From the IMG/VR virus record IMGVR_UViG_3300033150_001690: 64,000 bases of DNA; one strand, given 5' to 3'. Below the pieces are notes generated by a model. It saw only the letters and a program-made list of their open reading frames with translations. It was not told where the DNA came from and did not search any database. Of this stretch, positions 1-64,000 are shown in pieces. The position numbers and the translations under genes were made by a program. How positions within the stretch are numbered: the first letter of the stretch is position 1; every line of letters starts with the position of its first letter. Source of the DNA: an uncultured virus (IMG/VR IMGVR_UViG_3300033150_001690). Its lineage: Duplodnaviria; Heunggongvirae; Uroviricota; Caudoviricetes.

Positions 1-92
1 GACAAGATACCTGGTGTCCATACTGTCGTAAAATGGTCAAAGTTGTAAAGATAATTGATAGAGTAACTGGAGAGGAGAAAGAGAGATTATGA
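1..92 (+). CDS. Partial (5'-truncated) Zn-ribbon protein
   Basis: Frame reads ...QDTWCPYCRKMVKVVKIIDRVTGEEKERL*, with the stop overlapping the next ATG (ATGA). Confidence 0.55.
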   Translation, partial: QDTWCPYCRKMVKVVKIIDRVTGEEKERL

Positions 93-292
93 AATATTTA
101 GTTAAACAAATAGGAGACTTCTCCTGGATAGTAGAAAAAGAGACAGGAGAAGAATATTATGTGGTCTACGACTCCTGGAACAATACTTGGAAGTGTACCT
201 GTCCATATAACACTAGAACGAAGAAGACCTGTAAACACATTATAATGGTAAAACAATATATTTCAATTGGTCAGAGGGAGTTTGAAGAGTGA
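89..292 (+). CDS. SWIM zinc-finger protein
   Basis: CTC-x9-CKH motif. Confidence 0.8.
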   Translation: MKYLVKQIGDFSWIVEKETGEEYYVVYDSWNNTWKCTCPYNTRTKKTCKHIIMVKQYISIGQREFEE

Positions 293-657
293 AGTTAGTG
301 TATTTATCTTATCCCTATAAGGGAGACATAGAGAAGAATACTAGAAATGCTAGAATATTGGGTCAAGTATTAATGAGAGATCATCCTGACTGGTTTGTAA
401 TAGTACCTCACACAGCAGTAGATGGTCTAATATTTGATCATATACCAAACAGTGACCAGGTCACTCTATCACAACACTTACAGGCTATAGAGTATGAATA
501 TCGTGTCTTAGAAGCAATAGACATCTTTGTAATTGGGACACCTTTAGGGGAGGAAAGTGAAGGTATGATCTGGGAGTTAGGATATGTGAATCACTTAAAC
601 AATAGGAGAAAGAAGAAGATTCAGGTTATAAGGACCATTAGAGGAGGAGAAGGTTAA
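289..657 (+). CDS. Nucleoside 2-deoxyribosyltransferase-like (DUF1937/DUF4406-type) protein
   Basis: N-terminal VYLSYPY, PH motif, and ESEG-x2-WE-x2-Y near the C-terminus. Confidence 0.6.
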   Translation: MKLVYLSYPYKGDIEKNTRNARILGQVLMRDHPDWFVIVPHTAVDGLIFDHIPNSDQVTLSQHLQAIEYEYRVLEAIDIFVIGTPLGEESEGMIWELGYVNHLNNRRKKKIQVIRTIRGGEG

Positions 658-876
658 ATGAAGAAAGGAGAACTTGAGAAAAGAATTAAGAAGAAGTTAG
701 TTAGTATTCTTGAAGAAGCTAAGCAAGAGTTTCCAAAACTAGGTATTGGAGGCTCTAATGATCTTCAGAGTATCTACAATTATTCTGAGACTACAGAAGA
801 AGCATTAAGCATTGCACTAGAAACACTTCAAGAAGTAAAGGAATGGTTTGAAAAGTGGTTTGGAGAAAATGGTTAA
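658..876 (+). CDS. Hypothetical protein
   Basis: ORF with GGAGG RBS, translationally coupled to neighbours. Confidence 0.6.
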   Translation: MKKGELEKRIKKKLVSILEEAKQEFPKLGIGGSNDLQSIYNYSETTEEALSIALETLQEVKEWFEKWFGENG

Positions 877-1423
877 AATAGAGATAACTAAATTCCCCTG
901 TCCTAAATGTGGCCAATACTTCCCTCCTAGTCTAATATTGAAGAACAGGGCTATTATGAGATGTCCTATTCATGGTCTCTATGAAGTTGATATAGATAGA
1001 TCTCTTCATTTCAGGAGCTTCTGTAGTAAGATAGCTAGTCACAGTAACAAGTCTAGGGACTATTACACTTCAACAGAAAGAAAGATCTTAACAATATTAA
1101 GAGAACTAGGATATAAAGAAGGATTTGACTTCATACATAATGTTAGATTTAAGAATGGTAAGAAGTATTATTGGGGAGATTTCTACTTTCCAAATAAAGA
1201 ACTAATACTGGAAGTCTCCCCTGCAATTTGGCATAAAATGTGGGGAAGAAGAGTTTCAGAAGAAACAAAGAAAATATTCTTTAAGAAACATGGTATAACA
1301 GTTATAGAGATAACAGAACCTCTGTTAAATGCTTCTAAGAAGTTACTCAAGAGAGCTTTAAAGAATATTCTAGATAATATACACGGAATACAAGAAAAGA
1401 CATATAGGTATGAGGTCGTATGA
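848..1423 (+). CDS. Zn-finger plus DUF559/Vsr-like PD-(D/E)xK endonuclease (start probably ATG 869)
   Basis: CPKC...CPIH zinc knuckle; TSTE..., GDFYF...LILEV...WH motifs. Confidence 0.7.
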   Translation: MKSGLEKMVKIEITKFPCPKCGQYFPPSLILKNRAIMRCPIHGLYEVDIDRSLHFRSFCSKIASHSNKSRDYYTSTERKILTILRELGYKEGFDFIHNVRFKNGKKYYWGDFYFPNKELILEVSPAIWHKMWGRRVSEETKKIFFKKHGITVIEITEPLLNASKKLLKRALKNILDNIHGIQEKTYRYEVV

Positions 1424-1424
1424 A

Positions 1425-1541
1425 ATGAAGAAAGGTCCTGCTTATTATGAGAAGATCTGGAGAGATGGGAGGTATATCGTGGTTGTATACGATAAGAATG
1501 GTAAAGTTATTACTAAATATGAAGAAGGTGAGAAAATATGA
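1425..1541 (+). CDS. Small hypothetical protein (38 aa)
   Basis: MKKGPAYYEKIWRDG...; fills the gap and overlaps the radA start (ATGA). Confidence 0.45.
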   Translation: MKKGPAYYEKIWRDGRYIVVVYDKNGKVITKYEEGEKI

Positions 1542-2539
1542 GTGAAGAAAAAGAGAGTACCTTGTTACAGGTAAAAGGAATAGGTCCTAAAACAGTAGAG
1601 AAGTTAGAAAATACTGGAGTATCTGACATTACTCAACTAGCTGTAATGAGACCAGAAGAACTAAAGAGTCTTCTAGGAATAACTCTAAAGGCCGCTAAAG
1701 ACATTGTTAATGATGCTAAGAATAAGGCATTAGATAAGGCCATCAAGACCTCTACGTTTGCTGAGAGACTAGAACATAGAAGAAAGATCATACAAAGAAT
1801 ACCTACAGGTTGTAGTGAACTAGATAGACTGTTAAATGGAGGAGTACCTACAGAAGCAATAACTACATTTAAAGGAGAATATGCTAGTGGGAAGACCCAG
1901 TTCTGCAATCAGTTAGCAGTTAATTGTTTGAAGTATTTGAAGAGAAAAGTAATATGGATAGAGACAGAAGCAAGTACCTTTATACCTGAAAGAGTGAAGG
2001 AGATGGCTGATGCTATTGGTCTTAAGATAGATGGAGAGAATGACTTTATAGTGATCCCTGCTGATCAGATAGCTACACCATATAACCAGTTTCTAGCATA
2101 TGAGAGGGCTATGAAGGAGGCTAGAAGAAGAAATATGGATGTAGGTCTCTTTATAGTAGACTCCTTCACTGCTAAGTTTAGAGGCTTCTACTCTGGAAGA
2201 GAGATGTTTCCTGATAGAGCTAAAGAAGAGGCCAGACATCTAGGGTATTTGGATATGTTAGCTAGTAACTATAATATGGCAGTGGTCTTAACAGCACAAG
2301 TAATGGGTATACCTGACACAGGTCAACAACTAGGAGAGAGAGTGAAGACAGGTCATACTAAGAGAATGTGGGGAGGAGACCTGATCACACACTGGAGTAC
2401 ATATATTATTAGTCTTCAGAAGATGTCTCTTACAGACTGGGAGGCTATTATAGCAGATGCTCCAGATGTAGCTATGAAGAGTGTACGTTTCAGGTTAACT
2501 TCCGCAGGTATAAGAGATATTCCTGGAAGAAGACGTTAG
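1538..2539 (+). CDS. radA: DNA repair and recombination protein RadA (Rad51-like)
   Basis: N-terminal HhH (VKGIGPKT), IPTG-x3-LD-x2-LNGGV, Walker A GEYASGKT, Walker B LFIVDS. Confidence 0.93.
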   Translation: MSEEKESTLLQVKGIGPKTVEKLENTGVSDITQLAVMRPEELKSLLGITLKAAKDIVNDAKNKALDKAIKTSTFAERLEHRRKIIQRIPTGCSELDRLLNGGVPTEAITTFKGEYASGKTQFCNQLAVNCLKYLKRKVIWIETEASTFIPERVKEMADAIGLKIDGENDFIVIPADQIATPYNQFLAYERAMKEARRRNMDVGLFIVDSFTAKFRGFYSGREMFPDRAKEEARHLGYLDMLASNYNMAVVLTAQVMGIPDTGQQLGERVKTGHTKRMWGGDLITHWSTYIISLQKMSLTDWEAIIADAPDVAMKSVRFRLTSAGIRDIPGRRR

Positions 2540-2570
2540 TTTATGTTAAACAAAATAAAGAGGTGATAAA

Positions 2571-3551
2571 ATGGGTGGAGAGATACCTGAGAAATATACA
2601 AAACTTCTGGATAAGGGCAGTAAGAAGTGGGGCGTAAAGAAGGAGGAGTTATCTAACCTTCTTACTAGCTACTATAATGAAGTAAATGACTGGAGTAAGG
2701 CCTGGAGAAGACTTAAAGTAGAGATGAGTGCAGAAGCTGGATCCTTCTTATCTTCAGCTACTATGTTCTATGCCTATCTAATAGGAGACAGTGGAATGTT
2801 TGACTGGATAGAGAGAATGAGACAGAAGGCGTTAGCAATGTATAATGACCCAGAGAGAAGAGAAGAGGCCATATCTAAAGGATATGTTACTATAGATGGA
2901 ACTCCCTTAGACTGGAGAGATAAGAAGTTTGGAAGGGATAATCCTCAGAAGGGTCTACCATTAGAAGGAGAAGAGTTTGAAAGAGATCTATTTGCAGTAA
3001 TATCAGAGTCTCCTGACTTCAGTAATGTTGAAGTAGGAAGAGTAATAGCACTAGGAGACAGTGCAGAAAATATGAAGGATATTGAACTCTTCAAGTTCTA
3101 CAAGTTTAGAGCCACTAGAAGAAAGAGAAGTAGACCTGATCTTCCTCTTCAACTAAATGTTACTTCTGTGACCAAGTTTAGAGAGATAGACCCTGGAATA
3201 ACACCTGGAGAACTAGCTAATAAAATACCATACTTAGATGTAGATGAACATATTATCTTTGAAGAATATAAAGAGAAGTATCTTAATAAGCCTAGGTCTT
3301 CACTGTTCTCTTCTATTAGAGGAGTAGTTCAGGAAATATCTACTTCTCCTGTTAAAAACAGAAGATCTTTTGCTATAGTGTCTACTGATGAAGAAGACTT
3401 TGCAGAATGGGGTCTGGTCTGTAGAATGTCAGTAAACATTCCTGTTATCTTCAAAGTAAATGATGAGGTCCAGGTCTTTGGAAGAATATGGCAGAGTAGA
3501 AGATCAGGGAAGTTTGGAGTAGATGTACAAGGATATTTGGTGGTAGAGTAA
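2571..3551 (+). CDS. Putative OB-fold ssDNA-binding (RPA-like) protein
   Basis: Adjacent to radA; OB-like strands (IRGVVQEI, EVQVFGRIW, LNVTSVTKF); inferred from context. Confidence 0.5.
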   Translation: MGGEIPEKYTKLLDKGSKKWGVKKEELSNLLTSYYNEVNDWSKAWRRLKVEMSAEAGSFLSSATMFYAYLIGDSGMFDWIERMRQKALAMYNDPERREEAISKGYVTIDGTPLDWRDKKFGRDNPQKGLPLEGEEFERDLFAVISESPDFSNVEVGRVIALGDSAENMKDIELFKFYKFRATRRKRSRPDLPLQLNVTSVTKFREIDPGITPGELANKIPYLDVDEHIIFEEYKEKYLNKPRSSLFSSIRGVVQEISTSPVKNRRSFAIVSTDEEDFAEWGLVCRMSVNIPVIFKVNDEVQVFGRIWQSRRSGKFGVDVQGYLVVE

Positions 3552-3552
3552 A

Positions 3553-4392
3553 ATGTCAGAAGAAAAAGTACCAGAAACAGAAGTGTCTTTAGAGACAGTG
3601 ATCTGGGTAGATCCTAAGAAGTTGAAAGTAGCTCCTACTAATGTTAGAGTAGAAGAGATACCTGATGAAGAAAAAGAGAAGATGAGAAGATCTGTAGAAC
3701 ATGAAGGGATCAAACAACCTATTATTATTAATGAAAACTATGAAGTAGTATCTGGAGGAGTAAGATGGTCAGCAGCACTAGCAGCAGGTCTAGAGAAGGT
3801 CCCATGTATTATGAGACACTTTAATAACAAATATGAAGAGAGAATAACTTGTATGTTACAGGACTTCTTCCATCATCCTATTAGTCAAAGAGCCAAATAT
3901 CTCTTTGTTAAGAAGTGTATAGAAGAAGATGGTATGACTATTAAAGACATAGCTAAGTCTCTAGGAGTAACAGAATATACTGTTAGAAGATGGGCTAATT
4001 ATGAATGGGTCCCTGAACAGATCAAAGACAAGCCAAAATATAAACAAATGTATTTATTAACTTCTGGTAAGAAGAAGAGAGCTATAGAATCAGTATTAAA
4101 ACATCCTGAGTTTAAAGATGATATTAATAGAAGTCTTCAGCTAATTGAAATGACCAGAGAAGCAGGTCTAAGGGAGTTAGAGAGTATAAAGAAAGATGTT
4201 AACACAGGTCTATGGGTAGATCTTGACTTTAGAAGAAAACTAGCTAATATGGAGACTGCTCTAATAGAAGTGAAGATCCCTAAGAGACTAGATCTTCTCT
4301 TCAGGAAGAAACTAAGAATAGAAAGAAAAGACTTCAACAAAGTCCTAGTGGATCTTATCCAGAAGTATGTAGATGGAGAAGTGGAGGTATAG
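3553..4392 (+). CDS. ParB/Srx-family protein with HTH and C-terminal RHH-like segment
   Basis: NVR...SV-x2-EGIKQPIII...VVSGGVRW ParB-N motifs; HTH MTIKDIAKSLGVTEYTVRRW. Confidence 0.85.
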   Translation: MSEEKVPETEVSLETVIWVDPKKLKVAPTNVRVEEIPDEEKEKMRRSVEHEGIKQPIIINENYEVVSGGVRWSAALAAGLEKVPCIMRHFNNKYEERITCMLQDFFHHPISQRAKYLFVKKCIEEDGMTIKDIAKSLGVTEYTVRRWANYEWVPEQIKDKPKYKQMYLLTSGKKKRAIESVLKHPEFKDDINRSLQLIEMTREAGLRELESIKKDVNTGLWVDLDFRRKLANMETALIEVKIPKRLDLLFRKKLRIERKDFNKVLVDLIQKYVDGEVEV

Positions 4393-4394
4393 AC

Positions 4395-4751
4395 CTGTTT
4401 AGAAGAAGAAAAGGTCCTACTCCACTCTCCTTCTACAGAGAAGATGGTAAGATACAGTTTATAACAGGAGATGTATTCTTAACTAAGAAATATGCCCAGT
4501 ATTTTTATAATTTTGTTTTAGAACCTCTTCATATTACTGAAGAGAACTTAAATGATCCAATTATTCAGAAGAGATTAGAAGAACAACGTAAGTACTTCCT
4601 TCATTTTATGGAGCAAAATGTGGAGTGTCCTATTATGCATAGTTATAGGAATAGTAAAGGGAAGGAAGTGTATTATACTATATGGGTCCTTCCTTCAGAA
4701 TTAGAACATCATTTGTTGAAGGTCCACAAGATTAGAAAGAGTAAAGTTTAA
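4395..4751 (+). CDS. Hypothetical protein (118 aa) with probable CTG start; absent from the ORF track
   Basis: Open frame 4395-4751 preceded by GGAGGT at 4383-4388; C-terminal CPIMH...HHLLKVH. Confidence 0.55.
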   Translation: MFRRRKGPTPLSFYREDGKIQFITGDVFLTKKYAQYFYNFVLEPLHITEENLNDPIIQKRLEEQRKYFLHFMEQNVECPIMHSYRNSKGKEVYYTIWVLPSELEHHLLKVHKIRKSKV

Positions 4752-4792
4752 GAAGGAAGCAGACATACTCTAATTTTGGAGGTATCCTTAAA

Positions 4793-5074
4793 ATGGAACA
4801 TGTGAAGGAAAGGTTAGCTTCCTTAGAGACCAAAGTTGCAGAAATGGAGAAAAGAATAGATGAACGCTTAGATATTATTTCTAAGAAGGTTGATGAAATA
4901 AGAGAGAATTTAGTTAATGAGCTAGCACATACTAAGGAGAGATTAGATTATATAGAGACCGAAGTAGAGAAGAATAAAGGGAAGAGTGACCTGGTCAACA
5001 ACTGGATCAAGCCTATTATCATAACTCTTATTACTATCTTCTCAACATATTTCCTGACTAAAGGAGGATGGTAG
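4793..5074 (+). CDS. Coiled-coil protein with C-terminal TM helix (XhlA/holin-like)
   Basis: Heptad-rich N-terminus, hydrophobic IKPIIITLITIFSTYFL tail. Confidence 0.55.
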   Translation: MEHVKERLASLETKVAEMEKRIDERLDIISKKVDEIRENLVNELAHTKERLDYIETEVEKNKGKSDLVNNWIKPIIITLITIFSTYFLTKGGW

Positions 5075-5078
5075 GTAG

Positions 5079-6062
5079 TTGGATCTTATTGTAGAAGAAC
5101 TTGTTAAAAAACATTGGAAGAAAATAAGTAAGAAGAAGAACGTTATAGGATATTCAGGTCATTTACAACCTAAGATAGTAGCAGGAAAGATATATCCTTC
5201 TAGAAAGGCCTTTAGAATATATGTCTCTAAAAAGATGAAGGTCAAAGATCTACATCCTAGAGATATAATACCTATGAAGTTAAATGCTTCTAATGGTATT
5301 TATGAGACTGATATTATTGAAATAGGGGAAATAAAGGCCTTAGATAATAAAGAAAGAAGAAGACCTGTCTGTGCAGGAATATCTACTATGCACTATGGAA
5401 TGGAGGGAGACACTGCCTGTACTATTAATGGTTTCTTCAGAGATAATGAGACCAAGGAGATGTTAGTTGCTAGTAATTGCCACTGTTATGCGAGGGAGAA
5501 TAAAGCGAAGATAGGAGATCCTGTGGTACAACCTGGACCATATGATGGAGGAACTGCTTTAGATGTTATAGGTCATCTCTTCAAATATGTACCAGTAAAG
5601 TTTAATCACTTCACATGTCCTATTAGAAATGCCCTGGTGAAGATAAAGAGATTCTTCACCAGGGAGGATACCTCCAACAAAGTAGATATAGCATTTGCTA
5701 CAATAGAAGTACCATACGAAGTAATAGCAACTTATATTGGTCCTTTTAAAGGAAAGACCACCTTCAAAATAGGTGACCAGGTCACTAAAACAGGAAGGAC
5801 CACTGAACAGACATATGGCAAAGTGGTAGACATTGATTATAATGGAAGAGTACAATATTCTAGAGGAATAGCATGGTTTACTGACTGTTACTTGATACAG
5901 GGTCATCACTTCAGTCAGGGAGGAGATAGTGGAAGTCCTGTCTTTGACATGAACGGTAACTATGGAGGAGCATTATTTGCAGGAAGTGATGAATTTACTG
6001 TGGTCTGTAAAGTGGAGAACATAGAAGAGATAGGAGATGTTACTTTAATTGTCTCTTCTTAG
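5079..6062 (+). CDS. Trypsin-like serine protease (Nal1-like)
   Basis: Catalytic triad motifs SNCHC, VDIA, GDSGS; GRTT motif. Confidence 0.85.
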   Translation: MDLIVEELVKKHWKKISKKKNVIGYSGHLQPKIVAGKIYPSRKAFRIYVSKKMKVKDLHPRDIIPMKLNASNGIYETDIIEIGEIKALDNKERRRPVCAGISTMHYGMEGDTACTINGFFRDNETKEMLVASNCHCYARENKAKIGDPVVQPGPYDGGTALDVIGHLFKYVPVKFNHFTCPIRNALVKIKRFFTREDTSNKVDIAFATIEVPYEVIATYIGPFKGKTTFKIGDQVTKTGRTTEQTYGKVVDIDYNGRVQYSRGIAWFTDCYLIQGHHFSQGGDSGSPVFDMNGNYGGALFAGSDEFTVVCKVENIEEIGDVTLIVSS

Positions 6063-6510
6063 AAGAGTAGACTTCACTTATTTCTTTATGTTTCTATTTC
6101 AGTTTATCCTGTATAGAATGGATGGTCTGGTCTACTCTACGTTAGATAAAATAGGGTGGGAGTGGGGTCTGACCTGGTGGATCTTTATGTTTCTTATTGT
6201 ATTAGTAACTTCTTTTATGTTGTTTTCCTCCTGTGGTGATAAACAAGGTCTCTGGTACTTTATATTCTTTCTTTTACTATATATTGGAGACATTCAAAAT
6301 CTGTTCTATATCTTTAACATTCCTACACCTGTGTTTTTAAGAGATCCAAACTTCATTTATTTCTGGAATATCTTTTATATTCTCTTTGGATACCCTTGGA
6401 CCTTAAAAGAAGAAATATGTTTGTGGGTTCTAATTTGGTCTCTTTTAGCAGGTATTTATTTATATATGAGAAGAAGATTTAACATTTATGGGTTGATCAA
6501 GAATGAGTAG
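6049..6510 (+). CDS. Multi-pass membrane protein
   Basis: About four hydrophobic helices, F/W/I/L-rich. Confidence 0.75.
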   Translation: MSLLRRVDFTYFFMFLFQFILYRMDGLVYSTLDKIGWEWGLTWWIFMFLIVLVTSFMLFSSCGDKQGLWYFIFFLLLYIGDIQNLFYIFNIPTPVFLRDPNFIYFWNIFYILFGYPWTLKEEICLWVLIWSLLAGIYLYMRRRFNIYGLIKNE

Positions 6511-7816
6511 TATAAGAGACTTCTTATTTGGTAGAAAGAAGGAGGACTGGACCGTTCAGGCATTAGAGTCTAAATCAATAGAAGATATTAAGACTTTAAT
6601 GTCTCTTAGAGTTGGTGAAAAACAGGCAAAAGAACAATATAAGAAGTTATATGAGAAGGATGGTCTTACTTTTATGTTAGTTAATTACTTAGATCATAAG
6701 ATAGCAGGTCAAGGGTTCTATTTTGATGGAGATAGTGACCTGGTCAACAAACTAGAAGAGTGGTCTGAAGAAGTTGGTCTAAAGTTTGTTCTTAAGCATA
6801 TAGTTAAAGATGCTATTATCTATGGTACGGCCTGGATAGAACTAGTGTTGTCAGAAGATTATAGAAATATAGAAGACTTCAGGTTCTTTGATCCTACTAA
6901 AATGGACTTTGCTAGAGATAATTCAGGGAAGATTAAGTTAGATGAAAACGGAGAACCTCTTTGTATAGTACAAGAAGAAGGTCTTAAGAAGAGAGAATGG
7001 TACAAAGATCGTATAGAAGAAAATGGTAAAATAATAATTAAGGCAGGAAGAGGAGATGATTTCAGGAAACATATAGCATACTTCAAACTAGAAAGTTATG
7101 GTGATGATCCTATAGGTCTAAGTCTAATAGCTCCTATTTACAGGTCTGCTATTATTAGAAGTAATATATCAGACATGGTTGGAGAAGCAGCATATAGAGG
7201 GGGAGGTATAGTAGCATATTTATCAGGTAATCCTCCAGAAGAAGTAAAGAAGAAATTAGCAGAAGACCTCAAGAATATTACTTCTAAAAATATCTTTGTA
7301 TTTAGTGATAAGATCAGATTAGACCTAGTTCCTATTCCTGATACACGAGAGAGAGAAGGTCTTATTTATTATCTAGCAGATGAAGAAGCATCCACATTTG
7401 GAGTACCATTGGATGTTCTAATGTGTGGAGTAAAATCATATAGACAAGATCTTCCTTCTAAGTTAGCAGATATGGAAGCTAGAATATCTTCTTATCAGGA
7501 ATACATAGCATACCAGTTTAATAAACAGGTCATAGATTTTCTCCTTCGTTTATGGAAGACAGATAAGAAGGCTAAATTGGTCTTTAGAACACAATCTCCA
7601 AGTATTAAGTTATCTAGATCTAGAAGAATAGCTACATTAGCAAGAAGAGGTCTAATAAGATATGATCCACAATTAGAACTTCACTTAAGAAGAGAAGAAG
7701 GTCTTCCTGTTAAGTTTGTACAGTTATCTCTTAAACAATGGCAGGAAGAGAAGAAGTCTCCCGAAGAGATTAAGTCAGATGTAGAAATTATAGCGAAGGA
7801 AGAAGATGAAGTTTAA
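6503..7816 (+). CDS. Portal protein
   Basis: 437 aa; DAIIYGTAWIELV, YG-x3-GLSLI-x-P and FGVP-x2-L motifs typical of HK97/Mu-type portals. Confidence 0.85.
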   Translation: MSSIRDFLFGRKKEDWTVQALESKSIEDIKTLMSLRVGEKQAKEQYKKLYEKDGLTFMLVNYLDHKIAGQGFYFDGDSDLVNKLEEWSEEVGLKFVLKHIVKDAIIYGTAWIELVLSEDYRNIEDFRFFDPTKMDFARDNSGKIKLDENGEPLCIVQEEGLKKREWYKDRIEENGKIIIKAGRGDDFRKHIAYFKLESYGDDPIGLSLIAPIYRSAIIRSNISDMVGEAAYRGGGIVAYLSGNPPEEVKKKLAEDLKNITSKNIFVFSDKIRLDLVPIPDTREREGLIYYLADEEASTFGVPLDVLMCGVKSYRQDLPSKLADMEARISSYQEYIAYQFNKQVIDFLLRLWKTDKKAKLVFRTQSPSIKLSRSRRIATLARRGLIRYDPQLELHLRREEGLPVKFVQLSLKQWQEEKKSPEEIKSDVEIIAKEEDEV

Positions 7817-7895
7817 AGAAGTAAGAGAATATACGACCAAAAGATTTATAGCTTCTATATTTCATATTTAGCATATAAGATCTTTAGAGTATGGT

Positions 7896-9029
7896 TTGAG
7901 AGAGATGTTAGAAGAAGAAGAGTATCTAGATAAAATAGTACAAGGTCATGTGTTAGAAGTGTTAAAACAGATACCTTCTGAAGTAGCAGATGCTGTTGTA
8001 ACAAGCCCTCCCTACTATTTTCAAAGGGATTACGGAGAAGGATCTGAAGCAATATGGGGAGGAGATCCTTCCTGTGATCATAAATGGGTAGAATATGAGA
8101 GAGCTAGTAACTGTTGGAGTGTCCCTGGAAGAGGAGCATATGGAGTAAAAGGAGAATATAATAAGGCCTGGGTCAAATCTCATAAACAGGCATTTTGTAA
8201 GAAGTGTGGAGCATGGAAGGGTCAATTAGGTCTAGAACCTGTATGGTGGATGTATATTGAACATCTTAATATGGTCTTTCATGAAACAAAGAGAATATTG
8301 AAGAAGACAGGGACCATGTTTATAGTTGTAGGAGATACATACTTTGGAGGGAGAGGTTTTAACGATCGTAGAGTAAAGAAGAACTTCAGAACTAAGATCA
8401 ACTATGAATTTAGAAAGGAGATGCAGGATAAAGACCCTATCTATCAACCTAAATGTTTAATGGGTATTCCATATAGACTAGCGTTTAGACTAATAGAAGA
8501 TGGGTGGATCTGGAGAAATAACATTATATGGTATAAACCTAATCATATGCCACATCCTGTTAGAGACAGATTAACTAAGGCATATGAAAGTATTCTCTTC
8601 TTTGTAAAGAACAGAAAGTATTTCTTTAATTTAGATGCAATAAGAGAACCACATAAGTGGGCTTCTAAAGACAAACGATCTTTGCTAAGAAGAGTCCCTC
8701 ATAAAAGTGGAAAATCTCTAACTGGTCAATATAGTAGTAATGCAGTAGGGTATCATCCTCTTGGACGTAATCCTGGAGATGTTTGGAAGATTAAAACATC
8801 CTCTTTTAAAGGAGCACACTTTGCGGTCTTTCCTGAAGAACTAGTGAAGAAATGTCTTATAGCAGGCTGTCCTGAAAATGGAGTAGTATTAGATCCATTT
8901 ATAGGAAGTGGTACTACAGCAGTAGTAGCTAAGAGTCTAGGTCTACATTATATTGGCATTGAAGTAGTTCCTAAATATGTAGAGATGGCCAGAAATAGAA
9001 TAAAGGGGAAGTTAGACTATTATCTGTGA
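7896..9029 (+). CDS. Site-specific DNA methyltransferase, beta class (N4-C/N6-A) with Cys/His insertion
   Basis: Motif IV TSPPY precedes motif I DPFIGSGTT; HFAVFP; insert CDHKW...FCKKCGAW. Confidence 0.93.
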   Translation: MREMLEEEEYLDKIVQGHVLEVLKQIPSEVADAVVTSPPYYFQRDYGEGSEAIWGGDPSCDHKWVEYERASNCWSVPGRGAYGVKGEYNKAWVKSHKQAFCKKCGAWKGQLGLEPVWWMYIEHLNMVFHETKRILKKTGTMFIVVGDTYFGGRGFNDRRVKKNFRTKINYEFRKEMQDKDPIYQPKCLMGIPYRLAFRLIEDGWIWRNNIIWYKPNHMPHPVRDRLTKAYESILFFVKNRKYFFNLDAIREPHKWASKDKRSLLRRVPHKSGKSLTGQYSSNAVGYHPLGRNPGDVWKIKTSSFKGAHFAVFPEELVKKCLIAGCPENGVVLDPFIGSGTTAVVAKSLGLHYIGIEVVPKYVEMARNRIKGKLDYYL

Positions 9030-9074
9030 TCTTAGAGAAAGATTTAAAACTAAGAAGAGATAAAGAGTTAGTAG

Positions 9075-9371
9075 GTGTCTTATTTGAAGACAAAGACCAT
9101 TCTTGGTGAAGATCTTAAACCTGTTATAATTCTTAGAGATTTAGAAGATCTTGAAGAGTTAGCCAGAAGATGGAAACAGGAGATATGGGAGACTGATCTT
9201 GCCTATTATATACTAACCCCTAACTATATTTGGAAGGTTTTTAAAGAGAAGATGTGTGAAACTGTAGAAGAGTCACTACCTCTTAAAGTAAAACAATATC
9301 CTCTTAAGACCAGTACTGATTCTATTTCTTATGAAGGAAAATGGATGTATGATGTTCCTGTAACATGTTAG
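9075..9371 (+). CDS. Hypothetical protein
   Basis: ORF downstream of a TATA-like TTTAAAA. Confidence 0.55.
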   Translation: MSYLKTKTILGEDLKPVIILRDLEDLEELARRWKQEIWETDLAYYILTPNYIWKVFKEKMCETVEESLPLKVKQYPLKTSTDSISYEGKWMYDVPVTC

Positions 9372-9381
9372 GAGGGATAAT

Positions 9382-9600
9382 ATGGCTCATGCAGAAATTT
9401 GTCCTGTATGTAACGGAAAAGGAGTTATAGAAGAGGAAATAGGTTCTACAGGTGAAAAGTCTATTAAAGTCTGTCATGGTTGTGGAGGAAGAGGATGGAT
9501 AGAAGTGAGAGATGATCCTTGTTATTCTCCATGGTACCCTTATACTATAGCGTGGACTGTAAAAGGAAGTCAGAATTATGATCCAAATATCAGTAAATGA
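9382..9600 (+). CDS. DnaJ-type CxxCxGxG zinc-finger protein
   Basis: CPVCNGKG and CHGCGGRG. Confidence 0.8.
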   Translation: MAHAEICPVCNGKGVIEEEIGSTGEKSIKVCHGCGGRGWIEVRDDPCYSPWYPYTIAWTVKGSQNYDPNISK

Positions 9601-10757
9601 CATTTTTAGGAAGTGTAGTTATGGAAGAAGAACTAACTAAGGAATTGCTAGAAGAAGAATACAATAATGGTCTGTCAGTTAGAGAGATAGCCAGAAAATA
9701 TGGAGTTTCTAAAGGAAGAATAGATTATTTATTTGACAAGTATGGTATAGAGAGAAGAAGTGTAAGTGAAGCATTAATCCTGAAGGCTAGTAAAGAACGA
9801 GAAGAGAGAATAGAAGAGGCTAGAGTGATATTAGAGGAAGATTTGAGGAAGATTCATATAAAGAAGAGAAAAATTAAACCTCTTAAAAGGAGACATCTTC
9901 TTGTTCCACTATCGAACAGTAAGGAGTGTACTATAACAGTAGTGATCTCTGATCTACATCTAGGAGATAGTAATCATCTTCCTGATACTTACTGGTCTAC
10001 TATAGCTAATTTGAAGGAAGTACTCAGTTATATCAATAAGAACTATTCTATTAAGGCCTTCTACATAGTATTAAATGGTGACCTGGTCAGTGGAAGAGAT
10101 GTATATAAATTTCAAGAACTAAGAAATCTTCTAGACAGAGGTCATTGGCAGGTCTTTCTAGCAGAGTATGTGTTGAAGAAGACCTTCAAAATGTTAGAAG
10201 ATATTAGACCAATTACTAGAGTTTATTTAGTGAAGGGCACTCATGAATCACTAGCTAATAACTTTGTATTATACTTGAAGAGAATGTTAGGAGATAAGGC
10301 CTATTATTTAAGTCATGGAGGAGTAGTAAATATAGCTGATCCAATAGGAGAATACAATGTGTTATTTACTCATGGATCATCTTATTCTGAATATTGCCCT
10401 ATACCTCCTAAGTTAATGAGAGACGTTCTAGCGGAAGTAAACAAACAGAAGGAGAGAGGAGTATATATTGAAAGAGTATGTACAGGTCATACTCACTGGT
10501 TATCTCCTAGTTTAATAATAGGAGATGTTTACTGGGATGTAACAGGTGGTTTCCAGAAGTGGGAGTACACTCTTCATCAGAGACCAAGTGGAGTAATATT
10601 GTACTTCTATAGTTCTAAGGAAGTATCTTCTATTCCTATTAGACCAGATCCAGAGATAGAAGATGAAGAACAAAGTGAAGTAGGTCTAGAATATAAAAAC
10701 TTGAAATATTATGGAGAATGTCTTCTAGAACATTTAAAGAAAATAGAGGGAAGATAA
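9597..10757 (+). CDS. HTH plus calcineurin-like metallophosphoesterase
   Basis: HTH LSVREIARKYGVS; DLHLGD, NGD, GTHE, THG, GHTH motifs. Confidence 0.85.
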   Translation: MTFLGSVVMEEELTKELLEEEYNNGLSVREIARKYGVSKGRIDYLFDKYGIERRSVSEALILKASKEREERIEEARVILEEDLRKIHIKKRKIKPLKRRHLLVPLSNSKECTITVVISDLHLGDSNHLPDTYWSTIANLKEVLSYINKNYSIKAFYIVLNGDLVSGRDVYKFQELRNLLDRGHWQVFLAEYVLKKTFKMLEDIRPITRVYLVKGTHESLANNFVLYLKRMLGDKAYYLSHGGVVNIADPIGEYNVLFTHGSSYSEYCPIPPKLMRDVLAEVNKQKERGVYIERVCTGHTHWLSPSLIIGDVYWDVTGGFQKWEYTLHQRPSGVILYFYSSKEVSSIPIRPDPEIEDEEQSEVGLEYKNLKYYGECLLEHLKKIEGR

Positions 10758-11962
10758 TGGTCATTAATTCTCCTAAACTAACTTTGTTATGGCATTCAGT
10801 TGCTCCGTTTATAAGAAGTGGTTATGGTAAGACCACGTATAATATATTGAGTAGACTAGTGAAGTATGGTTATAGAGTAGTACAGTCTGCTTATTATGGA
10901 GTAGAACCTGGAGGAGTACTAAACTATCAAGGGATAATAGTAGTTTCTTCTAAAGAAGGACCCTTTGGAGTAATTAGTGCAGCTAAACATGCTAAGAGAT
11001 TCAAAACGGATGTACAGTTTCTATTTACAGATTGGTGGGCCTTCTCTAAATTTCCTGAATTAATGGCTTATCCTATTGCTTATACACCTATGGACCATGT
11101 GTATTATCCTGAAGAGATCATCAACTTTACTAGAAAATACAAAAAAGTGGTCACTTTCTGTAAGTTTACACATGATGAACTTTTATCTAGGTGGAACATG
11201 GATAGTACTATCATTCCTCATGGAGTTGATCTTTCTATCTACAAACCTCTTCCTAAAGAAGAGTGTAAGAAGAGACTAGGTCTAGAAGGGAAGTTTGTAT
11301 TTGGTACAGTAGCGGCCAATAGTGACAAAGAAGATAGGAAGTTCCATGCAGGAATGATGAAGGCTATGAGATACTTCTTAGATCAGAACCCTGACGTGAA
11401 GGATATTGTTTGGCTGTATCACACCGTTCCCACCGACCCCAGGGGCATGCCATTAAGTAATATAGCCCATAAGTGGAAGTTGGATAATGTTATAAAATTC
11501 ATGGATCCTAGTATGGCCGATATAATGCTATCAGAAGAAGAACTAGTAACATTATACAACGCTATGGATGTTCACTTGTTGTGTAGTAAAAGAGAAGGCT
11601 TTGGTCTTCCAATAATAGAGAGTCAGGCCTGTGGAGTACCAAATATAGTGCATAATTTCAGTAGTATGCCTGAACTAGTAAAAGGTCATGGATGGTTAGT
11701 AAAGAGTTTAGGAATAGATCTTAATTTAACAACCACTCCTATAAATGCAGAAACAGGGGTTCCTGATGTGTATGATCTGGCTGATAAAATAAAGAGAGCA
11801 TATTTTAATGATAAAGAGAGAAAGAGATATGCCAAAAGAAGTAGACAGTTTGCCCTGAAGTTTGGTTATGATGATATAGTTAGAGATAAATGGATACCAT
11901 TCTTAGAAGAAGTTAAAGAAGATATTAGACCTAAGGGAGTTTTGGAGAGAAGAATACTATGA
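10718..11962 (+). CDS. Glycosyltransferase family 4 (GT-B); start probably ATG 10757
   Basis: SGYG, IPHGVD, EGFGLPIIESQACGVP. Confidence 0.92.
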   Translation: MSSRTFKENRGKIMVINSPKLTLLWHSVAPFIRSGYGKTTYNILSRLVKYGYRVVQSAYYGVEPGGVLNYQGIIVVSSKEGPFGVISAAKHAKRFKTDVQFLFTDWWAFSKFPELMAYPIAYTPMDHVYYPEEIINFTRKYKKVVTFCKFTHDELLSRWNMDSTIIPHGVDLSIYKPLPKEECKKRLGLEGKFVFGTVAANSDKEDRKFHAGMMKAMRYFLDQNPDVKDIVWLYHTVPTDPRGMPLSNIAHKWKLDNVIKFMDPSMADIMLSEEELVTLYNAMDVHLLCSKREGFGLPIIESQACGVPNIVHNFSSMPELVKGHGWLVKSLGIDLNLTTTPINAETGVPDVYDLADKIKRAYFNDKERKRYAKRSRQFALKFGYDDIVRDKWIPFLEEVKEDIRPKGVLERRIL

Positions 11963-13905
11963 CCCATATAATGATAGCTACTATGTGTAAGAACGCAAGT
12001 AAATACTTAGATACTTATTGGAAGTGTATTAAACAGTTAGATTATCCCAAAGATAAGATAAGAATAGTAATTATTTATGGAGACTCCTGGGATGATACTC
12101 TTAAAAAGTTGAAGGAGTTTAAAGAAGAGGGAGTAGTAGAATTGGAAGTATTTAGAGAATCATCTGTCCCTAGAGTAAAAGGATCCTTTCTTTCCGCTTC
12201 AATATATAATGATTTTAAAGGTCTAGTGAAGGATGAAGATGATTATATTCTCTTTTTAGATGTAGATCTTGAATTTCCTCCTAACTTAGTAAAGGAGTTA
12301 ATTAAAGTCAAAGGAGACATTGTAGCTCCCTACGTGTTCTTCAAGAATAGAGAAGGGCAAGATATTTTTTACAACACATGGGAGTTTAGGTATAAGGGTA
12401 AAAGATTTGATCCTCTTAGCCCTGTAGGACTTGGAGAGCATTACCCGATAGAAGTAGACTCTGTTGGATCGTGTTTTCTAAACACTAGAGAAGTTTGGAT
12501 CAATATGCCTGCTGGGGATCCCTATCCCGATGTTTATTATTGTAACTATGCTAGGAAGTGTGGATATCAAATAGTGGTTCTGCCATATTTGAAGGTATAT
12601 CACCCAAGTCCATATGAAGATCCTAAGATAGCAAAATCTCCGTTAGATCCAAGATTGGGAGGATATCCAGAGAAGGAAGAATTTGCTACTTCTAGAGAGA
12701 CTGTCGAACCTTTCAGAAAGAAGACAAAAGAAGAGCTAGATGCTTTTTATCAGGCTAAGCTAGATAAGTTTCTTGAATATATCAAGCGAAGAGCCAAACA
12801 ACTCCAAGAAGTCTTCAAAGACCAGAACTATAGATTCTGTTATAACAAGGCATTTAATGAAGTGTTCTTCTGTACTAGAAACCCTGAAGTTATTAACTTA
12901 ATGTATAAGACCGAGATGCTTCCTCCATTTGTTGAAGTTGAACTCTCTAACATATGTCCATACAGATGTAGGATGTGTGAAAGAACCTATATCAAGGATG
13001 AAGAGCCTAGACTGATGTCCTGGAAAGAGTTTATGCTTATAATGAAGAACTTCCCCACTTTAAAACAATGTTCATTCACTGGTATTGGAGATATTTGGGC
13101 TAATCCTATAGCCTTAGATGCTATTAAGTTTGTTAAGAAGGAAAGAGATGCTATATTTGAACAATATGATACTTTCCAAAAGATCACTCCTGAAGTAGCT
13201 GAGAAGTTAGTAAAGTGGAAAGTAGACTCATTGTTAGTATCCATAGATGCAGGTACTAAACAGACATATGAGAACTTCAGGAGAGGAATGAAGTGGGATA
13301 AAATGATAGAAGGAGTAAATAACTTATTAAAGGCCAAAAGAAAGTATAAGAGCTATCTTCCTACTTTAGCATGGCATTTTGTTATCAATAAGGCCAATGT
13401 TCATGAGGTTATAAAGATCCAGGACTTTATACTAACTTTTGATCTTAGACCTGAAGAACGTCATATTTTCTACAATAGACTATTACACAACTACCCTGAA
13501 ATATCTGATATTTACATGGAGATTCCTGAAGATCTTAAGAAAACTATCTTGCTAGAAGCTCAGAAGAGAAATATTCATGTAAGTTTTAATGCTCCTACTA
13601 GTCCTTCTCTCCAAGCTCCTATAAACTATTGTACTGACTTCTGGCAGCCCTTCATATTTGTGAATGGTGATGTATTTCCCTGTTGTTGTCAACATGAAAG
13701 TAATAGAAGGTTCTGGGAGTTCTCTCTGAGACTAGGTAATATATTTGAGACCAAAGACCTTAGAAAGATATGGTTTGGGTCAAGATGGAGACATTTAAGA
13801 AGAACTCTATATCAGGGGAGACTTCCTGAGGTCTGTGTTGATTGTCCCACATATAACTGGAGAGGATACGATAGGAAGCCTATTATGAGGTATGGAGAGA
13901 AATGA
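11959..13905 (+). CDS. GT-A glycosyltransferase (Anp1/GT2-like) fused to radical SAM/SPASM domain
   Basis: LFLDVD (DxD) and VDSVG in the N-half; CPYRCRMC (CxxxCxxC) and SPASM cysteines (CTDFW, PCCC, CVDC) in the C-half. Confidence 0.88.
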   Translation: MTHIMIATMCKNASKYLDTYWKCIKQLDYPKDKIRIVIIYGDSWDDTLKKLKEFKEEGVVELEVFRESSVPRVKGSFLSASIYNDFKGLVKDEDDYILFLDVDLEFPPNLVKELIKVKGDIVAPYVFFKNREGQDIFYNTWEFRYKGKRFDPLSPVGLGEHYPIEVDSVGSCFLNTREVWINMPAGDPYPDVYYCNYARKCGYQIVVLPYLKVYHPSPYEDPKIAKSPLDPRLGGYPEKEEFATSRETVEPFRKKTKEELDAFYQAKLDKFLEYIKRRAKQLQEVFKDQNYRFCYNKAFNEVFFCTRNPEVINLMYKTEMLPPFVEVELSNICPYRCRMCERTYIKDEEPRLMSWKEFMLIMKNFPTLKQCSFTGIGDIWANPIALDAIKFVKKERDAIFEQYDTFQKITPEVAEKLVKWKVDSLLVSIDAGTKQTYENFRRGMKWDKMIEGVNNLLKAKRKYKSYLPTLAWHFVINKANVHEVIKIQDFILTFDLRPEERHIFYNRLLHNYPEISDIYMEIPEDLKKTILLEAQKRNIHVSFNAPTSPSLQAPINYCTDFWQPFIFVNGDVFPCCCQHESNRRFWEFSLRLGNIFETKDLRKIWFGSRWRHLRRTLYQGRLPEVCVDCPTYNWRGYDRKPIMRYGEK

Positions 13906-14978
13906 ATATTCTAATCCTTCAACCTTCCTGTTTAGTATATGGTGGAGCAGAACTGGCCATTTCTAATTTATGTAATTATTTAATTAAGAAAGGTCATAAT
14001 ATTGATCTATTAACTATGGGTATTGATGAGCAAATGGAGAAAGATCTTAAACATGGAATTGGTCTAATATCGTTTAAAGGAAATAAGATCCCTTCTAGAC
14101 CGTTTGAAGTTTTCAAAGAGTATCTTGAGGAGAACTATAATAACTATGATATCTTCAACTCTCATAACCATCCCTGTGAACTTTTAGTTAAGAAGGAGTA
14201 TGGTCCTCATGTCTGGTATCATAATGAACCTCCGGATTATGTATTAGATGGAGGTAAACTTGATATTAGAGAGAAGGAGTATGTTAGAAGGAATGTGACT
14301 AGAATCATAGTAGCAGATAAGTTTAACCAAAATAGAGTGTATAAATTGTACGGTATTAGACCAACAATAGTTCCATATGGTGTGGATGTCTCTTTTTGGA
14401 ATCCTTCTAGGGCAAGACCTGAGAAAATAGAGGAGGAGTTCAATATTTCAGAAGATGACTTCTTAATCTTTCATCCTGGATGGTATCATCCTAGAAAGAA
14501 TCAACTGTTTACTTTTAGACTGGCGGAAATGTTGAAGAAAGATATTCCTAATCTTAAAGTAATGTTTTCAGGTCAACCAACACAGTATTATTATTTGTTA
14601 AAGAAGAGAATAATAGATTCAGGTCTAGAAGATTTATTTGTTTTAGACACAGTTATGGGAAGAAGGAGAAGAGTAAGAGATATGTATGCCAGAGCTGATC
14701 TAGTTGTATTTCCATATAGATCTCAGGGAGGATTTTTATCAGTATTTGAAAGTTTAGCAATGAAGAAAACTATCTTAGTATTTCCTGAAGTGTGTTGTGC
14801 TTCTATTGTTAGAAAGAACAATTTGGGAATAGTAACTTATGATTTCTACTCTTATGTTCTGAAAATATACAAAGATCCAGGAAGGTTTAAGTTCAATGGC
14901 AGAAATTGGGTAAGGGAGAATCTTACTTGGAAGCAGTATGGTGAAAGAATATTAAAGGTCTTTGAGGAGTTGACATGA
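13902..14978 (+). CDS. Glycosyltransferase family 4
   Basis: YGGAE, VPYGVD, RKNQ, ESLAM. Confidence 0.88.
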   Translation: MNILILQPSCLVYGGAELAISNLCNYLIKKGHNIDLLTMGIDEQMEKDLKHGIGLISFKGNKIPSRPFEVFKEYLEENYNNYDIFNSHNHPCELLVKKEYGPHVWYHNEPPDYVLDGGKLDIREKEYVRRNVTRIIVADKFNQNRVYKLYGIRPTIVPYGVDVSFWNPSRARPEKIEEEFNISEDDFLIFHPGWYHPRKNQLFTFRLAEMLKKDIPNLKVMFSGQPTQYYYLLKKRIIDSGLEDLFVLDTVMGRRRRVRDMYARADLVVFPYRSQGGFLSVFESLAMKKTILVFPEVCCASIVRKNNLGIVTYDFYSYVLKIYKDPGRFKFNGRNWVRENLTWKQYGERILKVFEELT

Positions 14979-15784
14979 ATAAGTATTTAGAGATACTTAA
15001 AGGGAAGAACTGGTTAAAGAATCTAGTAATATTTCTTCCTTTATATCTTGAAGGTCTTTTATTTTCTTCTAATCACTTCTTATCATTAATCATTCCGTTC
15101 ATAGCTTTATGTTTGATATCTTCAGCAGGTTATATCTTAAACGATATTTGTGACATTGAAGAAGATAGAATTCATCCTAAAAAGAAACATAGACCTTTTG
15201 CTAGTGGTAAAATAAGACCAGTTGTAGGTCTATTGATTTTAGATATCTTGATAATACTTTCTTTTCTTCTATATCCTTCTATTTATTTATTATTTCTATT
15301 TCTTATTGATTTAATGTATAATATCAAATTTAGGCACATTCCTTATCTAGATTGTATTACACTATCTTCTAAATATCCGATTAGATTAATGGTGGGATAT
15401 GATATTCTTACTATTCCACCTGATATCTCTTTACTTTTCGTAGTCTTCTTTTTAGCAATGATCTTGGCTATTTTTAAAAGGATAGGAGAAATAGGGATCT
15501 ATTCTAGATCTGTAATGAAGTATTATACAAAAGATATGTTATATTCCTTCTTTAGACTAAGCTTTTGTTTATTTGGATGTTTGTCAGTAATATTCTTCAT
15601 TCTAAATGGTCTTTATTACTCTACTATACCTTCTATTCTCCTTTGTGGATATTTATACTGTTATTCCTTTGATCTTAACTATGAACGGGGAAAGTCTTTA
15701 GCTATTTTAAAAGAAAGATCTTTTCTGCTTGTTCTCTTGTTCCTGTTTCTTACATCTTATCTAGAGATATATGGAGGAGTTTAA
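14975..15784 (+). CDS. UbiA-family prenyltransferase (polyprenyl-phosphate phosphoribosyltransferase-like)
   Basis: WLKNLVIFLP and YILNDICDIEEDRIHPKKKHRPFASG motifs; multiple TM helices. Confidence 0.85.
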   Translation: MNKYLEILKGKNWLKNLVIFLPLYLEGLLFSSNHFLSLIIPFIALCLISSAGYILNDICDIEEDRIHPKKKHRPFASGKIRPVVGLLILDILIILSFLLYPSIYLLFLFLIDLMYNIKFRHIPYLDCITLSSKYPIRLMVGYDILTIPPDISLLFVVFFLAMILAIFKRIGEIGIYSRSVMKYYTKDMLYSFFRLSFCLFGCLSVIFFILNGLYYSTIPSILLCGYLYCYSFDLNYERGKSLAILKERSFLLVLLFLFLTSYLEIYGGV

Positions 15785-16477
15785 ATGGTTGATATTGGAG
15801 TTTGTAGTATGATCCGTAATGAGATAGAGATTCTTCCAGCATATTATAGATATATCAAAAAATGGGCTAACAGTTGGTATGTTTTGGATCATGGAAGTAA
15901 TGATGGGTCTTTGGAATTCTTGTATAGAATGAAGGATCGTGATGAAATTTCAATTGAAGTACTTGAGAGACCTTCTTTGGATTTTAATAAAGACTTCTAT
16001 AGAGAAGTTAATTATATCATCTCAAAATGTAAGAATAAGTGGACATTCTGGGGTCATATTGACGAATTTATCATGAATGCCAAAGAAGTATTTCAAAAGA
16101 TCACTCAGGAAGAAGCAGTTTATTCCTTCACTAGATTAGAAATGATCCAGTTGTGTCCTCCTTTGTATTTGACCAGGGAAACGTTTGTAAGGCTATTTCC
16201 TACTTCTTGGAAAATTAGATGGAGAGAAGGGCATCATGTTCATTCAGAGAGTCCTGTGATCCCTAAAGATAGACCTATTAAGAGAGCTGACTGTTTAATG
16301 TTCCACATTGGGAGGTGTAGAAACATAGAACATATTAGAGAAAAAGAACGATCATATGAGGCTTGTAGTGGAAGTAGTGTCCTTGGATCGAAGTATTCTG
16401 AAGAGAGAAGAGAGGAGGAGAGAAGAAAAGCTAAACTTTTAGAAGTATACATTGATATATCGAGGTTTCTAATATGA
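15785..16477 (+). CDS. Glycosyltransferase family 2-like
   Basis: IRNE, LDHGSNDGS, HIDE. Confidence 0.8.
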   Translation: MVDIGVCSMIRNEIEILPAYYRYIKKWANSWYVLDHGSNDGSLEFLYRMKDRDEISIEVLERPSLDFNKDFYREVNYIISKCKNKWTFWGHIDEFIMNAKEVFQKITQEEAVYSFTRLEMIQLCPPLYLTRETFVRLFPTSWKIRWREGHHVHSESPVIPKDRPIKRADCLMFHIGRCRNIEHIREKERSYEACSGSSVLGSKYSEERREEERRKAKLLEVYIDISRFLI

Positions 16478-17184
16478 TTGATCTTTCAATAGCCATGACG
16501 ATCTGTAATGAAGAGAATACTCTTCCAGAACTTATCCTCAGATTAATTACTATACTGAAAAACACTAACTTAGAATATGAGATTCTAATACTTGATAACG
16601 GAAGTACTGATATGACTCCTAAGATATGTGAAGAATTAAAGATATCATTCTCTAACATTAAAATATTTAGGAATGAAGTAACTAAATACTATTTAGATGC
16701 TTTAAGACAAGTCCTGTTAAAAACTAAAGGGAGATTTATTTTTTATATAGACGGGGATCTTCAATATTATCCTGAAGAGATCTTAAGATTCTATAAGCAT
16801 AGAAATTATGACGTAGTTTCTGGAGTTAAGGTAAGAAGAAGAGATCCTTTCTTGAGGAAAATAGAGAGCATATTCTTTCATGCTTTTACTGGATTAGTAT
16901 TCTTCAAATTCTTCAGAGATCCTAATACTGGTCTTAAACTGTTGAGTAGAGAAGTAATAGAGAACATAATTCCTGAATTGAAATATTTGAAATATTCCCC
17001 TGGTACTGAAATAATGTACAGAGCCTGGAAGGAAGGATATAATATATTGGAGATAGGAGTAGAACATAAGAAGAGGAAGTATGGAGAAAGTAAGATCTCT
17101 AGAATTAAAAATATTAAAAAAGTAATTAAAATTCAACTCCATGGGTTGTATCACTTATGGAAGGATTTAGTATTTGGTCATTAA
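16474..17184 (+). CDS. GT2 polyprenol-phosphate glycosyltransferase (DPM synthase-like)
   Basis: NEE, DNGSTD, IDGDLQY, RRD, D-x2-TG, R-x2-GESK motifs. Confidence 0.88.
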   Translation: MIDLSIAMTICNEENTLPELILRLITILKNTNLEYEILILDNGSTDMTPKICEELKISFSNIKIFRNEVTKYYLDALRQVLLKTKGRFIFYIDGDLQYYPEEILRFYKHRNYDVVSGVKVRRRDPFLRKIESIFFHAFTGLVFFKFFRDPNTGLKLLSREVIENIIPELKYLKYSPGTEIMYRAWKEGYNILEIGVEHKKRKYGESKISRIKNIKKVIKIQLHGLYHLWKDLVFGH

Positions 17185-17591
17185 TACTAGGTTTTATAGG
17201 TAATAGATTAAGAAGATTCGTTAGGAGACCTGATATTGATTATGTAACAAAATATTTAGCTATAGGAGGCGAGACTACTATTCCTTCTTCTTTTAGACCA
17301 GTGAGTGCTAGAATTCTTAAGGAAGGAGAATATCCGGATATAGAGCTAGTGGATACGTTGGTAGGTGAGATAGAAGAAAATTATAAAAAAGGGCAAAAGA
17401 CCTTTCTATACTGTAAATATGGAAGAGGTAGAGCTCCTATGGTAGCAATATGTTATTTAATGAAGCATTTACATCTCTCTCTTGAGAGTTCTATAGAAAA
17501 AGTAAAGAGAAGTAGACCATTTGTTTATCTAAATCAAAAACAGTTAAAGTTTTTGGAGGATTATGAATGCAGGATAAAAGAAAGATCTTAG
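17157..17591 (+). CDS. Dual-specificity (Cys-based) phosphatase
   Basis: YCKYGRGRA (Cx5R P-loop), YLM, RP, NxxQ. Confidence 0.85.
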   Translation: MEGFSIWSLILGFIGNRLRRFVRRPDIDYVTKYLAIGGETTIPSSFRPVSARILKEGEYPDIELVDTLVGEIEENYKKGQKTFLYCKYGRGRAPMVAICYLMKHLHLSLESSIEKVKRSRPFVYLNQKQLKFLEDYECRIKERS

Positions 17592-18565
17592 TTACTGGGG
17601 TCCCAGGTTGGCTAGGAACATACTTTCTTAGAGCTTTGAAGAAGGGGACTTCGGATTATCCAGAATATTCTCCTAAACCATGGAAGATTCGAACATTATC
17701 TCTTCCTGGAGTGGATACTTCAAATATTGAAGAAAACGTGGATCAAATTGTTAGAGGAGATATTAGAGATTTTAATCTTTGTTTGAAGGCCACTCAAGAT
17801 GTGGAGGTGGTAGTTCATTTAGCTGGAGTAATTCATCCTAAAAGGGTAAAGGATTTTTATGAAGTTAACACTAAAGGAACTTCTAACTTGGTTTATGCTT
17901 CTATATTAAATAATGTAGATCAGTTCATTTATATTTCTTCCAATAGTGCATTCGGAGTTGCAGATTATATAATGAATGAAGAATCTCCTCCTAGACCTTA
18001 CATGAATTATGGATGGTCTAAGTTTTATGCCGAGGAAGTTGTAAGAAGTTTTGGAGAACATCTACCATATGTAATTTTGAGACCGTGTTGGTATTATGGA
18101 GAAGGTCATCCGCTTAGACAATCTAAATTAATTAAGATGATCGAAAAAGGAAGACCTCTAATTTTTGGAGATGGAAACTATCTTAGAAGTATGACTTACA
18201 TAGGCAACTTAAGTATGGCTATAATTCAAGTTATAAGCGAAAGGTTATATAATAGGGAATATTGGATAGCTGATAAAAGACCATACACTATCAATGAAAT
18301 TTATAGCACAATAGCTAGAATACTTGGAGTAAATTGTAGACCTATCTATATTCCTGAAGTATTTTCTAAGATGTGTAGGTTGGGAGACAAAGTACTTCAG
18401 AGATTAGGGATGTATAACTCATATCTCCATGTAGCTGGAGAGATGACCTGTAATATTGCTTGTTCTGTCAAGAGAGCTATGAAGGAGTTTGGATATGATC
18501 CTAGAGTTGACCTAGAAGAAGGTATGAGGAGAAGTATAGAATGGGAGAAACATGTAAGATCTTAG
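17567..18565 (+). CDS. NAD-dependent epimerase/dehydratase (extended SDR)
   Basis: TGVPGWLG, HLAG, YGWSK. Confidence 0.9.
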   Translation: MQDKRKILVTGVPGWLGTYFLRALKKGTSDYPEYSPKPWKIRTLSLPGVDTSNIEENVDQIVRGDIRDFNLCLKATQDVEVVVHLAGVIHPKRVKDFYEVNTKGTSNLVYASILNNVDQFIYISSNSAFGVADYIMNEESPPRPYMNYGWSKFYAEEVVRSFGEHLPYVILRPCWYYGEGHPLRQSKLIKMIEKGRPLIFGDGNYLRSMTYIGNLSMAIIQVISERLYNREYWIADKRPYTINEIYSTIARILGVNCRPIYIPEVFSKMCRLGDKVLQRLGMYNSYLHVAGEMTCNIACSVKRAMKEFGYDPRVDLEEGMRRSIEWEKHVRS

Positions 18566-19506
18566 TGACCGGGTCATCAGGATTTGTAGGTTCATATTTA
18601 GTGAGATCTCTCAGTAAACAACATGAAGTAGAAGGTTTGGATATTAGACCTTCTTCTCAAGATATTGTTCTTCATAAGAAAGATATTAGAAGGATCTTTT
18701 GTTTAGATCCCTATGATATAATTATTCATTGTGCTTCCCTAGTACCTATTTCTTCTGCTTCGTGGAATGAATATTATTCTACAAACGTTGTGGGCACTAA
18801 GAATGTCTTAAATATTAAACATGATCAGTTTATTTATATCTCTACTAGTGCTGTATTTAGTGGAGGATTTATAAAAGAAGATACTCCTTTATGTCCTGCG
18901 GGAAAATATGGATTGTCTAAACTATTAGCAGAGAACTTGGTCAAGAATAGAGGAGGAGTTATAATTAGACCAAGGACTATTTTAGGAGGAAGGAGAGTAG
19001 GATTTCTTGATTATATTTTATATAATATTAGGAGAAATAGACCTATACTTCTCTTCAAAGAAAGTAGAGATAAAATAATTCAGTTTCTCCATATTCAAGA
19101 TCTTGTTAAGTTTATAGAGTTGTTGATCAACAAGGATATAAATACTGGGGTTTATAATATTGGTTGTTTGAAATACAATTCTCTTTATTATGATCTAGTG
19201 GAGTCAATAAAACAGGTGGGAAGTAAATCCTGGATCTTATGGTTTCCAGATTTTAGTAGAATATTGAGAGGTCTAAATATAATAAAGTTACTTCCATTTG
19301 CTGAATGGCATAGGATTAGTCTTCTCAATGATTTCTATTTTGATATTCAAAAGGCTCTTGATCTAGGTTGGAAGCCTAAATATTCGAATGTGGAAATGAT
19401 GGTTGAGACCATACAGAAGTTTTCTGTTACTTACAAAGGATCGCTTCATCAAGCATCGTTAAATTATCCTATCCTTAAATTTCTTAGAAAAGGAGGCTTT
19501 ATTTAG
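18541..19506 (+). CDS. NAD-dependent epimerase/dehydratase (extended SDR)
   Basis: TGSSGFVG, HCAS, YGLSK. Confidence 0.9.
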   Translation: MGETCKILVTGSSGFVGSYLVRSLSKQHEVEGLDIRPSSQDIVLHKKDIRRIFCLDPYDIIIHCASLVPISSASWNEYYSTNVVGTKNVLNIKHDQFIYISTSAVFSGGFIKEDTPLCPAGKYGLSKLLAENLVKNRGGVIIRPRTILGGRRVGFLDYILYNIRRNRPILLFKESRDKIIQFLHIQDLVKFIELLINKDINTGVYNIGCLKYNSLYYDLVESIKQVGSKSWILWFPDFSRILRGLNIIKLLPFAEWHRISLLNDFYFDIQKALDLGWKPKYSNVEMMVETIQKFSVTYKGSLHQASLNYPILKFLRKGGFI

Positions 19507-19522
19507 TAGGAGAGAATAAAGA

Positions 19523-20170
19523 ATGAATGAAGCAATAATTCTTGCTGGAAAAGATAATTGGAGACTTAAACCAGATATATGGATCCCTAAACCAATGCTG
19601 AAGTTAAATAACTTTACTCTTCTAGAACAACAGATCAGGTGGTTGGTTAGTAACAAGATAGAACATGTCATAATTGCTTCTGATCAGAAGTATGACATTC
19701 ATCCTTTATTGGAGAGTTATGTGACCTGGTCACTAGAAGATCATAGAGGGACAGGAGGAGCAGTTCTAATTGCTAGTGATTATTTAGAAGGAGACAGTTG
19801 TTATATAATGAACGTAGATGATGTAGTCTTCTATAATCCTTTATTACTAACACTTCCTGACTGTCAGGCTAGAATATTGGTCTCTAAGCCTAGGATAGGA
19901 TATGGTAGAGTGGAGCTTAGACATGACCTGGTCTTAGGTTTTAAGGAGAAACCACTATTAGACTTCTATGTTAGTTGTGGTCACTACTTCTTCAAGAAGC
20001 ATATTATTAACAGGTATTTTCCTGACTATGGTAACTTAGAAGATAAGGTCCTTCCTGAACTAGCCCATAGAAGGATATTAAATGCTATGCGTTTAAGAGG
20101 AAAATGGATCACTATTAACACAATGAAGGACTATCTCCAGGTAAAAGAGATCTTTAAGGAGAAAGTTTAA
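19523..20170 (+). CDS. Sugar-phosphate nucleotidyltransferase
   Basis: AIILAG-x4-RL-x-P...PKPM, GTGGA, FKEKP. Confidence 0.9.
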   Translation: MNEAIILAGKDNWRLKPDIWIPKPMLKLNNFTLLEQQIRWLVSNKIEHVIIASDQKYDIHPLLESYVTWSLEDHRGTGGAVLIASDYLEGDSCYIMNVDDVVFYNPLLLTLPDCQARILVSKPRIGYGRVELRHDLVLGFKEKPLLDFYVSCGHYFFKKHIINRYFPDYGNLEDKVLPELAHRRILNAMRLRGKWITINTMKDYLQVKEIFKEKV

Positions 20171-20191
20171 GAGGTCCTTCTTCTTCACTTC

Positions 20192-22063
20192 TTGAATTGT
20201 TCTATAGGAGGTATTGTTTATATGCGAGAGCATAGACCTGAGTTTATTAATAAAATAGTTACACAGAAGTTAAGTCAACTAGTAGAGGAGTATTTATATC
20301 AAAAGACCTGGAAGGTAAGAGAGAATGCTAATACAACATACTCTCTTCAGGCCTTAAACTTTCACATTTCTTCTGAAGTAATAGAGCAATATTGGTTAAA
20401 TTCAATATATAATGATCATACAGAATTGAAGAAGGCTCACTTGTCAGGAGACTTCCATATTCATGATCTACCAATTTTAGGACCATACTGTGTAGGATGG
20501 GATCTTCAAGATCTATTAATGACAGGTTTTACAGGAGTCCCTGGTAAGATAACTTCTAAACCTGCTAAACACTTTAGATCAGCACTAGGGCAAGTAGTGA
20601 ACTTCTTCTTCACTCTTCAAGGAGAAGCAGCGGGTGCACAGGCCTTTAGTAACTTTGATACTTATTTAGCTCCATTTATTAAATATGATCGTTTATCATA
20701 TAAACAGGTCAAACAGTCTCTTCAGGAGTTTCTATTCAACATTAATATTCCTACTAGAGTAGGATTTCAATCTCCTTTTACTAATATTACTCTAGATCTT
20801 GAAGTACCTAAGTTTATGAAGGATGAACCTGTTATAATAGGAGGTAAAGTAATGGATGCTCCTAGAAGTGACTTCCAAGAAGAAATGAATATGTTTAACA
20901 AGGCATTGTTTGAACTAATGGAGGAAGGAGACGGAGTAGGAAGAGTATTCACATTTCCCATACCTACTATTAATATCTCCAAAGACTTTAATTGGAATAA
21001 TGAAGTAACAGAGGCATTATTTAGAATGACCAATAAGTTTGGTATTCCCTACTTCGCTAACTTTGTTAATTCTAATCTTAATCCTGAAGATGTAAGAAGT
21101 ATGTGTTGTCATCTTCGTTTAGATAAGAGAGAGTTGAAGAAGAGAGGAGGAGGTCTCTTTGGAGCTAATCCATTAACAGGAAGTATAGGTGTAGTTACTA
21201 TCAATATGCCTAGAATAGGATATTTATCTAAAGATGAAGACGACTTCTTTGAAAGATTAGATCATTTAATGATCTTAGCTAAACAGGCATTAATGATCAA
21301 AAGACAACTTCTAGAGAAGTTAACAGATCAAGGTCTCTATCCATATTCTAAGTTTTATCTTCGTATGATTAAACAGAGATATAAAGAATATTGGAAGAAC
21401 CACTTCAATACTATTGGTCTAGTTGGGATGAACGAGGCCTGTCTTAACTTTCTGGGAGAACCAATATGTGAAAATACTGCTCTTCAGTTCTCTATTAAAG
21501 TGTTGAATTACATGAGAAGAAGACTTCAGGACTTCCAACAGGAGACCGGAGATATATTTAACTTAGAAGCTACTCCTGCTGAAGGAGCTAGTTATAGACT
21601 AGCTAAACTAGACAAGGAGAAGTATCCTAAGATAATAGTAGCTAATGAGAAGTACCTGTCTAAAGGATATAAGCCATTTTATACTAACTCTACTCAACTT
21701 CCTGTTGATCTAGAATTAGATGTTTTTGATGCTATAGCTCTTCAAGAAGAACTTCAAACATTATACACTGGAGGTACAGTATTTCATATTTATCTAGGAG
21801 AGAAGCTATACTCCTGGAGATCAACTTCTACTTTGATTAAACAGGTAGTGACCAGGTCACGAATTCCTTACTTTACATTAACTCCTACATTTAGTATCTG
21901 TCCTCAACATGGCTATATTTCAGGAAAGCACAACAACTGTCCTGGATGTGGAGCAAAATGTGAAGTGTACTCAAGAGTTGTAGGCTACCTGAGACCGGTT
22001 GACCAGTGGAATGACGGGAAACAAGCGGAGTTCTTTATTAGACATACCTTCGATCAATCATAA
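20192..22063 (+). CDS. nrdD: Anaerobic (class III) ribonucleoside-triphosphate reductase; start probably ATG 20222
   Basis: HIHDL, SMCC, EATPAEG, C-terminal Zn site and glycyl-radical motif YSRVVGYLRPV. Confidence 0.95.
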   Translation: MNCSIGGIVYMREHRPEFINKIVTQKLSQLVEEYLYQKTWKVRENANTTYSLQALNFHISSEVIEQYWLNSIYNDHTELKKAHLSGDFHIHDLPILGPYCVGWDLQDLLMTGFTGVPGKITSKPAKHFRSALGQVVNFFFTLQGEAAGAQAFSNFDTYLAPFIKYDRLSYKQVKQSLQEFLFNINIPTRVGFQSPFTNITLDLEVPKFMKDEPVIIGGKVMDAPRSDFQEEMNMFNKALFELMEEGDGVGRVFTFPIPTINISKDFNWNNEVTEALFRMTNKFGIPYFANFVNSNLNPEDVRSMCCHLRLDKRELKKRGGGLFGANPLTGSIGVVTINMPRIGYLSKDEDDFFERLDHLMILAKQALMIKRQLLEKLTDQGLYPYSKFYLRMIKQRYKEYWKNHFNTIGLVGMNEACLNFLGEPICENTALQFSIKVLNYMRRRLQDFQQETGDIFNLEATPAEGASYRLAKLDKEKYPKIIVANEKYLSKGYKPFYTNSTQLPVDLELDVFDAIALQEELQTLYTGGTVFHIYLGEKLYSWRSTSTLIKQVVTRSRIPYFTLTPTFSICPQHGYISGKHNNCPGCGAKCEVYSRVVGYLRPVDQWNDGKQAEFFIRHTFDQS

Positions 22064-22096
22064 TCTTTTTATATCTCTTTTTTAATTTGTTTGTTT
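22064..22096 (+). terminator. T-rich archaeal-type terminator
   Basis: TCTTTTT...CTTTTTTAATTTGTTTGTTT directly after the nrdD stop. Confidence 0.5.
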
Positions 22097-22109
22097 AGGT
22101 GAATTTAAA

Positions 22110-22763
22110 ATGGCGGGATTATCTAGTTTGGATATAGTCTTTTATTATACAGGATCAGCTACTGGTCCAAGTAACAATACTTTATCACTAGGAGGGACTA
22201 TTGGATCGGCCACTATACCCGATAACACGGCCAACAATATATTTGATGATGTGACAGGTGATGAATCTCAAAATGGAGATACTGAATATCGAGCTATAGC
22301 TGTCTATGCTGATACAGTCAACTCAGGTGGATCATATGACATGTTAAATACTAAGGTATGGATAACGGGATATAGTAGAGCAACTTCAGGAGCAGATACT
22401 ATTTACTTCGCATTAGAGAATCCTGACTTTGGAGCAAGTCCTGCTACTATTCAATCAATAGGAGATGAAAGTACTGCACCAAATACTGACATGTTTACTG
22501 TTAAAACAGGAGAAACGGTATCTTGGACAGAAGAAGGAAGTCCTTCTAATACACTAACATTTGGAACAGTTACTTCTCAACAATGGTTTGCTATATGGTT
22601 GAAGAGAGTAGTCCCTGAGACGGCGAGTGCTTTTAGTAATAGAAGTTGTACCATTAAGGTCCAGTGTGAGACCACTGCTAGTCCTTTCACAGTAGTTGTA
22701 GAACGGGAATACGTTGTTAATTGGGGTCCTTCAGGGGCTTTATCAGTTGTTCAAGTGGCTTAA
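22110..22763 (+). CDS. Virion structural protein (tail/fibre associated)
   Basis: S/T/G-rich beta protein; SLGG...NIFDDVTGDE...GDTEYR and IWLKRVV motifs as seen in tailed-virus structural proteins. Confidence 0.6.
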   Translation: MAGLSSLDIVFYYTGSATGPSNNTLSLGGTIGSATIPDNTANNIFDDVTGDESQNGDTEYRAIAVYADTVNSGGSYDMLNTKVWITGYSRATSGADTIYFALENPDFGASPATIQSIGDESTAPNTDMFTVKTGETVSWTEEGSPSNTLTFGTVTSQQWFAIWLKRVVPETASAFSNRSCTIKVQCETTASPFTVVVEREYVVNWGPSGALSVVQVA

Positions 22764-23019
22764 GAATAAACTAGGAGACAAGCTCAGTGGATGGACCTCA
22801 TATGGCATTCTGAGACCATGTTATAGATGTGTATATGCTAAATCTCATGAACCTGTTCTAATTTTTTCTCTTCATAGAGGTCCTAGAGTAATAGTTAATT
22901 TAGAAGGTAATACTTATGTTAGACAAGGGAAATGTTTAGGTTTTAGAAATTGTGGAAGATGTTTTGAACAGGCAAAGAAGAGGGATCCTTCTCTTCCCTG
23001 TACTTGGAAGAAGATATAG
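22714..23019 (+). CDS. Small Cys-rich protein (possible metal-binding fibre chaperone)
   Basis: CYRC and GKC-x5-CGRC; start uncertain. Confidence 0.45.
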   Translation: MLIGVLQGLYQLFKWLKNKLGDKLSGWTSYGILRPCYRCVYAKSHEPVLIFSLHRGPRVIVNLEGNTYVRQGKCLGFRNCGRCFEQAKKRDPSLPCTWKKI

Positions 23020-23062
23020 TTTTATACTAATTCTATCAATAGATAAATAGAGGGATAACTGA

Positions 23063-24895
23063 ATGGTCAAGTATGAAACTATTAATCCAATTGAAGATGC
23101 ATATATTAATGCTCAGTATCCAGATACTAACTATGGTTCTGCTTCTTCCTTGGTACTTGGTTATTGGAATTATCGAAAAAACATTTATCTTAAGTTTACT
23201 ATTCCATCTCATTTTTCAAGCACTTTAGAATTATATGAGTATGATTACAATTATACCGATTCGTCTTTGTCTTTTAAGATCCAACAATGTTCTAATAATT
23301 GGAATGAAACTTCAATTACTTGGAACAACACTCCAAGTCCATTTGGAAGTACTCTTTCAGTGAGTTGGAGTACTGTGTCAGGTTGGCATCAAGTAGATAT
23401 CACTTCTCTTATTTCTACTTTACCTTCAGGATCAACAGTTAGTTTAGTCTTAATTTCTCCGACTTCCGGTCCTACAGATGATCTTCTTTTCTATTCTAGA
23501 GAAGCAGAAAATTATCATCCACGATTAATACTTGAAGTAAGGAGAAATGTGGAGAAGAGAATTTCTTCTAGTTATCTTGTACCTGCTACTAATCCACCTT
23601 CAGTTACATTTTTTGAGATAAATGGAAGTGGTGCTATCCAAACTCCTATTTCTTCAGCTAAGTACTATGTTAAAGATACTTGTAATCCTTCTTCAACTCT
23701 TAATCCAATTCCTGTTCCTTATCCTTATAATCAGGGATTTAATGGTACTGATTATCATTATTCTTATTGGAAACACTTTTTTGCTTCAATAACCGCTTCA
23801 GAAGGTACTATAGTTGAAGTTAGTGTTTATCCAGAAGATGCTTCACAATGGAAGAATAAACTAATAGTGGGTCTTAGAGATTCTGGAGACAATGGATGCC
23901 CAATTGGAAGTTATCAAGTAGCTAATGGGACAGAAGTTACAGGATTTCCAATTAATAGTAATTTACCAGGATCTTTAGGTCATGCTTACTATAGAGATCA
24001 AACAACAGGAGTAGGAACAATTGATTCTTATTCTAACACTTGTCCACTAATAATTGACACTTCAACAGGAATTGTTTTAACTTCTAAATGTTTAGTATCT
24101 CAGCTTAAAATCCCAGTAATGGCAGTATCAAGAAGTTATTGGGGAACAGGACCTAAAGATGTATTAAAGAGGTCCTTAGGAGAGAAGGTATTAATTTGGA
24201 CAATAAAAGAATCAAGATCAGATGGTACTTTTCCTTTTCACTTTAAATTAACATTAAATGCCGAGATATGCTCCTTAACAATTCCTGTTCTTCCAATTAA
24301 AGCATCTATAAGTATGTTTGGAATATCCGGAGAGATCTCTTCAGGGACTCTAAGAGCGTGGGATGATGAGAATTGTTCTACAGCTCTTGATGAAATATTT
24401 ACAGGTACTTCATATTTTGGAGATAACTCTATGTTAAGAGCATGTGTTACAGCTGAGAATGTGTCATTCTCATCAACTCTTGGATCTTTTCCTCCTGGTT
24501 GGGAGGAAGATGCTCCTTCTAGTCTTCAGTTCCAGTTACGTGGTACTCAAAGGGTTATTACTTTTGGATCTATAGATGAAGGAAACATGACCAGATTTGC
24601 TATTAGATTAATGACTCCATATGATATGAAGAAGAGAGGAGAAGTAAAAGCTTATCTTGAGATAGTAGGAGAAGAGTCTGGAGAGCATACTATATATTGG
24701 AATGTAGGAAGTGATTCTTCTCCTGTCTGGGTCCCTTCGAACTCTTTCTTCTTTGCTAGTTCTTTAACTGGATATAGAAGAGTAAGCTGGGAGTACCCAA
24801 CTGAGGGAAGAATATATGTTCCTTTAGCTTCCTTCTCTAGTACTCTTAATAAAGTATTTATTATATATGATAGAGATGCTCCAGAGGTGACATGA
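23063..24895 (+). CDS. Fibre/adhesin with N-terminal DNRLRE/CBM96-like domain
   Basis: EDAYIN-x2-YPDTNYG, WNE-x2-ITWNN-x-P, FYSRE...PRL motifs. Confidence 0.72.
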   Translation: MVKYETINPIEDAYINAQYPDTNYGSASSLVLGYWNYRKNIYLKFTIPSHFSSTLELYEYDYNYTDSSLSFKIQQCSNNWNETSITWNNTPSPFGSTLSVSWSTVSGWHQVDITSLISTLPSGSTVSLVLISPTSGPTDDLLFYSREAENYHPRLILEVRRNVEKRISSSYLVPATNPPSVTFFEINGSGAIQTPISSAKYYVKDTCNPSSTLNPIPVPYPYNQGFNGTDYHYSYWKHFFASITASEGTIVEVSVYPEDASQWKNKLIVGLRDSGDNGCPIGSYQVANGTEVTGFPINSNLPGSLGHAYYRDQTTGVGTIDSYSNTCPLIIDTSTGIVLTSKCLVSQLKIPVMAVSRSYWGTGPKDVLKRSLGEKVLIWTIKESRSDGTFPFHFKLTLNAEICSLTIPVLPIKASISMFGISGEISSGTLRAWDDENCSTALDEIFTGTSYFGDNSMLRACVTAENVSFSSTLGSFPPGWEEDAPSSLQFQLRGTQRVITFGSIDEGNMTRFAIRLMTPYDMKKRGEVKAYLEIVGEESGEHTIYWNVGSDSSPVWVPSNSFFFASSLTGYRRVSWEYPTEGRIYVPLASFSSTLNKVFIIYDRDAPEVT

Positions 24896-24896
24896 T

Positions 24897-27266
24897 ATGG
24901 TATGTGAAGCATGTGTAAGAAAACTTCAGGATAGATTAATTAAAAGGTATCATTTATCGACAGAGAAGGCCTATAAACTAGCTTATTCAGCTATTCAGCG
25001 GGTCGAGCTTAGAAAAAGAAAGGATCTATTAGATGGAATAATAGCTAATCTGATGAGTTTGGATCTATTTCCTAGAGTAAAGAAAGAGGAGAAGGCATTC
25101 AGATTAACAATTGATAATTTAACGAAGGATCAAATTGATAAATTAATTCATAAGACCAGGAAGGTATTTAGAGTTTTTCGTACTGGAGAATTTGTTACCA
25201 TTCTTGCTGTTTATCCGGGTATTTTGTTAGAAGGAAGAACTAACATACTTTGGAAGAAGAGAAGAAGAGTTCTAAAGAAGGGAAGATATTTTCATATCCG
25301 GGATATTTACAATAAAACATATAACAGAATAGAAGAGACTTTATTACCTAAAGATATAGATCCTGATTATAGTCAGAGTTGTCAAAAAGCAGGTTCTTGT
25401 TATTGTTCTTCTTCTTTGTTTACTTGTAGGTTTGATTTTCAATGTGTTGTCAACGAGTGTAGTTACTCATGTCCAGATCCTTCTGATCCAAATAGTAGTT
25501 TAGTAGGTAATGATTGTAGTGTTGGAAACAATTACAATTGTGCTTGCGGGGCAAATGGTTATTGTATAGATAATAGAACATGTACTTGTACTGTTTCAGG
25601 AAATTGTTATTATAAGTGCAATGAAGGATACTACTGGGATGGAAGTCAATGTGTACCTTTAATATCTAGAGTATTATCATTTATTCAGAAAGTTAAAAGG
25701 AAGTTCTCTCATAAGATAGAGATAAGAAGAACTTCTGTCCCTGAGTTCTCTGTTATTACTTCTGATATAGACACTGAGATCTTAGGAGGAGGATATCCAG
25801 CTAACGCTGTATTTCCTCATAATAAACGGGCCTGGGTATATGGTGGTTATTGGATTGTCTTCTTTACAGCTGCTAATAAGAAAGTAAAATATGCTGTAAC
25901 TTATGACCAGGAGAATTGGTCTATTTACGATACTCCTCTTCCTATATCTGACGGAGGATATGTTTCTTCATGGTTACATGGAAATACATTTGAAGTTTGT
26001 GGTAATTCTATTTATGTTCAGGGGACTTTTAGTGTCAATAAAGGATCTATTGATTGGAACTCTTGTTCTACTTTTGCTACTTCAGGATTGGCAAGATTTG
26101 GTAAGATATGTTCTACTCCAGATGGTTATATCTGGATAGCATATAGAGATGGTAATCCTCCAGCTACGTTTAAGGTTGATACAACCGAATACAAAGATGG
26201 AAGTTCATGGTCTTCTAGATCTGGATTTCCTAAGTCTCTTGATACTGCTACTTACACTGGAATTGCTTCAGTTCTTGTTGAACCTGCTAGTGAAAATGGT
26301 GTATATGTCTTTGAAGTTTGTTCAGAACTTACAACGAACGATTATATAGATCAAACAATTAGTTTAGTCACAGGGAGATATGTTGATCCTAACACTATTG
26401 GTCCAAAAGAAACAATTGCTAAAATATGGGAGCATCCTTCTTGCAATTCTGCAATTGACCCAGGAAACACTATATGGTTTGTTTCTTATCAGGGAGCTAG
26501 TAGAGGAAGTTTGTATTGTAGAGCTCCAGGAACTAATTCTACTTGGGTCTTTAAGGGAACTGTAAATAATGGTTATATTTTACAACCTGGATTTGCAATT
26601 CCCAATTCATCTATAGGTTACATGTTCTGGTTAGAAGGTTGGAGTGTTGACAATGAACTTGGATGGTACGAAACAATTGATCTGATTAATGGTTCTCTCA
26701 ATCCTGCTATGCCAATTCATGATGGACATAATTTCTTCTGGAGAGAATACTTCTTAACATGCAGTCAAAACCATCCGTATGAAGTCTTTGGCGTAGGAGC
26801 AGCAAAGGATCAAGAAGGAAACACTCGTTTAATTGCAAATATTATAGCTTGGAAGAGATTTATTAAAAAAGAAAGACCAATAACTTTTGCTATAAGAAAA
26901 ATAAAGAGTGCTATTCAAACAGTATCTTTTCTTCTAAAGAACTTAGCTGAAAGAATTATAAGTACCTTGCATGTTGAAGAAGACTATATTTTATCTGTTG
27001 ATGTTAATCCAACTGTTGTTATTAGAGAGACTTCAGAATATGTTCAGTTGAGAGCTGATTGGTCAGCATCTGGAGATAAACCTGCTTCTTCCTTCTCCTG
27101 TAAGTTTTATGTTAGAGATGAAAACAATACTGTTTATGGACCGTATTCGGGAACAGTTGTAAAAGAAGGCTATAATAAATACTATGCTACTTATAATTTA
27201 GATCCAGATAACTCATTTCTTCTAGGAAAGTATGATGTTAAAGCTGAAGTGGACTTCTTAGGGTAA
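24897..27266 (+). CDS. Multidomain fibre/receptor-binding protein (basic N-terminus, 16-Cys module, beta-rich domain, Ig-like C-terminus)
   Basis: Composition and position among structural genes; C-terminal GKYDVKAEV Ig-like strand. Confidence 0.6.
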   Translation: MVCEACVRKLQDRLIKRYHLSTEKAYKLAYSAIQRVELRKRKDLLDGIIANLMSLDLFPRVKKEEKAFRLTIDNLTKDQIDKLIHKTRKVFRVFRTGEFVTILAVYPGILLEGRTNILWKKRRRVLKKGRYFHIRDIYNKTYNRIEETLLPKDIDPDYSQSCQKAGSCYCSSSLFTCRFDFQCVVNECSYSCPDPSDPNSSLVGNDCSVGNNYNCACGANGYCIDNRTCTCTVSGNCYYKCNEGYYWDGSQCVPLISRVLSFIQKVKRKFSHKIEIRRTSVPEFSVITSDIDTEILGGGYPANAVFPHNKRAWVYGGYWIVFFTAANKKVKYAVTYDQENWSIYDTPLPISDGGYVSSWLHGNTFEVCGNSIYVQGTFSVNKGSIDWNSCSTFATSGLARFGKICSTPDGYIWIAYRDGNPPATFKVDTTEYKDGSSWSSRSGFPKSLDTATYTGIASVLVEPASENGVYVFEVCSELTTNDYIDQTISLVTGRYVDPNTIGPKETIAKIWEHPSCNSAIDPGNTIWFVSYQGASRGSLYCRAPGTNSTWVFKGTVNNGYILQPGFAIPNSSIGYMFWLEGWSVDNELGWYETIDLINGSLNPAMPIHDGHNFFWREYFLTCSQNHPYEVFGVGAAKDQEGNTRLIANIIAWKRFIKKERPITFAIRKIKSAIQTVSFLLKNLAERIISTLHVEEDYILSVDVNPTVVIRETSEYVQLRADWSASGDKPASSFSCKFYVRDENNTVYGPYSGTVVKEGYNKYYATYNLDPDNSFLLGKYDVKAEVDFLG

Positions 27267-27309
27267 AGGTTTATAGATATAAATATTTCTAAAATAGTAG
27301 GGATATACT

Positions 27310-29211
27310 ATGACTATGGAAGAAGAGAATCAAGATCCTGTAGAACGTGTTCTTTCTTATGGTTGGGAGGTATTGAAGATTCTAGCATGGCCTTTTGAGA
27401 ATTCATTAGATGTTTTTGAAGTACGAGGTCTAATTATAAAACTATCTTCTTTATTTCACTCTGTTAGGACAATAACATTTGGAGTATTATCTTTCATCTC
27501 CAAACTAAAGGCCTTTAGGAGACAAATTATAGGATACCTCTATTCTCTTGGTAGTTTGAGGACAACTATTTTAAGAATGGTCAACTCTGTTCTTGAATAC
27601 TCTAGTATTTTGCTTACTTCTAAACATCTATTAAAAGTAATTAGAAGTTATCAGCTAGGTCTGAAGTATTTTGTTAGAGTGTTCAGAAGTAGCCTTACTA
27701 GACTTCTGAATAGTGTGAGATCTTTCAGATCTCTGATGGTCTCTTCTAAATATCTTTTAGAGATACTTGTTTGTCGTTCATTAACACTCAAACACTATTT
27801 GAAGGTATTTATTTCTGGCCTGATAACTTCTTTTGATAATGTTTTAGTATTTATTTCCCAACTTCTTAAATTTATTTCAAATATTAGAGTTAATGTTGGC
27901 CTTTCTATTGTGTCTAGATTTCTTCTTAGACAATTCAAAAGTAAGATATTAAGATATGTCTATTCTCTTAAAGAGTTAAAGATCAGGTTAATTGATTTAA
28001 CCCACAAGATATTAATTATCTCTAGTAATTTTATCTCTTCTAAATATTTAATTCAGACCTTTGTTGGAGCAATACTATCATTGTGGTTTATTATTCGATC
28101 TTTTAGATCTTCAATTACTTCTCTTCTTTTTTCAATTAGATCTTTTAGAAGTGGCATTGTTGGAGGTGAATATCTTCTAAGGAATTTAAAGACAACTGGC
28201 CTAAGAATAAAGCATTCTCTTATAGGTATTATATCTCAAGTGAAGTTACTTAATTATTTGGTTGGTAATGTCAGAGCTAGATTAGTTGGGACCATCTGGA
28301 GAGCATACGCTAGAGTATTCTTAAGCTTCAGGACTTCTTACGTACTTAGAGAAATATCTTCTAAGGTCTTGTCTATTTCACATCTCTTAGTAAGATATGT
28401 TATTCAGACAATAGGACAACTCCACAAAGTTTTAAGCTTAGTTGAAGTTTCAATAACCTCTTTATTCAGGCTTAAAGAACTAGTTTCAGTATTAACTAGA
28501 CTAAGCTATTCTATTTTAAGACTAGTATACAACGTTTTATCTTCTTTCTTCTCTGTCCTGATCTTTAAAATAAGAAGTCTCTCCTTTAATTGGCTATCAA
28601 GACTATTAAGTTCTAAAAGTAAAACATTGGTCTATGGTCTTAGAAGTTTTTCTTCTAGAGTTATCAGGATGATACATTCTCTACTTCAATTAGGAGTTAT
28701 ATTCAGAAATCTGTCTTCACTTTATAGTCTTGCTCAGATCAGATTAGTAGTACTCTCTTTAGTTTCTAATGTTAGATCTTTTGTTTCTAAGATGATCAGT
28801 CTTCTTCAGAAGAACTTCGGTCTTCTGTGGAGAACAGTGAAGATTCTCTATACTCTTCCAGGTCAAGTATTTAGATTATTCACGATCATCTTTTCAAACC
28901 TGAATCTAAAAAGTGCTCTAATAACTTCTTCACATAATGTTCTTCATAAGATTGACAATTTATTAAATATTATCTATGAAGTTCTAAAATATCAAATAGT
29001 TGCAATGGTCTTAGGTCTAGAGTATTCTATGGTAGGAGTATTGTTTAGAGTATTTAGAGCTTCTTATACTGTTATTTACAAGTATTTAGAAGTTTTAACT
29101 GTTCTTATTAAAACACGACCGACTTCTATCTTGGTCAAGTTGAAGGATAGGGCTAAGTTAGTAAAAGAGAAGTTAAACCAAACATTTAAAAAGATCATAA
29201 CAGAAAAATAA
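27310..29211 (+). CDS. 14-residue-repeat protein, probable fibre shaft
   Basis: Regular 14-aa period with an aromatic/His residue at a fixed position; 42-nt DNA repeat at 28097/28139. Confidence 0.65.
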   Translation: MTMEEENQDPVERVLSYGWEVLKILAWPFENSLDVFEVRGLIIKLSSLFHSVRTITFGVLSFISKLKAFRRQIIGYLYSLGSLRTTILRMVNSVLEYSSILLTSKHLLKVIRSYQLGLKYFVRVFRSSLTRLLNSVRSFRSLMVSSKYLLEILVCRSLTLKHYLKVFISGLITSFDNVLVFISQLLKFISNIRVNVGLSIVSRFLLRQFKSKILRYVYSLKELKIRLIDLTHKILIISSNFISSKYLIQTFVGAILSLWFIIRSFRSSITSLLFSIRSFRSGIVGGEYLLRNLKTTGLRIKHSLIGIISQVKLLNYLVGNVRARLVGTIWRAYARVFLSFRTSYVLREISSKVLSISHLLVRYVIQTIGQLHKVLSLVEVSITSLFRLKELVSVLTRLSYSILRLVYNVLSSFFSVLIFKIRSLSFNWLSRLLSSKSKTLVYGLRSFSSRVIRMIHSLLQLGVIFRNLSSLYSLAQIRLVVLSLVSNVRSFVSKMISLLQKNFGLLWRTVKILYTLPGQVFRLFTIIFSNLNLKSALITSSHNVLHKIDNLLNIIYEVLKYQIVAMVLGLEYSMVGVLFRVFRASYTVIYKYLEVLTVLIKTRPTSILVKLKDRAKLVKEKLNQTFKKIITEK

Positions 29212-29217
29212 GAATAG

Positions 29218-29550
29218 GTGAAGAAATTGAGAACGTTAGTAGCAGGAGACATAGTTTATTTGGCCTATTATCTTAAAGAGAAAGATCTCATTACAGGGAG
29301 TATTTCTTATTTTGATATAACAAATGCTGATACTATTACTCTCAGAATAAGAGAATATGGATTATCTTCTAATACTATAGAGACAACCTGTCAAATAGTA
29401 ACAGGTACTTTAGGATATTGCAGAGCTAAGGTTACTGTTCCGATTGTTTCAACTCCTACTTATTATCAGGGAGAAGTGGAGGTAGTAAGTTCAGGTCAGA
29501 TTACAACGTGGAAGAATCTCAATTATTTAGTAACTCCTCAGCTGGGATAA
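29218..29550 (+). CDS. BppU-like/Ig-fold baseplate or fibre-attachment protein
   Basis: AGD...DITNA-x2-ITL...G...YQGEVEV pattern. Confidence 0.55.
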   Translation: MKKLRTLVAGDIVYLAYYLKEKDLITGSISYFDITNADTITLRIREYGLSSNTIETTCQIVTGTLGYCRAKVTVPIVSTPTYYQGEVEVVSSGQITTWKNLNYLVTPQLG

Positions 29551-29553
29551 GTT

Positions 29554-32500
29554 ATGAAGTTGCATTTCATTGGAAGCAGAGGATATATTGAAGAGAAGTC
29601 TTCTTCTCATAAGAACAGATCTTCTTTATTGCTAGAAACAAATAGAAGTAGAATTCTAATAGATTGGGGAGACGAATACAGTCCTGAAGAACTGAAGAAG
29701 ATCAATCCTGATGCTATTATAATTACTCACAGTCACCCTGATCATTTGTTTGGTCTGAAGAAGTTAAGGTCTTCCTTAGATATTCCTGTCTATATTTCTG
29801 AAGATAGTTTGAAGAGTGAATACTTCAAGAAGGAAGATTATCAATATGTTAACTTTACTTCTTTTAAGAGGTTAGATCATTTTAAGATACTAAATCTAGA
29901 AATGTTCACTGTTCCTATTCTTCATAGTTCTAAAGCTCCTAATCAGGCATTGATTGCTCAGGGCGAAGCAGGAAGACATAAGATATGTTATGCTTCGGAT
30001 ATTCTATCATTTCCTGTAAAATATAGACAGAAGTTACTAGGTTGTGATGTGTACATTGGAGATCTTTCTACTTTGAAGAAGGAGGGTCTTATAAGATATG
30101 ATAAGAAGAGAGATGAACCTATTGGTCATGCTTCTCCTCATACTCAGTTATCCTGGTGTAGTAAAGCAGGAGTTAGAACTGTAATATTTACTCATTTAGG
30201 ATCTGAACCTATTAAAATGGGAGATGACCAGGTCACTAAAAAGTTACAGGAGTTATCTAAAGAGTATTCTTTAAATATTATATTAGCAAAAGATGGTATG
30301 GTGATAGATCTGGACCATCTAGATCTTAAACCTTCTGATGTAGAAGCTATTACTCCTAAGAAGACTCCAACTCCACAATATGGTCTTATAATGGTCTCTC
30401 CTCATGGAAGATGGATTTATCAAGGAGTTAAGAAGGGAATAGTGAAGACAATTAAATTAAAAGAACATATTGGAGAACCATTGTATTTAATATCAGAAGG
30501 TATAGTATGGGGAGAGATCACTCTATATCCTCCTAAAGAGATAGATGAGAAGGAGTTTAAGAAATTATACAAATATCACAGGATATCTGAAGAAGAGAGA
30601 GAAGCATGGTCTAAGAAGGAGAAGAGATGGAGAGAGTTTCCATTATATTATTACACTTTTAGTTTTAAAAAGTATCCTAGACCAATACCAATTAGGTTGA
30701 AGGTGAAAGGACCACAGGTCTTTGTAAAAGCTTCTAATATTGAATTTCCTAAGACCAAACAACTAAACGATCTAGAACTAGTATACTATCATTCTCTAAG
30801 CCACTTATATCAGGAAGAATTAGGAGATCCATTCTATAACCTACACAGAGATATTGCTCTAGAGATGATCAGAAGAGGTATGTACCATAGTAGTGAGTCG
30901 CTATGTGATCGAGAAGTAGAACTAATAAAAGAAGAAGGACCTGAGTGGGTCAAGGCCTACATTAAGCGTCTTCCTAGATATACTAGAGCACAAGTAGGAG
31001 ATGACTTCAGGATAGTATTAGGCTGGTATTCTTCTTTAAAAAGAGGTAAGAAGTTATTCAAGGGAGAAGAGAAGGTCCCTATTAGAGAACAGGATTGTAA
31101 GACCTTAATACTAGCTATTATAAAAGAGCTGGTTAGAAGAGGAGCTACCTTCAATAGACCAGAGACTTATAAGAAGTATGCTAGAGAGTTGTTTGAATGG
31201 GCCATTAAACAAATAGGAGAAGATAAAATATCATGGAAGAAGGAATTATCTCTTAAACTCCCTGAAGGTTTTCAGGTCTCTGATATAGATATACCATTTG
31301 TTAAGAAGTTATCTAATGAAGAATTGGAAGAGTTATGGAAGTGGCTTCATAATAAATGGAGAGAAGACACAGGAGGTAAGAAGGTCCCGGAGAACTATCT
31401 TAATGCAAATGTATTTGTTCAGATAGAACGTTTTAAGAGAGGTCTAATAGATGAGACTTATGAAGATAAAGATAAACTAGATGAAGATGTTAGGTATGCC
31501 TGGCAGGAGTATGGTCTTCCTGGAGAGAAGATAAAGGCCAGAACCATAGTTAGAGAACCTCTTCCTGCTCTAGAAGAAGAACCTGAAGAGATCACTCTTC
31601 CTATTGTATTAGAAGCATTTAGAAATGCTGGTCCTGTTATAGTAAAAGGATATCCATATGGAGCATATCTATGTGGAAGACTAGTTAATGAAGGAAAGAT
31701 CCCTAAAGATCATGATATAGATTTGGCTATTAGACAAAGACCAGATCCTAGATTAATAGTAGCGTTAAAGAGAATGTCTCCTAAATGGTTGTTTAAAAGG
31801 TTACATCCGTTCTTCGATAAAGGAGCAGCAGGTATTGGATGGAGTGTTCCTATTTATGGATATAGTCTTAATCCTCTTCCTAAGGAGTTAATGAAGAAGG
31901 GCTTCTATCCATTTCCTTCATATCTAGAGAAGAAAGTAGATCCATGTGGAAGAATAGTAATAGGAGTTAAACCTAAGAGTGGTTTTGGGAAGAATGAGTT
32001 CTTTGACATAGATGAGATGTGGGAGAAGTGGGGAAGTAGGTTTATAGACCATGGAATACTAGTACAGGAGAAAGTAGATGGAAGAAGAATGATGTGTTAT
32101 AAATGTGGAGATAGGATCAGGATAATAACAGAAGATACTCATAGAGACAGATCTAAGCTCTTCCCTGAGATAGTTAATGAACTGAAGAAGATTCCTGGAG
32201 ACTGGATACTAGATGGAGAAATGGTAGCATATGAATTACCTCCTAGGATAGAAGGGAAGGATGCTAGGACCAAACGGATGATAGGCGAACATATACCTAG
32301 AGAGGACACGGCCCAAGTGACGACCGGACAACCTGATGAAGAATTTAGGAAGAAGATAGTTCATGTCTTCTATGACATACTATATTGGAAGGAGTCACTG
32401 GTCAATAAGGGATTTGAAGAACGATATGAGATATTGAAGAAGGCCATTCCTAGACATGCTAAATATATTGATGTGGTTAGAGGAGAAGAAGCAAATAACA

Positions 32501-35196
32501 TGAAGGACTTCTATAGACTAGTAGACAAATACAGAAGAGTTAGTGGATCAGAAGGAGTGGTCTGTAAGGTATCAGATGCTCCTTATCCTATAAAATATAC
32601 AGGTGAAAATAGAACAGACTTCATGTGTAAGTTGAAGAATCTTAAAGAGATAGATGTTATGGTCTTAGATATTCAACAGAAGAAGACAAAAGAAGGTAAA
32701 CTTCTTCCTACTTATATCTATGTGTGTGGATTCCTTCTTCCTGAAAACAAAGTAGAAGAGTTCTCGAAGAACAGAGTAGTAGAATATAATAGTAAACACT
32801 ATTGTATCCTAGGAAGGGCCTATGGTACTAATGTGAAGTGTAAGAAGGGAGACATAGTAACTATAATGCCTATTAGAATAAGAGAGTATAAAGATAAACA
32901 AAATAAGAGATACTTCACCTGGATGTTTCCATATTTCAAGGAGAAGAGACCTGACAAACATGAAGCAGATACGTTAACTACTGTAGAACGTATAGCTAAG
33001 ATAGGAACTGGACCTGCTCCTTCTAAGAAGAGAGAATTAGAAAAAGATGACCAGATCACTGTTACTATTAAACTAGATCCATGTCCCTTCTGGAATGATC
33101 CAGATATATGTCCTCTTCTAAAAAGATTTAGATTTCCTAGAGATGAATTAAGTAATGTAATAGTAGAACAGGAGATCCTTAGATTTCCTATAATATGTCC
33201 ATTAGCTAAGGTCTTTAAGTGTAGATTTGTAAAGGACTATTACTATAAGGTGATACCTGTAGCAGAGTATTCTTCAGAATTATCTGATGGAGACATAGAT
33301 ATTAATGAGTTACTTCTTCCAGAATTGGCCAAGAAAATAATCTTACAAAAGTATATGGAATGTCCATGTAAAGAGGAGAGTTTTGTGATGCAAAGTCATC
33401 GTATCGGCATTACTCCTGGTCATAAAGCTGAAGACCCTGGAGAGACCTGGTCACAACACTGTGACTTCAGGATGAAGACAAATGGATATCTAGTTGGATG
33501 GAGTATAGTAGGAGGTCATAAAGGAGATGAAATGGGTCCAGAGAAATTCTTGAAGAATATAGGGAAAGGTTTTAGAGCAGAGACGAAAGCGAGACAACCA
33601 TTGGTCTGGATGGATGTTCAGGGAAGATTTAAACCTGGAGAAGTAGGAGCAGGAATACATACTGCAGGAGAGATGTGGATCCAAACTAAAGGAAAAGTAA
33701 GATTTGGAGCACAGAAACCATACTTCCATGAATATTTCCTGAAGGATGATAAATACTTTAAAGACTGGACTAGAGTTATTATTAGGGCCATTAATGTTCC
33801 TAAGATATCTCCTGAGACCAAAGTGAAGACTCCTCATAAGGAGTTAATGTGGAGATTTATGATCCCTAAAGAACAAATGCCATATACTATAAGCAATAGA
33901 GCTATGAAGGAAGGATGGATACCTCCTAAGAGTTGCAGAACACCATTCCCTGAAGAGTGGGTAAAGAAGAAGTGGCCTGAACAATATGCTAAATGGGAGG
34001 AGTATATGAAGAGTAAGAAGATAGAACTATCTAACATTAACTATACTTTTAGTATGCACAGTTATAGAGGACCAGTTCATGTTAGAGCAATGTGGAGAAG
34101 AGCATGGTATCTAATGTTAGATGATAAAGGAGAAGGTAAAGTAAGGATCTTCAGAATACATGAGTTTCTTCCTGTAGAGAAGCAGGGAGTAGCTATAAAC
34201 GAAGGGAGAGACTCTAGGAAGTATATGTCCTTCGAAGGAAAGACCAGACCTGATTCTAGATTTAACCCTAATGAGAAGTTAGTAGGTGAGATGAAGATCA
34301 TCTCTTCAGGAAAAGTCTCATACGACAGTAAAATAGAAAATGGTAAAGAAGTTATTCATTTAAAGTTTCCTTCAGGAACATTGAAGGGAGAATGGATACT
34401 AGAACAAGAGGAGAAGGGATCAGATATCTATACTATTATACAGGCCCAAGAAGAATCTCTAGAACTAGGAGGAGTAAAAGCACATTTTGTCTATCATAAA
34501 CATATTATAGGAGATAGATACCACTTCGATCTAAGATATGTGAAGGAAGGAGATAATGTTGTTAATGAGTACAACTTACATGAAGATTTAAGAGAGAAGG
34601 ATATAGAAGAACCTGTTCAAGTAGTGAAGAAAACCTGTTCTGATATATCATGGATGCATATTAAGAAGCCTAGAGAAGTAAGATATGTTGGTCCTTTGAA
34701 GACTATAGTAGAACCTATAGATGAAGGAGACATGCTGATAATAGAGGAGAATCCTGACTTTATTTCTTATAAGTTAAATGGTAAGATCTTAAAAGGATAC
34801 TATATTGCTAAGAAGACACCTGAAGGGTGGATCTTTGAGAAGGCTAGACTACCTAAGACAGGTCTAAGTGGAGAAGGTAACCCTAGAGTTGGACCATTTA
34901 GGAAGTTCGTAATAAAAGAGAAGAAGAACTGGGATCACTTTATAGTTTATATTTATGACTTCAGGGAGTTTACTAGATGTGTCTCTCCTGAGAAGGTTAA
35001 GAAATATCTTCCTAATCTGAAGATCCCTGAAGGAGTAGAAGTAGGAATATGTTTGTATCCTGTTCCAGGTCGTATTCATCATGTTAGAGTGGCATATGTT
35101 ATCTTTAAGAAGGACAAGTGGTCCTATGAAGATGCTGAGAAGTGGATAAGAAAGAACAATCTCCATAAATGGGATGGAGTTTTAATTAGAGAATAG
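29554..35196 (+). CDS. 1880-aa polyvalent protein: MBL hydrolase, ASCH, nucleotidyltransferase-like, ATP-dependent DNA ligase, LigD-type 3'-phosphoesterase domains
   Basis: THSHPDH; GLIMVSPHG-x2-I-x2-GVK; LCG...DIDL; ligase EKVDG (K840), LDGE, FYDIL, EGVVCK, KLK; PE motifs FVMQSH...HCDFRM and FVYHKH...HFDLRY. Confidence 0.88.
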   Translation: MKLHFIGSRGYIEEKSSSHKNRSSLLLETNRSRILIDWGDEYSPEELKKINPDAIIITHSHPDHLFGLKKLRSSLDIPVYISEDSLKSEYFKKEDYQYVNFTSFKRLDHFKILNLEMFTVPILHSSKAPNQALIAQGEAGRHKICYASDILSFPVKYRQKLLGCDVYIGDLSTLKKEGLIRYDKKRDEPIGHASPHTQLSWCSKAGVRTVIFTHLGSEPIKMGDDQVTKKLQELSKEYSLNIILAKDGMVIDLDHLDLKPSDVEAITPKKTPTPQYGLIMVSPHGRWIYQGVKKGIVKTIKLKEHIGEPLYLISEGIVWGEITLYPPKEIDEKEFKKLYKYHRISEEEREAWSKKEKRWREFPLYYYTFSFKKYPRPIPIRLKVKGPQVFVKASNIEFPKTKQLNDLELVYYHSLSHLYQEELGDPFYNLHRDIALEMIRRGMYHSSESLCDREVELIKEEGPEWVKAYIKRLPRYTRAQVGDDFRIVLGWYSSLKRGKKLFKGEEKVPIREQDCKTLILAIIKELVRRGATFNRPETYKKYARELFEWAIKQIGEDKISWKKELSLKLPEGFQVSDIDIPFVKKLSNEELEELWKWLHNKWREDTGGKKVPENYLNANVFVQIERFKRGLIDETYEDKDKLDEDVRYAWQEYGLPGEKIKARTIVREPLPALEEEPEEITLPIVLEAFRNAGPVIVKGYPYGAYLCGRLVNEGKIPKDHDIDLAIRQRPDPRLIVALKRMSPKWLFKRLHPFFDKGAAGIGWSVPIYGYSLNPLPKELMKKGFYPFPSYLEKKVDPCGRIVIGVKPKSGFGKNEFFDIDEMWEKWGSRFIDHGILVQEKVDGRRMMCYKCGDRIRIITEDTHRDRSKLFPEIVNELKKIPGDWILDGEMVAYELPPRIEGKDARTKRMIGEHIPREDTAQVTTGQPDEEFRKKIVHVFYDILYWKESLVNKGFEERYEILKKAIPRHAKYIDVVRGEEANNMKDFYRLVDKYRRVSGSEGVVCKVSDAPYPIKYTGENRTDFMCKLKNLKEIDVMVLDIQQKKTKEGKLLPTYIYVCGFLLPENKVEEFSKNRVVEYNSKHYCILGRAYGTNVKCKKGDIVTIMPIRIREYKDKQNKRYFTWMFPYFKEKRPDKHEADTLTTVERIAKIGTGPAPSKKRELEKDDQITVTIKLDPCPFWNDPDICPLLKRFRFPRDELSNVIVEQEILRFPIICPLAKVFKCRFVKDYYYKVIPVAEYSSELSDGDIDINELLLPELAKKIILQKYMECPCKEESFVMQSHRIGITPGHKAEDPGETWSQHCDFRMKTNGYLVGWSIVGGHKGDEMGPEKFLKNIGKGFRAETKARQPLVWMDVQGRFKPGEVGAGIHTAGEMWIQTKGKVRFGAQKPYFHEYFLKDDKYFKDWTRVIIRAINVPKISPETKVKTPHKELMWRFMIPKEQMPYTISNRAMKEGWIPPKSCRTPFPEEWVKKKWPEQYAKWEEYMKSKKIELSNINYTFSMHSYRGPVHVRAMWRRAWYLMLDDKGEGKVRIFRIHEFLPVEKQGVAINEGRDSRKYMSFEGKTRPDSRFNPNEKLVGEMKIISSGKVSYDSKIENGKEVIHLKFPSGTLKGEWILEQEEKGSDIYTIIQAQEESLELGGVKAHFVYHKHIIGDRYHFDLRYVKEGDNVVNEYNLHEDLREKDIEEPVQVVKKTCSDISWMHIKKPREVRYVGPLKTIVEPIDEGDMLIIEENPDFISYKLNGKILKGYYIAKKTPEGWIFEKARLPKTGLSGEGNPRVGPFRKFVIKEKKNWDHFIVYIYDFREFTRCVSPEKVKKYLPNLKIPEGVEVGICLYPVPGRIHHVRVAYVIFKKDKWSYEDAEKWIRKNNLHKWDGVLIRE

Positions 35197-35238
35197 TTTT
35201 AATAGGAAGTTACAACAATAAACATATGGTGATCATGA

Positions 35239-35784
35239 ATGTCATGGGCCAATATGAGAGATAAAATTATATCTATTCTAACTATGGATGATGGAACAAT
35301 GATCAACTTGCCTAGGTTCTACAAGAAGGTAAGTGAAGGATATGGTTTTGCTATTAGTAAACGATTTGATTCTCTAGGAGCAGGAGAAACCATCTCCTTC
35401 TTCTTCCAGAATCCTTCAGGTTCAGGGAGAATAGGAAATATAATAGATGTAGAAGTAGTAGGTGGAGCTGAACTAGAAGTAGATGTTTATAAAAATAATA
35501 CTCTAAATACTGGAGGTACTACTTTACAAGCTTTAAACTTAAGACCTTCTTCTACTATTCAAAATTCGTTAATAGTTGAATATGGAGGAAATTATACTAA
35601 AGGCACTTTAATATATAATATGGTTGTTCCTGGAGGATCTAAACAATTTGCAATTGGAGGAGCAGTATCTTTAGGTGAAGCTGTAATTTTAGATCCAGGA
35701 GTGAACTTCTTGTTAGACATGATAAATAAATCCGCATCAGACTGTTCGGCTAGTGCTAAAGTAGTATGGTGGGAGGATCCCTAG
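35239..35784 (+). CDS. Probable virion protein
   Basis: Beta-rich and G/N-rich; lies in the head module. Confidence 0.5.
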   Translation: MSWANMRDKIISILTMDDGTMINLPRFYKKVSEGYGFAISKRFDSLGAGETISFFFQNPSGSGRIGNIIDVEVVGGAELEVDVYKNNTLNTGGTTLQALNLRPSSTIQNSLIVEYGGNYTKGTLIYNMVVPGGSKQFAIGGAVSLGEAVILDPGVNFLLDMINKSASDCSASAKVVWWEDP

Positions 35785-35802
35785 AATACATTAACTTTAA
35801 AT

Positions 35803-37350
35803 ATGATAATTTGTAAAATAAACAAGGTGGTTAAAGTGAATGAGTCTATTCTTCAAGAATTATTAGCGGAGAATGCTATGTTAAGGGAGAAGTTAGACCA
35901 GAGAAGATCAGAACTATCTTCCAGATTTGTTATTCTTCAGGAAAAACCATTGAAGATCCATGGAGTATTAATAGCTGAAGGGGTATGGAAGGGGGTACTA
36001 TATGACTATAATGAAATGAAGAAGTCTAAAGACAAGTTCTTAAGTCTTCCATTGAAGGTCCAACATGGTCATAGTGAAGACTTTGGAGATAGAAGTGTAG
36101 GAAAGATCACTAAAGTCAAAGCAGAAGATCTTTTAAAGTCACTAACATTTGAAGCAGAAGTAACAGATCCTAAGGCTATAGAACTAGTGAAGAATGGTAC
36201 ATTAGATGCTGTCTCTATAAAGGGATCATTTGAGTTAGTAGATACTTCTTCTACTCCACCTAAAGGAGTTAATTATACACCTGAAGAAGTTAGTTTAACA
36301 CCTTCTCCTGCATGTGAGTTCTGCCAGATATTTAATTATGAATTATCTAAGAAATGTGGAGAATTGTTCTCTAAAGAGCAATATTTAAATAATAAGACTT
36401 CCATTCAAGAAGTAGGTGATCAGAAAATGGAGCTAAATGAGAATGAAATTTACATAGGAGAAGACGATGTTCTAGTGTTTCCTGAACTAACAGAAGAAGA
36501 CCAAGAAGGAGAGTTTGAGATTGTTAAAGAGAAGGATTTTAAGGAATTAGCTAAGAAGAAGGCTGTGAAGGTTAAACCAGGAGTGTATCCTACTAAGGTT
36601 AAGAAAGTAGTTGTTAAGAAGGGATCTACTGTACCTAAGTATCCTTATTATGGTTATTATCCATATGGATATTGCTACTATTACTACTACCCAGGGTATG
36701 GATATCCAATGGAGAAGTTATCTGAAGAAGAGATCGTAGACATTCTTCTTGAAGGAGATTATAGGACATTCATGAAAGAATGTATGAAGTCAGGTAAAGA
36801 CATGAAGACCTGTGCTAAAGAGTGGAAGGAGAAGGCAGGTAAATACCCTGCTCCTGTGAAAGGAGAAGAGGCTAGTAAGGAGGAAGGGAACTGGCCTGAA
36901 CTAGAACTAGCTGAGATCAAATGTCCTGTATGTGGAAAGGTCTTTAAGACCAAGAAGGAGTTCTTGAAACATTGGGAAGAGAAACATGCTGCTAAGTATG
37001 GAGAATATGGTCAGGTAAGGAAGTTAATTAGAGACCTTAAAGAGAAGCCAGAACTAAAAAAGGCACTAAGAAAACATTTTGAACTGTCTGAAGAGACTCC
37101 TAAAGAAGAGTCTAAAGAAGAAGTTAAACAAGAAGAACCTAAAAAAGAAGAAGTAAAGAAGGAGGAAGAGAAACATGAAGAGACTCCTACACAGGAGAAG
37201 GAGAAGGTTGAGGAGAAGACTCAGGAGACTCCTAAGACAGAGAGTGTACCTGAACCTCCGAAGAAGAATATAGATGAAATAATTAAAGAACTAACTTCAC
37301 CTGAAAAAGCAGCTGAACTTCTAATAGCTTCTAGCAGGAAGGAAGACTAA
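35803..37350 (+). CDS. Prohead protease-scaffold fusion (start probably GTG 35836)
   Basis: IAEGVW, VQH, VG-x-I, AVSI and EVSL-x3-PAC motifs; acidic/Lys-rich C-terminus; upstream of MCP. Confidence 0.82.
   Translation: MIICKINKVVKVNESILQELLAENAMLREKLDQRRSELSSRFVILQEKPLKIHGVLIAEGVWKGVLYDYNEMKKSKDKFLSLPLKVQHGHSEDFGDRSVGKITKVKAEDLLKSLTFEAEVTDPKAIELVKNGTLDAVSIKGSFELVDTSSTPPKGVNYTPEEVSLTPSPACEFCQIFNYELSKKCGELFSKEQYLNNKTSIQEVGDQKMELNENEIYIGEDDVLVFPELTEEDQEGEFEIVKEKDFKELAKKKAVKVKPGVYPTKVKKVVVKKGSTVPKYPYYGYYPYGYCYYYYYPGYGYPMEKLSEEEIVDILLEGDYRTFMKECMKSGKDMKTCAKEWKEKAGKYPAPVKGEEASKEEGNWPELELAEIKCPVCGKVFKTKKEFLKHWEEKHAAKYGEYGQVRKLIRDLKEKPELKKALRKHFELSEETPKEESKEEVKQEEPKKEEVKKEEEKHEETPTQEKEKVEEKTQETPKTESVPEPPKKNIDEIIKELTSPEKAAELLIASSRKED
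36427..37350 (+). CDS. Nested in-frame scaffold protein (internal start M209)
   Basis: TTTAAAT at 36384-36390 and RBS GGTGAT at 36415-36420 ahead of in-frame ATG 36427. Confidence 0.6.
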   Translation: MELNENEIYIGEDDVLVFPELTEEDQEGEFEIVKEKDFKELAKKKAVKVKPGVYPTKVKKVVVKKGSTVPKYPYYGYYPYGYCYYYYYPGYGYPMEKLSEEEIVDILLEGDYRTFMKECMKSGKDMKTCAKEWKEKAGKYPAPVKGEEASKEEGNWPELELAEIKCPVCGKVFKTKKEFLKHWEEKHAAKYGEYGQVRKLIRDLKEKPELKKALRKHFELSEETPKEESKEEVKQEEPKKEEVKKEEEKHEETPTQEKEKVEEKTQETPKTESVPEPPKKNIDEIIKELTSPEKAAELLIASSRKED

Positions 37351-37351
37351 A

Positions 37352-37576
37352 ATGTCTGAAGAAGTTCTCCAAAAACTTCTAGAGAAAATAGAGAGCTTAG
37401 AGAAGCAAATACAGGAACTTCAGAAGGAGAAGAAGACTATTAACCTTCAGAGACCTAGAAAAGTATCTCTTCAAGATCTAAAGATAGAGGAAGAGTTGTC
37501 TACTGAAGTAGAGAACCATATTGATCAGGCAGTAGATCTTCTTCTCAAATATGCTAAAGCGGTAGACTTCTCCTAA
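37352..37576 (+). CDS. Small coiled-coil protein, possible second scaffold
   Basis: C-terminus DQAVDLLL resembles the scaffold C-terminus EKAAELLI. Confidence 0.5.
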   Translation: MSEEVLQKLLEKIESLEKQIQELQKEKKTINLQRPRKVSLQDLKIEEELSTEVENHIDQAVDLLLKYAKAVDFS

Positions 37577-37646
37577 AATATTCTATTTTATATTCAATAT
37601 ATTTATATACTTCTTTTTCTTACTATAGGGCTTAGGTGATCAAACA

Positions 37647-38705
37647 ATGAAGAATGTTATTCAAGAACTAGACCTTGCTCCTTCAGATGTTACAGTGATT
37701 ACTCCAAAAGTTATTAGTGGAGTAATTGAAGAGATTAGGAGACACAAACGTGTATGGGCACAGTTCTATAAGACCAACAGAGACCTGGTCAACAATGGAG
37801 GTAAAGAGATAGAGTTTCCAAAGAAAGAGTCAGGAATAACTGCTACTTTTGATGTGTCTGCAGGTACAGGGATATCAGCAAGTAATATGACCTACTCTGC
37901 TGTTACAATAACAGTGAAGAAAGGTGGAATAGGTCTTGGCTTTCAGGGAGAAGCTATTAGACAGGCCAATAGAGATGTTCTTGCTGATGCTATTAAAGAA
38001 GCAGGTGAAGTATGGGCTGATACATTAGATATAGTTGCTTTAGAAGCAATGTTTCCTTCTGTAACTGTAGCAGAGACCTCCGGAGCTAGTACTGTTGCTG
38101 CTTCATTCCCAGTAGTTGGTATTAAAAGTTACAATGGTGGATTCTCTAAGATAATAAACTATGCTTCTTCTTCAAGCATAGTATTTACTAATAAAGGGAC
38201 AGTTACATACTGGTATGCACCTCAGACCAATGCTGAGGGAGATACTATTGGAGCTAGGAGAATAACTTCTACTGCAGGAAGCTTTAGTGCTAAAGACATA
38301 TTGAATGCTAGAAGTGACATTATAGCCAATAAGTTTGAACCTGAAGTGCTTGTAATTCATCCTGATGTATTGACAGATATTCTATATGATCCAACAGTGA
38401 AGTTCCTGGAGAAATCAGTATACAAAGGTGAAGGAGAACTATACAATGCTGAACTGGGAAGAATATGGGATCTTAGAGTTATAGTTAGCAACAAATGTCC
38501 AAGATATGCTGCTGTGCTGATAGACCCAGGAGACCTTGGCTATGAAGTTATCAGAAAAGACCTGAAGTTGGTCAGAGATGAATACTCTGGTATGAGTATG
38601 GATGTGTTATATTTCTGGGGCTTTGGAGAACTCAACTATGGTGTGGTCAATGCTCAGGCATATGGAGTAGTTGCAATGCAAGGTACTCTAACAGAAGCTA
38701 ATTAA
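37647..38705 (+). CDS. Major capsid protein (HK97 fold)
   Basis: 352 aa; LVIHP, GELYNAELGRIWDLRVIVSN motifs; strong RBS; follows protease/scaffold. Confidence 0.9.
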   Translation: MKNVIQELDLAPSDVTVITPKVISGVIEEIRRHKRVWAQFYKTNRDLVNNGGKEIEFPKKESGITATFDVSAGTGISASNMTYSAVTITVKKGGIGLGFQGEAIRQANRDVLADAIKEAGEVWADTLDIVALEAMFPSVTVAETSGASTVAASFPVVGIKSYNGGFSKIINYASSSSIVFTNKGTVTYWYAPQTNAEGDTIGARRITSTAGSFSAKDILNARSDIIANKFEPEVLVIHPDVLTDILYDPTVKFLEKSVYKGEGELYNAELGRIWDLRVIVSNKCPRYAAVLIDPGDLGYEVIRKDLKLVRDEYSGMSMDVLYFWGFGELNYGVVNAQAYGVVAMQGTLTEAN

Positions 38706-38738
38706 AAGGTCTAGTTTAGTTTGGATAGTATATTATAT

Positions 38739-38767
38739 TTCGGAAGGTATCTTGTATATCTTCCGAA
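38739..38767 (+). terminator. Stem-loop followed by T-tract after MCP
   Basis: TTCGGAAGGTAT-cttgt-ATATCTTCCGAA, then TTTATTTTTT. Confidence 0.6.
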
Positions 38768-38815
38768 GAGAACATTTATTTTTTACAATTCTTCTTTATA
38801 CAGTGGTGACCAGGT

Positions 38816-39448
38816 TTGACATGGTGTAATCCTCAACAGGTCCGTAAAGTTATTGGTCTAACTCCTGATGATGTATCAGATGAGGATCTCTATCAATATA
38901 TAGAAGATGCTCAGAGAGATGTTAGAGATCAGATAGCCATTTATCAGTATCAGGAAGAACTATCAGGTAAGATCGATGGAAAGAATACTACTTTTAGTAC
39001 TAGTTTCTCTCCTATAGCAGATGCTGACTTTGATCTAGATGTAGATACTAGTGATGTAGAAGTGTGGAAGTGGGGAGATAAAGACAGTATAGATACTAAA
39101 GAGACTGTTTCTATTTCTACTATTTATCCTGATGAAGGGAAGATAGTGTTATCTTCACCTCCTGCTAGCACTTATGACTGTGTGGTCTGTAACTACTACT
39201 ATTATCCAAGGAAGATAGACACCAATAGACTTCCTAGAGTAACTGCATTACTAGCAGGATATTATTATATAATGAGTGAGATGTTATTGATTCCTGAACA
39301 GTGGATGCATGGAGCATATCGTTTTAGACATACTAGACCATATACTTTATTGTTAGATGAATACTACAGAGAGTTAGAGTCTCTAATAGGAAGGCAACAT
39401 GTAAAAGAAGAACATGGCACAGTATCCTTTCTGAGGGAAGAAGAGTGA
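38816..39448 (+). CDS. Head-tail adaptor with inserted beta domain
   Basis: MTWC-x4-VR N-terminus typical of gp6/gp15-like adaptors; position after MCP. Confidence 0.7.
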   Translation: MTWCNPQQVRKVIGLTPDDVSDEDLYQYIEDAQRDVRDQIAIYQYQEELSGKIDGKNTTFSTSFSPIADADFDLDVDTSDVEVWKWGDKDSIDTKETVSISTIYPDEGKIVLSSPPASTYDCVVCNYYYYPRKIDTNRLPRVTALLAGYYYIMSEMLLIPEQWMHGAYRFRHTRPYTLLLDEYYRELESLIGRQHVKEEHGTVSFLREEE

Positions 39449-39801
39449 AGAGTATAACTTCTATTATAATTAAGAAGATGATCAGATATTACGGTCAGAC
39501 CGTTAAACATAAGAGAAGAATATCTCACACAGGAGATGGAGAGGTCTATTATACTTATGAAGTTAAAGAACCTAAGAGAGGTCAGTTTATGCAATTAACT
39601 GCTTTAGATCAGGCATTAAATAGATGGGGAGTACAGGTAGATGCTGATTATATTGGTACTTTTCTTCCAGGTACTGATATACAGGAAGGAGATCTTCTAG
39701 AGATAGATGGATCTTGGTATGAAGTACAAAATGTGATGTATAGAAGAACTAAGGGAGAAGTGGATTATATTGAAGTGTTATTAAGACATAAGGAGGGATA
39801 G
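39445..39801 (+). CDS. Head closure (stopper) protein
   Basis: DIQEGD-x4-DG-x2-YEV pattern; synteny. Confidence 0.72.
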   Translation: MKSITSIIIKKMIRYYGQTVKHKRRISHTGDGEVYYTYEVKEPKRGQFMQLTALDQALNRWGVQVDADYIGTFLPGTDIQEGDLLEIDGSWYEVQNVMYRRTKGEVDYIEVLLRHKEG

Positions 39802-39803
39802 AT

Positions 39804-40241
39804 ATGTTAGGAGTAACATTATCAGTAAAAGGGGTAGAACAACTTACTTCTATTCTAACTAATTTATCTGAAGAAGATATTAAGGAGAAGGCCTTAGATA
39901 TTACAGTGGATGAACTAGCTAAAGTAGGAGAACAACTTCAGACCGATACTAATATACCAGAAGAAGTTAAGAAGGCTATGATCGTCTATTATAGTAAATT
40001 GTCAGGTCTAGCAGTTCTTACTCTCTTTGTTCAGGGAAGACTTCAATGGATAAGATTTGGTAAGGTCTTAAAATGGAGACGCTATAAGTGTACTGTTAGG
40101 AAGTATTATGGAGGAGCACTAACTCCTGAATATGAACTGTCTGAGTATGTGAAGGAGAAGTTTAAAGAAGTACAACCTAGAATAATTGACCGGGTCACTA
40201 GAGGAATAATAGACTATGTGAGGAGTGTTGTAATAACATGA
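39804..40241 (+). CDS. HK97 gp10-like tail completion protein
   Basis: VKGVEQL N-terminus; synteny. Confidence 0.55.
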   Translation: MLGVTLSVKGVEQLTSILTNLSEEDIKEKALDITVDELAKVGEQLQTDTNIPEEVKKAMIVYYSKLSGLAVLTLFVQGRLQWIRFGKVLKWRRYKCTVRKYYGGALTPEYELSEYVKEKFKEVQPRIIDRVTRGIIDYVRSVVIT

Positions 40242-41017
40242 TCTTTGACCTAGATAACTTGAAGAATACATTTAAGACCAGTATTAATAGTTATATTTCT
40301 CCATATCAGAATGATCATCCTCATTCTATTTCTCTTTATACTTCTGGAACTATTACTGAGACCTTTATTCCTTTCTCTTCTAGTATAACAACTGGATCTA
40401 TTTATATTTCTAATACTATTGGAACTCCAGATAAGGTCACTATATCTTTATCTGGTCCAGGAGTGTCTTCTTCTAAGACTCTTTCTCTAGAAGAAGGTTG
40501 GAACACTATTAACTGGAGTTTAAATGACCTAGTCACCTATAAACGACATACTTTATCTATAACAGGAGGAGTATCGTCTTCTGATGATTACTATTTTGGG
40601 TATTCTTCAATCAATAGTTACTTCTATGGAAGTATGGCCACTGATAAGGTCTTAACATTTGGTTTTAATACTGGAGATCATGTATTCAAAATGTTTCCTA
40701 GTAGAGAGATAGGATTAGATGAGTATCCTATAGTAGTCTTAGATCTTAGAGGGAGACCTAGAGTTAGAGATCGTTATATTTCAGGAGACTTCCTATGGGA
40801 GTATATTAACTTAGGAGTAGAAATATACTCCAGGTATTCTACTGAAATAGATCTTCTCTCTAAAGGAATAGAAAGAGGTCTAGTTAAAAATAGGAAGAAC
40901 TTCACAGGAATTCAATATATTACACCAGGAAGACTAGGAGATCTCTCCTTCCTTTCTTCAGAGATCTTCTTTAGAGATCTTAGTTATACTTTAATGTGTC
41001 TTGTCTCAAGGGAGTAA
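40238..41017 (+). CDS. Tail terminator with inserted S/T-rich beta domain
   Basis: EYPIVV, VEIYS motifs; located just before the tail tube gene. Confidence 0.6.
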   Translation: MIFDLDNLKNTFKTSINSYISPYQNDHPHSISLYTSGTITETFIPFSSSITTGSIYISNTIGTPDKVTISLSGPGVSSSKTLSLEEGWNTINWSLNDLVTYKRHTLSITGGVSSSDDYYFGYSSINSYFYGSMATDKVLTFGFNTGDHVFKMFPSREIGLDEYPIVVLDLRGRPRVRDRYISGDFLWEYINLGVEIYSRYSTEIDLLSKGIERGLVKNRKNFTGIQYITPGRLGDLSFLSSEIFFRDLSYTLMCLVSRE

Positions 41018-41060
41018 TATTTAAATAAGAAGATAATAAATTGAAGAGTAGGTGAATAAA

Positions 41061-41888
41061 ATGGCAAGATATTTAGACATAGTCACAGATACTCCAGGTA
41101 CAGTTCATTTTGACTTCGCTACTAGAGCAGACTTTAGTGAGAGGAAGGAGTACTTCTCAGACTTTGTACTGGGAGGAGGAAGAGACCTTAAAGCATATGG
41201 TCTGACTCGTATTACTCCTACTTTAACTATGGCATATGATGTTAATGGTCTTAACTTCTTGAAGTATGTATTAGGAGCAGACGATTATACTGCTCAAACA
41301 GTAGCTGTTACTCTTACTCCTAAAGGGACTATAGGAACACTGGATGTTAGAGTAACTGTAGAAAGTGAAAATATGAGTATACATGATGGTAAGGTCAACA
41401 CCTGGGAGATAACAGTTGAAGAAGGCAATCCTGTTAGAGCAGAGGTAAACATTATAGGGAAGAGTATAGGCACAGAAGCAGCTAGTGCTTATAATCCTGA
41501 CTTTAGTGATATGCCATTAATGCCTTATGAGGTAACTATTAGTACAGGTGGAAGTTCTTTGGCCTTCACTAGATTTAATTTAAGAATCTCCAACGCATTA
41601 CAGGCTATCTTCAAGACTTCTAGACGACCTGTAGAAGTAAGAGAAGCAGGTCTAGATGTTACTGGAAGAATAAGAGCTAACAACTTTAGTAATTGGGCCA
41701 CTGAAGGACCTTGGACTGTTACTTTTGGTACTATAGGTACTATTATTCTTCATCAGGTCAAGTTTATGGAGATACCTCCTAGAGTAACAGGCTTCGATCT
41801 ACCTGAAACAGAGATCAACTGGACAGCATATCCTACTGCTTCTACATGTGCTATAACAGCTAAAATACCTGCTAGTCCGAAGTGGTAA
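41061..41888 (+). CDS. Major tail tube protein
   Basis: KVNTWEIT, FNLRISNAL, GLDVTG motifs; TATA plus GGTGA RBS; followed by chaperones and tape measure. Confidence 0.8.
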   Translation: MARYLDIVTDTPGTVHFDFATRADFSERKEYFSDFVLGGGRDLKAYGLTRITPTLTMAYDVNGLNFLKYVLGADDYTAQTVAVTLTPKGTIGTLDVRVTVESENMSIHDGKVNTWEITVEEGNPVRAEVNIIGKSIGTEAASAYNPDFSDMPLMPYEVTISTGGSSLAFTRFNLRISNALQAIFKTSRRPVEVREAGLDVTGRIRANNFSNWATEGPWTVTFGTIGTIILHQVKFMEIPPRVTGFDLPETEINWTAYPTASTCAITAKIPASPKW

Positions 41889-41891
41889 GCA

Positions 41892-42272
41892 TTGAGTGAA
41901 GAGAGGAAGTTAACATTAAAAGAACTTCTAGAGAATACTCCTGAGGATCTCAACATCCCAGGTCTTGGAGTTGTAGTAGTAAAGACTCCTACTATAAAAG
42001 ATCGTATAGAAGCTAAGGAAGAAGCTAGAAAGATTCCTGGGTATGACAAGTTACCTGAAGATGAGAAGAGAATAGAAGAAGGGAGAATGTTAGCTAGAAG
42101 AATGCTAGTATCTCCTAAGATATCTTTTGAAGACTATCTTAACTCTGATGATATAAAGATGGGGATCCTATTAGACACTGTATCTTTGTGGTATGCTAAG
42201 AAGTTGAAAGAGTTAAATGATAAAAGAAGAAGTATAGTAGATGATTTTTTACGACAGATGAAGGAAGACTAA
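41892..42272 (+). CDS. Tail assembly chaperone (gpG-like)
   Basis: Between tube and tape measure; ends at slippery T TTT TTA (42245-42251). Confidence 0.8.
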   Translation: MSEERKLTLKELLENTPEDLNIPGLGVVVVKTPTIKDRIEAKEEARKIPGYDKLPEDEKRIEEGRMLARRMLVSPKISFEDYLNSDDIKMGILLDTVSLWYAKKLKELNDKRRSIVDDFLRQMKED

Positions 42273-42478
42273 GTATGACCTTCTTCTTCTTACTTAGAGA
42301 AACAGGATATAACTGGGATCTAAGTAAGAAGATATTTTATAATCTAACGGATACTCAGTTGACCTGGTTAAACAAGATGTTGTCTAGAATAGAGAGAAGA
42401 ATACCTTCTCATTCTGGTGACCAGGTCAAGTCCTTTGATCTAAGACCGGAGGGATACTTCTATGGCAGAAGCAGGTGA
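42245..42478 (+). CDS. -1 frameshift extension of the tail chaperone (gpGT-like)
   Basis: The -1 frame is open from 42245 into the 42275-42478 ORF. Confidence 0.75.
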   Translation, partial: FFTTDEGRLSMTFFFLLRETGYNWDLSKKIFYNLTDTQLTWLNKMLSRIERRIPSHSGDQVKSFDLRPEGYFYGRSR

Positions 42479-44591
42479 ATCTATTAAGATCTCTATAGGA
42501 ATAGAAGTACAGTTTCAACAGGTAGAACAGGCCAAACAAGCAGTGGATGCTCTATATGCTTCATTATCTAAATTACGAAGAATGGGAGTAGATATTAAGA
42601 CAGCATTTCAACAGGCTAGACCTGGAGTAGACGAACTATCTCAAGGTCTAGAAAGAATGAAGGAACAGGTAAAAGATATAGGAGTGAATAGAGCTTCTAC
42701 TGAAGTTAAAGGTTTTGGAAGAACTCTTCTTTCTAATGTCTCTTCAATGCATGAATTTACTTCTCAGTTAAAGAGAATAGCTCCTTCATTTGAATCTGAA
42801 GTTCCTAAGATAAGAAGGTTAGTAGCTGCTGCAGCTGAACCTCTTCCAGCTCCTGGGACCAGGCAGTTTATGACAAAAGTAAGAAGATTGGCAAGAGACC
42901 TAGGAGAACCTGTTAGAACAGTAAAGGCCAAGATCATGGCCTTAAGAAACATCTTTAGTTTTATAGAAACAGGCGAAATAGATACTAGAACATTAGCTTC
43001 TACCTCTAGAATACTAAGAACAAGTAGACAAGAAGTACGGAATTTAGTTAACTCCTGGAGAAGAGCAGGACCTGAAACTACCCAGGCTATTAGAGGTCTT
43101 GCTCCAGCTATCCAGAAGGCTGGTATGATGACTTCTGGTCTAATAAGAGATGAAAGAGTATTAGGATTTGTAATGAGCAGAATGGGTTATACTACTGAAC
43201 AGCAACGAAGGGATATTGAAGAACTTGGAGATATATTAGGACTAACTGGAGAACGTATGAATAGATTTAGACACTTAATGTTTATTGCTCTTAGAGCTCC
43301 TAGAGGTACTGATGTCTTCAAGAGAGCAGTTCAAGACCTTAGAGCAGAATTTCCTGAACTAGGGAGAGATGTTAACTCTTTAATATCTATGCTTAGAAGA
43401 GGAACTACTTCTATGGAGAAACATAAAAAAGCAGTAGATGAAATAACAGCTAGATATCAAGGTATGAGAGTAGCTTCTAGAGCATGGATGGCCTCTCTTG
43501 GAGCAACAGGAAGAGTTATTCTTCAGACCACTTCTAGACTATATTGGTTTGGTCTAGGTATTATGTTTGTTACAATGTCAATTCAAAGAATGCTTAGAAG
43601 ACAGTATGCTGTTTTAAGTAGAACAAGATCATTAGCATCTGCTTATAAACGGTTATCTGATGCTCAAGAAGAAGTCAGAAAAACTATGATGGAAAGCGGA
43701 GCAAGTTCAGAAGAATATAAGGAAGCAATTGGAAGAGTAAGAGAAGCAGAATATGATCTTAAAATAGCTATTGAAGCTAATAGAAATGCTATTTACGATG
43801 AAATGATGTCATATCTTCAACTAGCCTTTGGAGCTATTCCTGTTGTTATGAACGGTATTCAAATGGGTATTACTATTAGAAGTATGTTGAGATCTGCTCA
43901 ATTACTAAATATAGTATTACATAATCAGGAATCTTTAACATTATTCAAACAAACTATGACATATAGAATGTTATCTGCAGCAGTAGGGGAAGAAGCAGCT
44001 ATGGAGATGCTAAATGCTGAAGCATCTGCTATGGCTGCAGCTGCTAAATGGATGTTAGTAGGAGCAGTAACCATGGCAATAGGAACGTTTGTTTATCTTG
44101 GTTATGTTTACGAAGTGACAAATAGAAGAATGGAAGAGACCATTAAACGTTCTAAAGAATTAGCTAGAGAGTTCTCTGGTCACTCCTTAGATACTAGTGC
44201 ATTAAAGGCTGCTAGTGCTATAAGCATTCTTCATAGAAGAACAAGTAAAGTAGGAGAGGCTTTAGAGAAGATAACATCAAGAAATAAAGATATGATCTCT
44301 TCCTTTAAAGAAGGAGAAGGAATAATTAGAGACTATGGTCATTTATTCTCTGGATCAGGTCTAGCGGAGAGGGTAGATAGAGCTAGAAGAAGTTTATTAG
44401 AATTTAGAGGAGTACTTCCAGATATCAGAAGAGGACCTGTCTTAGAAGTTACAGGAGGAAGGGAACAGGTTCAGGTGTACGCTCCTATTAGTGTTACAGT
44501 AAGTAATAGAAGAGACATAGATCTAATAAGACAGGCCATTAGAGATGGTCTAGTTGAAGGAATAGGAAGAAGAGGGAGAATAGTTGGGTGA
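42462..44591 (+). CDS. Tape measure protein
   Basis: 709 aa, helical and A/R/L-rich with hydrophobic segments; synteny. Confidence 0.85.
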   Translation: MAEAGESIKISIGIEVQFQQVEQAKQAVDALYASLSKLRRMGVDIKTAFQQARPGVDELSQGLERMKEQVKDIGVNRASTEVKGFGRTLLSNVSSMHEFTSQLKRIAPSFESEVPKIRRLVAAAAEPLPAPGTRQFMTKVRRLARDLGEPVRTVKAKIMALRNIFSFIETGEIDTRTLASTSRILRTSRQEVRNLVNSWRRAGPETTQAIRGLAPAIQKAGMMTSGLIRDERVLGFVMSRMGYTTEQQRRDIEELGDILGLTGERMNRFRHLMFIALRAPRGTDVFKRAVQDLRAEFPELGRDVNSLISMLRRGTTSMEKHKKAVDEITARYQGMRVASRAWMASLGATGRVILQTTSRLYWFGLGIMFVTMSIQRMLRRQYAVLSRTRSLASAYKRLSDAQEEVRKTMMESGASSEEYKEAIGRVREAEYDLKIAIEANRNAIYDEMMSYLQLAFGAIPVVMNGIQMGITIRSMLRSAQLLNIVLHNQESLTLFKQTMTYRMLSAAVGEEAAMEMLNAEASAMAAAAKWMLVGAVTMAIGTFVYLGYVYEVTNRRMEETIKRSKELAREFSGHSLDTSALKAASAISILHRRTSKVGEALEKITSRNKDMISSFKEGEGIIRDYGHLFSGSGLAERVDRARRSLLEFRGVLPDIRRGPVLEVTGGREQVQVYAPISVTVSNRRDIDLIRQAIRDGLVEGIGRRGRIVG

Positions 44592-46869
44592 CATAAGTTA
44601 TAATGCTAAGATCGTAAAAGGATCTTCTACTTTACATCCTTTAGAAGTAACTGTAAAGCAAATATTAACAGAAGAACCCTGGAGTAGTGATTTTCTATTA
44701 ACTAAAGAAGATGGAGATAATCTATCACTAGGAGATACTGTTAGTGTTTATTTAGCTGCTAATTCTTCAGAACACCATGTGTTTAGTGGGGTAATAGAGA
44801 AGAAGACCTTGATCTATCCTGAAGATAAACAATATCCTAGAACTAAGTTTACTGCAATGTCTCGTGGAGCAGTTCTAATGAAGAATAACTTTGTACAGAA
44901 GGAAGTTCCTGAAGGTCAAGCTTCTCTTCAGATATACAAGATAATAGAAGATCTAATTCCAGGAACTATTAGTGCTTTTGATTGTGGATATACTTCACAG
45001 GATCTTCCTGCTATCTCAGGTAAAATTAATAATTATTGGGATCTAGTTAGTGATGTAATTAAGAAGGTAGACTGGGACTTTTATGTTGATCAAGGAGATA
45101 CTTTACATGCATTTCCTAGAGGGATAGAGACTTCACCTTTAGTTTTAGATGCCTCAGATTATCTTTTTAGATTAGAACTGGAGGAAGATGCTTCTAATAT
45201 AATTAATAAACTAGAAGTAATAGGAGGACCGTATAACACTATTACTTTATCCTATGATTCTTCTAATTGGTCAGGACCAAATAAAACAACAGGCTCTGGA
45301 AATGGAAGAGGTTATATTCGTTCAGATTCTTCTGGAGAGCCTTATTTAATATATTCCTTTTCTTCTATAGATCTGAGATATGGAAGAAAATTACGATTAG
45401 GTCTAAGTTATCGAGCATTTGGAATAACTGAAGGAACTCTTACTATTCGATATACCTTCTTTACTGATAACGATAACTATTTCAAAAAAGAAGTTAAATA
45501 TCCAGGAGGCTATGCTAGAAGAACAGCATTAGGAGGTAAAAGAGACTTTCCTGTTACTGCTGAAGAAGGCTTCTATATTGATATGTGGAGAGATCTTGAA
45601 GTTCCATTAAATTTAGAAGATCCAGAATGGTCAGAAATATTTAGTCCTAAATGGCAGGATATATCAAGTTTAGAAGTAAGAGTTTTGTCTCCTCTTGGAT
45701 CCAACAACTATTTATATTTATCTTCTGTTAGTATTTTAGAGAACTGCCATTATTGTTATGAAGACACAGATAGTCAGTCTAATTTTGGAGTAAGAAGTGG
45801 TAAACCTGTATGGGATGAAAACTACACTTCTAATGAGATGTGTAAAATAGCAGGTTCACTAATAGTGTTTACATATAAAGATCCTTTTAGAAGTGCAGGA
45901 GAGGTACCTACAGCTTATAACTTTGATTATGACCTGGGAGAAAGAGTTACTCTTTCTATTCTTGGTCATTCCGAAGTATATGAAGTAAGAGGAATAAGAC
46001 ATGAATATCAGGAAGGAAGACTTCAGACATATTTAAAATTAGCTACTCGTTACAAGCCTTCTATAGAAGATATTCTAGACTTCTATAAGAAGTCACTAAC
46101 TGAAATGGGATGGGATCTAGAACGTTGGAAGAGAAAGGCACAGGAGACAGGTCTTATTGATACTAGATCAGATCTAATTGATTGGTCTCAAGTAGGAGAT
46201 ATGTTTCCAGAACAATTTTATTTATGGTCTGGTTTAAAGATATTGACAGAAATATCTACTAACACTGCTGACTGGGAGAAGAAAACAGGAGGGTATGAAG
46301 CTACATTAAATAGTTACTTCAATGAATTAGAATGGATTAGAAACACTGGATCAGAAGAAGATGATTGGTGGGAAGTAAAAGAAGAGCACTCTTTAAGAGT
46401 ACATGATACAATTGCCTGGAGTTGTTACGCAGAAATAAAGGGAAGTGTAACTCCTCCTCTAGATTATTGGATAAATCTTGGTATAGGAGTAACAGAATTT
46501 GTTTCTACAGGAACTTATCGCTTAGGAGATTGGATAGGAATATCTTTTGGTCAAAATGGGATTTATGGAGTAATTTCTACATTAGGCACAGGAGGAGTAG
46601 GAGGAAATACTTATTCTACTTTACTTCAAGATAACTGGAACTTTAATGAAGAATATCAAATAGGCTTCAAATATATTCATGGAGGAAGTGGTACAATTAT
46701 TTATCTGATTAACTTATCTCCTAAAGGAACATTAACAGGTCATAAGCTTAGTCAGAATGTAGGAGAATTATTTGGTTGGGCAGGAAGTAATCTCTTCAAA
46801 TATCATTCAACTCTTGTTACAGAACCATACACTATTATTCTGAAGAATCCTAGGATCGGTCTTAAATGA
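44584..46869 (+). CDS. Baseplate hub / tail tip protein
   Basis: VFSGVIE, WDFYVD-x4-LH, SQSNFGVR hub-like motifs; directly after tape measure. Confidence 0.7.
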   Translation: MGDISYNAKIVKGSSTLHPLEVTVKQILTEEPWSSDFLLTKEDGDNLSLGDTVSVYLAANSSEHHVFSGVIEKKTLIYPEDKQYPRTKFTAMSRGAVLMKNNFVQKEVPEGQASLQIYKIIEDLIPGTISAFDCGYTSQDLPAISGKINNYWDLVSDVIKKVDWDFYVDQGDTLHAFPRGIETSPLVLDASDYLFRLELEEDASNIINKLEVIGGPYNTITLSYDSSNWSGPNKTTGSGNGRGYIRSDSSGEPYLIYSFSSIDLRYGRKLRLGLSYRAFGITEGTLTIRYTFFTDNDNYFKKEVKYPGGYARRTALGGKRDFPVTAEEGFYIDMWRDLEVPLNLEDPEWSEIFSPKWQDISSLEVRVLSPLGSNNYLYLSSVSILENCHYCYEDTDSQSNFGVRSGKPVWDENYTSNEMCKIAGSLIVFTYKDPFRSAGEVPTAYNFDYDLGERVTLSILGHSEVYEVRGIRHEYQEGRLQTYLKLATRYKPSIEDILDFYKKSLTEMGWDLERWKRKAQETGLIDTRSDLIDWSQVGDMFPEQFYLWSGLKILTEISTNTADWEKKTGGYEATLNSYFNELEWIRNTGSEEDDWWEVKEEHSLRVHDTIAWSCYAEIKGSVTPPLDYWINLGIGVTEFVSTGTYRLGDWIGISFGQNGIYGVISTLGTGGVGGNTYSTLLQDNWNFNEEYQIGFKYIHGGSGTIIYLINLSPKGTLTGHKLSQNVGELFGWAGSNLFKYHSTLVTEPYTIILKNPRIGLK

Positions 46870-48215
46870 GAATATCTCAATATGTTCTTCGATTGCCTAA
46901 AACAGTTAAAAGACTTCTCGGAAGAATTACTAACTCTTTTAAAGAGACTATAAACTTAAGTATAGAAATTCTGAAGATAGAAGTAGGTAGTAAAACTCTT
47001 AGTCTTCTACTTAAATTATCAGAGAAAGTGATTTATCGTTATATTGCATTAATTAAAGGGCTGGTCTATTTCTATGATAAAATAACTGGTTGTTTGAGAA
47101 CAGTGAAGAAGGAGACTATTACACTAATATCTACTATTTTCCTTCTTCTTCAGAGAACCATTCATGTGATATTAAACTTGTCTGAGAGCTATTGGACCTT
47201 CTTATTAGGAAGAATATCAGATCTCTTAGAAACAATAGATAAAATTTCTGGATTATTGCTTCAAACAAGAATGGAAGATATTAGTATTTCTCTTAAAATA
47301 ACCTTCTTCAAGACCTTGTACAAAAGCTACGATCTTATTTTAACTCTTAAAGAAGCTATTATTAAGTCTTTGATCAACATGTTAAAAGATACGATTTCAG
47401 CTTTAGATCATATCATTGGAGAAGTTGTAAGTACTTCTCAAGAAGTTGTGAATCTATCCGTAAAAATAATTACTCATTACACAATAATAAAGAAGATCTA
47501 TCTTCAACTCTCATTAAGTGAATTTTTAAATAAAATAATTAAACGATCTTTTGTAGATATTACAAAGTTGAAGGACTTCTTAAGAGGACTTCTTAGGAGA
47601 ACAACTAAAGAATTCATTACTTTATCTATCAAGGTAATTCTAGCAGTTACTAAAACAAGAATATTACTTAGTTTATCTTTATCTGAATATTATCAGAAAT
47701 TTATGAAGACTATAGAGACTCGGTATTTTAGAAGTGATGAACACGCTATCAATGATCTAAGTGCTTATAAGTTTGGGACTTCTCAAACCGATAGTGACCA
47801 TGGAACGTTAAATACTAGTACTACCTGCAATTTTAAATGGGGAATTAGAGTATGGAAGAGAAGTTCTAGTGGATCTGAGACAGAAATAACTAATGGATCT
47901 CCTGTTGCAGTAGTAACTAGAACTTCTACTGGAGAAGGAATTCAGAGTAATACTTGGAGTTGTCCTGAAACTTCCTTACAAAGTACTGATGCTATAGTTG
48001 TTAGAGTTTACAATTATAGAAACGGAAGTTGGTATCAAGAAGAACCATGGATCACAGAACAACTAGAAGCTATTAAATTGTTATCTTCGACTTGGACAGT
48101 TTATTATTATACTAAAGTAACGTATAGTTCTACGTTGAATAAATACAAAGCAGAATTTCATTGGGGCAAAAGTACTGTTAATTCAAGAGTGGAGGGATTC
48201 TCATATGCTAAGTAG
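46866..48215 (+). CDS. Fibre protein with five ~55-aa repeats and a C-terminal globular domain
   Basis: Recurring (K/M/Q)E-x-I-x-L...L(S/K)E...D-x2-x-G units. Confidence 0.6.
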   Translation: MRISQYVLRLPKTVKRLLGRITNSFKETINLSIEILKIEVGSKTLSLLLKLSEKVIYRYIALIKGLVYFYDKITGCLRTVKKETITLISTIFLLLQRTIHVILNLSESYWTFLLGRISDLLETIDKISGLLLQTRMEDISISLKITFFKTLYKSYDLILTLKEAIIKSLINMLKDTISALDHIIGEVVSTSQEVVNLSVKIITHYTIIKKIYLQLSLSEFLNKIIKRSFVDITKLKDFLRGLLRRTTKEFITLSIKVILAVTKTRILLSLSLSEYYQKFMKTIETRYFRSDEHAINDLSAYKFGTSQTDSDHGTLNTSTTCNFKWGIRVWKRSSSGSETEITNGSPVAVVTRTSTGEGIQSNTWSCPETSLQSTDAIVVRVYNYRNGSWYQEEPWITEQLEAIKLLSSTWTVYYYTKVTYSSTLNKYKAEFHWGKSTVNSRVEGFSYAK

Positions 48216-48265
48216 AAGTAAAAGATATAAGATAGAAAGAAATAGAAGAAATAAGAGGGAAGTTA

Positions 48266-48715
48266 ATGTTAGAAAAAGCATTTAAATTTCTTAGGGAGAT
48301 TTTCCAGAGATCTTTATCTAATGACATAATTGGTCTAGGAGAAGAGATTCGTATTTCCTTAGTAAAAGATGGTAAGACTATCCGAGTGTTTAATACTAAG
48401 GGTCATACTTGGAATTCTACTGGTCTTCATCAAATTAGAGAATGGTTGAGAACAGGGAGTGCTAATAGACCAAACTCCTTAACTACTAATGGAAGTGGTT
48501 CTCCTTATGTCTCTGCAAATCCCTATCAACCAACAGAAAGTACTGTAGCTGGTTGGAAGGGAACATTTAGTGCTTCAGGATCTATAACAGATATTTCTAC
48601 GATAAGTTTATGTCACAATGGAACAGCTTATAGTTCTTCAGCAGTAACTACATTTACTAAACCTGATGGAGTAGAAATGAGAATTGATTGGAGAACTACA
48701 TTATCAGCTAGTTAG
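48266..48715 (+). CDS. Virion tail/baseplate protein
   Basis: HTW-x3-GL...ITDISTISL...FTK motifs shared with the next gene. Confidence 0.55.
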   Translation: MLEKAFKFLREIFQRSLSNDIIGLGEEIRISLVKDGKTIRVFNTKGHTWNSTGLHQIREWLRTGSANRPNSLTTNGSGSPYVSANPYQPTESTVAGWKGTFSASGSITDISTISLCHNGTAYSSSAVTTFTKPDGVEMRIDWRTTLSAS

Positions 48716-48728
48716 AAGGTGAGTAGAA

Positions 48729-49472
48729 ATGGAAGGAATTATTTCTCCTATAGAAAATGTTCGTATATATTTGAATGGTACATTACTTGTTCAAAAAGAA
48801 CATCATTCCTGGACCTCTTTAGGTCTGGATAGAGTAATGTATCTATTTCTAGGGTCTACTCAAGATGATGCTGAACATAAAGGAACTCTAACTTATCCCT
48901 TTGTTAAAGATAATACAGGAGTAGACCATGCTCTATCTTCTAATGTAACTAAAGAAGCCTCTCTTAATGTGTTGAAGTCTTATGGAGAGGGAGATGGAGG
49001 AATGACCATCGATGAAATAAAGATTAAGGGAGTATATGGAGGAACTTATATTACTTGGTCTATAATAGATATCCAAGACGTTACTGTACCTCCTGGCTGG
49101 AATTTTAGAGTAGAGTGGGAGAGTACATTTACAGGATCAGATTATACATCTGCTGGTCTTAATAAAATAGCTGATGATCTAGATGATCTCACTTCAAACC
49201 TAGGCTTTAAACCAAACAGTTTTGGACTTGTTCATTCAGGAGGTACTCAGTTAGTTGCAATTACTGAATATGATTATGAGATACCTGCTTCTAATACTAG
49301 AACTGTAATCTACAAAGGAAGCATTGGAACAGGAATAGCCTTAACTTCTATTAGCACTATTGAGTTAAGAAAGGACTCAAACATCTGGTCTTCTAAAAGC
49401 ATTACTCCGTTTGATAAATCATCTGATACTTCTCTAGTAATAGAACATAGAAATACTATTACACCTGCTTAG
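48729..49472 (+). CDS. Virion tail/baseplate protein with internally duplicated domain
   Basis: Two units (WTSLGL.../YTSAGL...) similar to the 48266 protein. Confidence 0.55.
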   Translation: MEGIISPIENVRIYLNGTLLVQKEHHSWTSLGLDRVMYLFLGSTQDDAEHKGTLTYPFVKDNTGVDHALSSNVTKEASLNVLKSYGEGDGGMTIDEIKIKGVYGGTYITWSIIDIQDVTVPPGWNFRVEWESTFTGSDYTSAGLNKIADDLDDLTSNLGFKPNSFGLVHSGGTQLVAITEYDYEIPASNTRTVIYKGSIGTGIALTSISTIELRKDSNIWSSKSITPFDKSSDTSLVIEHRNTITPA

Positions 49473-50734
49473 AGTATCTTATAGTAATAGGTATCTTCTT
49501 CATGTTCTTTATGAAGAGCTAACATTAATGCATCTACATAATCATCATCCTTCTTAGTATCCCAGTTATACTTTCTTAGTTGTCTGACCAAGTCAACGTT
49601 CTCTTCAGGTATTCTTATTTTATTCTGATGAAATAGTATCTTCATTCTGGTCTGCATTTGTACTTTAGACTGATTAAATGCTACAGGGACTACATTAAGA
49701 CCTCTAGCTTCTAAACGTTGGTTCTCTCCTACATCTTCTGCATCTGCATATATGACCTGAACATGATATTGTTTGTAGATCTGTTCTATACGATCATGTA
49801 TGGTCTCGAAGTCTTCTCGTCTCCATGCTGCACTATATAATATATTGAATACTCCATTTACTTCTTGAACTACTACAATAGCTGTTGGATGGTCCCATCC
49901 CCAGTCACAACCTATAACAGGAGGTCTACCATAAGGATTATATTGTATCTTCTTTACTCCTTTTACGGCCTGTTTAAGATCACTAAATGGTATTAATATA
50001 TTGGTTTCTTTAGCATATGGTCTTCCTTCCCAGAATACTTCAAACATATCTTCAGGAAGTTTACTAGCCTCCATATACTTCTCTAAAGATATATTAGGAC
50101 ATTCCTTCGCTGACCAATGAAAACGCTTCCATTCAGGATATTTGTCTTCATCCTCCCACATCTCTACAAATAAGGAGTTATACTCCATAGGAGTACCTGA
50201 TAAGATAATAAGATCCTTCTTAGATTGTGCTACTATTCTAAAAGCATCTCTTATTATGAAGTCTCCTGCTAGTACTGCTTCGTCTATTATCACTATATCA
50301 CAATGTTTACCCTGTATGGCCTTTAAACTGTTAGGTACTGCTAGTATCTCTGATCTGTTCTTTAAACGTGTTATAGACATTAGTGGTTCTCCTTCTACTT
50401 CTTCTGTTAGAATAGGATTATCCTTAAAGGCTAATCTAACATACTCGTATAGATTTCTGGCCTGGTCTCTACTACCAGATATTATTATAATAGAATAAGG
50501 ATAATGATCAAACTTACTCTTTACTACAGAATAATATAATGCTATACAGGCCAGTAACTTGGTCTTACCTGTTCCTCCTGCTCCCATTAATAGTATTCGT
50601 TTAGGATTTTGAAGAATATGCTTCAATACTCTCCTCTGATATGGATAAGGATCTTGATTAAAGACATCTTTAAAGAACGAAGAAGGATCTTTACTCCATT
50701 TCAAGAATTGCAGTGCTCTAAGAACTTGATCCAA
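49469..50734 (-). CDS. terL: Terminase large subunit
   Basis: PYPYQ, Walker A GAGGTGKT, Walker B VIIDEA, SGTP, RNase H-like nuclease GCDWG...DDYVDA. Confidence 0.93.
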   Translation of the reverse strand: MDQVLRALQFLKWSKDPSSFFKDVFNQDPYPYQRRVLKHILQNPKRILLMGAGGTGKTKLLACIALYYSVVKSKFDHYPYSIIIISGSRDQARNLYEYVRLAFKDNPILTEEVEGEPLMSITRLKNRSEILAVPNSLKAIQGKHCDIVIIDEAVLAGDFIIRDAFRIVAQSKKDLIILSGTPMEYNSLFVEMWEDEDKYPEWKRFHWSAKECPNISLEKYMEASKLPEDMFEVFWEGRPYAKETNILIPFSDLKQAVKGVKKIQYNPYGRPPVIGCDWGWDHPTAIVVVQEVNGVFNILYSAAWRREDFETIHDRIEQIYKQYHVQVIYADAEDVGENQRLEARGLNVVPVAFNQSKVQMQTRMKILFHQNKIRIPEENVDLVRQLRKYNWDTKKDDDYVDALMLALHKEHEEDTYYYKIL

Positions 50735-51245
50735 AGGTCTCCCATCTCTCCCTAAACTTCTCTATTAGTTCTGGAGGGAAGTCCTCCATACAATATAATA
50801 TTCTAGTAAATATATCCTCTTTAGCAGGTTCTAATTGAATTTTAGAAGACCATTTAAGAAGCTCTTCTATTATTAACCTGGTCTCTGCTAAATAGTCTAA
50901 TAAGACCTTCTCTTCATCTTTACTTAATGAAGCACTTTGTACTAAACTCTCTATTTTGTTGGAGCATATCTCCAGGTTTCTAGTTAGTCTTTGTGCTATT
51001 TGGATATCTTTTCTAATACTCTCTCTTAGTACCTTCTGTCTTAGTTGAGAAGACTTTCTTAGTTCATTAAGATACACTTCTACGTGATTATTAAAATGTC
51101 TAACAAAGGAGTAATATCCGATATCTTCTCCATACTTCTCTTTAGCATATTCTTGGATCTCTTTAATACTCTTTCTCTCTACAAATCTCATATGTTCATA
51201 TTCTGTTCTGTGGAGAGATCTACAAACATTACATACTCGACCCAT
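50718..51245 (-). CDS. Probable terminase small subunit (start ATG 51245)
   Basis: Directly upstream of terL; CNVC...RH-x3-H plus helical domain; GGTGA RBS (TCACC at 51250-51254 on +). Confidence 0.7.
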   Translation of the reverse strand: MGRVCNVCRSLHRTEYEHMRFVERKSIKEIQEYAKEKYGEDIGYYSFVRHFNNHVEVYLNELRKSSQLRQKVLRESIRKDIQIAQRLTRNLEICSNKIESLVQSASLSKDEEKVLLDYLAETRLIIEELLKWSSKIQLEPAKEDIFTRILYCMEDFPPELIEKFRERWETFGSSS

Positions 51246-51437
51246 TATATCACCATGAAGGATAATGACCGGGTCATTTATTAATTTATCGCACAAGGTC
51301 TGATTATTGTACTACACAGTAGATAGTGCACATCTTATGAGCAGGTAAGAAGGGTGTTTCTTCTTCTCTCTCTCTTTTATTTTTGAATTTTAAAATGTTA
51401 AATATGAGTTATGCATATTTGCTTATAGGTGTCAAAT

Positions 51438-51971
51438 ATGAACGGAAACAAATACGTAAATATTAGGCAACTAATAGGTTGCCTTTATCCATCGGAATTG
51501 AAAGGTATAAGTAAAATTGAGTTAAAGGGAAATAGCTTATACATAACCACAAATACACCATCAAGACACCATAAGCCTATAAGAGTAATTCCTAATGTAG
51601 AACAACAACAATACTTAGAATTTCTTAGATTTGTTCAAGAGATTAAAGGCTTATCAGTTAGGCAAATTGAACGTAGAATTAAGCGATTATTTGGTGTTTC
51701 TACAAGAGTATTAAGAAAAACATTAGCGAATCAAGTATTGATAAAGACACAAAACCTAGGAAAGGTTAAGAATACTCTAGGACATAACAAGATGAAAAAT
51801 GTAGCGTATTATCTAAATCCCTTAGAGATTGCTGATAAAATAGGTGAACAGCAAACCCTAGAATTACTCAACAAAACTGAATATGGAATGCTGTTAAACC
51901 TAATACGTTTAGCTGTTAGAGTAGAATTAAAGCGTCTTTATAAGAATACTAAAATAGATTACGTTAAATAG
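51438..51971 (+). CDS. Minimal, degenerate tyrosine-recombinase-like protein
   Basis: STRVLRKTLA...LGH-x7-YY resembles XerC/D box II; box I reads GCLYPSEL without the catalytic Arg. Confidence 0.65.
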   Translation: MNGNKYVNIRQLIGCLYPSELKGISKIELKGNSLYITTNTPSRHHKPIRVIPNVEQQQYLEFLRFVQEIKGLSVRQIERRIKRLFGVSTRVLRKTLANQVLIKTQNLGKVKNTLGHNKMKNVAYYLNPLEIADKIGEQQTLELLNKTEYGMLLNLIRLAVRVELKRLYKNTKIDYVK

Positions 51972-52011
51972 ATGTCGTTATTCGAACAGCGACATCTAAC
52001 CCTTATTTTTT
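51969..52011 (+). terminator. Hairpin plus T-tract
   Basis: TAGATGTCG...CGACATCTA followed by TTATTTTTT. Confidence 0.65.
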
Positions 52012-52053
52012 CTACACAAAATATTTAAGCACATAACACAATATAGGGTAATT

Positions 52054-52305
52054 GTGGGAAAAATGCAGACAACGATAAAAGACTTTAACGACTTTAAGCG
52101 ATACGTTGAACAGCAGATAAAACAGCATGATTTTATGATTTTAGATAAGCCACCGATTACTATTAGGAAACGTGAACCATTCCTTATGGCTTTACCGACA
52201 TTATGGGGTTATGTAATCTATCAAGCATTTAGACATCACAGCCCGAAAGAGATATGGCTAACATTTCAAGAGATAAAGCGAATACATGAAATAGCCACAC
52301 AATAA
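52054..52305 (+). CDS. Hypothetical protein (own TATA-like promoter and terminator)
   Basis: ORF preceded by AAAATATTTAAG. Confidence 0.55.
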   Translation: MGKMQTTIKDFNDFKRYVEQQIKQHDFMILDKPPITIRKREPFLMALPTLWGYVIYQAFRHHSPKEIWLTFQEIKRIHEIATQ

Positions 52306-52486
52306 AACAACGATATAAGGATATACTATATTCCCTTTCCCTATTTTTCTGTTATACTGTTTCTCTGTATGTATGTTTCAATGGTTTAACTGCACATTTT
52401 CAACATTACACATACCTTAAAATTGGCTACAACTACGCAACATTTATAAAGCATTATTTCGCATACTTTACCATGAGTGAACCGAC

Positions 52487-52723
52487 ATGGATTTCAAGCA
52501 GTTAATAAGCGACATTGAACCCGATGCTAAAGCCCGACAAAAAAGCGATGAACCTAAATATTACATTATTTTCGATAAAAGCACTGTGAAAATTGATGGT
52601 AAAGAGTACAAGCTAAACACTGATGGAATAGCGATTCTGGAGAAGGCACTAGGCACACGCAACCGTAAGCTAATGGCTAAAAGGCTATTAGCTTTACTGA
52701 TACGACTTGCTAAGAGTAAGTAA
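52487..52723 (+). CDS. Hypothetical protein
   Basis: ORF preceded by TTTATAAA and GAGTGA. Confidence 0.6.
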   Translation: MDFKQLISDIEPDAKARQKSDEPKYYIIFDKSTVKIDGKEYKLNTDGIAILEKALGTRNRKLMAKRLLALLIRLAKSK

Positions 52724-52769
52724 GGTTTTAATTCTTATTTACTCTTAGCTTTATTCCCCTTTTTTTTTT
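52709..52769 (+). terminator. Long hairpin plus T10 tract
   Basis: GCTAAGAGTAA...TTACTCTTAGC followed by poly-T. Confidence 0.7.
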
Positions 52770-52795
52770 ATGAATAAAATGTTAGGTGTTAGAAC

Positions 52796-53224
52796 ATGAA
52801 TGATTTAAACTTTAACAAGATAAGAGATGTAGTTAAAGATATTACACAACCGAATAGGAAAAATCTTAAAACCTTATTAGCAGAAAAATATCCTACGTTC
52901 ACAATTTGCTTATTATCACGATGTAAACACATAACTGAATGTTGGGACTTAGAAACACTTAAACCTAAACCTAATTCTAATATTCAGAAATGTAAAACAT
53001 TCCTAAATGCTTTAAATGTTTACTCTAAACCTAAGGACTATCATTTTTCTAAGGCAGAAAACTATATAGCTTTCAGCCCACAAGAGTTAAGTTTAATCAT
53101 TTTAGGATTAAGGTTATTATCTCAAGAGTATAAGGAAAAAGCACAAGTATTAAGGCTATTGGATAAGCTATCTTATGTTAATTCTCTTTATGGAAAACAT
53201 ACAGAAAAAGTAAGGATAAGGTAA
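52796..53224 (+). CDS. Hypothetical Cys-containing protein
   Basis: ORF with AGGTG RBS. Confidence 0.55.
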   Translation: MNDLNFNKIRDVVKDITQPNRKNLKTLLAEKYPTFTICLLSRCKHITECWDLETLKPKPNSNIQKCKTFLNALNVYSKPKDYHFSKAENYIAFSPQELSLIILGLRLLSQEYKEKAQVLRLLDKLSYVNSLYGKHTEKVRIR

Positions 53225-54689
53225 TTATAATGTTTAAAATTCTTGTTCTTATTAGTGAAATAGTTATTATTCTCTATTTCACGTATGTTTGTTTATGCTT
53301 AAGAAAGTGGAAGAAAGAAAGTGAAGAAGAAAGAGGTAAGAGAAGAAATGATTGAAGAAACCACGAATAAAATAAAAGAAGAAGAAATCGTAAAAGCTAT
53401 ATCCTCTCCATTACAAATGGTAGAAGTCTCCAATACTCTTTTTAGAAATACGAAGAATGCCCTAAGAGCATGGGTAGGGAAGAAAGGAAAAGCAAACATT
53501 ATTCTAAGTAAATTTAGAAGATTCTATTCTCTTAACATCTTCTTGGGAAATGTTTATGCTTTGTGCTGGAATAATGGTCTTCTCTTCTCCGATGGAATAG
53601 AGGCTGAAGTTCTTATAGAGCCTCCTGTATGTAATATAATGATACTGAAGAAACGGACGAAGATATTTGAAGTACAAAACTATCACTATTCTTCTTTAGA
53701 AGAAATCATTAATAGATGTTTGGTCTTAATGAGTATTAAGAAAGACACAACTATCGATTATAGTTTTATAGATGGAGAAAGATTTGTAAATATTTCTAAT
53801 GTATTTAAGGCATTAGAAGAAATTATAAGAGGTTGAAGAAATGGGAACTGATATATACTTGGAATATGAAGGAAAACCTGAGAAGTATACATTTAAAGAA
53901 GGATCCTACATTAGGGCAAGTATCTTCTCCATAAAAGAGAATACTGTTCTAAGAATGATATTTCCTAAGAAGTATTGGGAAGCAGGAGGACCACTAAGAT
54001 ATAGGTTTTCTAAGAAGAAACTTGAAGAATTGAAGGTTATTCTAAATATGTATCTTAAATCTTATTTGGAGAATAAGAAGTTAGAATGCAAGGAAGCAAA
54101 GGAATATGAAGAGTTTGGAGAAAGAGTTGCCTTATTACTTTGTTCTTGTTGTGAGAGAGTAGAAATATCTAGACCAGAGAATATTGAATTTGCTAGAAGA
54201 TGGGCTAGGTCAGTGATCTCCTTCTTTGAGAAAGGTCTTGAATTAGAAAAGGAAGGAAGAAGACCTAAAGTGTTAATATCATGGTAAAACGATAAGGAGG
54301 GATAAAGAAATGGAGATAAAAGATAAAGATTTGAAGAAAACAATAATTGAAGAAATTAAAGAAAACCTAGAAGACATAGATGAAGGAAAACATAAACATC
54401 ATAAATTAACCTGTGTAGTAGATTTAATTGTTAGCTATGATTACGGAGAAATTAAACTAGAAGACGTAGATGTAATTCAAGGAGAATGTGAGACCTGTAG
54501 GGATGAAGACGGAACTCCTTATTGTTTATGGGGTTAGAAAAGAATAAAGGAGGGGAAGAAGAAATGGTCTTTAAGAAGAAGAAAATATGGAATAAAAACA
54601 TAAACGAATATGTATGGGTCAATATGACCACGGAAGAATGGCTACAAAGATTAAGAGAAGTAGAGAACGACTAAAGGAGAAGAGGATAA

Positions 54690-55043
54690 ATGTTTTATAA
54701 GAAGATACTTAGATGTTCTAATTGTGGAGTACCTGCTTCTTTTACTTCTAATTATATTGATAAAGAAGGTTATCTTCACTGTGGATACTGTGGTAATATA
54801 GCTCCTCCTGTTATGGAGAAGAGAATAGATACTATGTACTTCTATATTGAAAGAAGAGGTCTAAGATGTCCTTCTTGTGGTGTTTCTCAAGCATTTATTA
54901 CAATTAAAAAGAATGGAAGAAGATATAGATGTTCTAAGTGTAAACACGAATGGGATATAGAAGAACGTTTAGATTATAAGGAGAGAAGAGAAGAGTTTCT
55001 AAGAAATCCTGTTATGAAGAAGTATATGAAGGAGGTAGAATAA
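54690..55043 (+). CDS. Double Zn-ribbon protein
   Basis: CSNC, CGYC, CPSC, CSKC. Confidence 0.7.
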   Translation: MFYKKILRCSNCGVPASFTSNYIDKEGYLHCGYCGNIAPPVMEKRIDTMYFYIERRGLRCPSCGVSQAFITIKKNGRRYRCSKCKHEWDIEERLDYKERREEFLRNPVMKKYMKEVE

Positions 55044-58000
55044 AATGGGAAGAATAGAAGATCTGAAGAAGAAAGTTGGATATCTTCTAGCTAATATTGG
55101 ACAAGAAATAGAGATCAATGATCCTATAACTGGAGGAATGAAGAGGTTTATCTTTGAAGGTTTTGAAGAAGGAGGAAATGAAAAAGGAGAACCACTAATG
55201 GTCGTAAGATACCCTAACTCAAGGATCTTTAAACAATATCACATTGACTATCTTTTAATAGAGGAGGAGAATGAAGAATGAAGAAAAGTTTCTGGAAGTG
55301 GCTTAAAAGAGGTCTTTCTCTTAATCTAGAATTCTTTAAAATATTCTTTGTTGTTCTTCTCGGAAGTCTCTTTTTATCAGCAGGACTTCTATTTGCTGAA
55401 GATCATCCCTTAATTCTTCTTCTTATTATTCCTGGAATCTTATTAATTCTTTATTATATTTTCTTATTAGTTGAGGAGTAAGAAGTTGACCAAATACAAT
55501 TGCAATAAAGCGAAAGATCAAATCATTGTCAAATATGGTCTATGTGGTGAAATGATACAATATTCAGAAGAAGAGAATAGTAAATCCATAGAGAAGAAGA
55601 TAATTACAAGATGTAGAATATGTGGAAGAAGAATAACAATTACCTGGAGAAAAGATAATGAAAGATGGAGAATAGTAAAGAAGGATCCTTCTTCAGCCTT
55701 TTACGATGAAGGAAACTATGGTTGGGTCTGTAGTGAGAAATGTAAGAATATTAGACCTGTTATTTGAAGACCAGTAATGCTCCTATAAGGCTAGACCATA
55801 AGAATTCTTCTTATGGCTAGAGACCTTAAAAGGAGGTGTTGGAAGAATGAGATTTGAATATGGAGTTGAAGTAGATGAAGATACATTCAATAAGATAAGA
55901 TCGTTAGATGAAGAACGAAGAAGAATATTTGATGAAGACATTAAAGAAGCTCTGAAGAACAGGGTTAATGTTTTAACTAAGGAGGGTCAAATTTGAGGTT
56001 AGAAAGAAATAAATTGATATTATCGAAGGAAGAAATAAAGAAGCTTTATGCAGAGTTGAGTTGTTTGTTTGACTTCGTAGATCCGTTTCCAGAGACCTTA
56101 TTAGAATTGATGCAGGTATTGGAAGAACCTACCAATAATTGAAGAAGAGGGAGTAGAAGTGAGAAACGAAGAGATAGGTGAAAGAATAAGAAGACTCTAT
56201 TCCAAATACATCAAGATCTATGCTTCTAGAGGATATAAAGCACCCAACATGGAGGACTTCCTAGAATGGATAGACTCTCAATTAGAGGAAATTTAATGGA
56301 GGAAGAATATTTTGTGGAGTGTAGGTCAAACATTATACGATAAGAAGAATAAGGAATTAGTATTGTACTTAGGAGTAGGAGTATTCTCAGTTAAACCTAT
56401 AAAAAATATCTTGAAGAACAGTCTTCCTAAAGAACTAGCAAATAAAGAATTCTTCGGGATTATGATGATACGAAGAAAAAACGGGAGAACAGAATTTCTA
56501 AAGAATAAAGAAGATAAGGATAACTTAACTCATATTTACGATAAGAAGACGGGAAGAATAGCTATAGGAAAATATTCTAGAGGATTCTTCTTTGGTTTCT
56601 TAGGAGAAGATGTTGAAGATATCCGTAATATGTTTCCTGATGAGAGTATATTTCCAGATGGAGAAAGGTATATTCCTGGGAGGTAGAAGAAATGACAAAA
56701 AACATTATTGAAACAGAAGACTTTATAGTAAGTCGCTTCTGTTGTGGAGAAGGAAAGATCTGCTATCAGATTAACGAGAAGAATCGAACAGATAATTGGA
56801 GACATGTTCAAATTACTGAAGAACAACTGAAGAGATTATGTTTATGGTATCTGAAGAATGAAGTTTATCCTCAATTAAAATGTAAAAAGGAGAAAGAAGA
56901 ATGAGCAATTGGACCCATATAGCTGGAGTTATTAGAATAGACCATTTTGCTTATGGCGTAAGACCACTATTAGAAAATGAAGCTAAAGACATTATCTCTG
57001 AAGGATCTCCTATTGGAAGCGAAGGTGGTCTAACATTTATAGCAAATAGAACTCAGGTAATAAGACCTTCTGGTTTTGATCTAGTGTGGGGATCTGTTTC
57101 CTTTGTAGGAGATCTAAGAGACTTCTCTATAGAGGATCTTCCAAAGATAACTAAGTGGTTAGAAGAAATACCTGGAAGATTAGAAGAAAGACAGGGTTGT
57201 ATTAGACAGGGTATTGTTCTAGTTGAGATAGAAGAAACAGAAGAAGAAAGAATATTCATATTTGATGTTGAAGAAGAAGCATGGAAGGAGGTGGAGTATA
57301 ATGACAAAGTGGAGATATCTAAATGATGAAGAGAAGGTATCACTTCTTAAGAAGTATATTCAGGGAAGAGTTCTTAGAAGAGTATCATTAGAACAAACTT
57401 CAGGATATTCTCTTCTTGTGTTAGATTTTGGTAATGGGATCAAGTTGAAGATAACAGATGGAGAATATGGAGATCTAAGATGTGTAGATATTATTCAAAA
57501 TAATAAGAAGATAGTTATGCTCTTAGATGATGAAGAACATCCCTGTCAGCTTACTACGTTTGAAGAAGTTCATAATAATCCTAAGATCCTTTATGTTCCT
57601 TATTAGAAGACATGAATTTGAAGAAGAAAGGAGAATTAGAAATTGGCAAGGAATATTTTGAAGACAGATGATATAATTATAACTGAATTCTTCGGAGGTA
57701 AAGGAAGAGGATCCTGTTTTCAAATAAATGTGAAGGATTGTCAAACAGGAGAATGGAGAATGATCAGAATAACTCGATCACAACTAATCAGGATAATTGA
57801 TTTTATGGTGGATGGAGTAAAATGACCAGAGTAAGATGTAAGAATTGTGGTTGGGAAGGAGATCCTTCAGAACTAATAATTCTTCTAGATAAGAGATTAG
57901 TTCCTCCTACTTGTCCGAAGTGTCTAAGTCAAGACCTGTCCCTAATAGAAGAACAGAAATATAAAATGAAGACTTTTATCATAGAAATAAGAGAAGATAT

Positions 58001-59317
58001 TTGGGAGAAGATACTATCCTATGTTAAAGAGAAGACAAGAGTGGGAACACTTTTAACTAATGATACATGGGGAATATGGAGATATATTCTATCTAAACAA
58101 TTAACTATACAGGATACATTTCCTGTTTCTTCTTTAAGAGTATTTGAAATAAAATGGTCTCCTTCGGATCTTTAACATGGAGATTTGAAAGATGAATAAC
58201 GATAAGATATTAGAAGAAATTAAAGCATGGTTAGGAAACAGACTAATACCTAAAGAAGATGCAGATCTTCTTCTTGACCTGGTCATTCAGTATGGGAATG
58301 AGAAGGAACACGAAGGAGAACTTATTGGAGAAGAACGTGGGTATGAAGAAGGATATGAAGAAGGATATGGAGTAGGTTATAGTAAAGGAAGAGAAGAAGG
58401 TATTACTGAAGGAAGAGATCAAGTAATATCAGAAATAGAATATGATCCTCTTATTTCTTTCGAAGATAAACGAAGTGTCTTACGAAGATTTGGAATATTA
58501 GTTTAAGGAGGAAGAAATAAAATGCGAATATATGAAGAACTACCCTGTGGATGTCTGGTCTCTAGAGAAGATCAAGCTATGATACCTTGTTGTTATCCAG
58601 AAGTGGGTCAACGACCGTCTAAACTTCATTTAAGATGTATGGAGTTATTCTTCAAAGAAGGAAAGTCAGTAGAAGAGATTAAACAAATTGTGAAAGAAAG
58701 GAAGGTTTAACGAATGAAGATCCTTTCTGAAGAAGAGAAGAATTGTATTGAGATCGCAATAGATAAATTTAGATTTTATAAATCTCTTCTTAAGGCCCAT
58801 CTAGATACTCTTACTTGTTATTGTAAGACCTGTAAAGAGAAGTCATTTGAGGCCTGTAGTGATTGTGATGTTTATAAATATCTTAACAAAATTCTTAAGG
58901 AGTTCTAAGAATGAAGAGACCCAAACTAACTAAAGATACGGAGACAGGAATTAAGAACGCTATAGATGAGTATCTTCTTTCTAGAAGAGTATTAGAGATC
59001 TGGTTAGCTATTCTTACTTCTATTTGTGGGAGATGTAAACTGTCTTCTAAATCCTGTATAGATTGTAAAATTGGGAAATATAAAGATAAACTTGTGGAGA
59101 TCCTTGACAATGAGTAAGAAGAAAATGATCAAAGGATCTATTCCTGTAGAAGAAGTTAAGAAGAGTATTAGTATACTTCAAGAGAAGATCAAAGAACTCA
59201 AAGAAGATCTTGAAAAGGCTAAGGAATTAGAAGAAAAAATACAGATTCTACATCTTTTACAAATTTATGAGAGAGACCTTACCTTATTTCAGGGTCTTTT
59301 AAAGGAGATTAACTAAG

Positions 59318-59419
59318 ATCTTCGGGCAGAAAGGATATGGAAGAAGTTACATGATACCGAACTTCAACCATACAAAGAACTTTTGGACCCAACTTCTTCC
59401 ATATCCCTGTAAAGAAGAT
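59318..59419. ncRNA. Candidate structured RNA: perfect 16-bp stem within a bulge-helix-loop
   Basis: GGATATGGAAGAAGTT (59333-59348) pairs with AACTTCTTCCATATCC (59391-59406); intergenic. Confidence 0.5.
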
Positions 59420-61894
59420 TGGGAGGAGTAAAAATACCTCTTAATTGTATCTTATGTGGAAGAAAATATCTGAAGAAGGACTGGAGAGATCATTTAAGGA
59501 GAGATCATAGAATACCTGAAAAATTTATTGATAAGTATAAGTTCTTCGTTATAAGAAGAAGTGATACTAACATTCCTGTTATAGAAGACAGTAAATGTCC
59601 TTCCTGTGGGTCAACTATTTCTCCTAAGATATTATATTGGAGACAAGATGGACCCGAAGAAGAGGTAAGTAAAGCAAGAAGGTTATATCATCTTCCTCTT
59701 CTTCTCACTGGATACTGTCCTAATTGTGGTCAGTTAGTCTTCATACGTAAAGTTTATTTGATTAAAGAAGGTGACCAGGTCACAGGTGAAAAGCAATGAG
59801 AACAGAAGAAGAGATAAGAAAGAAGTTAGATACTCTTCGTAGAATGAGAAGATATGAGTTTAGTAGATGGAAGGGAGTACTATTTGACCAGAAGATTAGA
59901 GCATTAGAATGGGTCCTAGAGGAGTTGGAGGACCTATGATCCCTAGATGTCCTGTATGTAAACACCCATTAGAAGAAGTTAGGGAAGAATATAGATCTGT
60001 TTCTACATACAAATATTCTTCTAATGATCAAGGATATGACGTAATTAAAGATGAAGAAAACTTTGTTTTAGTATGTCCTTATTGTGGTTCTGTTCTTCCT
60101 AATAAAGTAGCTGAGAAGATTATTCCTAAACTTCCACTTCCTTCTTCTATTAATCTCTAAATGAGGAGAATTTGATGTGTAATGTTAGATGTGCAAACTG
60201 TGGTCGTATAATAGATTCTGAAGATTCTGGAGAAACAGCCTTTTGTGAACAATGTTATAAAGAAGTAATCAAAGAGGTAGAGAGAAAAGCATATTTAGAA
60301 GGATTTAATCACGCAATAGAACTATTAGAAGTAACTTATAAAGAACTAACTAAAGAAAAATAATGATAGACCCTCCACTAAAGAAGTTCTTCTTCTTTAA
60401 GGGAGAAAGGTCGGTATACATGAGAGATCCAAACATTTTTAGAGAGTTTAATTTAGAAGAAGAGGCACACATAGATGAAGTGGTTCATGTATTGGAAGAA
60501 TTAGAACACTGGTCTACTTCACCATTGAAGGAGAAGATAGAGTGTAGACTAAGAGAGTAAAGGAGGTGAGAATGAATGAACAAAATAGTGATTCCCTTAG
60601 AAGAGCTCCTAAGAGTAGTTTGGAAGAAACATAATGGTGAGATGACAGATGAAGATGTGGAAGAATGGTTCGAGAGAAAGACATCTGCTTCTTCAAATAA
60701 GGAGGAAGAAGATTGATAGAAAATCTCGTTGTAATTGGAATGATCGGAGAAATAGTGAAGTTATTAGGATATCTTATATTAGAAGAACATGGAAATGAAA
60801 GAATAACTTCATGGGGATGTTCTCTGTTTTCTTCTGGTGTTAGCAGGTCTATTTCTCTAAAGGAGGTATGAACTTGCTTATTCTTCAGAAGTTTAGTTGT
60901 CCTAACTGTAGATACTTCTATAGAGTATTGTCTGAGGTCTATACTGATAAACAAAAGGAGGTCTTAGAGACACAGGAGGTATCCTGTCCTAGATGTAATA
61001 CTAGAATGAATCTTATTACTGAAGAAGTATCAGACATCTTCTCTTCAGTTAAAGATGGAGAAAACATTAGAATATATCTCTTTGGAGATGAAATAGTGAA
61101 TATCTCTCCTGAAGAGATTAGAGTTAATTTAGGTAATTTGATCTTCAATGGATTTAATGGTCTTGTTTCTATTGAATATTCTCTAAATAATATTGTTTCT
61201 TTAGAGGTCTTTCCTGACTCTCAAAGTTATGCATTTTTCAAGAAGAAGAACAAAAAGAAATTAGGAGAATAGAACATGTCTAAGAATTGGAAGAGAAGAT
61301 TTAAGAGACTTCATAAACGATTTATAAAAGAAATGACCAGTATTCTAGAGTCTTCTAAGCTTCTAAGTGAAGAGAAACTTCTACAAGTAATTGGGACCTG
61401 GAATTTAGATCTATCTGAGGTCTACAATTTTCTAGTAAGTGAAGAGAAGAAGAAAAAGAGATTAACAGAAGGAGTTAAAGAGGCTAAGAATAATAAACAA
61501 GAGTCTTCTAATAACGAAGAACTGAAGAGGGCAACTTCTACTTCATCTTATTATGGATACTCCTATGTTGTATATCCTTCCACTAAGAAAATAAGTGAAG
61601 TGGAGAAGGATTTAGATTGAGTAAGATAGAAGAATTAAAAAAATATGTTCTTCAGTTGAGAAATAAAACAATAACTGATAAAGAGATCGCCCAAGTAATG
61701 AAATTAATTAATGAAGCATTAGACGAAACATATACTTCAGGTTATAGTCAAGGATCTTATGAAGGATACGAAGAAGGATACCATGCTAGATATGAGAGTT
61801 AGGAGGTAATATTTAAAAGAAAAACAGGATTACCTTATTCTTATGATCTTATTCTTCAGAATTATATCAGAAGATAGTTAAAGAGAGGAGAATA

Positions 61895-62791
61895 ATGACG
61901 ATTTATATTCTAACTAATGTGACCTCTTCATTATATAATAAACCTACAGGTCTAAAACTAGCAGAACTAGGAGGGTTTACTCCAATTAGACCTAGTGACC
62001 TGGTCAACCTTCATCCTGAGAGAGGAGATGTATTAATACGATATGGTATTTCTTCTTATCCCAATAAAGACCTAGAGTTTACCATAGGTTGGGTCTTTAA
62101 TAAAGCAGATGATATCAGGAAGGCTTCTAATAAACTAATAGCTTCTAGAATCATGTATACTCATTCTATTGATACTCCTAAGATATGGACCAACAAAGAT
62201 CTAATAACAGAAGATGATCTTCCTGTTTTAGGAAGAGATCAGTATCATTCCAGAGGATCTGATATTGTCTTCATAGATACCATGGAGAAGTTAAGAAGAA
62301 GTCATAAAGACTATTACTCCAAATTTATACCTTCAATAGCAGAGTATAGACTTCATGTGTTTAAAGGAGAGCCAATTAGATTAAGTAAGAAGATCCCTAC
62401 TGAAGAAGAGAGTATTATTCATAACTTTGAGAATGGCTATAGATTTATGGATAGATGGGGGAGAGAAGAGGGAGATCTAGAACTAGAAACTAATGTAGTA
62501 ATACCTGCTGGTCTAAGGGCTATAGAGGTCTTTAACTTAGATTTTGGAGCAGTTGATATTCTAATATCTGAAGGGAAAACTCCATATATATTGGAGGTTA
62601 ATACTGCTCCTAGATTAAATAAATATGGAAGACAATTATATGTTTACTACTTCAGGTCTAAGTGTATGAGTGAAGATGATGACCCAGGGAAGTATGCTTA
62701 TACTAATTATTCTAGATTAAGATTAAATGAAGGACCACTAAGTAATGGTCTACCTATAACGTTTAGAGATATTGTAAAAAGAAGGAGGTGA
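61895..62791 (+). CDS. ATP-grasp ligase (RimK/YheC-like)
   Basis: ASNK, EYRLHVF, LDFGAVDI, ILEVNTAP. Confidence 0.88.
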   Translation: MTIYILTNVTSSLYNKPTGLKLAELGGFTPIRPSDLVNLHPERGDVLIRYGISSYPNKDLEFTIGWVFNKADDIRKASNKLIASRIMYTHSIDTPKIWTNKDLITEDDLPVLGRDQYHSRGSDIVFIDTMEKLRRSHKDYYSKFIPSIAEYRLHVFKGEPIRLSKKIPTEEESIIHNFENGYRFMDRWGREEGDLELETNVVIPAGLRAIEVFNLDFGAVDILISEGKTPYILEVNTAPRLNKYGRQLYVYYFRSKCMSEDDDPGKYAYTNYSRLRLNEGPLSNGLPITFRDIVKRRR

Positions 62792-62795
62792 AGAA

Positions 62796-62984
62796 TTGGA
62801 AGAAGAAGACATGAAGTTCTTCTTTACATTCTTTCTATTGATTCTTTTATGAATCTTCAACTTATTAGGAGAAGTATCTAAACTAACAGAAAATACAGTT
62901 CATCAAGTAATTGCTATAATAGGATCAACTATTTGTATTATTGGTCTTGTTCTAGCATACATAGGAGACAGAATATTCTCTTAG
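62796..62984 (+). pseudogene. Two-TM membrane protein gene interrupted by an in-frame TGA (62850-62852)
   Basis: MEEEDMKFFFTFFLLILL*IFNLLGEVSK...IAIIGSTICIIGLVLAYIGDRIFS*, preceded by GGAGGTGA RBS. Confidence 0.5.
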
Positions 62985-63048
62985 TCTTCCTTCCTTGGAA
63001 TCCTGAATGAGGAGTACCTCTTCAGGACAAGGAGAGTGAAGAAGAAAT

Positions 63049-63255
63049 ATGAAAATATATTGTAAAATAGAAGATGTTTCTATGGATCCAGAAGGGAATA
63101 TAGTGTTGTTCTTTAGTAAAGAAAAAGAGACAACTAGAGAAGTTACAATATCTTTATTGAAGAATTGGATAGGTCAAGAAGTTATTATCACAATATCTCC
63201 TTTGGTAAGAAGACATGACCAGGTCACGGAGGATATAGGAATTGAAGGTGTATAA
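63049..63255 (+). CDS. Hypothetical protein
   Basis: ORF between the two ligase genes. Confidence 0.55.
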   Translation: MKIYCKIEDVSMDPEGNIVLFFSKEKETTREVTISLLKNWIGQEVIITISPLVRRHDQVTEDIGIEGV

Positions 63256-64000
63256 ACAAGGAGTAGAACTAGAAGGATTTGTAGTAGAAGAAGATGCTAC
63301 ACCACTAGTGAAGGATCATAATCTCCATGCTGAAATGACCGATCTCTTCAAACATCGAATCTTTAATAGATATTACTACGATGATAGTAAGCCAGAGTTT
63401 CCTTCTAATCCATATAAATCTGTAGGAGGTCTAGCTAATCATCTTTCTTCAGTGATATCTGGAGCAACAGATCTAGCTAAGAGTAAGAATGTAAACTATA
63501 TATTAACAGGATGCTTCCCATTCTGGCAGGACTTCGCTTCAGGTCATATCCACACATCTCTAGTAGATATGAAGGAAGATGCCTGGAAGGAGATGAAGAG
63601 GAAGTTATATAACGCACAACCTATGATAGCTCTTCTATCTGCTAATTCTCCACTAATGAAGGGAGTGTTTAAAGCTAGTGATGTTAGACTCTCCTTCTCT
63701 TCTTGGAGTAGATTTACTGATTATGATAGAGATACTTCTGATCACTATATGGCATTAGCCAAAGGAGAAGGAGGAGCTACTCTGGAGTGTAGAATACCTT
63801 CTTCATCTTCTCTATATCAGATACTTGGTATAGCAATATTCATTAGAATATTGTTAGAAGACGAAGATACTACTCTTCCTATATTCTATACTAGAGAGAT
63901 CTTTGATAGGGTAACTAAATATGGATCAGAAACACTAGTTCCTGTTGGTCTTCCTAAAGGAGTGACCTATCACGGAGTAAAACTGAAGAAGGCACATGTT
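63242..64000 (+). CDS. Glutamate-cysteine ligase family 2 / carboxylate-amine ligase (3'-truncated by the window; absent from the ORF track)
   Basis: Manual translation gives GVELEG, GHIHTS, ALLSANSP, TLECRIP. Confidence 0.8.
   Translation, partial: MKVYKQGVELEGFVVEEDATPLVKDHNLHAEMTDLFKHRIFNRYYYDDSKPEFPSNPYKSVGGLANHLSSVISGATDLAKSKNVNYILTGCFPFWQDFASGHIHTSLVDMKEDAWKEMKRKLYNAQPMIALLSANSPLMKGVFKASDVRLSFSSWSRFTDYDRDTSDHYMALAKGEGGATLECRIPSSSSLYQILGIAIFIRILLEDEDTTLPIFYTREIFDRVTKYGSETLVPVGLPKGVTYHGVKLKKAHV

Follow-up and report, generated by a model that had tools for sequence, protein, structure and literature searches.

A palindrome dispersed through the genes of an archaeal-type tailed virus is a predicted genome-wide site for a dimeric DNA-binding protein

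One short palindrome, TGACCNGGTCA, recurs along the genome of a hydrothermal-vent tailed virus of archaeal type, nearly always inside genes. What keeps it there, and which protein might read it? We analyzed a window of 64,000 nucleotides of this genome, for which a first-pass annotation had proposed a selected binding site of a dimeric protein, such as a parS-like site for the viral ParB-HTH protein, a packaging or condensation signal, or a recombination signal.

Results

Enrichment and form of the palindrome

The 16 exact and seven one-mismatch copies of TGACCNGGTCA that had been counted by eye were all recovered, each at its reported position. They are listed here without strand.

453..463, exact site TGACCAGGTCA, within 15-mer 451-465; ORF 289-657, S-D-Q-V-T
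4987..4997, exact site; ORF 4793-5074, S-D-L-V-N
5774..5784, exact site; protease-like ORF 5079-6062, G-D-Q-V-T; orthologues G-D-K-V or other residues
6736..6746, exact site; portal ORF 6503-7816, S-D-L-V-N
10079..10089, exact site; HTH-metallophosphoesterase ORF, G-D-L-V-S; orthologues G-D-I-V in 5/5
18566..18576, exact site; directly follows the ORF 17567-18565 stop codon; within the ORF 18541-19506 Rossmann motif, V-T-G-S
19722..19732, exact site; NTP-transferase ORF, V-T-W-S
21849..21859, exact site; NrdD, V-T-R-S; orthologues F-T-S-F or C-N-N-Y
30225..30235, exact site; 1880-aa MBL-ligase ORF, D-D-Q-V-T
40187..40197, exact site; ORF 39804-40241, 44 nt from its end; I-D-R-V-T, CGG codon
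42418..42428, exact site; in small ORF 42275-42478, with the tape-measure ORF start (42462) 34 nt downstream
51266..51276, exact site; divergent region, just upstream of minus-strand terS candidate
58275..58285, exact site; ORF 58192-58506, L-D-L-V-I
59772..59782, exact site; Zn-ribbon ORF 59419-59799, 17 nt from its end
61996..62006, exact site; ORF 61895-62791, S-D-L-V-N
63216..63226, exact site; conserved small ORF 63049-63255, with ORF start 63242 16 nt downstream
19924..19934, one-mismatch copy TGACCTGGTCT
33048..33058, one-mismatch copy TGACCAGATCA
33443..33453, one-mismatch copy AGACCTGGTCA
37781..37791, one-mismatch copy AGACCTGGTCA; capsid gene, R-D-L-V-N
40525..40535, one-mismatch copy TGACCTAGTCA
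42360..42370, one-mismatch copy TGACCTGGTTA
49585..49595, one-mismatch copy TGACCAAGTCA; terL

Against the 16 exact copies observed, mononucleotide composition predicted 0.017 (the earlier rough estimate was about 0.02), a dinucleotide null 0.01 (100 shuffles) and an order-3 Markov model 0.11; 1000 within-gene shuffles of synonymous codons gave a mean of 0.226 and a maximum of 3. When one mismatch was allowed, the total was 23, compared with 0.68 in shuffles. The annotation had warned that the signal might vanish under a Markov or codon-preserving null; since the codon-shuffle expectation is only 0.23 and never exceeded 3 in 1000 trials, the enrichment survives both. Among the palindromes of the window, TGACCNGGTCA was by far the most enriched, at a density of about one copy per 4 kb, and its central words showed no enrichment relative to the order-3 model (CCAGG, 39 vs 44; CCTGG, 67 vs 74).

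TGACCNGGTCA forms the core of a dyad of about 15 bp, AGTGACC-N-GGTCACT. The longer form GTGACCNGGTCAC occurs five times (453, 5774, 19722, 21849 and 59772), and positions 451-465 constitute a perfect 15-mer, AGTGACCAGGTCACT, both as annotated. Information in the flanks falls off symmetrically, from 1.2 bits at the G/C pair to 0.7 and then 0.2, which extends the dyad to about 15 bp; beyond it, the flanks of the sites share no relation. Exact copies outnumbered one-mismatch copies 16:7, although sequence space favors the latter 30-fold, and this ratio implies a specificity of about 20 bits.

Sites within coding sequence

Fifteen of the 16 exact sites lie within ORFs. As noticed at first pass, they are read in two frames, as D-[Q/L/R/P]-V (n = 13) and V-T-x-S (n = 3), which are the two frames that avoid TGA. 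The codons used by the motif are rare (GAC 24%, GTC 12%, CTG 5%, CGG 1%, ACC 12%). Peptides compatible with the motif numbered 22, compared with 6.1 ± 2.5 in 2000 amino-acid shuffles, and the motif was present at 16 of these 22 positions. Comparison of orthologue columns revealed that sites were created by substitution, as in the change from GDIV, shared by 5/5 orthologues, to GDLV here; no insertions were found at the sites, and the columns at 5774, 10079, 18566 and 21849 were free of gaps. The motif is imposed on genes despite rare codons and altered amino acids, demonstrating selection at the DNA level.

The spacing of exact sites along the window was close to random. The reported scarcity of copies in the glycosylation, fibre and tail-tip modules found weak backing in four gaps of 8.4–10.0 kb, where 1.8 were expected (P = 0.02); the largest gap and the coefficient of variation of spacing were ordinary (P = 0.75). 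No significant excess near ORF starts was detected in the window, with three sites at most 100 bp upstream of a start against 1.96 expected (P = 0.31), and the flanks of the window sites contained no common promoter elements. The copy at 51266, described earlier as lying some 20 nt upstream of terS, precedes the first plausible terS ATG on the minus strand by about 24 nt and falls within a TTG-extended form of the terS ORF.

Sister palindromes in related viruses

TGACCNGGTCA itself was absent from all 59 TerL-linked loci and all 12 whole records of relatives, and scans of genome contigs yielded no relatives. Vent metagenomes contain strain variants of 88–95% identity. Three relative records, G001, G002 and G003, contained other odd palindromes at comparable density: ATAGTNACTAT in 32 copies in G001 and 27 in G002, TAGTNACTA in 76 and 73 copies, respectively, and AAGATSATCTT in 16 copies in G003. 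These palindromes are likewise odd, extend to 15–17 bp, and are each limited to their own lineage. Such differing palindromes of like build point to a rapidly evolving protein that reads the entire viral chromosome.

G001 and G002 share 83% nucleotide identity overall. All 10 arm bases were retained at 22 of 30 aligned sites, compared with 23% of random 11-mers (P = 7e-9), and the central base differed in five of these 22 arm-conserved sites. The alignment thus shows purifying selection on the arms of the sister motif and not on its center. In G001, 13 of 32 sites are intergenic, although non-coding DNA makes up only 7% of the genome, and the sites cluster in a small-gene region (21–33 kb) that also holds the longest, 17-bp forms; the role in this lineage looks partly regulatory. 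G004 contained no ATAGTNACTAT and a different palindrome in six copies only. The eight-copy palindrome of G011 is TATA-like and is accompanied by no ParB match; it may be another kind of element.

Candidate readers encoded by the virus

Three viral genes came into question as readers of the palindrome, and a fourth as a driver of its spread.

3553..4392, plus strand, protein with ParB N-terminal domain and HTH; leading candidate reader (Pfam ParB_N 5.5e-11, HTH_23 1.9e-6)
9597..10757, plus strand, N-terminal HTH with Mre11/SbcD/PolD-DP1-like phosphoesterase; second candidate reader or nuclease
50718..51296, minus strand, terS candidate upstream of terL, adjoining TerL; third candidate reader
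7896..9029, plus strand, beta-class N6/N4 DNA methyltransferase; considered as motif driver

Residues 26-160 of the 3553-4392 protein gave phmmer matches to ParB, Noc and Spo0J chains in the PDB that covered both domains; its NCBIfam parB_part score was 46.5 bits, under the cut-off of 58.45. Judged by these matches, the gene product is a genuine ParB/Noc-like protein with an N-terminal domain and an HTH. Its GxxRxxA motif reads GGVRWSA, retaining the G, the middle R and the A and lacking two of the three GERRxR arginines of the CTP motif; the G001 and G002 proteins carry GGRRYRA. Recognition helices vary across lineages with differing palindromes (TEYTVRRW vs SPSTIREW). ParB was present in G001, G002, G004–G008 and G013 and absent from G009–G012, and its occurrence did not track palindrome abundance among the relatives. 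The G004 ParB, for example, is 44% identical to that of G001 with a near-identical recognition helix (SHSTVREW), and G004 lacks a high-copy palindrome. The search for a ParA/IncC or KorA-like partner gave no match in the 65 + 42 proteins of the window, beyond which about 40% of the virus genome extends, or in 126 of the 176 ORFs of G001. The 326-aa gene upstream of ParB had no counterpart in Pfam or NCBIfam, and its translation exhibited no Walker A motif by eye.

The HTH of the phosphoesterase also varies between lineages, which makes it as compatible with a reader role as ParB. TerS homologues occurred in 10 of 11 relatives and were divergent, with about 30% identity. The best-scoring G001 methylase (279 aa) had a best G002 match of only 35% identity, which weakens the methylase link, because G001 and G002 share one motif; methylase-like ORFs were also found in palindrome-free relatives. 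The methyltransferase at 7896-9029 is thus unlikely to drive the motif. The virus further encodes RadA, an HNH-like protein and a ligase domain.

Discussion

The central proposal of the first-pass annotation, a selected dyad-symmetric DNA signal of the type bound by dimeric proteins, is strongly supported by the codon-preserving null, the rare codons, the amino-acid changes, the symmetric decay to about 15 bp and the purifying selection on the sister motif. On balance, we favor the reading that the TGACCNGGTCA dyad is a high-specificity predicted site for a dimeric DNA-binding protein, selected about once per 4 kb and acting genome-wide; the dimer is inferred from the dyad. Since the sites are nearly all intragenic and show no promoter preference, they most likely act on the genome as a whole. 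They may serve as loading or marking points through which a protein finds, coats, silences, organizes or segregates the viral DNA. The virus's own ParB-HTH protein (3553-4392) leads the candidates for this reader, tentatively: the suggestion of a parS-like site gains from the genuine ParB/Noc likeness and loses from the lack of a tie between ParB occurrence and palindrome abundance and from the failure to find ParA. The remaining weight within this protein-site reading falls to the HTH-phosphoesterase, TerS, an unrecognized small protein inside or outside the window, and a host factor.

Alternatively, a viral transcription regulator might use the sites as operators or roadblocks; such an immunity-type repressor would control or silence transcription units through many dispersed sites. 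We consider this unlikely but worth some weight. The intergenic G001 sites concentrated at 21–33 kb suggest such a role, as do window sites that precede the ORF starts 40238, 42462 and 63242 by 16–51 nt and another just upstream of terS; immunity determinants typically change specificity quickly from one lineage to the next. P1 C1 operators and the stoperators of cluster A mycobacteriophages are comparable, comprising tens of near-identical dispersed repressor sites with immunity-specific sequences. Those sites, however, lack symmetry, follow the direction of transcription, lie mostly between genes and come from temperate phages whose repressor is known, whereas the window sites are palindromic, intragenic in 15 of 16 cases, no closer to ORF starts than chance predicts and without common promoter elements in their flanks, and neither an integrase nor a recognizable repressor family was found in the window or G001 proteins scanned, although one of the small unannotated proteins might act as a repressor. 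Classical promoter operators are therefore an unlikely description of the window sites. Less probable is a site-directed nuclease or recombination system, in which the HTH-Mre11-like phosphoesterase or the HNH protein, with the viral RadA, would make breaks that start recombination-dependent replication or module exchange. RadA, the phosphoesterase, the HNH-like protein and the ligase domain are virus-encoded, and nine of the 32 G001 sites are at most 60 bp from a G001/G002 homology breakpoint (2.6 under the null; P = 0.0012). Among intergenic G001 sites, 8 of 13 were near a breakpoint, compared with a 28.5% baseline, an excess that is modest because breakpoints tend toward gene ends anyway. 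In the window, however, strain-variant joints were at least 150 bp away from the seven sites in 1–20 kb, and a palindromic cut site within essential genes would be costly.

Dispersed small-terminase sites, by which the packaging motor would recognize viral DNA anywhere on a concatemer, are a slim prospect. One window site lies just upstream of terS, G001 and G002 both carry sites within terL and directly after it, and TerS is both widespread and divergent; but at one site per 3–4 kb chance alone would place a copy beside terS in a considerable share of genomes, the usual targets of TerS rings are repeats or bent DNA and not a single exact dyad, and the pac sites known to us are single loci. 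A little less probable again is an iterated palindrome resembling HIP1, spread by methyltransferase-linked mutational or repair drive and lacking a binding function of its own. The window does encode a methyltransferase, and the CCNGG core is similar to known methylase sites. HIP1 (GCGATCGC) of cyanobacteria too is embedded in genes, reshapes codons, is over-represented against codon-aware nulls and lacks an agreed function (PMC5861425). It is, however, an 8-bp motif tied to methylase sites that occurs about once per gene in cellular genomes, whereas the viral motif spans 11–15 bp, a specificity far beyond that of methylase or very-short-patch repair sites, occurs about once per 4 kb rather than at least once per gene, and has unenriched core words; the distribution of methylases among relatives also speaks against this drive. 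Least probable of all is that the motif is an artefact of coding or composition, folds as an RNA hairpin or was inserted as a very small mobile palindrome, notwithstanding that only the two TGA-avoiding frames are occupied and that short hairpins can be drawn. The codon-preserving null, at 0.23 copies, rejects the coding artefact. RNA folds were weak (-2.1 to -6.7 kcal/mol; z -2.0 to +0.85), the hairpin was absent in one of the four folded sites, and the sequence is the same at all sites, with no compensatory variation. A mobile mini-element (SDR/REP-like) was rejected, as orthologue alignments show substitutions rather than insertions. Methylase or repair drive, RNA hairpin, mobile mini-element and coding artefact are accordingly rejected or unlikely.

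For the favored reading, a dimeric protein acting genome-wide, the closest working models by analogy would be the OB sites bound by KorB on plasmid RK2 and the NBS sites bound by Noc. RK2 has 12 OB sites, about one per 5 kb, a density similar to that of the window. In both RK2 and the window, exact copies of an odd palindrome with a free or semi-free center are dispersed over mobile DNA (a genome of about 60 kb in RK2, where some lie more than 1 kb from promoters), and the same element encodes a ParB-family HTH protein; KorB is a CTP-dependent sliding clamp. The OB core in a published oligonucleotide is TTTAGCGGCTAAA (PMC11790492). The window differs from RK2 in having no detected KorA-like or IncC/ParA-like partner, a degenerate ParB arginine motif, an archaeal-type rather than bacterial host, and predicted binding sites that lie within coding sequence and shift in identity between related lineages. 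If the reader is ParB-like, a clamp could load at each site and slide a few kb, covering the entire genome at the present spacing.

Noc-NBS and ParB-parS resemble the window in their ParB-family reader, the viral protein aligning to Noc and Spo0J structures, and in palindromic sites scattered in genes over the whole replicon. A few HTH residues can suffice to reprogram ParB/Noc specificity. The 16 exact and seven one-mismatch copies, with a dyad to about 15 bp, fit a ParB-type system with several near-exact palindromes of 13–16 bp on its replicon. NBS (14 bp) and parS (16 bp), however, are palindromes of even length, Noc requires a membrane-targeting N-terminus that is not evident in the window protein, and the division-control or segregation function has no obvious viral counterpart.

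A further likeness concerns MatP-matS of the E. coli Ter macrodomain, whose sites are also dispersed, mostly intragenic, and organize DNA rather than promoters. The matS site is the 13-bp odd palindrome GTGACRNYGTCAC (PMC6907758). The outer GTGAC/GTCAC arms are common to matS and GTGACCNGGTCAC, but the window has C/G at positions where matS requires R/Y, and no window protein matched the MatP family. To our knowledge MatP is limited to some gamma-proteobacteria, and the likeness in sequence is probably coincidental.

Abundance of the palindrome in the window

A DNA pattern search of the window revealed exactly the 16 perfect copies of the 11-mer palindrome TGACCNGGTCA that the first-pass annotation had counted, at identical coordinates, and a search allowing up to one mismatch added exactly the seven further positions it had proposed. 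The longer forms were recovered as well: GTGACCNGGTCAC is present in five copies, and positions 451–465 make up a perfect 15-mer, AGTGACCAGGTCACT. The central base is A in seven copies, T in six, G in three and C in none. The flanks are otherwise unrelated and show a symmetric preference (G/C at ±1, 1.2 bits, followed by 0.7 and 0.2 bits), so the dyad extends over about 15 bp.

The G+C content of the window is 34.7%, and the expected number of copies varied with the null model, remaining well below one under all of them.

Expected copies of TGACCNGGTCA in the window under each null model
Base composition: 0.017
100 dinucleotide-preserving shuffles: 0.01
Order-3 Markov model: 0.11
Order-6 model: fewer than 1 per variant (at this order the model itself includes most of the word)
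1000 within-gene synonymous-codon shuffles: mean 0.226, maximum 3

The synonymous-codon shuffle preserves every protein and the codon usage gene by gene; a spurious enrichment had been predicted to vanish under such a null, but the enrichment of TGACCNGGTCA persisted (16 copies vs 0.226). Matches with at most one mismatch numbered 23, vs 0.68 in shuffles. Because exact and one-mismatch copies stand at 16:7 in the window vs 1:30 in sequence space, recognition must be very specific. No other palindrome in the window came close (arms of 4–6 bp and gaps of 0–4 bp scanned), and none of its non-palindromic 9–12-mers was near this enrichment.

Gene content and position of the sites

Genes of the window were called with Pfam and PHROG scans.

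Features of the window (start coordinates or ranges)
1538, RadA
3553, protein with ParB_N plus HTH
5079, protease-like protein
6503, Mu-type portal
7896, N6/N4 methyltransferase
9597, HTH-metallophosphoesterase
10.7–20 kb, glycosylation cluster
20192, NrdD
29554, metallo-beta-lactamase plus ATP-ligase protein, 1880 aa
37647, capsid
41052, tail tube
42462, tape measure
49469, minus strand, TerL, with the terS candidate upstream
51–64 kb, block of small ORFs, mostly Zn-ribbon

No tRNA genes were found in the window. The 1880-aa protein (29554–35196) combines a metallo-beta-lactamase-fold domain (residues 23–214) with an ATP-dependent DNA ligase domain (829–1028); each of the 11 relatives compared has a conserved counterpart, at 30–49% identity. 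TerL homologues were all metagenomic, one partial match being source-labelled as a Thorarchaeota MAG, and parts of the window occurred in seven sequencing runs (0.06–0.14 of words each), labelled hydrothermal vent or sediment metagenomes; therefore we treat the virus as an uncultured archaeal-type tailed virus. No RNA run was among the matching runs listed. Two scans of genome contigs revealed no TerL relative, the only match being a spurious bacterial RadA-like one.

Fifteen of the 16 sites fall within ORFs. Two of these are small ORFs; three relatives encode homologues of one, and a single relative encodes a weak homologue of the other. The copy at 51266 sits upstream of the likely terS start, as had been claimed. 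The claim that certain modules are sparse in sites held only weakly: four gaps exceed 8 kb vs 1.8 expected (P 0.02), but the largest gap is ordinary and the overall spacing near random (CV 0.78 vs 0.92). An ORF start follows within 100 bp of the site end in three cases vs 1.96 expected in the window (P 0.31), and no common promoter-like element was found in the flanks.

The signal resides in DNA and overrides coding

Translation of the 16 copies gives D-[Q/L/R/P]-V in 13 cases and V-T-x-S in three; the third frame contains TGA. These readings rely on codons that the genome seldom uses (GAC for 24% of Asp, GTC for 12% of Val, CTG for 5% of Leu, CGG for 1% of Arg and ACC for 12% of Thr). TGACCNGGTCA is present at 16 of the 22 positions whose peptide is compatible with it, and one-mismatch copies occupy three of the remaining six. 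The compatible peptides are themselves in excess, 22 vs 6.1 ± 2.5 (maximum 16) in 2000 within-protein amino-acid shuffles. Comparison with orthologues revealed amino-acid differences at the sites: the metallophosphoesterase motif is GDLV in the window and GDIV in all five orthologues; a Rossmann motif reads L-V-T-G-S, where two of four orthologues have L-I-T-G-G and another has L-I-T-G-S; and NrdD has V-T-R-S where orthologues have F-T-S-F or C-N-N-Y. These alignments are ungapped, so the sites arose through substitution and not through insertion of an element. The palindrome signal thus resides in DNA, strong enough to override protein coding, and, as described below, it turns over between related lineages with its architecture kept.

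Some related viruses carry different words with one architecture

TGACCNGGTCA was absent from all TerL-linked loci (0/26 and 0/33, together 0/59), including the one with the best TerL identity among them, 71%, and from all 12 whole IMG/VR records of relatives. Several of these records contain repeated words of their own.

Repeated words in relative virus records (expected copies from order-3 models)
G001, 109.8 kb, closed: ATAGTNACTAT, 32 copies (0.58 expected); TAGTNACTA, 76 copies (4.2 expected)
G002, related to G001: ATAGTNACTAT, 27 copies; TAGTNACTA, 73 copies
G003, 48.8-kb fragment: AAGATNATCTT, 16 copies (0.38 expected)
G005: long asymmetric intergenic repeat; looks like a different kind of element
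G007: AT-rich TTAATATTAA; looks like a different kind of element
G011: TATA-like GTTTATAAAC, 8 copies; looks like a different kind of element
G013: GTAACANNNTGTTAC, five intergenic copies; looks like a different kind of element

The window, G001, G002 and G003 share an odd palindrome of 15–17 bp occurring once per 1.5–4 kb, with mutually exclusive sequences. The G001 palindrome has the extended form AAGATAGTNACTATCTT; that of G003 extends to GTAAGATSATCTTAC, its centre always being G or C. The palindrome scan showed nothing convincing in G008, G009 or G010. The repeat of G005 (pieces L201–L204), approximately CCTAAATCGATTTATCACCTA, occurs 10–11 times, and its AATCGATT cores are intergenic in 15 of 23 cases; this element, unlike the palindromes in kind, is probably a regulatory or promoter cassette.

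In G004, the closest relative of G001 and G002 (core genes at about 40–70% amino-acid identity), ATAGTNACTAT was not found, and TGGGA-N5-TCCCA was present in only six copies, vs 0.2 in simulation (pieces L195–L200: 41394, 51295, 78052, 84015, 90144 and 93394). TAG precedes four of the six, giving ATAGTGGGA, which overlaps the ATAGT half-site of G001 and G002.

Searches beyond these records, a megablast of 25 kb of the window against a phage collection and a capsid-based search of viral contigs, returned no match and no relative of the window virus, respectively. Exact 14-mer matches in viral contigs (at least 120 loci, one or two copies each) were judged to be chance because of their copy number and G+C (0.39–0.63 among 15 of the matches listed).

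The 'direct terminal repeats' of unrelated records are equal in length (114 bases in G001, G002, G004 and G011; 123 in G009) and look like assembly overlap of circularly closed contigs, not biological repeats. The gene set of G001 includes an intein-bearing DUF2201 metallopeptidase/VWA protein, a PC4-like protein, an ERCC4 nuclease, a ThiF/E1-like protein and a TFIIB-type Zn ribbon; such eukaryote- or archaea-flavoured genes are located at L062:7314-9599, L061:16564-16830 and L063:15113-15763.

Selection and possible cassette borders in the sister lineage

Aligned DNA of G001 and G002 is 83% identical. Thirty of the 32 G001 sites could be aligned, and all ten arm bases were kept in 22 of these, vs 23% of aligned 11-mer windows fully kept in the background (19,589 of 85,094; binomial P 7e-9). 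At five of the 22 sites so conserved the central base has changed, close to the background rate. Purifying selection therefore acts on the arms and leaves the centre free, a pattern that a site read by a protein with dyad symmetry would be expected to show.

Site centres in G001 are intergenic in 13 of 32 cases vs 7% non-coding DNA, and the intergenic sites cluster in the small-gene region at 21–33 kb; at several sites the upstream gene terminates on the TAG of the motif. Nine of the 32 lie within 60 bp of a G001/G002 homology breakpoint (null 2.6, P 0.0012), and among the intergenic sites the share is 8/13 vs a 28.5% baseline. This suggests that the palindromes of these two genomes border exchangeable gene cassettes. 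Homology between the two often begins or ends exactly at ATAGTNACTAT, with seven sites at most 14 bp from a BLAST breakpoint.

Candidate readers

The ParB-HTH protein (3553–4392) matches ParB_N and HTH and aligns over both domains to ParB, Noc and Spo0J chains of known structure. Its GxxRxxA motif is GGVRWSA, with one of three arginines kept, and GGRRYRA in G001 and G002. The recognition helix, TEYTVRRW in the window vs SPSTIREW in the sister pair, differs between lineages in a manner compatible with their different sites. Two observations count against ParB as the reader: the G004 helix is SHSTVREW, yet the G001 motif is absent from G004, and no ParA or KorA-like partner was located in the window or the scanned G001 ORFs. 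The G004 helix is nearly identical to that of G001 and G002. ParB homologues were found in palindrome-bearing and palindrome-free records alike, and a ParB-alignment scan of viral contigs revealed only already-known records and five weak, unrelated matches. Directly upstream of ParB lies a 326-aa protein (2571–3551) with no family match and with homologues in 10 of 11 relatives (25–36% identity), none being found in the G003 fragment; it contains no Walker A motif and so is not a ParA.

The HTH-phosphoesterase, present in the window, G001, G002, G004, G007 and G008, is an equally compatible candidate reader, since its HTH also varies between lineages. This protein (9597–10757) consists of an N-terminal HTH fused to an Mre11/SbcD-type phosphoesterase, is 40–46% conserved in five relatives, has weak NCBIfam matches to the archaeal DNA polymerase II small subunit (PolD DP1) and contains one palindrome within its own catalytic motif.

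No RHH, wHTH or repressor families were detected in the small ORFs of the window or in the 126 of 176 G001 ORFs scanned, and the small ORFs at 51–64 kb gave only Zn-ribbon-type Pfam matches at E up to 0.1. Phyletic profiles revealed no window protein tracking palindrome presence across 11 relatives; about 40% of the virus genome, which probably measures some 100–110 kb, lies beyond the window, and many small proteins have no annotation.

Interpretation of the dispersed sites

The data agree with a site under selection that a dimeric DNA-binding protein recognizes with high specificity, and we lean towards reading the window's palindrome as such a site acting genome-wide, with ParB as a tentative choice of reader. 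Because the window sites spread through coding sequence regardless of gene starts, a genome-wide role is likelier than promoter control, and we consider it unlikely that they are targets of a classical regulator. The homology breakpoints of the sister pair bear on nuclease or recombination targets, a reading we hold quite improbable; recognition by TerS, nearly universal among the relatives and divergent, is very unlikely, and a HIP1-like drive producing the palindrome extremely so. An RNA hairpin was rejected, and artefact, hairpin or mobile element as a class is scarcely credible. A methyltransferase driving the motif is also unlikely: CCWGG words are not enriched, methylase-like ORFs are widespread among relatives, and the motif is common to G001 and G002, yet the best G002 match to the 279-aa G001 methylase is 35% identical. 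A census of 21 methylase-motif candidates over the records did not separate palindrome-bearing from palindrome-free genomes.

Through genome-wide sites of this kind a protein might be loaded, or the viral DNA marked, coated, silenced at a distance, segregated or compacted. The fast turnover of words between lineages within a kept architecture resembles the way in which immunity or incompatibility specificities diversify. Each lineage of these roughly 100-kb archaeal-type tailed viruses might write its own odd palindrome of 15–17 bp every 1.5–4 kb, in genes and spacers alike, with codon and amino-acid changes as the cost. A ParB-like clamp that evolves fast, or a different viral dimer, would load at the sites and coat the viral genome, distinguishing it from host and rival DNA, and specificity would switch between lineages like immunity or incompatibility groups. 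We regard this private 'chromosome address code' as rather doubtful; if true, it would be a whole-genome self-marking system, undescribed for any virus.

Dispersed exact binding sites that organize or silence a whole replicon occur on a plasmid (KorB), on bacterial chromosomes (Noc, MatP, ParB) and in a few temperate phages. We know of none from archaeal viruses. The closest working model for the window's sites is KorB with the dispersed OB palindromes of RK2, a ParB-family CTP clamp that loads at these palindromes, slides and acts kilobases away (PMC11790492). Noc/NBS and MatP/matS are further analogues; matS, GTGACRNYGTCAC, happens to coincide with the window's motif in its outer arms but not at inner positions (PMC6907758). 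None of the papers searched contained the strings TGACCNGGTCA, GTGACCNGGTCAC, TGACCWGGTCA or GACCNGGTC, titles and abstract openings on Asgard or hydrothermal viruses and over-represented phage palindromes contained no such palindromes, and a recent Asgard virome paper mentions neither 'ParB' nor 'palindrom' (PMC13700489). Replicons with exact binding palindromes scattered along them are already known; new are the archaeal-type virus setting, the placing of sites within genes whose amino acids they alter, and a common architecture behind words that differ by lineage. With a list of candidate readers at hand, they offer a concrete and testable entry point to chromosome management by large archaeal viruses and to co-diversification of DNA–protein specificities, and in practice the motif can serve as a marker by which such uncultured vent viruses are binned and classified.

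Strain variation

Contigs from four of the runs covering 1–20 kb of the window were 88–99% alike, with about 3,215 differing places. Cassette-like strain differences were also observed, in which contigs skip or replace positions 620–936, 6040–6494, 9244–9619 and 15726–16474; at 6040–6494, 283 other letters replace 453 bases, covering a small ORF (6049–6510).

Follow-up and report, generated by a model that had tools for sequence, protein, structure and literature searches.

A 1880-residue viral protein joining a DNA ligase, a nucleotidyltransferase-like domain and three phosphoesterase-fold barrels, linked to capsid-assembly genes

A gene of an uncultured tailed virus, probably an archaeal one, encodes in a single chain an MBL-fold hydrolase, an ASCH domain, a nucleotidyltransferase (NTase)-like domain, an ATP-dependent DNA ligase and three barrels of the LigD phosphoesterase (PE) fold. 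The ligase, the NTase-like domain and two of the barrels carry conserved catalytic residues, and the gene and its relatives are linked or fused to prohead protease and portal genes. Read from its sequence, the module is proposed to be a LigD-like enzyme for the healing, nucleotide addition and sealing of DNA ends that is loaded into the capsid; the probability of this reading is put at about 0.5.

Domain architecture

The window, i.e. the whole stretch of DNA that was analysed, comprises 64,000 nucleotides. The first-pass annotation had described a single 1880-aa open reading frame (ORF) within it; the frame was recovered as such, all of the domain calls were correct and every listed element was found where it had been placed. 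The domains and their order from the N to the C terminus are as follows.

29554..35196, + strand: whole ORF (P0001), 1880 aa in one reading frame
29554..30318, + strand: MBL-fold hydrolase, aa 1-255, with the HxHxDH motif THSHPDH at aa 58-64
30337..30753, + strand: ASCH domain, aa 262-400, from fold and profile matches
30754..31578, + strand: helical region, aa 401-675, with conserved DDxRIVLGWYSS and NAxIFxQxExxKRG motifs
31579..31953, + strand: Pol-beta-superfamily minimal NTase-like domain, aa 676-800, with G708, D721, D723 and D755
31954..32643, + strand: ATP-dependent DNA ligase adenylation domain, aa 801-1030, PF01068, with motifs I, III, IV and V
32644..33003, + strand: ligase OB domain, aa 1031-1150, from profile alignment to archaeal ligases
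33004..33363, + strand: Cys-rich linker or possible zinc module, aa 1151-1270, with conserved C1177, C1186, C1215 and C1223
33364..34023, + strand: PE1, LigD-PE-like barrel with insertions, aa 1271-1490, with H1282, H1302, D1304 and R1306
34024..34458, + strand: PE2, degenerate PE barrel, aa 1491-1635, from hhalign to PE3
34459..34863, + strand: PE3, compact PE barrel, aa 1636-1770, with H1650, H1657, D1659 and R1661
34864..35193, + strand: small C-terminal alpha/beta domain, aa 1771-1880, conserved at the C terminus of the family

The N-terminal domain is a member of the MBL superfamily, as its THSHPDH motif had suggested: Pfam Lactamase_B_2 (PF12706) was matched by the whole ORF with an E-value of 5.7e-14 (52.6 bits, above the gathering cut-off of 27) and by the domain alone with 2.1e-15, and phrog_392 (metal-dependent hydrolase) with 8e-13. 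The nearest profile match in the PDB was RNase Z (1y44, 9e-5). Precomputed database tags assign the region to PF23023, which we take to be the anti-Pycsar MBL family; the assignment was not reproduced in Pfam scans of the ORF and the MBL domain at E <= 1 or E <= 10. The ASCH-like call was likewise upheld by a beta-barrel of the ASCH/PUA-like fold, modelled with pLDDT >90, which matched 2dp9 in Foldseek (E 4.5e-5) and, in VIA, 5guq (Z 10.3, rmsd 3.6, 124 aligned), 6kir (Z 9.9) and 2kku (Z 9.4); the profile matched 2dp9/1wk2 in the PDB with E-values of 4-6e-3.

Regarding the helical region, the PDB profile search yielded no significant match, the fold matches were only non-specific helical ones, and the ESM Atlas gave no usable match to aa 401-675. 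The N-terminal DNA-binding domain of Lig1 and archaeal ligases was absent among the matches to the model of aa 256-800 and to the profile of aa 401-675. The region sits roughly where a ligase DNA-binding domain would be.

Minimal NTases share the motif hG[GS]x9-13Dh[DE]h and a third carboxylate. The motif reported at the first pass proved to be conserved: it reads YLCGR...HDIDL (aa 705-726, nt 31666-31731) and supplies G708-R709...D721-I-D723, with D755 as the third carboxylate and an Arg in place of the usual Ser/Gly. G708, D721, D723 and D755 were invariant in 15 homologues; in a second alignment the first three were invariant and D755 nearly so. The best VIA matches, over 84-96 residues, were 1no5 (Z 7.0, 85 aa, 20% identity), 1wot (6.3), 2rff (6.1) and 8xeh (6.1), all of them below the Z of 8 under which a match possibly reflects just a common arrangement. 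Profile matches to the PDB were not significant (TUTase 2b4v and AF0614, E 0.38 and 0.98) and were aligned on the catalytic motif.

The claim of a full ATP-dependent ligase with K840 was confirmed by a match to Pfam DNA_ligase_A_M (PF01068, E 3.5e-20) and by the presence of the KxDGxR lysine (motif I, K840 in EKVDGRR), motifs III (ILDGE, 885-889), IV (EGVVCK, 1000-1005) and V (KLK, 1026-1028), and the OB domain. Invariant in the family are K840, D842, G843, R845, E889, E1000, G1001, K1005, K1026 and K1028. The ligase profile, whose alignment (780-1092) extends over both the adenylation and the OB domain of 4eq5, matched archaeal and eukaryotic DNA ligases (4eq5/9dfa/3rr5) with an E-value of 6e-16, and the match to Pfam RNA_ligase was weak (2.9e-4). 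DNA is favoured over RNA as the substrate because the match as a DNA ligase is far stronger than that as an RNA ligase, and because the nearest enzymes are of the archaeal/eukaryotic Lig1 type. The Cys-rich stretch that follows was modelled with low pLDDT; directly after it, most of the related viral loci have the gene split in two.

The PE matches begin at aa 1277 (nt 33382), 1499 (nt 34048) and 1645 (nt 34486). The eight-stranded PE barrel is established for PE3 by its fold, which superposed in VIA on CkoPE 3p4h (Z 16.8, rmsd 2.0 A, 116/118 residues, 25% identity) and on the PE domain of PaeLigD (3n9b, Z 14.0); 3p4h was also found by Foldseek (3.2e-6) and phmmer (4.8e-4). For PE1 and PE2 it follows from homology to PE3 in hhalign (probability 98.9%, E 2e-17, and 99.8%, E 7e-30, respectively; controls <0.5%). 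Pfam LigD_N was matched by relatives at the position of PE1, e.g. by P0068 (4.2e-8).

In CkoPE the Mn ligands are His9, His15 and Asp17, phosphate is bound by Arg19 and His51, Tyr55 is a further active-site position, and the H51A mutant keeps <1% activity (PMC3082917). At the three metal positions (His, His, Asp) and at the Arg, 68-72 of 72 PE1 sequences and 92-95 of 101 PE3 sequences have the expected residue. PE2, which had been called degenerate, is so: R1511 stands in place of the metal Asp (106/108), the His positions are poorly kept and the conserved Arg is missing, its homology to PE3 notwithstanding. The description of PE1 and PE3 as two clear LigD-PE domains held for the fold, the metal site and the Arg, but not for the canonical phosphate-binding His and Tyr, which the family columns lack in both. 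In PE1 these are replaced by Q1348 (68/72) and W1352 (72/72); PE3 has Ser or a variable residue at the His51 position, next to a Cys (C1695 in 75/101), and W1700 takes the place of the Tyr (97/101). Judged by sequence, PE1 and PE3 combine the PE fold with an altered active site and are not canonical LigD-PE domains, and their chemistry may differ from that of a 3'-phosphoesterase; as they deviate at the very His that is essential in CkoPE, 3'-phosphoesterase activity is only hypothetical.

The C-terminal domain was modelled with pLDDT ~90 and had a best VIA Z of only 3.3-3.7. Its profile gave nothing significant in the PDB, a BFVD fold search of the model gave no informative match, and the ESM Atlas scores for aa 1771-1880 were only 0.85-0.87, to viral clusters without names. 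Its identification as a diverged XkdF protease was rejected (hhalign probability 0.2%).

The family and its link to capsid genes

The ORF has 26 metagenomic homologues, of which P0002-P0021 share 33-72% identity with it, and its C-terminal half belongs to a metagenomic family of 661 clusters at 50% identity. Relatives contain the same domains in shuffled orders, mostly divided over two genes. NTase, ligase, OB, PE1 and PE2/PE3 recur in several orders, PE preceding the ligase in P0124/P0130/P0154; MBL and ASCH remain mutually adjacent, either C-terminal as MBL-ASCH (P0161, P0149, P0163) or first as ASCH-MBL (P0024/26/27). The NTase-ligase-OB-PE core stays together in nearly all architectures; distant relatives have extra D12 methyltransferase and PAPS-reductase domains. 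Inteins, which favour conserved catalytic sites, occupy at least five distinct sites in the family, including one beside NTase D755 (in P0003 the intein splits the domain at aa ~752-755) and one next to the PE1 H1302 motif (four relatives). The recurrence of one domain set in several orders and the inteins beside catalytic motifs point to one functional unit. In a tblastn search of 50,697 phage records only uncultured ANMV-1 matched, and no cultured virus with the module was among them; viral contigs searched with P0161 yielded no related loci. Full-text literature searches found no description of this architecture and no paper pairing ANMV-1 with a ligase.

The genes upstream of the ORF are large and unannotated, one of them with a CBM96 domain. 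The head genes of the window and the ORF next to the giant gene are as follows.

6503..7816, + strand: portal protein, Pfam Portal_Mu 2.6e-10, 22 kb upstream of the giant gene
35239..35784, + strand: ORF of 181 aa that separates the giant gene from the protease gene, phrog_5335 (unknown function) 8e-6, no Pfam match
35803..37350, + strand: putative prohead protease, 515 aa, domain in the N-terminal ~180 aa with invariant H88 and S138
37647..38705, + strand: major capsid protein, Pfam Phage_capsid_4 8e-10, phrog_544 1.8e-11

The giant gene had been said to lie near the prohead protease gene, and it does so with one ORF between them, the protease being an XkdF-type, protease-like protein with a Tyr/Pro-rich, scaffold-like tail that contains a C2H2 finger. 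Its 13-sequence profile matched the XkdF domain in hhalign with a probability of 89.6% (E 1.9e-6), and phrog_2229 (head maturation protease) was matched with 2.8e-3. A 3-sequence profile reached only 7% against XkdF, a Pfam protease family was found in 0/13 members, the profile had no match in the PDB, and the probability in hhalign against the Peptidase_S78 protein of locus L015 was 0.1%. In view of these mixed Pfam, PDB and hhalign outcomes the protein is called a putative protease. Co-folding of the C-terminal domain of the giant protein with the first 200 residues of the 515-aa protein gave a score of 0.00, which is evidence neither way.

Between the portal and capsid genes the window also has genes for glycosyltransferases and sugar metabolism, a radical SAM protein and NrdD, and the position of the giant gene in this window alone is therefore weak evidence. 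The virus encodes RadA. No Pfam match to Ku, AEP polymerase or polynucleotide 5'-kinase was found on the ORF (E <= 1) or on the 72 other ORFs of the 64-kb window, 13 kb of the contig lying outside it, and no DNA polymerase or second ligase was seen among the window ORFs.

Among 170 fetched relatives, 21 have a protease domain, C-terminal in 20 and internal in P0022; nine of these domains are XkdF-type and the 12 others of the type in the window. Pfam Peptidase_S78_2 was matched in 6 of 32 scanned relatives (E 1e-23 to 1e-30). P0098, P0083 and P0115 end in PE3, the C-terminal domain and the protease, i.e. the gene order of the window as a single chain. Linkage of homologues to head genes, the check proposed at the first pass, was found in 21 of 33 related viral loci, in which the module is fused to a prohead protease (2) or lies one (18) or two (1) ORFs upstream of it; in six more it lies five to eight ORFs upstream. 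As the 33 loci share ancestry, these counts are not independent events. In several divergent viruses the module lies between the portal and capsid genes, as in TerL-portal-[ligase-OB-PE-protease]-223 aa-capsid (L037), portal-module-Peptidase_S78 (L015) and, beginning with MuF, MuF...module+XkdF-365 aa-capsid (L007); L035 and L036 have a portal joined to an ASCH domain. The linkage to portal, MuF and head genes and the union of enzymatic domains of unrelated kinds in a single chain are features of polyvalent proteins. The idea of a packaged toolkit thus gains comparative support from the protease fusions, the synteny and the portal-ASCH fusions; the presence of the protein in virions, its processing as a polyprotein, the circularisation of the genome and the repair of cuts made by Cas or restriction enzymes are predictions.

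Proposed function and alternative readings

From the domains and gene linkage we infer every enzyme activity of the module and its presence in the virion, as well as a DNA substrate, the order of the reactions and delivery into the cell. The protein would be a single-chain nucleic-acid break-repair machine working in the manner of LigD with different parts. The MBL nuclease and the nucleic-acid-binding ASCH domain would trim ends, the metal-binding PE1 and PE3 would clean blocked 3' ends, PE2 would probably only bind, the Pol-beta-type NTase would add one or a few nucleotides, and the ligase (adenylation and OB domains) would seal the strand. Produced along with the head proteins, it would probably enter the procapsid along with the XkdF-type prohead protease, whose gene is the second one downstream. 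Placed next to the packaged genome, it could then work on the viral DNA at entry, or even before that, inside the head, provided that the ligase is pre-adenylylated. This reading is weakened by the MBL (RNase Z-like) and ASCH families, which are more often RNA-linked, and by the finding of no 5'-kinase, Ku or AEP in the ORF and the 72 other window ORFs. Genome circularisation is less likely as the main role; with RadA encoded by the virus, it need not require end joining.

The same ligase, PE and NTase domains would also serve an unpackaged, late cytoplasmic enzyme of DNA maturation or repair, encoded near the head genes only for timing; ahead of packaging or while it is under way, this enzyme would close nicks and mend the ends of replicated or concatemeric viral DNA. 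The non-structural glycosyltransferase, radical SAM and NrdD genes in the late region indicate that enzymes can reside there without a structural role, and a virus with no DNA polymerase or other ligase seen in its window may need its own nick sealer. Repeated, architecturally different protease fusions (21/170) and the portal-ASCH fusions are, however, hard to square with timing alone, the place just upstream of the protease is kept in 21/33 loci of very divergent viruses, and we consider this alternative a serious but unlikely one.

An RNA (e.g. tRNA) end-repair or processing kit against cuts by host defence ribonucleases appears improbable. In such a kit MBL and ASCH would handle RNA, the PE barrels strip 2',3'-cyclic or 3'-phosphates, the NTase rebuild 3' ends and the ligase seal. 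It would suit the RNase Z-like MBL domain, a homologue of which is named 'ribonuclease BN' in one source, the ASCH domain, with a ribonuclease-type ASCH and an ac4C amidohydrolase among its relatives, the weak alignment of the NTase motif with the RNA-editing TUTase and the weak RNA_ligase match, and PE enzymes work on 3'-ribonucleotide ends (PMC3082917). The ligase, however, has an OB domain, belongs with the DNA ligases and is nearest to the replicative ones, no 5'-kinase domain was found in the ORF for the 5'-OH ends left by metal-independent RNases, the NTase is without the body and tail of CCA-adding enzymes (none among its fold matches), and the portal, protease and capsid linkage suits a DNA-associated role. 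Very improbable is an anti-defence cargo in which MBL degrades cyclic-nucleotide immune signals, PE and NTase act on small nucleotides and the ligase is one among independent activities, as in phage polyvalent proteins: the D12 methyltransferase and PAPS-reductase domains of distant relatives, typical of polyvalent and anti-restriction proteins, the non-canonical PE active sites and the PF23023 tag would fit it, but Pfam scans did not return that family even at E <= 10, and a core kept together in nearly all architectures argues for one pathway, not unrelated activities.

For the packaged DNA-repair reading a wider form is put forward tentatively, the odds being somewhat against it: tailed viruses of a large group, mostly uncultured and probably archaeal, would possess a complete in-capsid repair machine, loaded via the prohead protease or the portal and with a ligase possibly charged with AMP, that mends heat- or nuclease-induced genome breaks in the head or at entry, before viral gene expression. 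Known phage-head enzymes modify host machinery or transcribe early genes, and in the literature searched no ligase or DNA end-repair enzyme was found among packaged phage enzymes. To our knowledge a DNA break-repair kit within a virus head has yet to be demonstrated experimentally for any virus, and the module, if the reading is true, would be the first case of a DNA repair system borne in virions. Packaging would mean that viruses can carry their own genome-repair capacity, and would bear on the survival of virions in damaging environments, the escape of incoming DNA from restriction enzymes and CRISPR-Cas, and the stabilisation of linear genomes at entry. As a natural analogue of LigD, the family would have a Pol-beta-type NTase-like domain in place of the AEP polymerase; PE barrels with Gln or Cys for His possibly represent new chemistry, and the protease and portal fusions are testable constructs for cargo loading into capsids.

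Comparison with known systems

Phage polyvalent and MuF-linked cargo proteins (Iyer et al. 2017, PMC5512222) are likewise large multi-enzyme proteins whose genes adjoin portal, MuF and head genes and for which packaging and injection are predicted, and D12 methylase domains are shared with distant relatives of the module. The fusion partner here differs in being a prohead protease. In the consulted part of PMC5512222 no joined ligase or ASCH domain is reported, the phosphoesterase is of the 2H type, and large polyvalent proteins are almost all bacterial, with a paucity in archaea. Precedents for enzymes carried in heads and injected with the DNA are T4 Alt, the P1 Dar proteins and the N4 virion RNA polymerase (PMC5512222). 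Unlike the present module, none of these is a ligase or end-repair enzyme; packaging is deduced here from gene fusions and synteny only.

Regarding the archaeal PE enzymes (CkoPE 3p4h, MbaPE 3p43; PMC3082917), PE3 keeps the positions of His9, His15, Asp17 and Arg19. Those enzymes stand alone, whereas PE3 is part of a triple repeat in a giant protein, and it differs from CkoPE in the Ser or variable residue with a neighbouring Cys at His51 and in the Trp at Tyr55.

Bacterial LigD (PE, ligase and AEP, acting with Ku in NHEJ) is likewise a single chain in which an ATP-dependent ligase is combined with a nucleotide-adding domain and a domain of the PE fold, and its PE metal site (His, His, Asp) and Arg are kept in the ORF. 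In contrast to LigD, the ORF has a Pol-beta-type minimal NTase-like domain and no AEP family, three PE barrels rather than one, with His->Gln/Cys and Tyr->Trp replacements, additional MBL and ASCH domains, and a ligase that is closer to Lig1 and archaeal enzymes (6e-16) than it is to the ligase domain of LigD (1vs0, E 0.26); it is virus-encoded beside capsid-assembly genes, with no Ku in the ORF or the 72 other window ORFs. In the mycobacteriophages Corndog and Omega, Ku recruits the LigD of the host for genome circularisation, so that the phage supplies only Ku. Like them, the present virus, once inside the cell, would join the ends of its own genome; unlike them, and with no Ku found, it would bring the enzymes itself.

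Gene order and domain architecture

The 1880-aa reading frame claimed at 29554-35196 in the first-pass annotation is real and consists of a single ORF, and the domains noticed there in its product (P0001) were confirmed. The window has a GC content of about 35% and carries a plus-strand gene array of a tailed virus, arranged as follows.

1538-2539, RadA
3553-4392, ParB-like protein
5079-6062, protease
6503-7816, Mu-type portal protein
after the portal gene and before the glycosyltransferase block, DNA methylase
10718-20170, block of glycosyltransferase, radical-SAM and sugar-nucleotide genes
20192-22063, NrdD
23063-29211, three large unannotated proteins, one with CBM96
between these proteins and the giant ORF, a 110-aa ORF
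29554-35196, plus strand, giant ORF, followed by a 181-aa ORF
35803-37350, plus strand, 515-aa putative prohead protease
37647-38705, major capsid protein
downstream of the capsid gene, head-closure protein, tail tube and tape measure
49469-50734, minus strand, TerL

The 9.5-kb block at 10718-20170 separates the portal from the capsid genes; it encodes glycosyltransferases, a GT2-radical SAM/SPASM fusion, a UbiA prenyltransferase, a dual-specificity phosphatase, two epimerases and a nucleotidyltransferase, is partly kept in two related loci (L002 and L003), and could serve in glycosylation of the virion or of the host's surface. Neither a DNA polymerase nor a primase nor a second ligase was recognized by Pfam among the 73 ORFs of the window, with 13 kb of the 77-kb source contig lying outside it.

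Domains of P0001 (amino acid positions)
1-255, MBL hydrolase: THSHPDH motif; Pfam 5.7e-14; RNase Z-like by profile
262-400, ASCH: Foldseek 4.5e-5; VIA Z (structure-match score) 10.3
401-675, helical region: conserved; fold search without assignment
676-800, Pol-beta/MNT-like nucleotidyltransferase (NTase), probable: conserved catalytic residues; Z 6.1-7.0 against four minimal nucleotidyltransferase structures
801-1150, ligase adenylation and OB domains: K840; motifs I, III, IV and V invariant; PF01068 3.5e-20
1151-1270, Cys-rich stretch: four conserved Cys; low-confidence model
1271-1770, PE1, PE2 and PE3: LigD 3'-phosphoesterase (PE)-type barrels
1771-1880, C-terminal alpha/beta domain: well modelled; no match in structure or profile comparison

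Two AlphaFold models of parts of P0001 were used, built on alignments of 18 and 45 sequences (mean pLDDT 80 and 82, respectively). By profile, the nearest PDB relatives of the ligase were archaeal and human Lig1-type enzymes (6e-16 to 1e-13), whereas the LigD ligase domain matched the P0001 ligase profile with an E-value of 0.26. Residues 676-800 probably form a Pol-beta-type NTase: G708, D721 and D723 were invariant in two alignments, D755 was fully conserved in the first of these and nearly so in the second, and a profile search of the PDB gave three weak matches, two of which were NTases aligned on the catalytic motif.

The host of the window virus is likely archaeal. Evidence for this includes a recombinase of the RadA/Rad51 type; one P0001 homologue carries an Ignisphaera MAG label, archaeal-labelled MAGs hold four of the seven matches in a search of species-representative genomes, and the best match of TerL was to an Altiarchaeum virus (26% identity). 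The sole match among 50,697 phage records was the uncultured archaeal virus ANMV-1 (L001, KP703175; 1913-9368), in which an 866-aa 'ATP-dependent DNA ligase' aligns with P0001 aa 698-1634 at 25% identity and is flanked by a 'MutT-like hydrolase' and a 1168-aa hypothetical protein, with the terminase close by.

The three phosphoesterase-type barrels

PE3 superimposed on the Korarchaeum PE (CkoPE, 3p4h) with Z 16.8 and an rmsd of 2.0 A over 116 of 118 residues, and on the Pseudomonas LigD PE with Z 14.0. Since profile-profile probabilities were 98.9% for PE1 and 99.8% for PE2 against PE3 (unrelated controls below 0.5%), both barrels are homologous to PE3. Active-site columns were defined by alignment to CkoPE and its published essential residues, and were counted in 72-108 family members. 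These residues are His9, His15, Asp17, Arg19, His51 and Tyr55, and the H51A mutant yields less than 1% product (PMC3082917).

In PE1, H1282, H1302, D1304 and R1306 were retained in 68-72 of 72 sequences, while the His51 position is occupied by Q1348 (68/72) and the Tyr55 position by W1352 (72/72). The corresponding PE3 residues H1650, H1657, D1659 and R1661 were retained in 92-95 of 101 sequences; the His51 position is variable, with a neighbouring C1695 conserved in 75/101, and W1700 is present in 97/101. PE2, by contrast, has R1511 (106/108) in place of the metal-binding Asp, and its His positions are poorly conserved. These column counts bear out the earlier reading of two clear PE domains and a degenerate one. 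Judged from its residues, the active site of PE1 and PE3 is a family-specific variant of that of LigD PE, and both are putative enzymes.

Relatives and association with head genes

In a HMMER scan with aa 1131-1880, 661 cluster representatives matched at E ≤ 1e-3, 360 at ≤ 1e-10 and 93 at ≤ 1e-30. Mapping one HMM per P0001 domain onto 170 fetched proteins revealed a recurrent core, NTase-ligase-OB-(Cys)-PE1-PE2-PE3-Cterm. MBL and ASCH form an adjacent pair, which is N-terminal as in P0001, in ASCH-MBL order, or C-terminal (P0161, P0149, P0163), and a separate branch has the PE barrels ahead of the ligase (P0124, P0130, P0154). In many relatives the gene is divided past the Cys-rich stretch, giving an N-part and a C-part of about 620-700 aa. 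The closest homologues of P0001 often have the fused form, at 1500-1880 aa; a window-like single ORF from ligase to C-terminus was found only in L012 among 33 viral loci, which had been retrieved with a stand-alone C-part query that favours split forms. Inteins occur at at least five sites, namely beside NTase D755, in the helical region, in OB, beside the PE1 H1302 motif and deeper in PE1. The shuffling of domains that are nevertheless retained together, and the placement of inteins at conserved motifs, speak for a module that would act as one functional unit under strong constraint.

Inteins with LAGLIDADG endonucleases were seen in P0003, P0009, P0013, P0014, P0018, P0031, P0032, P0040, P0041, P0044, P0047, P0061, P0062 and P0067, the last of which appears to contain several. 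In L032-L036 and L039 the ligase is cut between the adenylation and OB domains into two adjacent ORFs (e.g., L033 1897-3741 and 3871-6069), with OB fused to the PE barrels.

A prohead-protease domain of XkdF type (Peptidase_S78_2, E 1e-23 to 1e-30) was C-terminal in six of the 32 relatives scanned with Pfam; an HMM of this domain was positive in nine of the 170 fetched proteins, six of which had built the HMM. An independent protease HMM, for which the N-terminal domain of the 515-aa window protein and its homologues in the loci were the sole input, detected the window-type protease domain in 12 other relatives, C-terminal in 11 and internal in P0022. In P0098, P0083 and P0115 the order PE3-Cterm-protease reproduces the window gene order as one chain. 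A 13-sequence profile of the window's 515-aa protein resembled XkdF (probability 89.6%, E 1.9e-6), and H88 and S138 are invariant, but neither Pfam scans of single sequences nor two further comparisons showed its protease identity. ASCH is fused to a portal protein in L035 (1123-3444) and L036 (1132-3444), where the portal identity comes from a weak Pfam Phage_portal match (4e-8, below the gathering score) and the ASCH domains are 36-37% identical to that of P0001.

The putative prohead protease encoded at 35803-37350 has a scaffold-like tail that is unusual for its kind: a long low-complexity region rich in Tyr and Pro (consensus YYYGYP...YPY) is accompanied by a C2H2 zinc finger at aa 373-395, which recurs in 6/13 homologues.

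Where the prohead protease lies with respect to the module (script count over 33 loci, which because of shared ancestry do not count as independent events)
fused to the module: 2 loci
next ORF downstream: 18 loci
two ORFs downstream: 1 locus
five to eight ORFs downstream: 6 loci
not detected in the fetched stretch: 6 loci (two end at most one ORF from the module; two are contigs with the protease past a fibre-like cassette)

Individual arrangements in divergent viruses included TerL-portal-[ligase-OB-PE-protease]-223 aa-capsid (L037), portal-module-Peptidase_S78 (L015), Mu portal-giant gene (L038) and MuF...ASCH...module+XkdF-365 aa-capsid (L007). Fusions of such different kinds are difficult to account for without a physical association between the module and the head during assembly.

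Directly upstream of the protease-fused ligase/PE gene, L007 encodes GTP cyclohydrolase I, QueC and a DUF5591 protein of the 7-deazaguanine pathway (5849-7997), which hints that its head-module block includes DNA modification genes. Relatives of about 107-128 kb (L002-L005) have two diverged paralogues of the major capsid protein; these flank the giant gene in opposite orientations, each together with a separate set of head genes (L003: 8507-9568 minus, 17937-19007 plus).

Proposed mechanism and comparison with known systems

In LigD the polymerase adds ribonucleotides, the PE trims the 3' end and removes its phosphate, and the ligase seals. The reaction order proposed for P0001 follows from analogy with LigD: PE1 and PE3 would clean blocked 3' ends, the Pol-beta-type NTase would add one or a few nucleotides, and the ligase would seal the strand. 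MBL and ASCH may trim or recognize ends, and PE2 and the Cys-rich stretch may assist substrate binding. DNA is the likely substrate, given the family of the ligase and the module's association with a DNA-filled head; double-strand end joining and repair of single-strand breaks or gaps both fit. MBL and ASCH would also be compatible with an RNA-directed role. Loading with the prohead protease would put the enzyme beside the genome. Ligase-AMP is a stable intermediate, which would allow a packaged ligase one sealing event in the absence of external ATP. The 'packaged heal-and-seal' toolkit suggested in the first-pass annotation is partly supported: its link to the head gains from the protease and portal fusions and from synteny, the chief new evidence. 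Its packaging and repair steps, like the whole mechanism here, are what we infer, and the PE sites are non-canonical. Kinase, Ku and AEP polymerase domains were not detected by Pfam in P0001 or the other window ORFs.

No description of the P0001 architecture was found in searches of the main text of openly accessible articles; the family is large and undescribed in the literature searched. P0001 resembles phage polyvalent proteins in genomic context. The available part of the defining survey of those proteins notes their paucity in archaea, reports no ligase joined to them and no ASCH, and treats a phosphoesterase of the 2H type (PMC5512222). P0001 is not itself a LigD: its probable polymerase has another fold, its ligase is of another branch, no Ku was detected with it and one essential PE residue is not retained, but it is proposed, by analogy, to work like LigD.

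Follow-up and report, generated by a model that had tools for sequence, protein, structure and literature searches.

Why does a large, DNA-repair-type enzyme protein of an archaeal tailed virus carry, in the linker behind its first domain, what looks like a copy of the N-terminal peptide of the virus's own major capsid protein? The two peptides were noticed in a first-pass annotation of the stretch of viral DNA analysed here (64,000 nucleotides; the window in what follows), which read the enzyme copy as a mimic of the capsid N-arm acting as a cargo-loading signal, as a shared maturation-protease site, or as both. The features that bear on this question are collected in Table 1.

Table 1. Genes, domains and peptides discussed in the text; positions are nucleotides of the window unless residues are named.
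Feature	Position	Strand	Basis or remark
Portal protein, Mu type	6503..7816	+	PF06074, E 2.6e-10
Large enzyme protein, 1880 aa, multi-module	29554..35196	+	ORF; Pfam, PHROG, Atlas lead, gene borders in relatives
Large enzyme protein, metallo-beta-lactamase domain	residues about 22-254		Pfam 22-214, PHROG 26-254
Large enzyme protein, copy of the capsid N-arm	30313..30366	+	18-residue block, residues 254-271
Large enzyme protein, 14-residue stretch first noticed	30319-30360	+	residues 256-269
Large enzyme protein, ASCH-like domain	residues about 278-400		weak lead only (Atlas, 0.89)
Large enzyme protein, His-rich domain	residues about 400-536		Atlas: no match
Large enzyme protein, ATP-dependent DNA ligase module	residues 568-1231		ligase 829-1028
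Large enzyme protein, C-terminal module	residues 1271-1880		weak LigD 3'-phosphoesterase-like match
181-aa protein, phrog_5335 (unknown function)	35239..35784	+	between the enzyme and protease-scaffold genes; without the peptide
Protease-scaffold protein, 515 aa	35803..37350	+	alignment, AF2 model, Foldseek
Protease-scaffold protein, N-terminal part	domain at residues about 47-178		N-terminal helix, assemblin/prohead-protease-fold domain, Tyr-rich stretch
Protease-scaffold protein, C-terminal half	zinc finger at residues 373-395; tail about the last 20 residues		C2H2 zinc finger, long acidic linker, hydrophobic tail
Major capsid protein, HK97 fold, 352 aa	37647..38705	+	Pfam, PHROG, AF2 and Foldseek
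Major capsid protein, N-arm peptide	37662..37715	+	18-residue block, residues 6-23
Major capsid protein, 14-residue stretch first noticed	37668-37709	+	residues 8-21
Large terminase subunit	49469..50734	-	PF17289 (E 2.1e-17), PF03237

Translation of the two 14-residue stretches returns the peptides that the annotation had quoted, and they agree at 11 of 14 residues, as it had counted. Their nucleotide identity is 30/42 nt, and the five identical residues that use different synonymous codons are exactly those it had listed. Its conclusion that the likeness lies at the protein level, with no recent DNA duplication behind it, extends to relatives: in 10 viruses the enzyme peptide and the capsid N-arm are identical at 24-37 of 54 nucleotides, and the codon is the same for only about half of the identical residues. 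The peptide follows the metallo-beta-lactamase domain and lies in the linker between it and the ASCH-like domain. No further copy was found in a six-frame search of the window that allowed up to 6 substitutions.

On the data of the window alone the match is suggestive. The peptide pair is the best 14-residue match in an all-against-all comparison of its 57 proteins, with a runner-up at 9/14. When the capsid protein was compared with the 56 other proteins shuffled 200 times, the best matches had 7-9 identities out of 14 against the 11 observed, and shuffles of the whole proteome (n=20) gave a maximum of 10/14, reached in two of them. In the comparison with shuffled proteins, a check that the first-pass annotation had named, the ungapped BLOSUM62 score of 56 is only modest; the shuffles have a mean of 44.8 (sd 3.9) and a maximum of 58. 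That the match is not due to chance can be taken as firm because comparative tests, namely profile searches in both directions and co-variation between the two peptides, are added to these statistics.

The same motif is found on the capsid protein and on the enzyme-family proteins by profiles built from either side. We built an N-arm profile of 21 positions with 43 capsid proteins and ran it on 1668 six-frame ORFs. The 7 best distinct matches that follow the capsid proteins themselves all fall on the peptide of the enzyme family, at the homologous place (E 0.0075 to 1.2); the peptide of the window's large enzyme protein is matched at E 0.027, and the best match to a reversed database has E 6.2. 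The opposite profile, built from 15 enzyme-family proteins only and searched against 6393 ORFs, matches the N-termini of 13 out of 47 capsid proteins at E <= 0.01, with 8e-8 as the best value and 2.1e-6 for the window's major capsid protein. The only other matches at this cutoff are members of the enzyme family, and the reversed-database control reaches 0.66 at best. No third protein family with the peptide was found, the best other candidate being a 981-aa protein encoded at three loci (L002, L016 and L039; E 0.075).

The peptide is kept at the homologous place of the enzyme family in relatives. In the N-arm of the 43 capsid proteins T19 is invariant and E7, L8, P20 and K21 occur in at least 90%. 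The part of the peptide that is conserved best is the P-K pair. The surroundings of the enzyme copy are variable: it is preceded by a beta-lactamase domain, by a His-x-His-x-His segment, by a small Cys-containing domain or by just a few residues after Met1, and it is followed by an ASCH-like or a His-rich domain. In the capsid protein the peptide lies near the N-terminus, and so it does in the free-standing enzyme proteins, while in fusions it lies at a domain border. In the enzyme proteins of one lineage (L046-L048) its register counted from Met1 equals that in the capsid protein. At three of 10 loci (L001, L002 and L005) the enzyme family has no peptide although the capsid N-arm keeps the motif there; the peptide is therefore dispensable for the enzyme family.

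The enzyme peptide co-varies with the N-arm of its cognate capsid protein. Over 14 virus pairs, each capsid N-arm is closer to the peptide of its own partner than to those of other viruses: the identities summed over cognate pairs come to 107, where permutations average 74.4, and none of 200,000 permutations is as high; with BLOSUM scoring, 3 of 200,000 reach the observed value. Within the closer clade (7 pairs) the observed value is reached by 116 and 24 of 100,000 permutations, and an earlier permutation test with 6 pairs gave 3 and 1 of 720. The co-variation is not significant in the second clade alone, where the observed value is attained in 5,985 and 26,908 of 100,000 permutations, and hence part of the overall signal is a difference between the clades, which represents few independent events. 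Both the capsid protein and the enzyme peptide of this second clade have another residue in place of the Thr in the T-P-K core. The first-pass annotation had made its reading depend on conservation and co-variation of the peptide in relatives, and we found both.

The major capsid protein matches PF25209 (Phage_capsid_4) with 39.8 bits (cutoff 27, E 8.2e-10) as well as five PHROG families of major head proteins. Foldseek compares its AF2 model (pLDDT 79.2) with encapsulin shells and with HFTV1, SU10, HK97 and T5-like capsids (E 6e-11 to 4e-8, probability 1.00), and the best matches are encapsulin shells, including 7s2t with a bound targeting peptide. This monomer model has a coil at residues 1-11, followed by a helix from residue 12 on, with pLDDT 50-71 over residues 1-20. 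The protein has no match in 50,697 deposited phage records, and a single-sequence scan of viral contigs gave no relative; the relatives in viral contigs were found by an alignment-based search. Its nearest named relatives are in genome bins of Ignisphaera and Thermoprotei. Tailed viruses of Thermoprotei-type archaea are known to us from metagenomes only.

The window encodes a portal protein and therefore comes from a tailed virus, and besides portal and terminase it has tail and connector PHROGs. Many glycosyltransferases are encoded in it as well. The peptide of the window lies 7.3 kb upstream of the capsid gene. Just upstream of the protease-scaffold and capsid genes, a gene homologous to the His-rich module is present in 10 distinct loci, and at three loci (L015, L019 and L021) the gene that carries the peptide stands directly before these two. 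The 181-aa protein of the window has no BLASTP match in the loci of relatives examined.

The protease-scaffold gene adjoins the capsid gene. Two candidate catalytic residues, H88 and S138, are invariant in 17 aligned protease-scaffold sequences, and the C-terminal tail is conserved among the C-termini of 24 relatives. The AF2 model has a core with pLDDT 93-96, and herpesvirus proteases make up all of its best 10 Foldseek matches in the PDB (E 2.3e-4 to 8.2e-4, probability 1.00, TM 0.42-0.45). The protease domain is named by fold search only, because no protease family was found by sequence in Pfam, searched with the protein at E <= 0.01 and with its 17 aligned members at E <= 1, or in PHROGs, and searches of the PDB by single sequence and by profile gave no match. 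Like herpesvirus assemblin, the 515-aa protein has an N-terminal assemblin-fold protease, a long linker and a conserved C-terminal tail, and it is the tail of the herpesvirus protease-scaffold that binds the capsid protein. Unlike the herpesvirus protein, it has an extra zinc finger and a Tyr-rich stretch and no membership of the family at the sequence level. This comparison with herpesvirus and phage protease-scaffolds concerns the likely partner of the peptide and not the peptide itself. The scaffold has no copy of the peptide: neither profile matches a protease-scaffold ORF anywhere along its length at E <= 1. With a protease fused to a scaffold beside the capsid gene, both a loading signal and a protease site have a plausible partner. 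When a complex of the protease-scaffold (515 aa) and residues 236-400 of the large enzyme protein was predicted, both runs scored 0.00, which weighs neither way. We also considered whether capsid N-arms that lose the P-K pair go together with scaffolds that lose the tail; this agrees with L050 and L057 but not with L085, and with three cases only the idea was dropped.

The module borders of the large enzyme protein were taken from relatives that encode the modules as separate genes. One relative (L003) has three genes matching residues 256-536, 568-1231 and 1271-1880, another (L005) has two separate genes for the modules, and a third (L002) has one, covering 404-1879. The name polyprotein, which the first-pass annotation had used, is apt in this respect; it is less so with regard to processing, as the motif stands at one junction and there is no recurring site. 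By eye we found no copy at the other two junctions (about 536-568 and 1231-1271), and the motif occurs once in the protein. A PDB sequence search with the modules after the peptide gave no match that would name them, and Pfam found only a sub-threshold LigD_N (E 0.0028) in the five pieces after the peptide and nothing informative in the large neighbouring proteins of L001, L015, L019 and L012.

Our analysis suggests that the peptide might be a capsid-targeting signal that mimics the N-arm and engages the protease-scaffold, possibly with cleavage. Judging from the sequences, we give this reading a little less than an even chance. It is supported by the mimicry, the conservation in both families, the co-variation, the portability of the peptide, the position among head genes and the presence of a protease-scaffold. 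A domain fusion adds to this: the protease-scaffold of L012 is fused to a homologue (48% identity, E 3e-21) of the small N-terminal domain found ahead of the peptide in L019. As precedents, the C-terminal helix of the phage 80alpha scaffold binds the helix of the capsid N-arm (PMC5744158), and phage T4 has a capsid targeting sequence. Against the reading stand the non-significant co-variation in the second clade, the loci whose enzyme protein lacks the peptide, the protease domain's want of a sequence-level family match and the absence of a copy from the scaffold. It could also be that the enzymes work in the cytoplasm and that a late-gene position reflects no more than the timing of expression. 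In the proposed mechanism the N-terminal arm motif of the capsid protein would have been copied onto an accessory enzyme family with nuclease-type, ASCH-like, His-rich, DNA ligase and phosphoesterase-like modules. Because of its likeness to the N-arm, the peptide would be recognised by whatever recognises the N-arm in procapsid assembly, most likely the neighbouring protease-scaffold, in which the conserved C-terminal tail, the protease domain or both would make the contact. In this way the enzyme protein would enter the procapsid as cargo, and it might there be cut from its variable N-terminal domain. Here we infer the binding partner, the packaging and any cleavage of the protein that bears the peptide.

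Two known systems are close to such a targeting signal. MuF and SPP1 gp7-type minor head proteins carry fused enzymes or toxins and are packaged with the DNA, a folded MuF domain binding the portal. The likeness is that enzyme domains are attached to an element of the head module; the difference is that the attachment proposed here is made by a mimic of the capsid N-arm, and no MuF domain was found with Pfam. The capsid targeting sequence of phage T4 stands at the N-terminus and is cleaved off by the prohead protease. Internal proteins of various kinds are taken by it into the prohead's scaffolding core, and its fusion to foreign proteins leads to their packaging, as reported in PMC3012670. 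Our peptide is likewise short, conserved and carried by proteins that are otherwise differently built, standing before ASCH-like or His-rich domains and in four N-terminal contexts. It is presumably unrelated in sequence to the T4 signal and differs from it in that it copies the capsid protein's own N-arm, co-varies with this arm and also occurs internally, behind another domain.

We speculate further that tailed viruses associated with hyperthermophiles package a DNA end-repair kit (nuclease-type, ligase and phosphoesterase-like) by means of the N-arm mimic, and that these enzymes mend heat-damaged genome ends in the new host. The mimic would replace a capsid N-arm on the scaffold tail, or would sit in empty N-arm acceptor sites round the portal, and the enzymes would be placed to leave the capsid with the DNA. 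In this specific form we consider the proposal quite improbable.

The peptide may instead be a site of the maturation protease and nothing else, at which the capsid N-terminus would be trimmed and the N-terminal domain of the enzyme released, with no role in targeting. The neighbouring gene encodes a protease with the assemblin fold, and the peptide lies near the N-terminus of the capsid and free-standing enzyme proteins and at the domain border of the fusions. By eye, hydrophobic-x-Glu-Leu is seen at the start of the capsid peptide, after the protease domain and a few residues before the scaffold tail; however, hydrophobic-x-Glu is frequent by chance in these Glu-rich proteins, and the enzyme copy of the window has His in place of the Glu of the putative site. 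A precedent is phage 80alpha, in which the capsid protein, the scaffold and the host ribosomal protein L27 share an N-terminal motif that is cut by one protease, Prp (PMC5744158). As there, one sequence is common to a capsid protein and non-homologous proteins, and cleavage is putative in our case. The differences are that the protease of 80alpha is a host enzyme, while ours is viral and of the assemblin fold, and that the 80alpha scaffold carries the motif while the scaffold here does not. Moreover, the full motif is missing from the other two junctions of the large enzyme protein, and about 18 residues are conserved and co-vary, far beyond the needs of known prohead-protease sites. We regard a protease site without targeting as a serious but unlikely alternative.

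The peptide could also, in line with the first option of the first-pass annotation, dock directly on the capsid lattice, at the site of a neighbour's N-arm, e.g. at empty sites round the portal vertex, which would hold the enzyme on the inner wall. Encapsulin shells, whose inner face binds cargo peptides, are among the folds closest to the capsid protein. To our knowledge these cargo peptides bind a pocket of the shell and have no likeness to the shell's own N-terminus. The first-pass annotation had called the mechanism encapsulin-like, and the analogy of function can be kept: in encapsulin systems a short peptide sends an enzyme into the shell, and here too a short peptide sits on an enzyme encoded near the gene of an HK97-fold shell. 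The term does not fit otherwise, as the peptide resembles the capsid N-terminus and the virus is a tailed one with portal (PF06074), terminase (PF17289), tail and connector genes. Co-variation with the cognate capsid protein would be expected if both peptides fit the same protein's pocket. In 80alpha the strand of the N-arm joins a sheet under the P-domain and later lies under the E-loop of a neighbour, according to PMC5744158. On the other hand, the acceptor sites of a complete lattice are already filled by the capsid N-arms, and the segment in the AF2 monomer is an undocked coil and helix start of moderate confidence. We find docking on the lattice rather improbable.

A further alternative, which seems very doubtful to us, is that both proteins use some other common factor and no packaging is involved, e.g. 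a chaperone, an enzyme that modifies Lys or Thr, or a regulator that couples their amounts. For the shared N-terminal sequence of 80alpha, a chaperone in common or a role in regulation is considered by the authors of that study (PMC5744158). The conserved P-K pair and the many glycosyltransferases of the window also speak for this alternative. The Thr is replaced by hydrophobic residues across a whole clade, contrary to Thr modification. Virus-specific co-variation is not readily explained by a host factor either, and the carrier gene is always in the block of head genes. Coincidence between two unrelated, separately conserved segments, with which the BLOSUM score inside the shuffle range would agree, appears close to refuted by the reciprocal profile matches with clean reversed-database controls, by the co-variation of cognate pairs and by the identical register from Met1 in one lineage.

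Cargo loading by self-mimicry of a shell subunit was not found described in the literature that we searched. If the targeting reading is true, enzymes would be loaded by a portable and co-evolving label that derives from the capsid subunit, a solution both simple and evolvable, and it would link phage capsid-targeting sequences with the cargo loading of encapsulins. The peptide of about 18 residues could then be a handle for engineering thermostable protein containers. If the peptide is a shared protease site instead, it would define what is recognised by a branch of the assemblin-type proteases that is so far unstudied.

The capsid protein and the large enzyme protein share a short peptide, both copies of which translate exactly where the first-pass annotation had placed them. 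They agree at 11 of 14 residues, as claimed, and at 30 of 42 nucleotides, and all five of the reported synonymous codon differences are present. A six-frame search allowing up to six substitutions detected no third copy in the window. The labels given to the two proteins agree with Pfam, which identifies the 352-aa protein as an HK97-type capsid protein (PF25209, 39.8 bits, cutoff 27) and finds in the large protein a metallo-beta-lactamase domain ahead of the peptide, as well as an ATP-dependent DNA ligase at residues 829-1028. The fold of the capsid protein model resembles encapsulin shells and HK97-fold capsids. In the AF2 model (pLDDT 79) residues 1-11 are coil and a helix runs from 12 to 34, and therefore the shared peptide spans the coil and the first helix turns.

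Positions of the features discussed, in the window unless a related locus is named
Feature	Position	Remark
RadA/Rad51-type recombinase and NrdD-like anaerobic ribonucleotide reductase	1538-2539 and 20192-22063	
Mu-type portal gene	6503-7816	~30 kb from capsid gene
633-aa protein	27310-29211	highly repetitive, Ser/Leu/Arg/Val-rich
Enzyme-side peptide	residues 256-269 of 1880-aa ORF 29554-35196	from translation
515-aa protease-scaffold protein	35803-37350 (+)	two genes upstream of capsid gene
74-aa ORF	37352-37576	between 515-aa gene and capsid gene
Capsid-side peptide	residues 8-21 of 352-aa ORF 37647-38705	from translation
Terminase gene	49469-50734	opposite strand
Protease-scaffold of related locus L012	8369-9616	N-terminal ~60-residue Cys-containing domain

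The match is suggestive when judged from the window alone, and would not amount to proof. We shuffled the 56 other window proteins 200 times and scored the best 14-residue window against the capsid protein. The best shuffled identities were 7 in 58 shuffles, 8 in 129 and 9 in 13, so that the observed 11 lies above them all; by ungapped BLOSUM62, however, the observed 56 is ~3 sd over the shuffles (mean 44.8) but below their maximum of 58. The pair is also the top 14-residue match in an all-against-all comparison of the 57 window proteins (runner-up 9/14), and 20 whole-proteome shuffles reached 10 identities twice and 11 never.

Forty-six relatives of the capsid protein emerged from a protein search, some named from Ignisphaera and Thermoprotei genome bins, and scans with the capsid alignment yielded 6 viral, 37 metagenomic and 2 genomic loci (L044 and L011 are one contig, from a Thermoprotei bin). 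In the alignment of 43 relatives the N-arm belongs to the best-conserved capsid regions, with T19 invariant and E7, L8, P20 and K21 each found in at least 90% of them. We searched a 21-position N-arm profile of 43 capsid proteins against 1668 six-frame ORFs. Capsid proteins ranked first, and the next seven distinct matches were all the peptide of the enzyme family, i.e. the large protein and its relatives with ASCH-like or His-rich modules (E 0.0075 to 1.2; lowest E against the reversed database 6.2). The reciprocal profile, built from the peptide of 15 enzyme-family proteins and searched against 6393 ORFs, matched 13 of 47 capsid N-termini at E <= 0.01 and six at <= 1e-4, the best being 8e-8, while the lowest E against the reversed database was 0.66. 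Its capsid matches lay at the N-terminus every time, and all non-capsid matches at E <= 0.01 were enzyme-family proteins. The peptide-to-capsid direction is the stronger of the two tests, and we regard the resemblance as a firm observation.

The large protein is a fusion, judging from BLASTP against all ORFs of the fetched loci of related viruses. Three consecutive genes in L003 correspond to its residues 256-536, 568-1231 and 1271-1880; L005 has two matching genes, L002 a single gene spanning 404-1879 and L011 a full-length 1882-aa form, and L001, L015, L019, L020 and L021 encode 212-273-aa proteins matching at about 370-530 only. The peptide occupies the homologous place in seven of the ten distinct homologue loci (the window, L003, L011, L015, L019, L020 and L021) and is missing in L001, L002 and L005. 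An exhaustive search that used residues 245-569 of the large protein as query found 534 proteins; among the 150 listed, close relatives carry the peptide ahead of the ASCH-like domain, and more distant ones carry a variant with the Thr of the T-P-K core (T19, P20 and K21 of the N-arm) substituted. Its upstream neighbour may be the beta-lactamase domain, a His-x-His-x-His segment, a small Cys-containing domain or just a few residues after Met1, and a short Pro- or Lys-rich stretch follows, then an ASCH-like or His-rich domain. In its behaviour the peptide is a linear motif, portable and located in a flexible region.

The first-pass annotation had asked for co-variation of the two peptides, which we found over all pairs and in the closer of two clades, but not significantly in the second clade alone. 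Among the 720 ways of pairing the capsid and enzyme blocks of six closer-clade viruses, the true one ranks first by BLOSUM, and by identities its value is reached in 3 of the 720. Scanning with distant ASCH-like proteins and searching complete viral records contributed eight further pairs. With all 14 pairs taken together the identities add up to 107 (permutation mean 74.4), and none of 200,000 permutations did as well; by BLOSUM, 3 of 200,000 did. By identities and BLOSUM, respectively, 116 and 24 of 100,000 permutations reach the observed value in the closer clade (7 pairs), compared with a non-significant 5,985 and 26,908 in the second (7 pairs), and therefore the overall signal is partly a between-clade difference. 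The core Thr is substituted in capsid and enzyme proteins alike in the second clade, and by the identical residue in both proteins of L055 and L058. In L046-L048 the free-standing enzyme protein copies the capsid N-terminus at its own start, with no shift in register relative to Met1 (10/22 identical, residues 5-26 vs 5-26). Recent copying is not the cause, as had been argued from the codons, since in 10 viruses only 24-37 of 54 nucleotides of the two blocks are identical and identical residues have a common codon in about half of the cases.

The 515-aa protein is a likely partner of the N-arm. In every locus that extends far enough, its N-terminal ~185 residues are found conserved ahead of the capsid gene, with H88 and S138 invariant. 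No sequence library searched (Pfam, PHROGs, PDB) names this domain; the AF2 model (core pLDDT 93-96) matches herpesvirus assemblin proteases (E 2.3e-4, probability 1.00). A conserved hydrophobic segment ends the protein beyond a long acidic linker in 24 relatives, with a differing but related version in the second clade. This layout is that of a protease-scaffold fusion. In L012 the protease-scaffold is fused to the small domain that in L019 stands ahead of the peptide (48% identity, E 3e-21), a hint that the two proteins may work together. In the phage 80alpha procapsid (PMC5744158) the scaffold's C-terminal helix touches the capsid N-arm helix.

We propose that, through the peptide, the enzyme protein borrows the assembly contact of the capsid N-arm, most likely with the protease-scaffold, so that the enzyme protein would be taken up into the procapsid. 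The enzyme protein might also be cleaved at or close to the peptide. By eye, three sites share a hydrophobic-x-Glu-Leu pattern: the capsid N-terminus, the stretch following the protease domain and the one preceding the scaffold tail. In the window's own peptide copy a His stands where the Glu would be. Alternatively, the peptide may dock directly onto the capsid lattice. Use of the N-arm contact, with the peptide as a putative uptake signal, is the best-supported reading. The closest known analogue is the T4 capsid targeting sequence (PMC3012670). A literature search, mostly at abstract level, found no account of accessory proteins that carry a mimic of the capsid N-arm.

Several minor features were observed in the window and the related loci. 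The Cys-containing domain of L012 is also present in L015, L019 and L021, whose small proteins have it ahead of the peptide. The protease-scaffold of the window has a C2H2 zinc finger at residues 373-395, slightly below Pfam cutoffs, and a run rich in Tyr/Gly/Pro; the zinc-finger segment also occurs in C-terminal stretches of L029, L024, L014 and L105. In the single case of L050 (8991-10868, 11858-12898) the capsid N-arm has no P-K pair, the ASCH-like protein has no peptide, and a Tyr/Lys-rich end replaces the usual scaffold tail. The protease-scaffold gene of L015 is split into two overlapping ORFs (8217-9134 and 9121-9606) by a frameshift, sequencing error or programmed shift. L059 has two capsid paralogues, encoded on one strand with ~0.6 kb between them (17836-18909 and 19536-20609), the second with Gly replacing the Pro of the core. 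The His-x-His-x-His segment stands in place of the beta-lactamase domain in a protein of L059 (9575-12976) and in proteins P0057 and P0058; by eye it is like a histidine-triad motif, which would suit a DNA end-repair theme. Four relatives in the large-protein alignment A4 (P0047, P0048, P0052 and P0061) have insertions of several hundred residues at conserved positions of the ligase module, resembling by eye inteins with homing-endonuclease parts.

The head genes of the window are in a scattered, unusual order, with the portal and terminase genes lying away from the capsid region. The 633-aa protein has no Pfam or PHROGs family match. About 10 kb of sugar/cell-surface-type genes lie within the viral region at 9597-20170, including several glycosyltransferases, a radical SAM/SPASM protein, a UbiA prenyltransferase, two epimerases and a nucleotidyl transferase, which suggests glycosylation of the virion or host surface.
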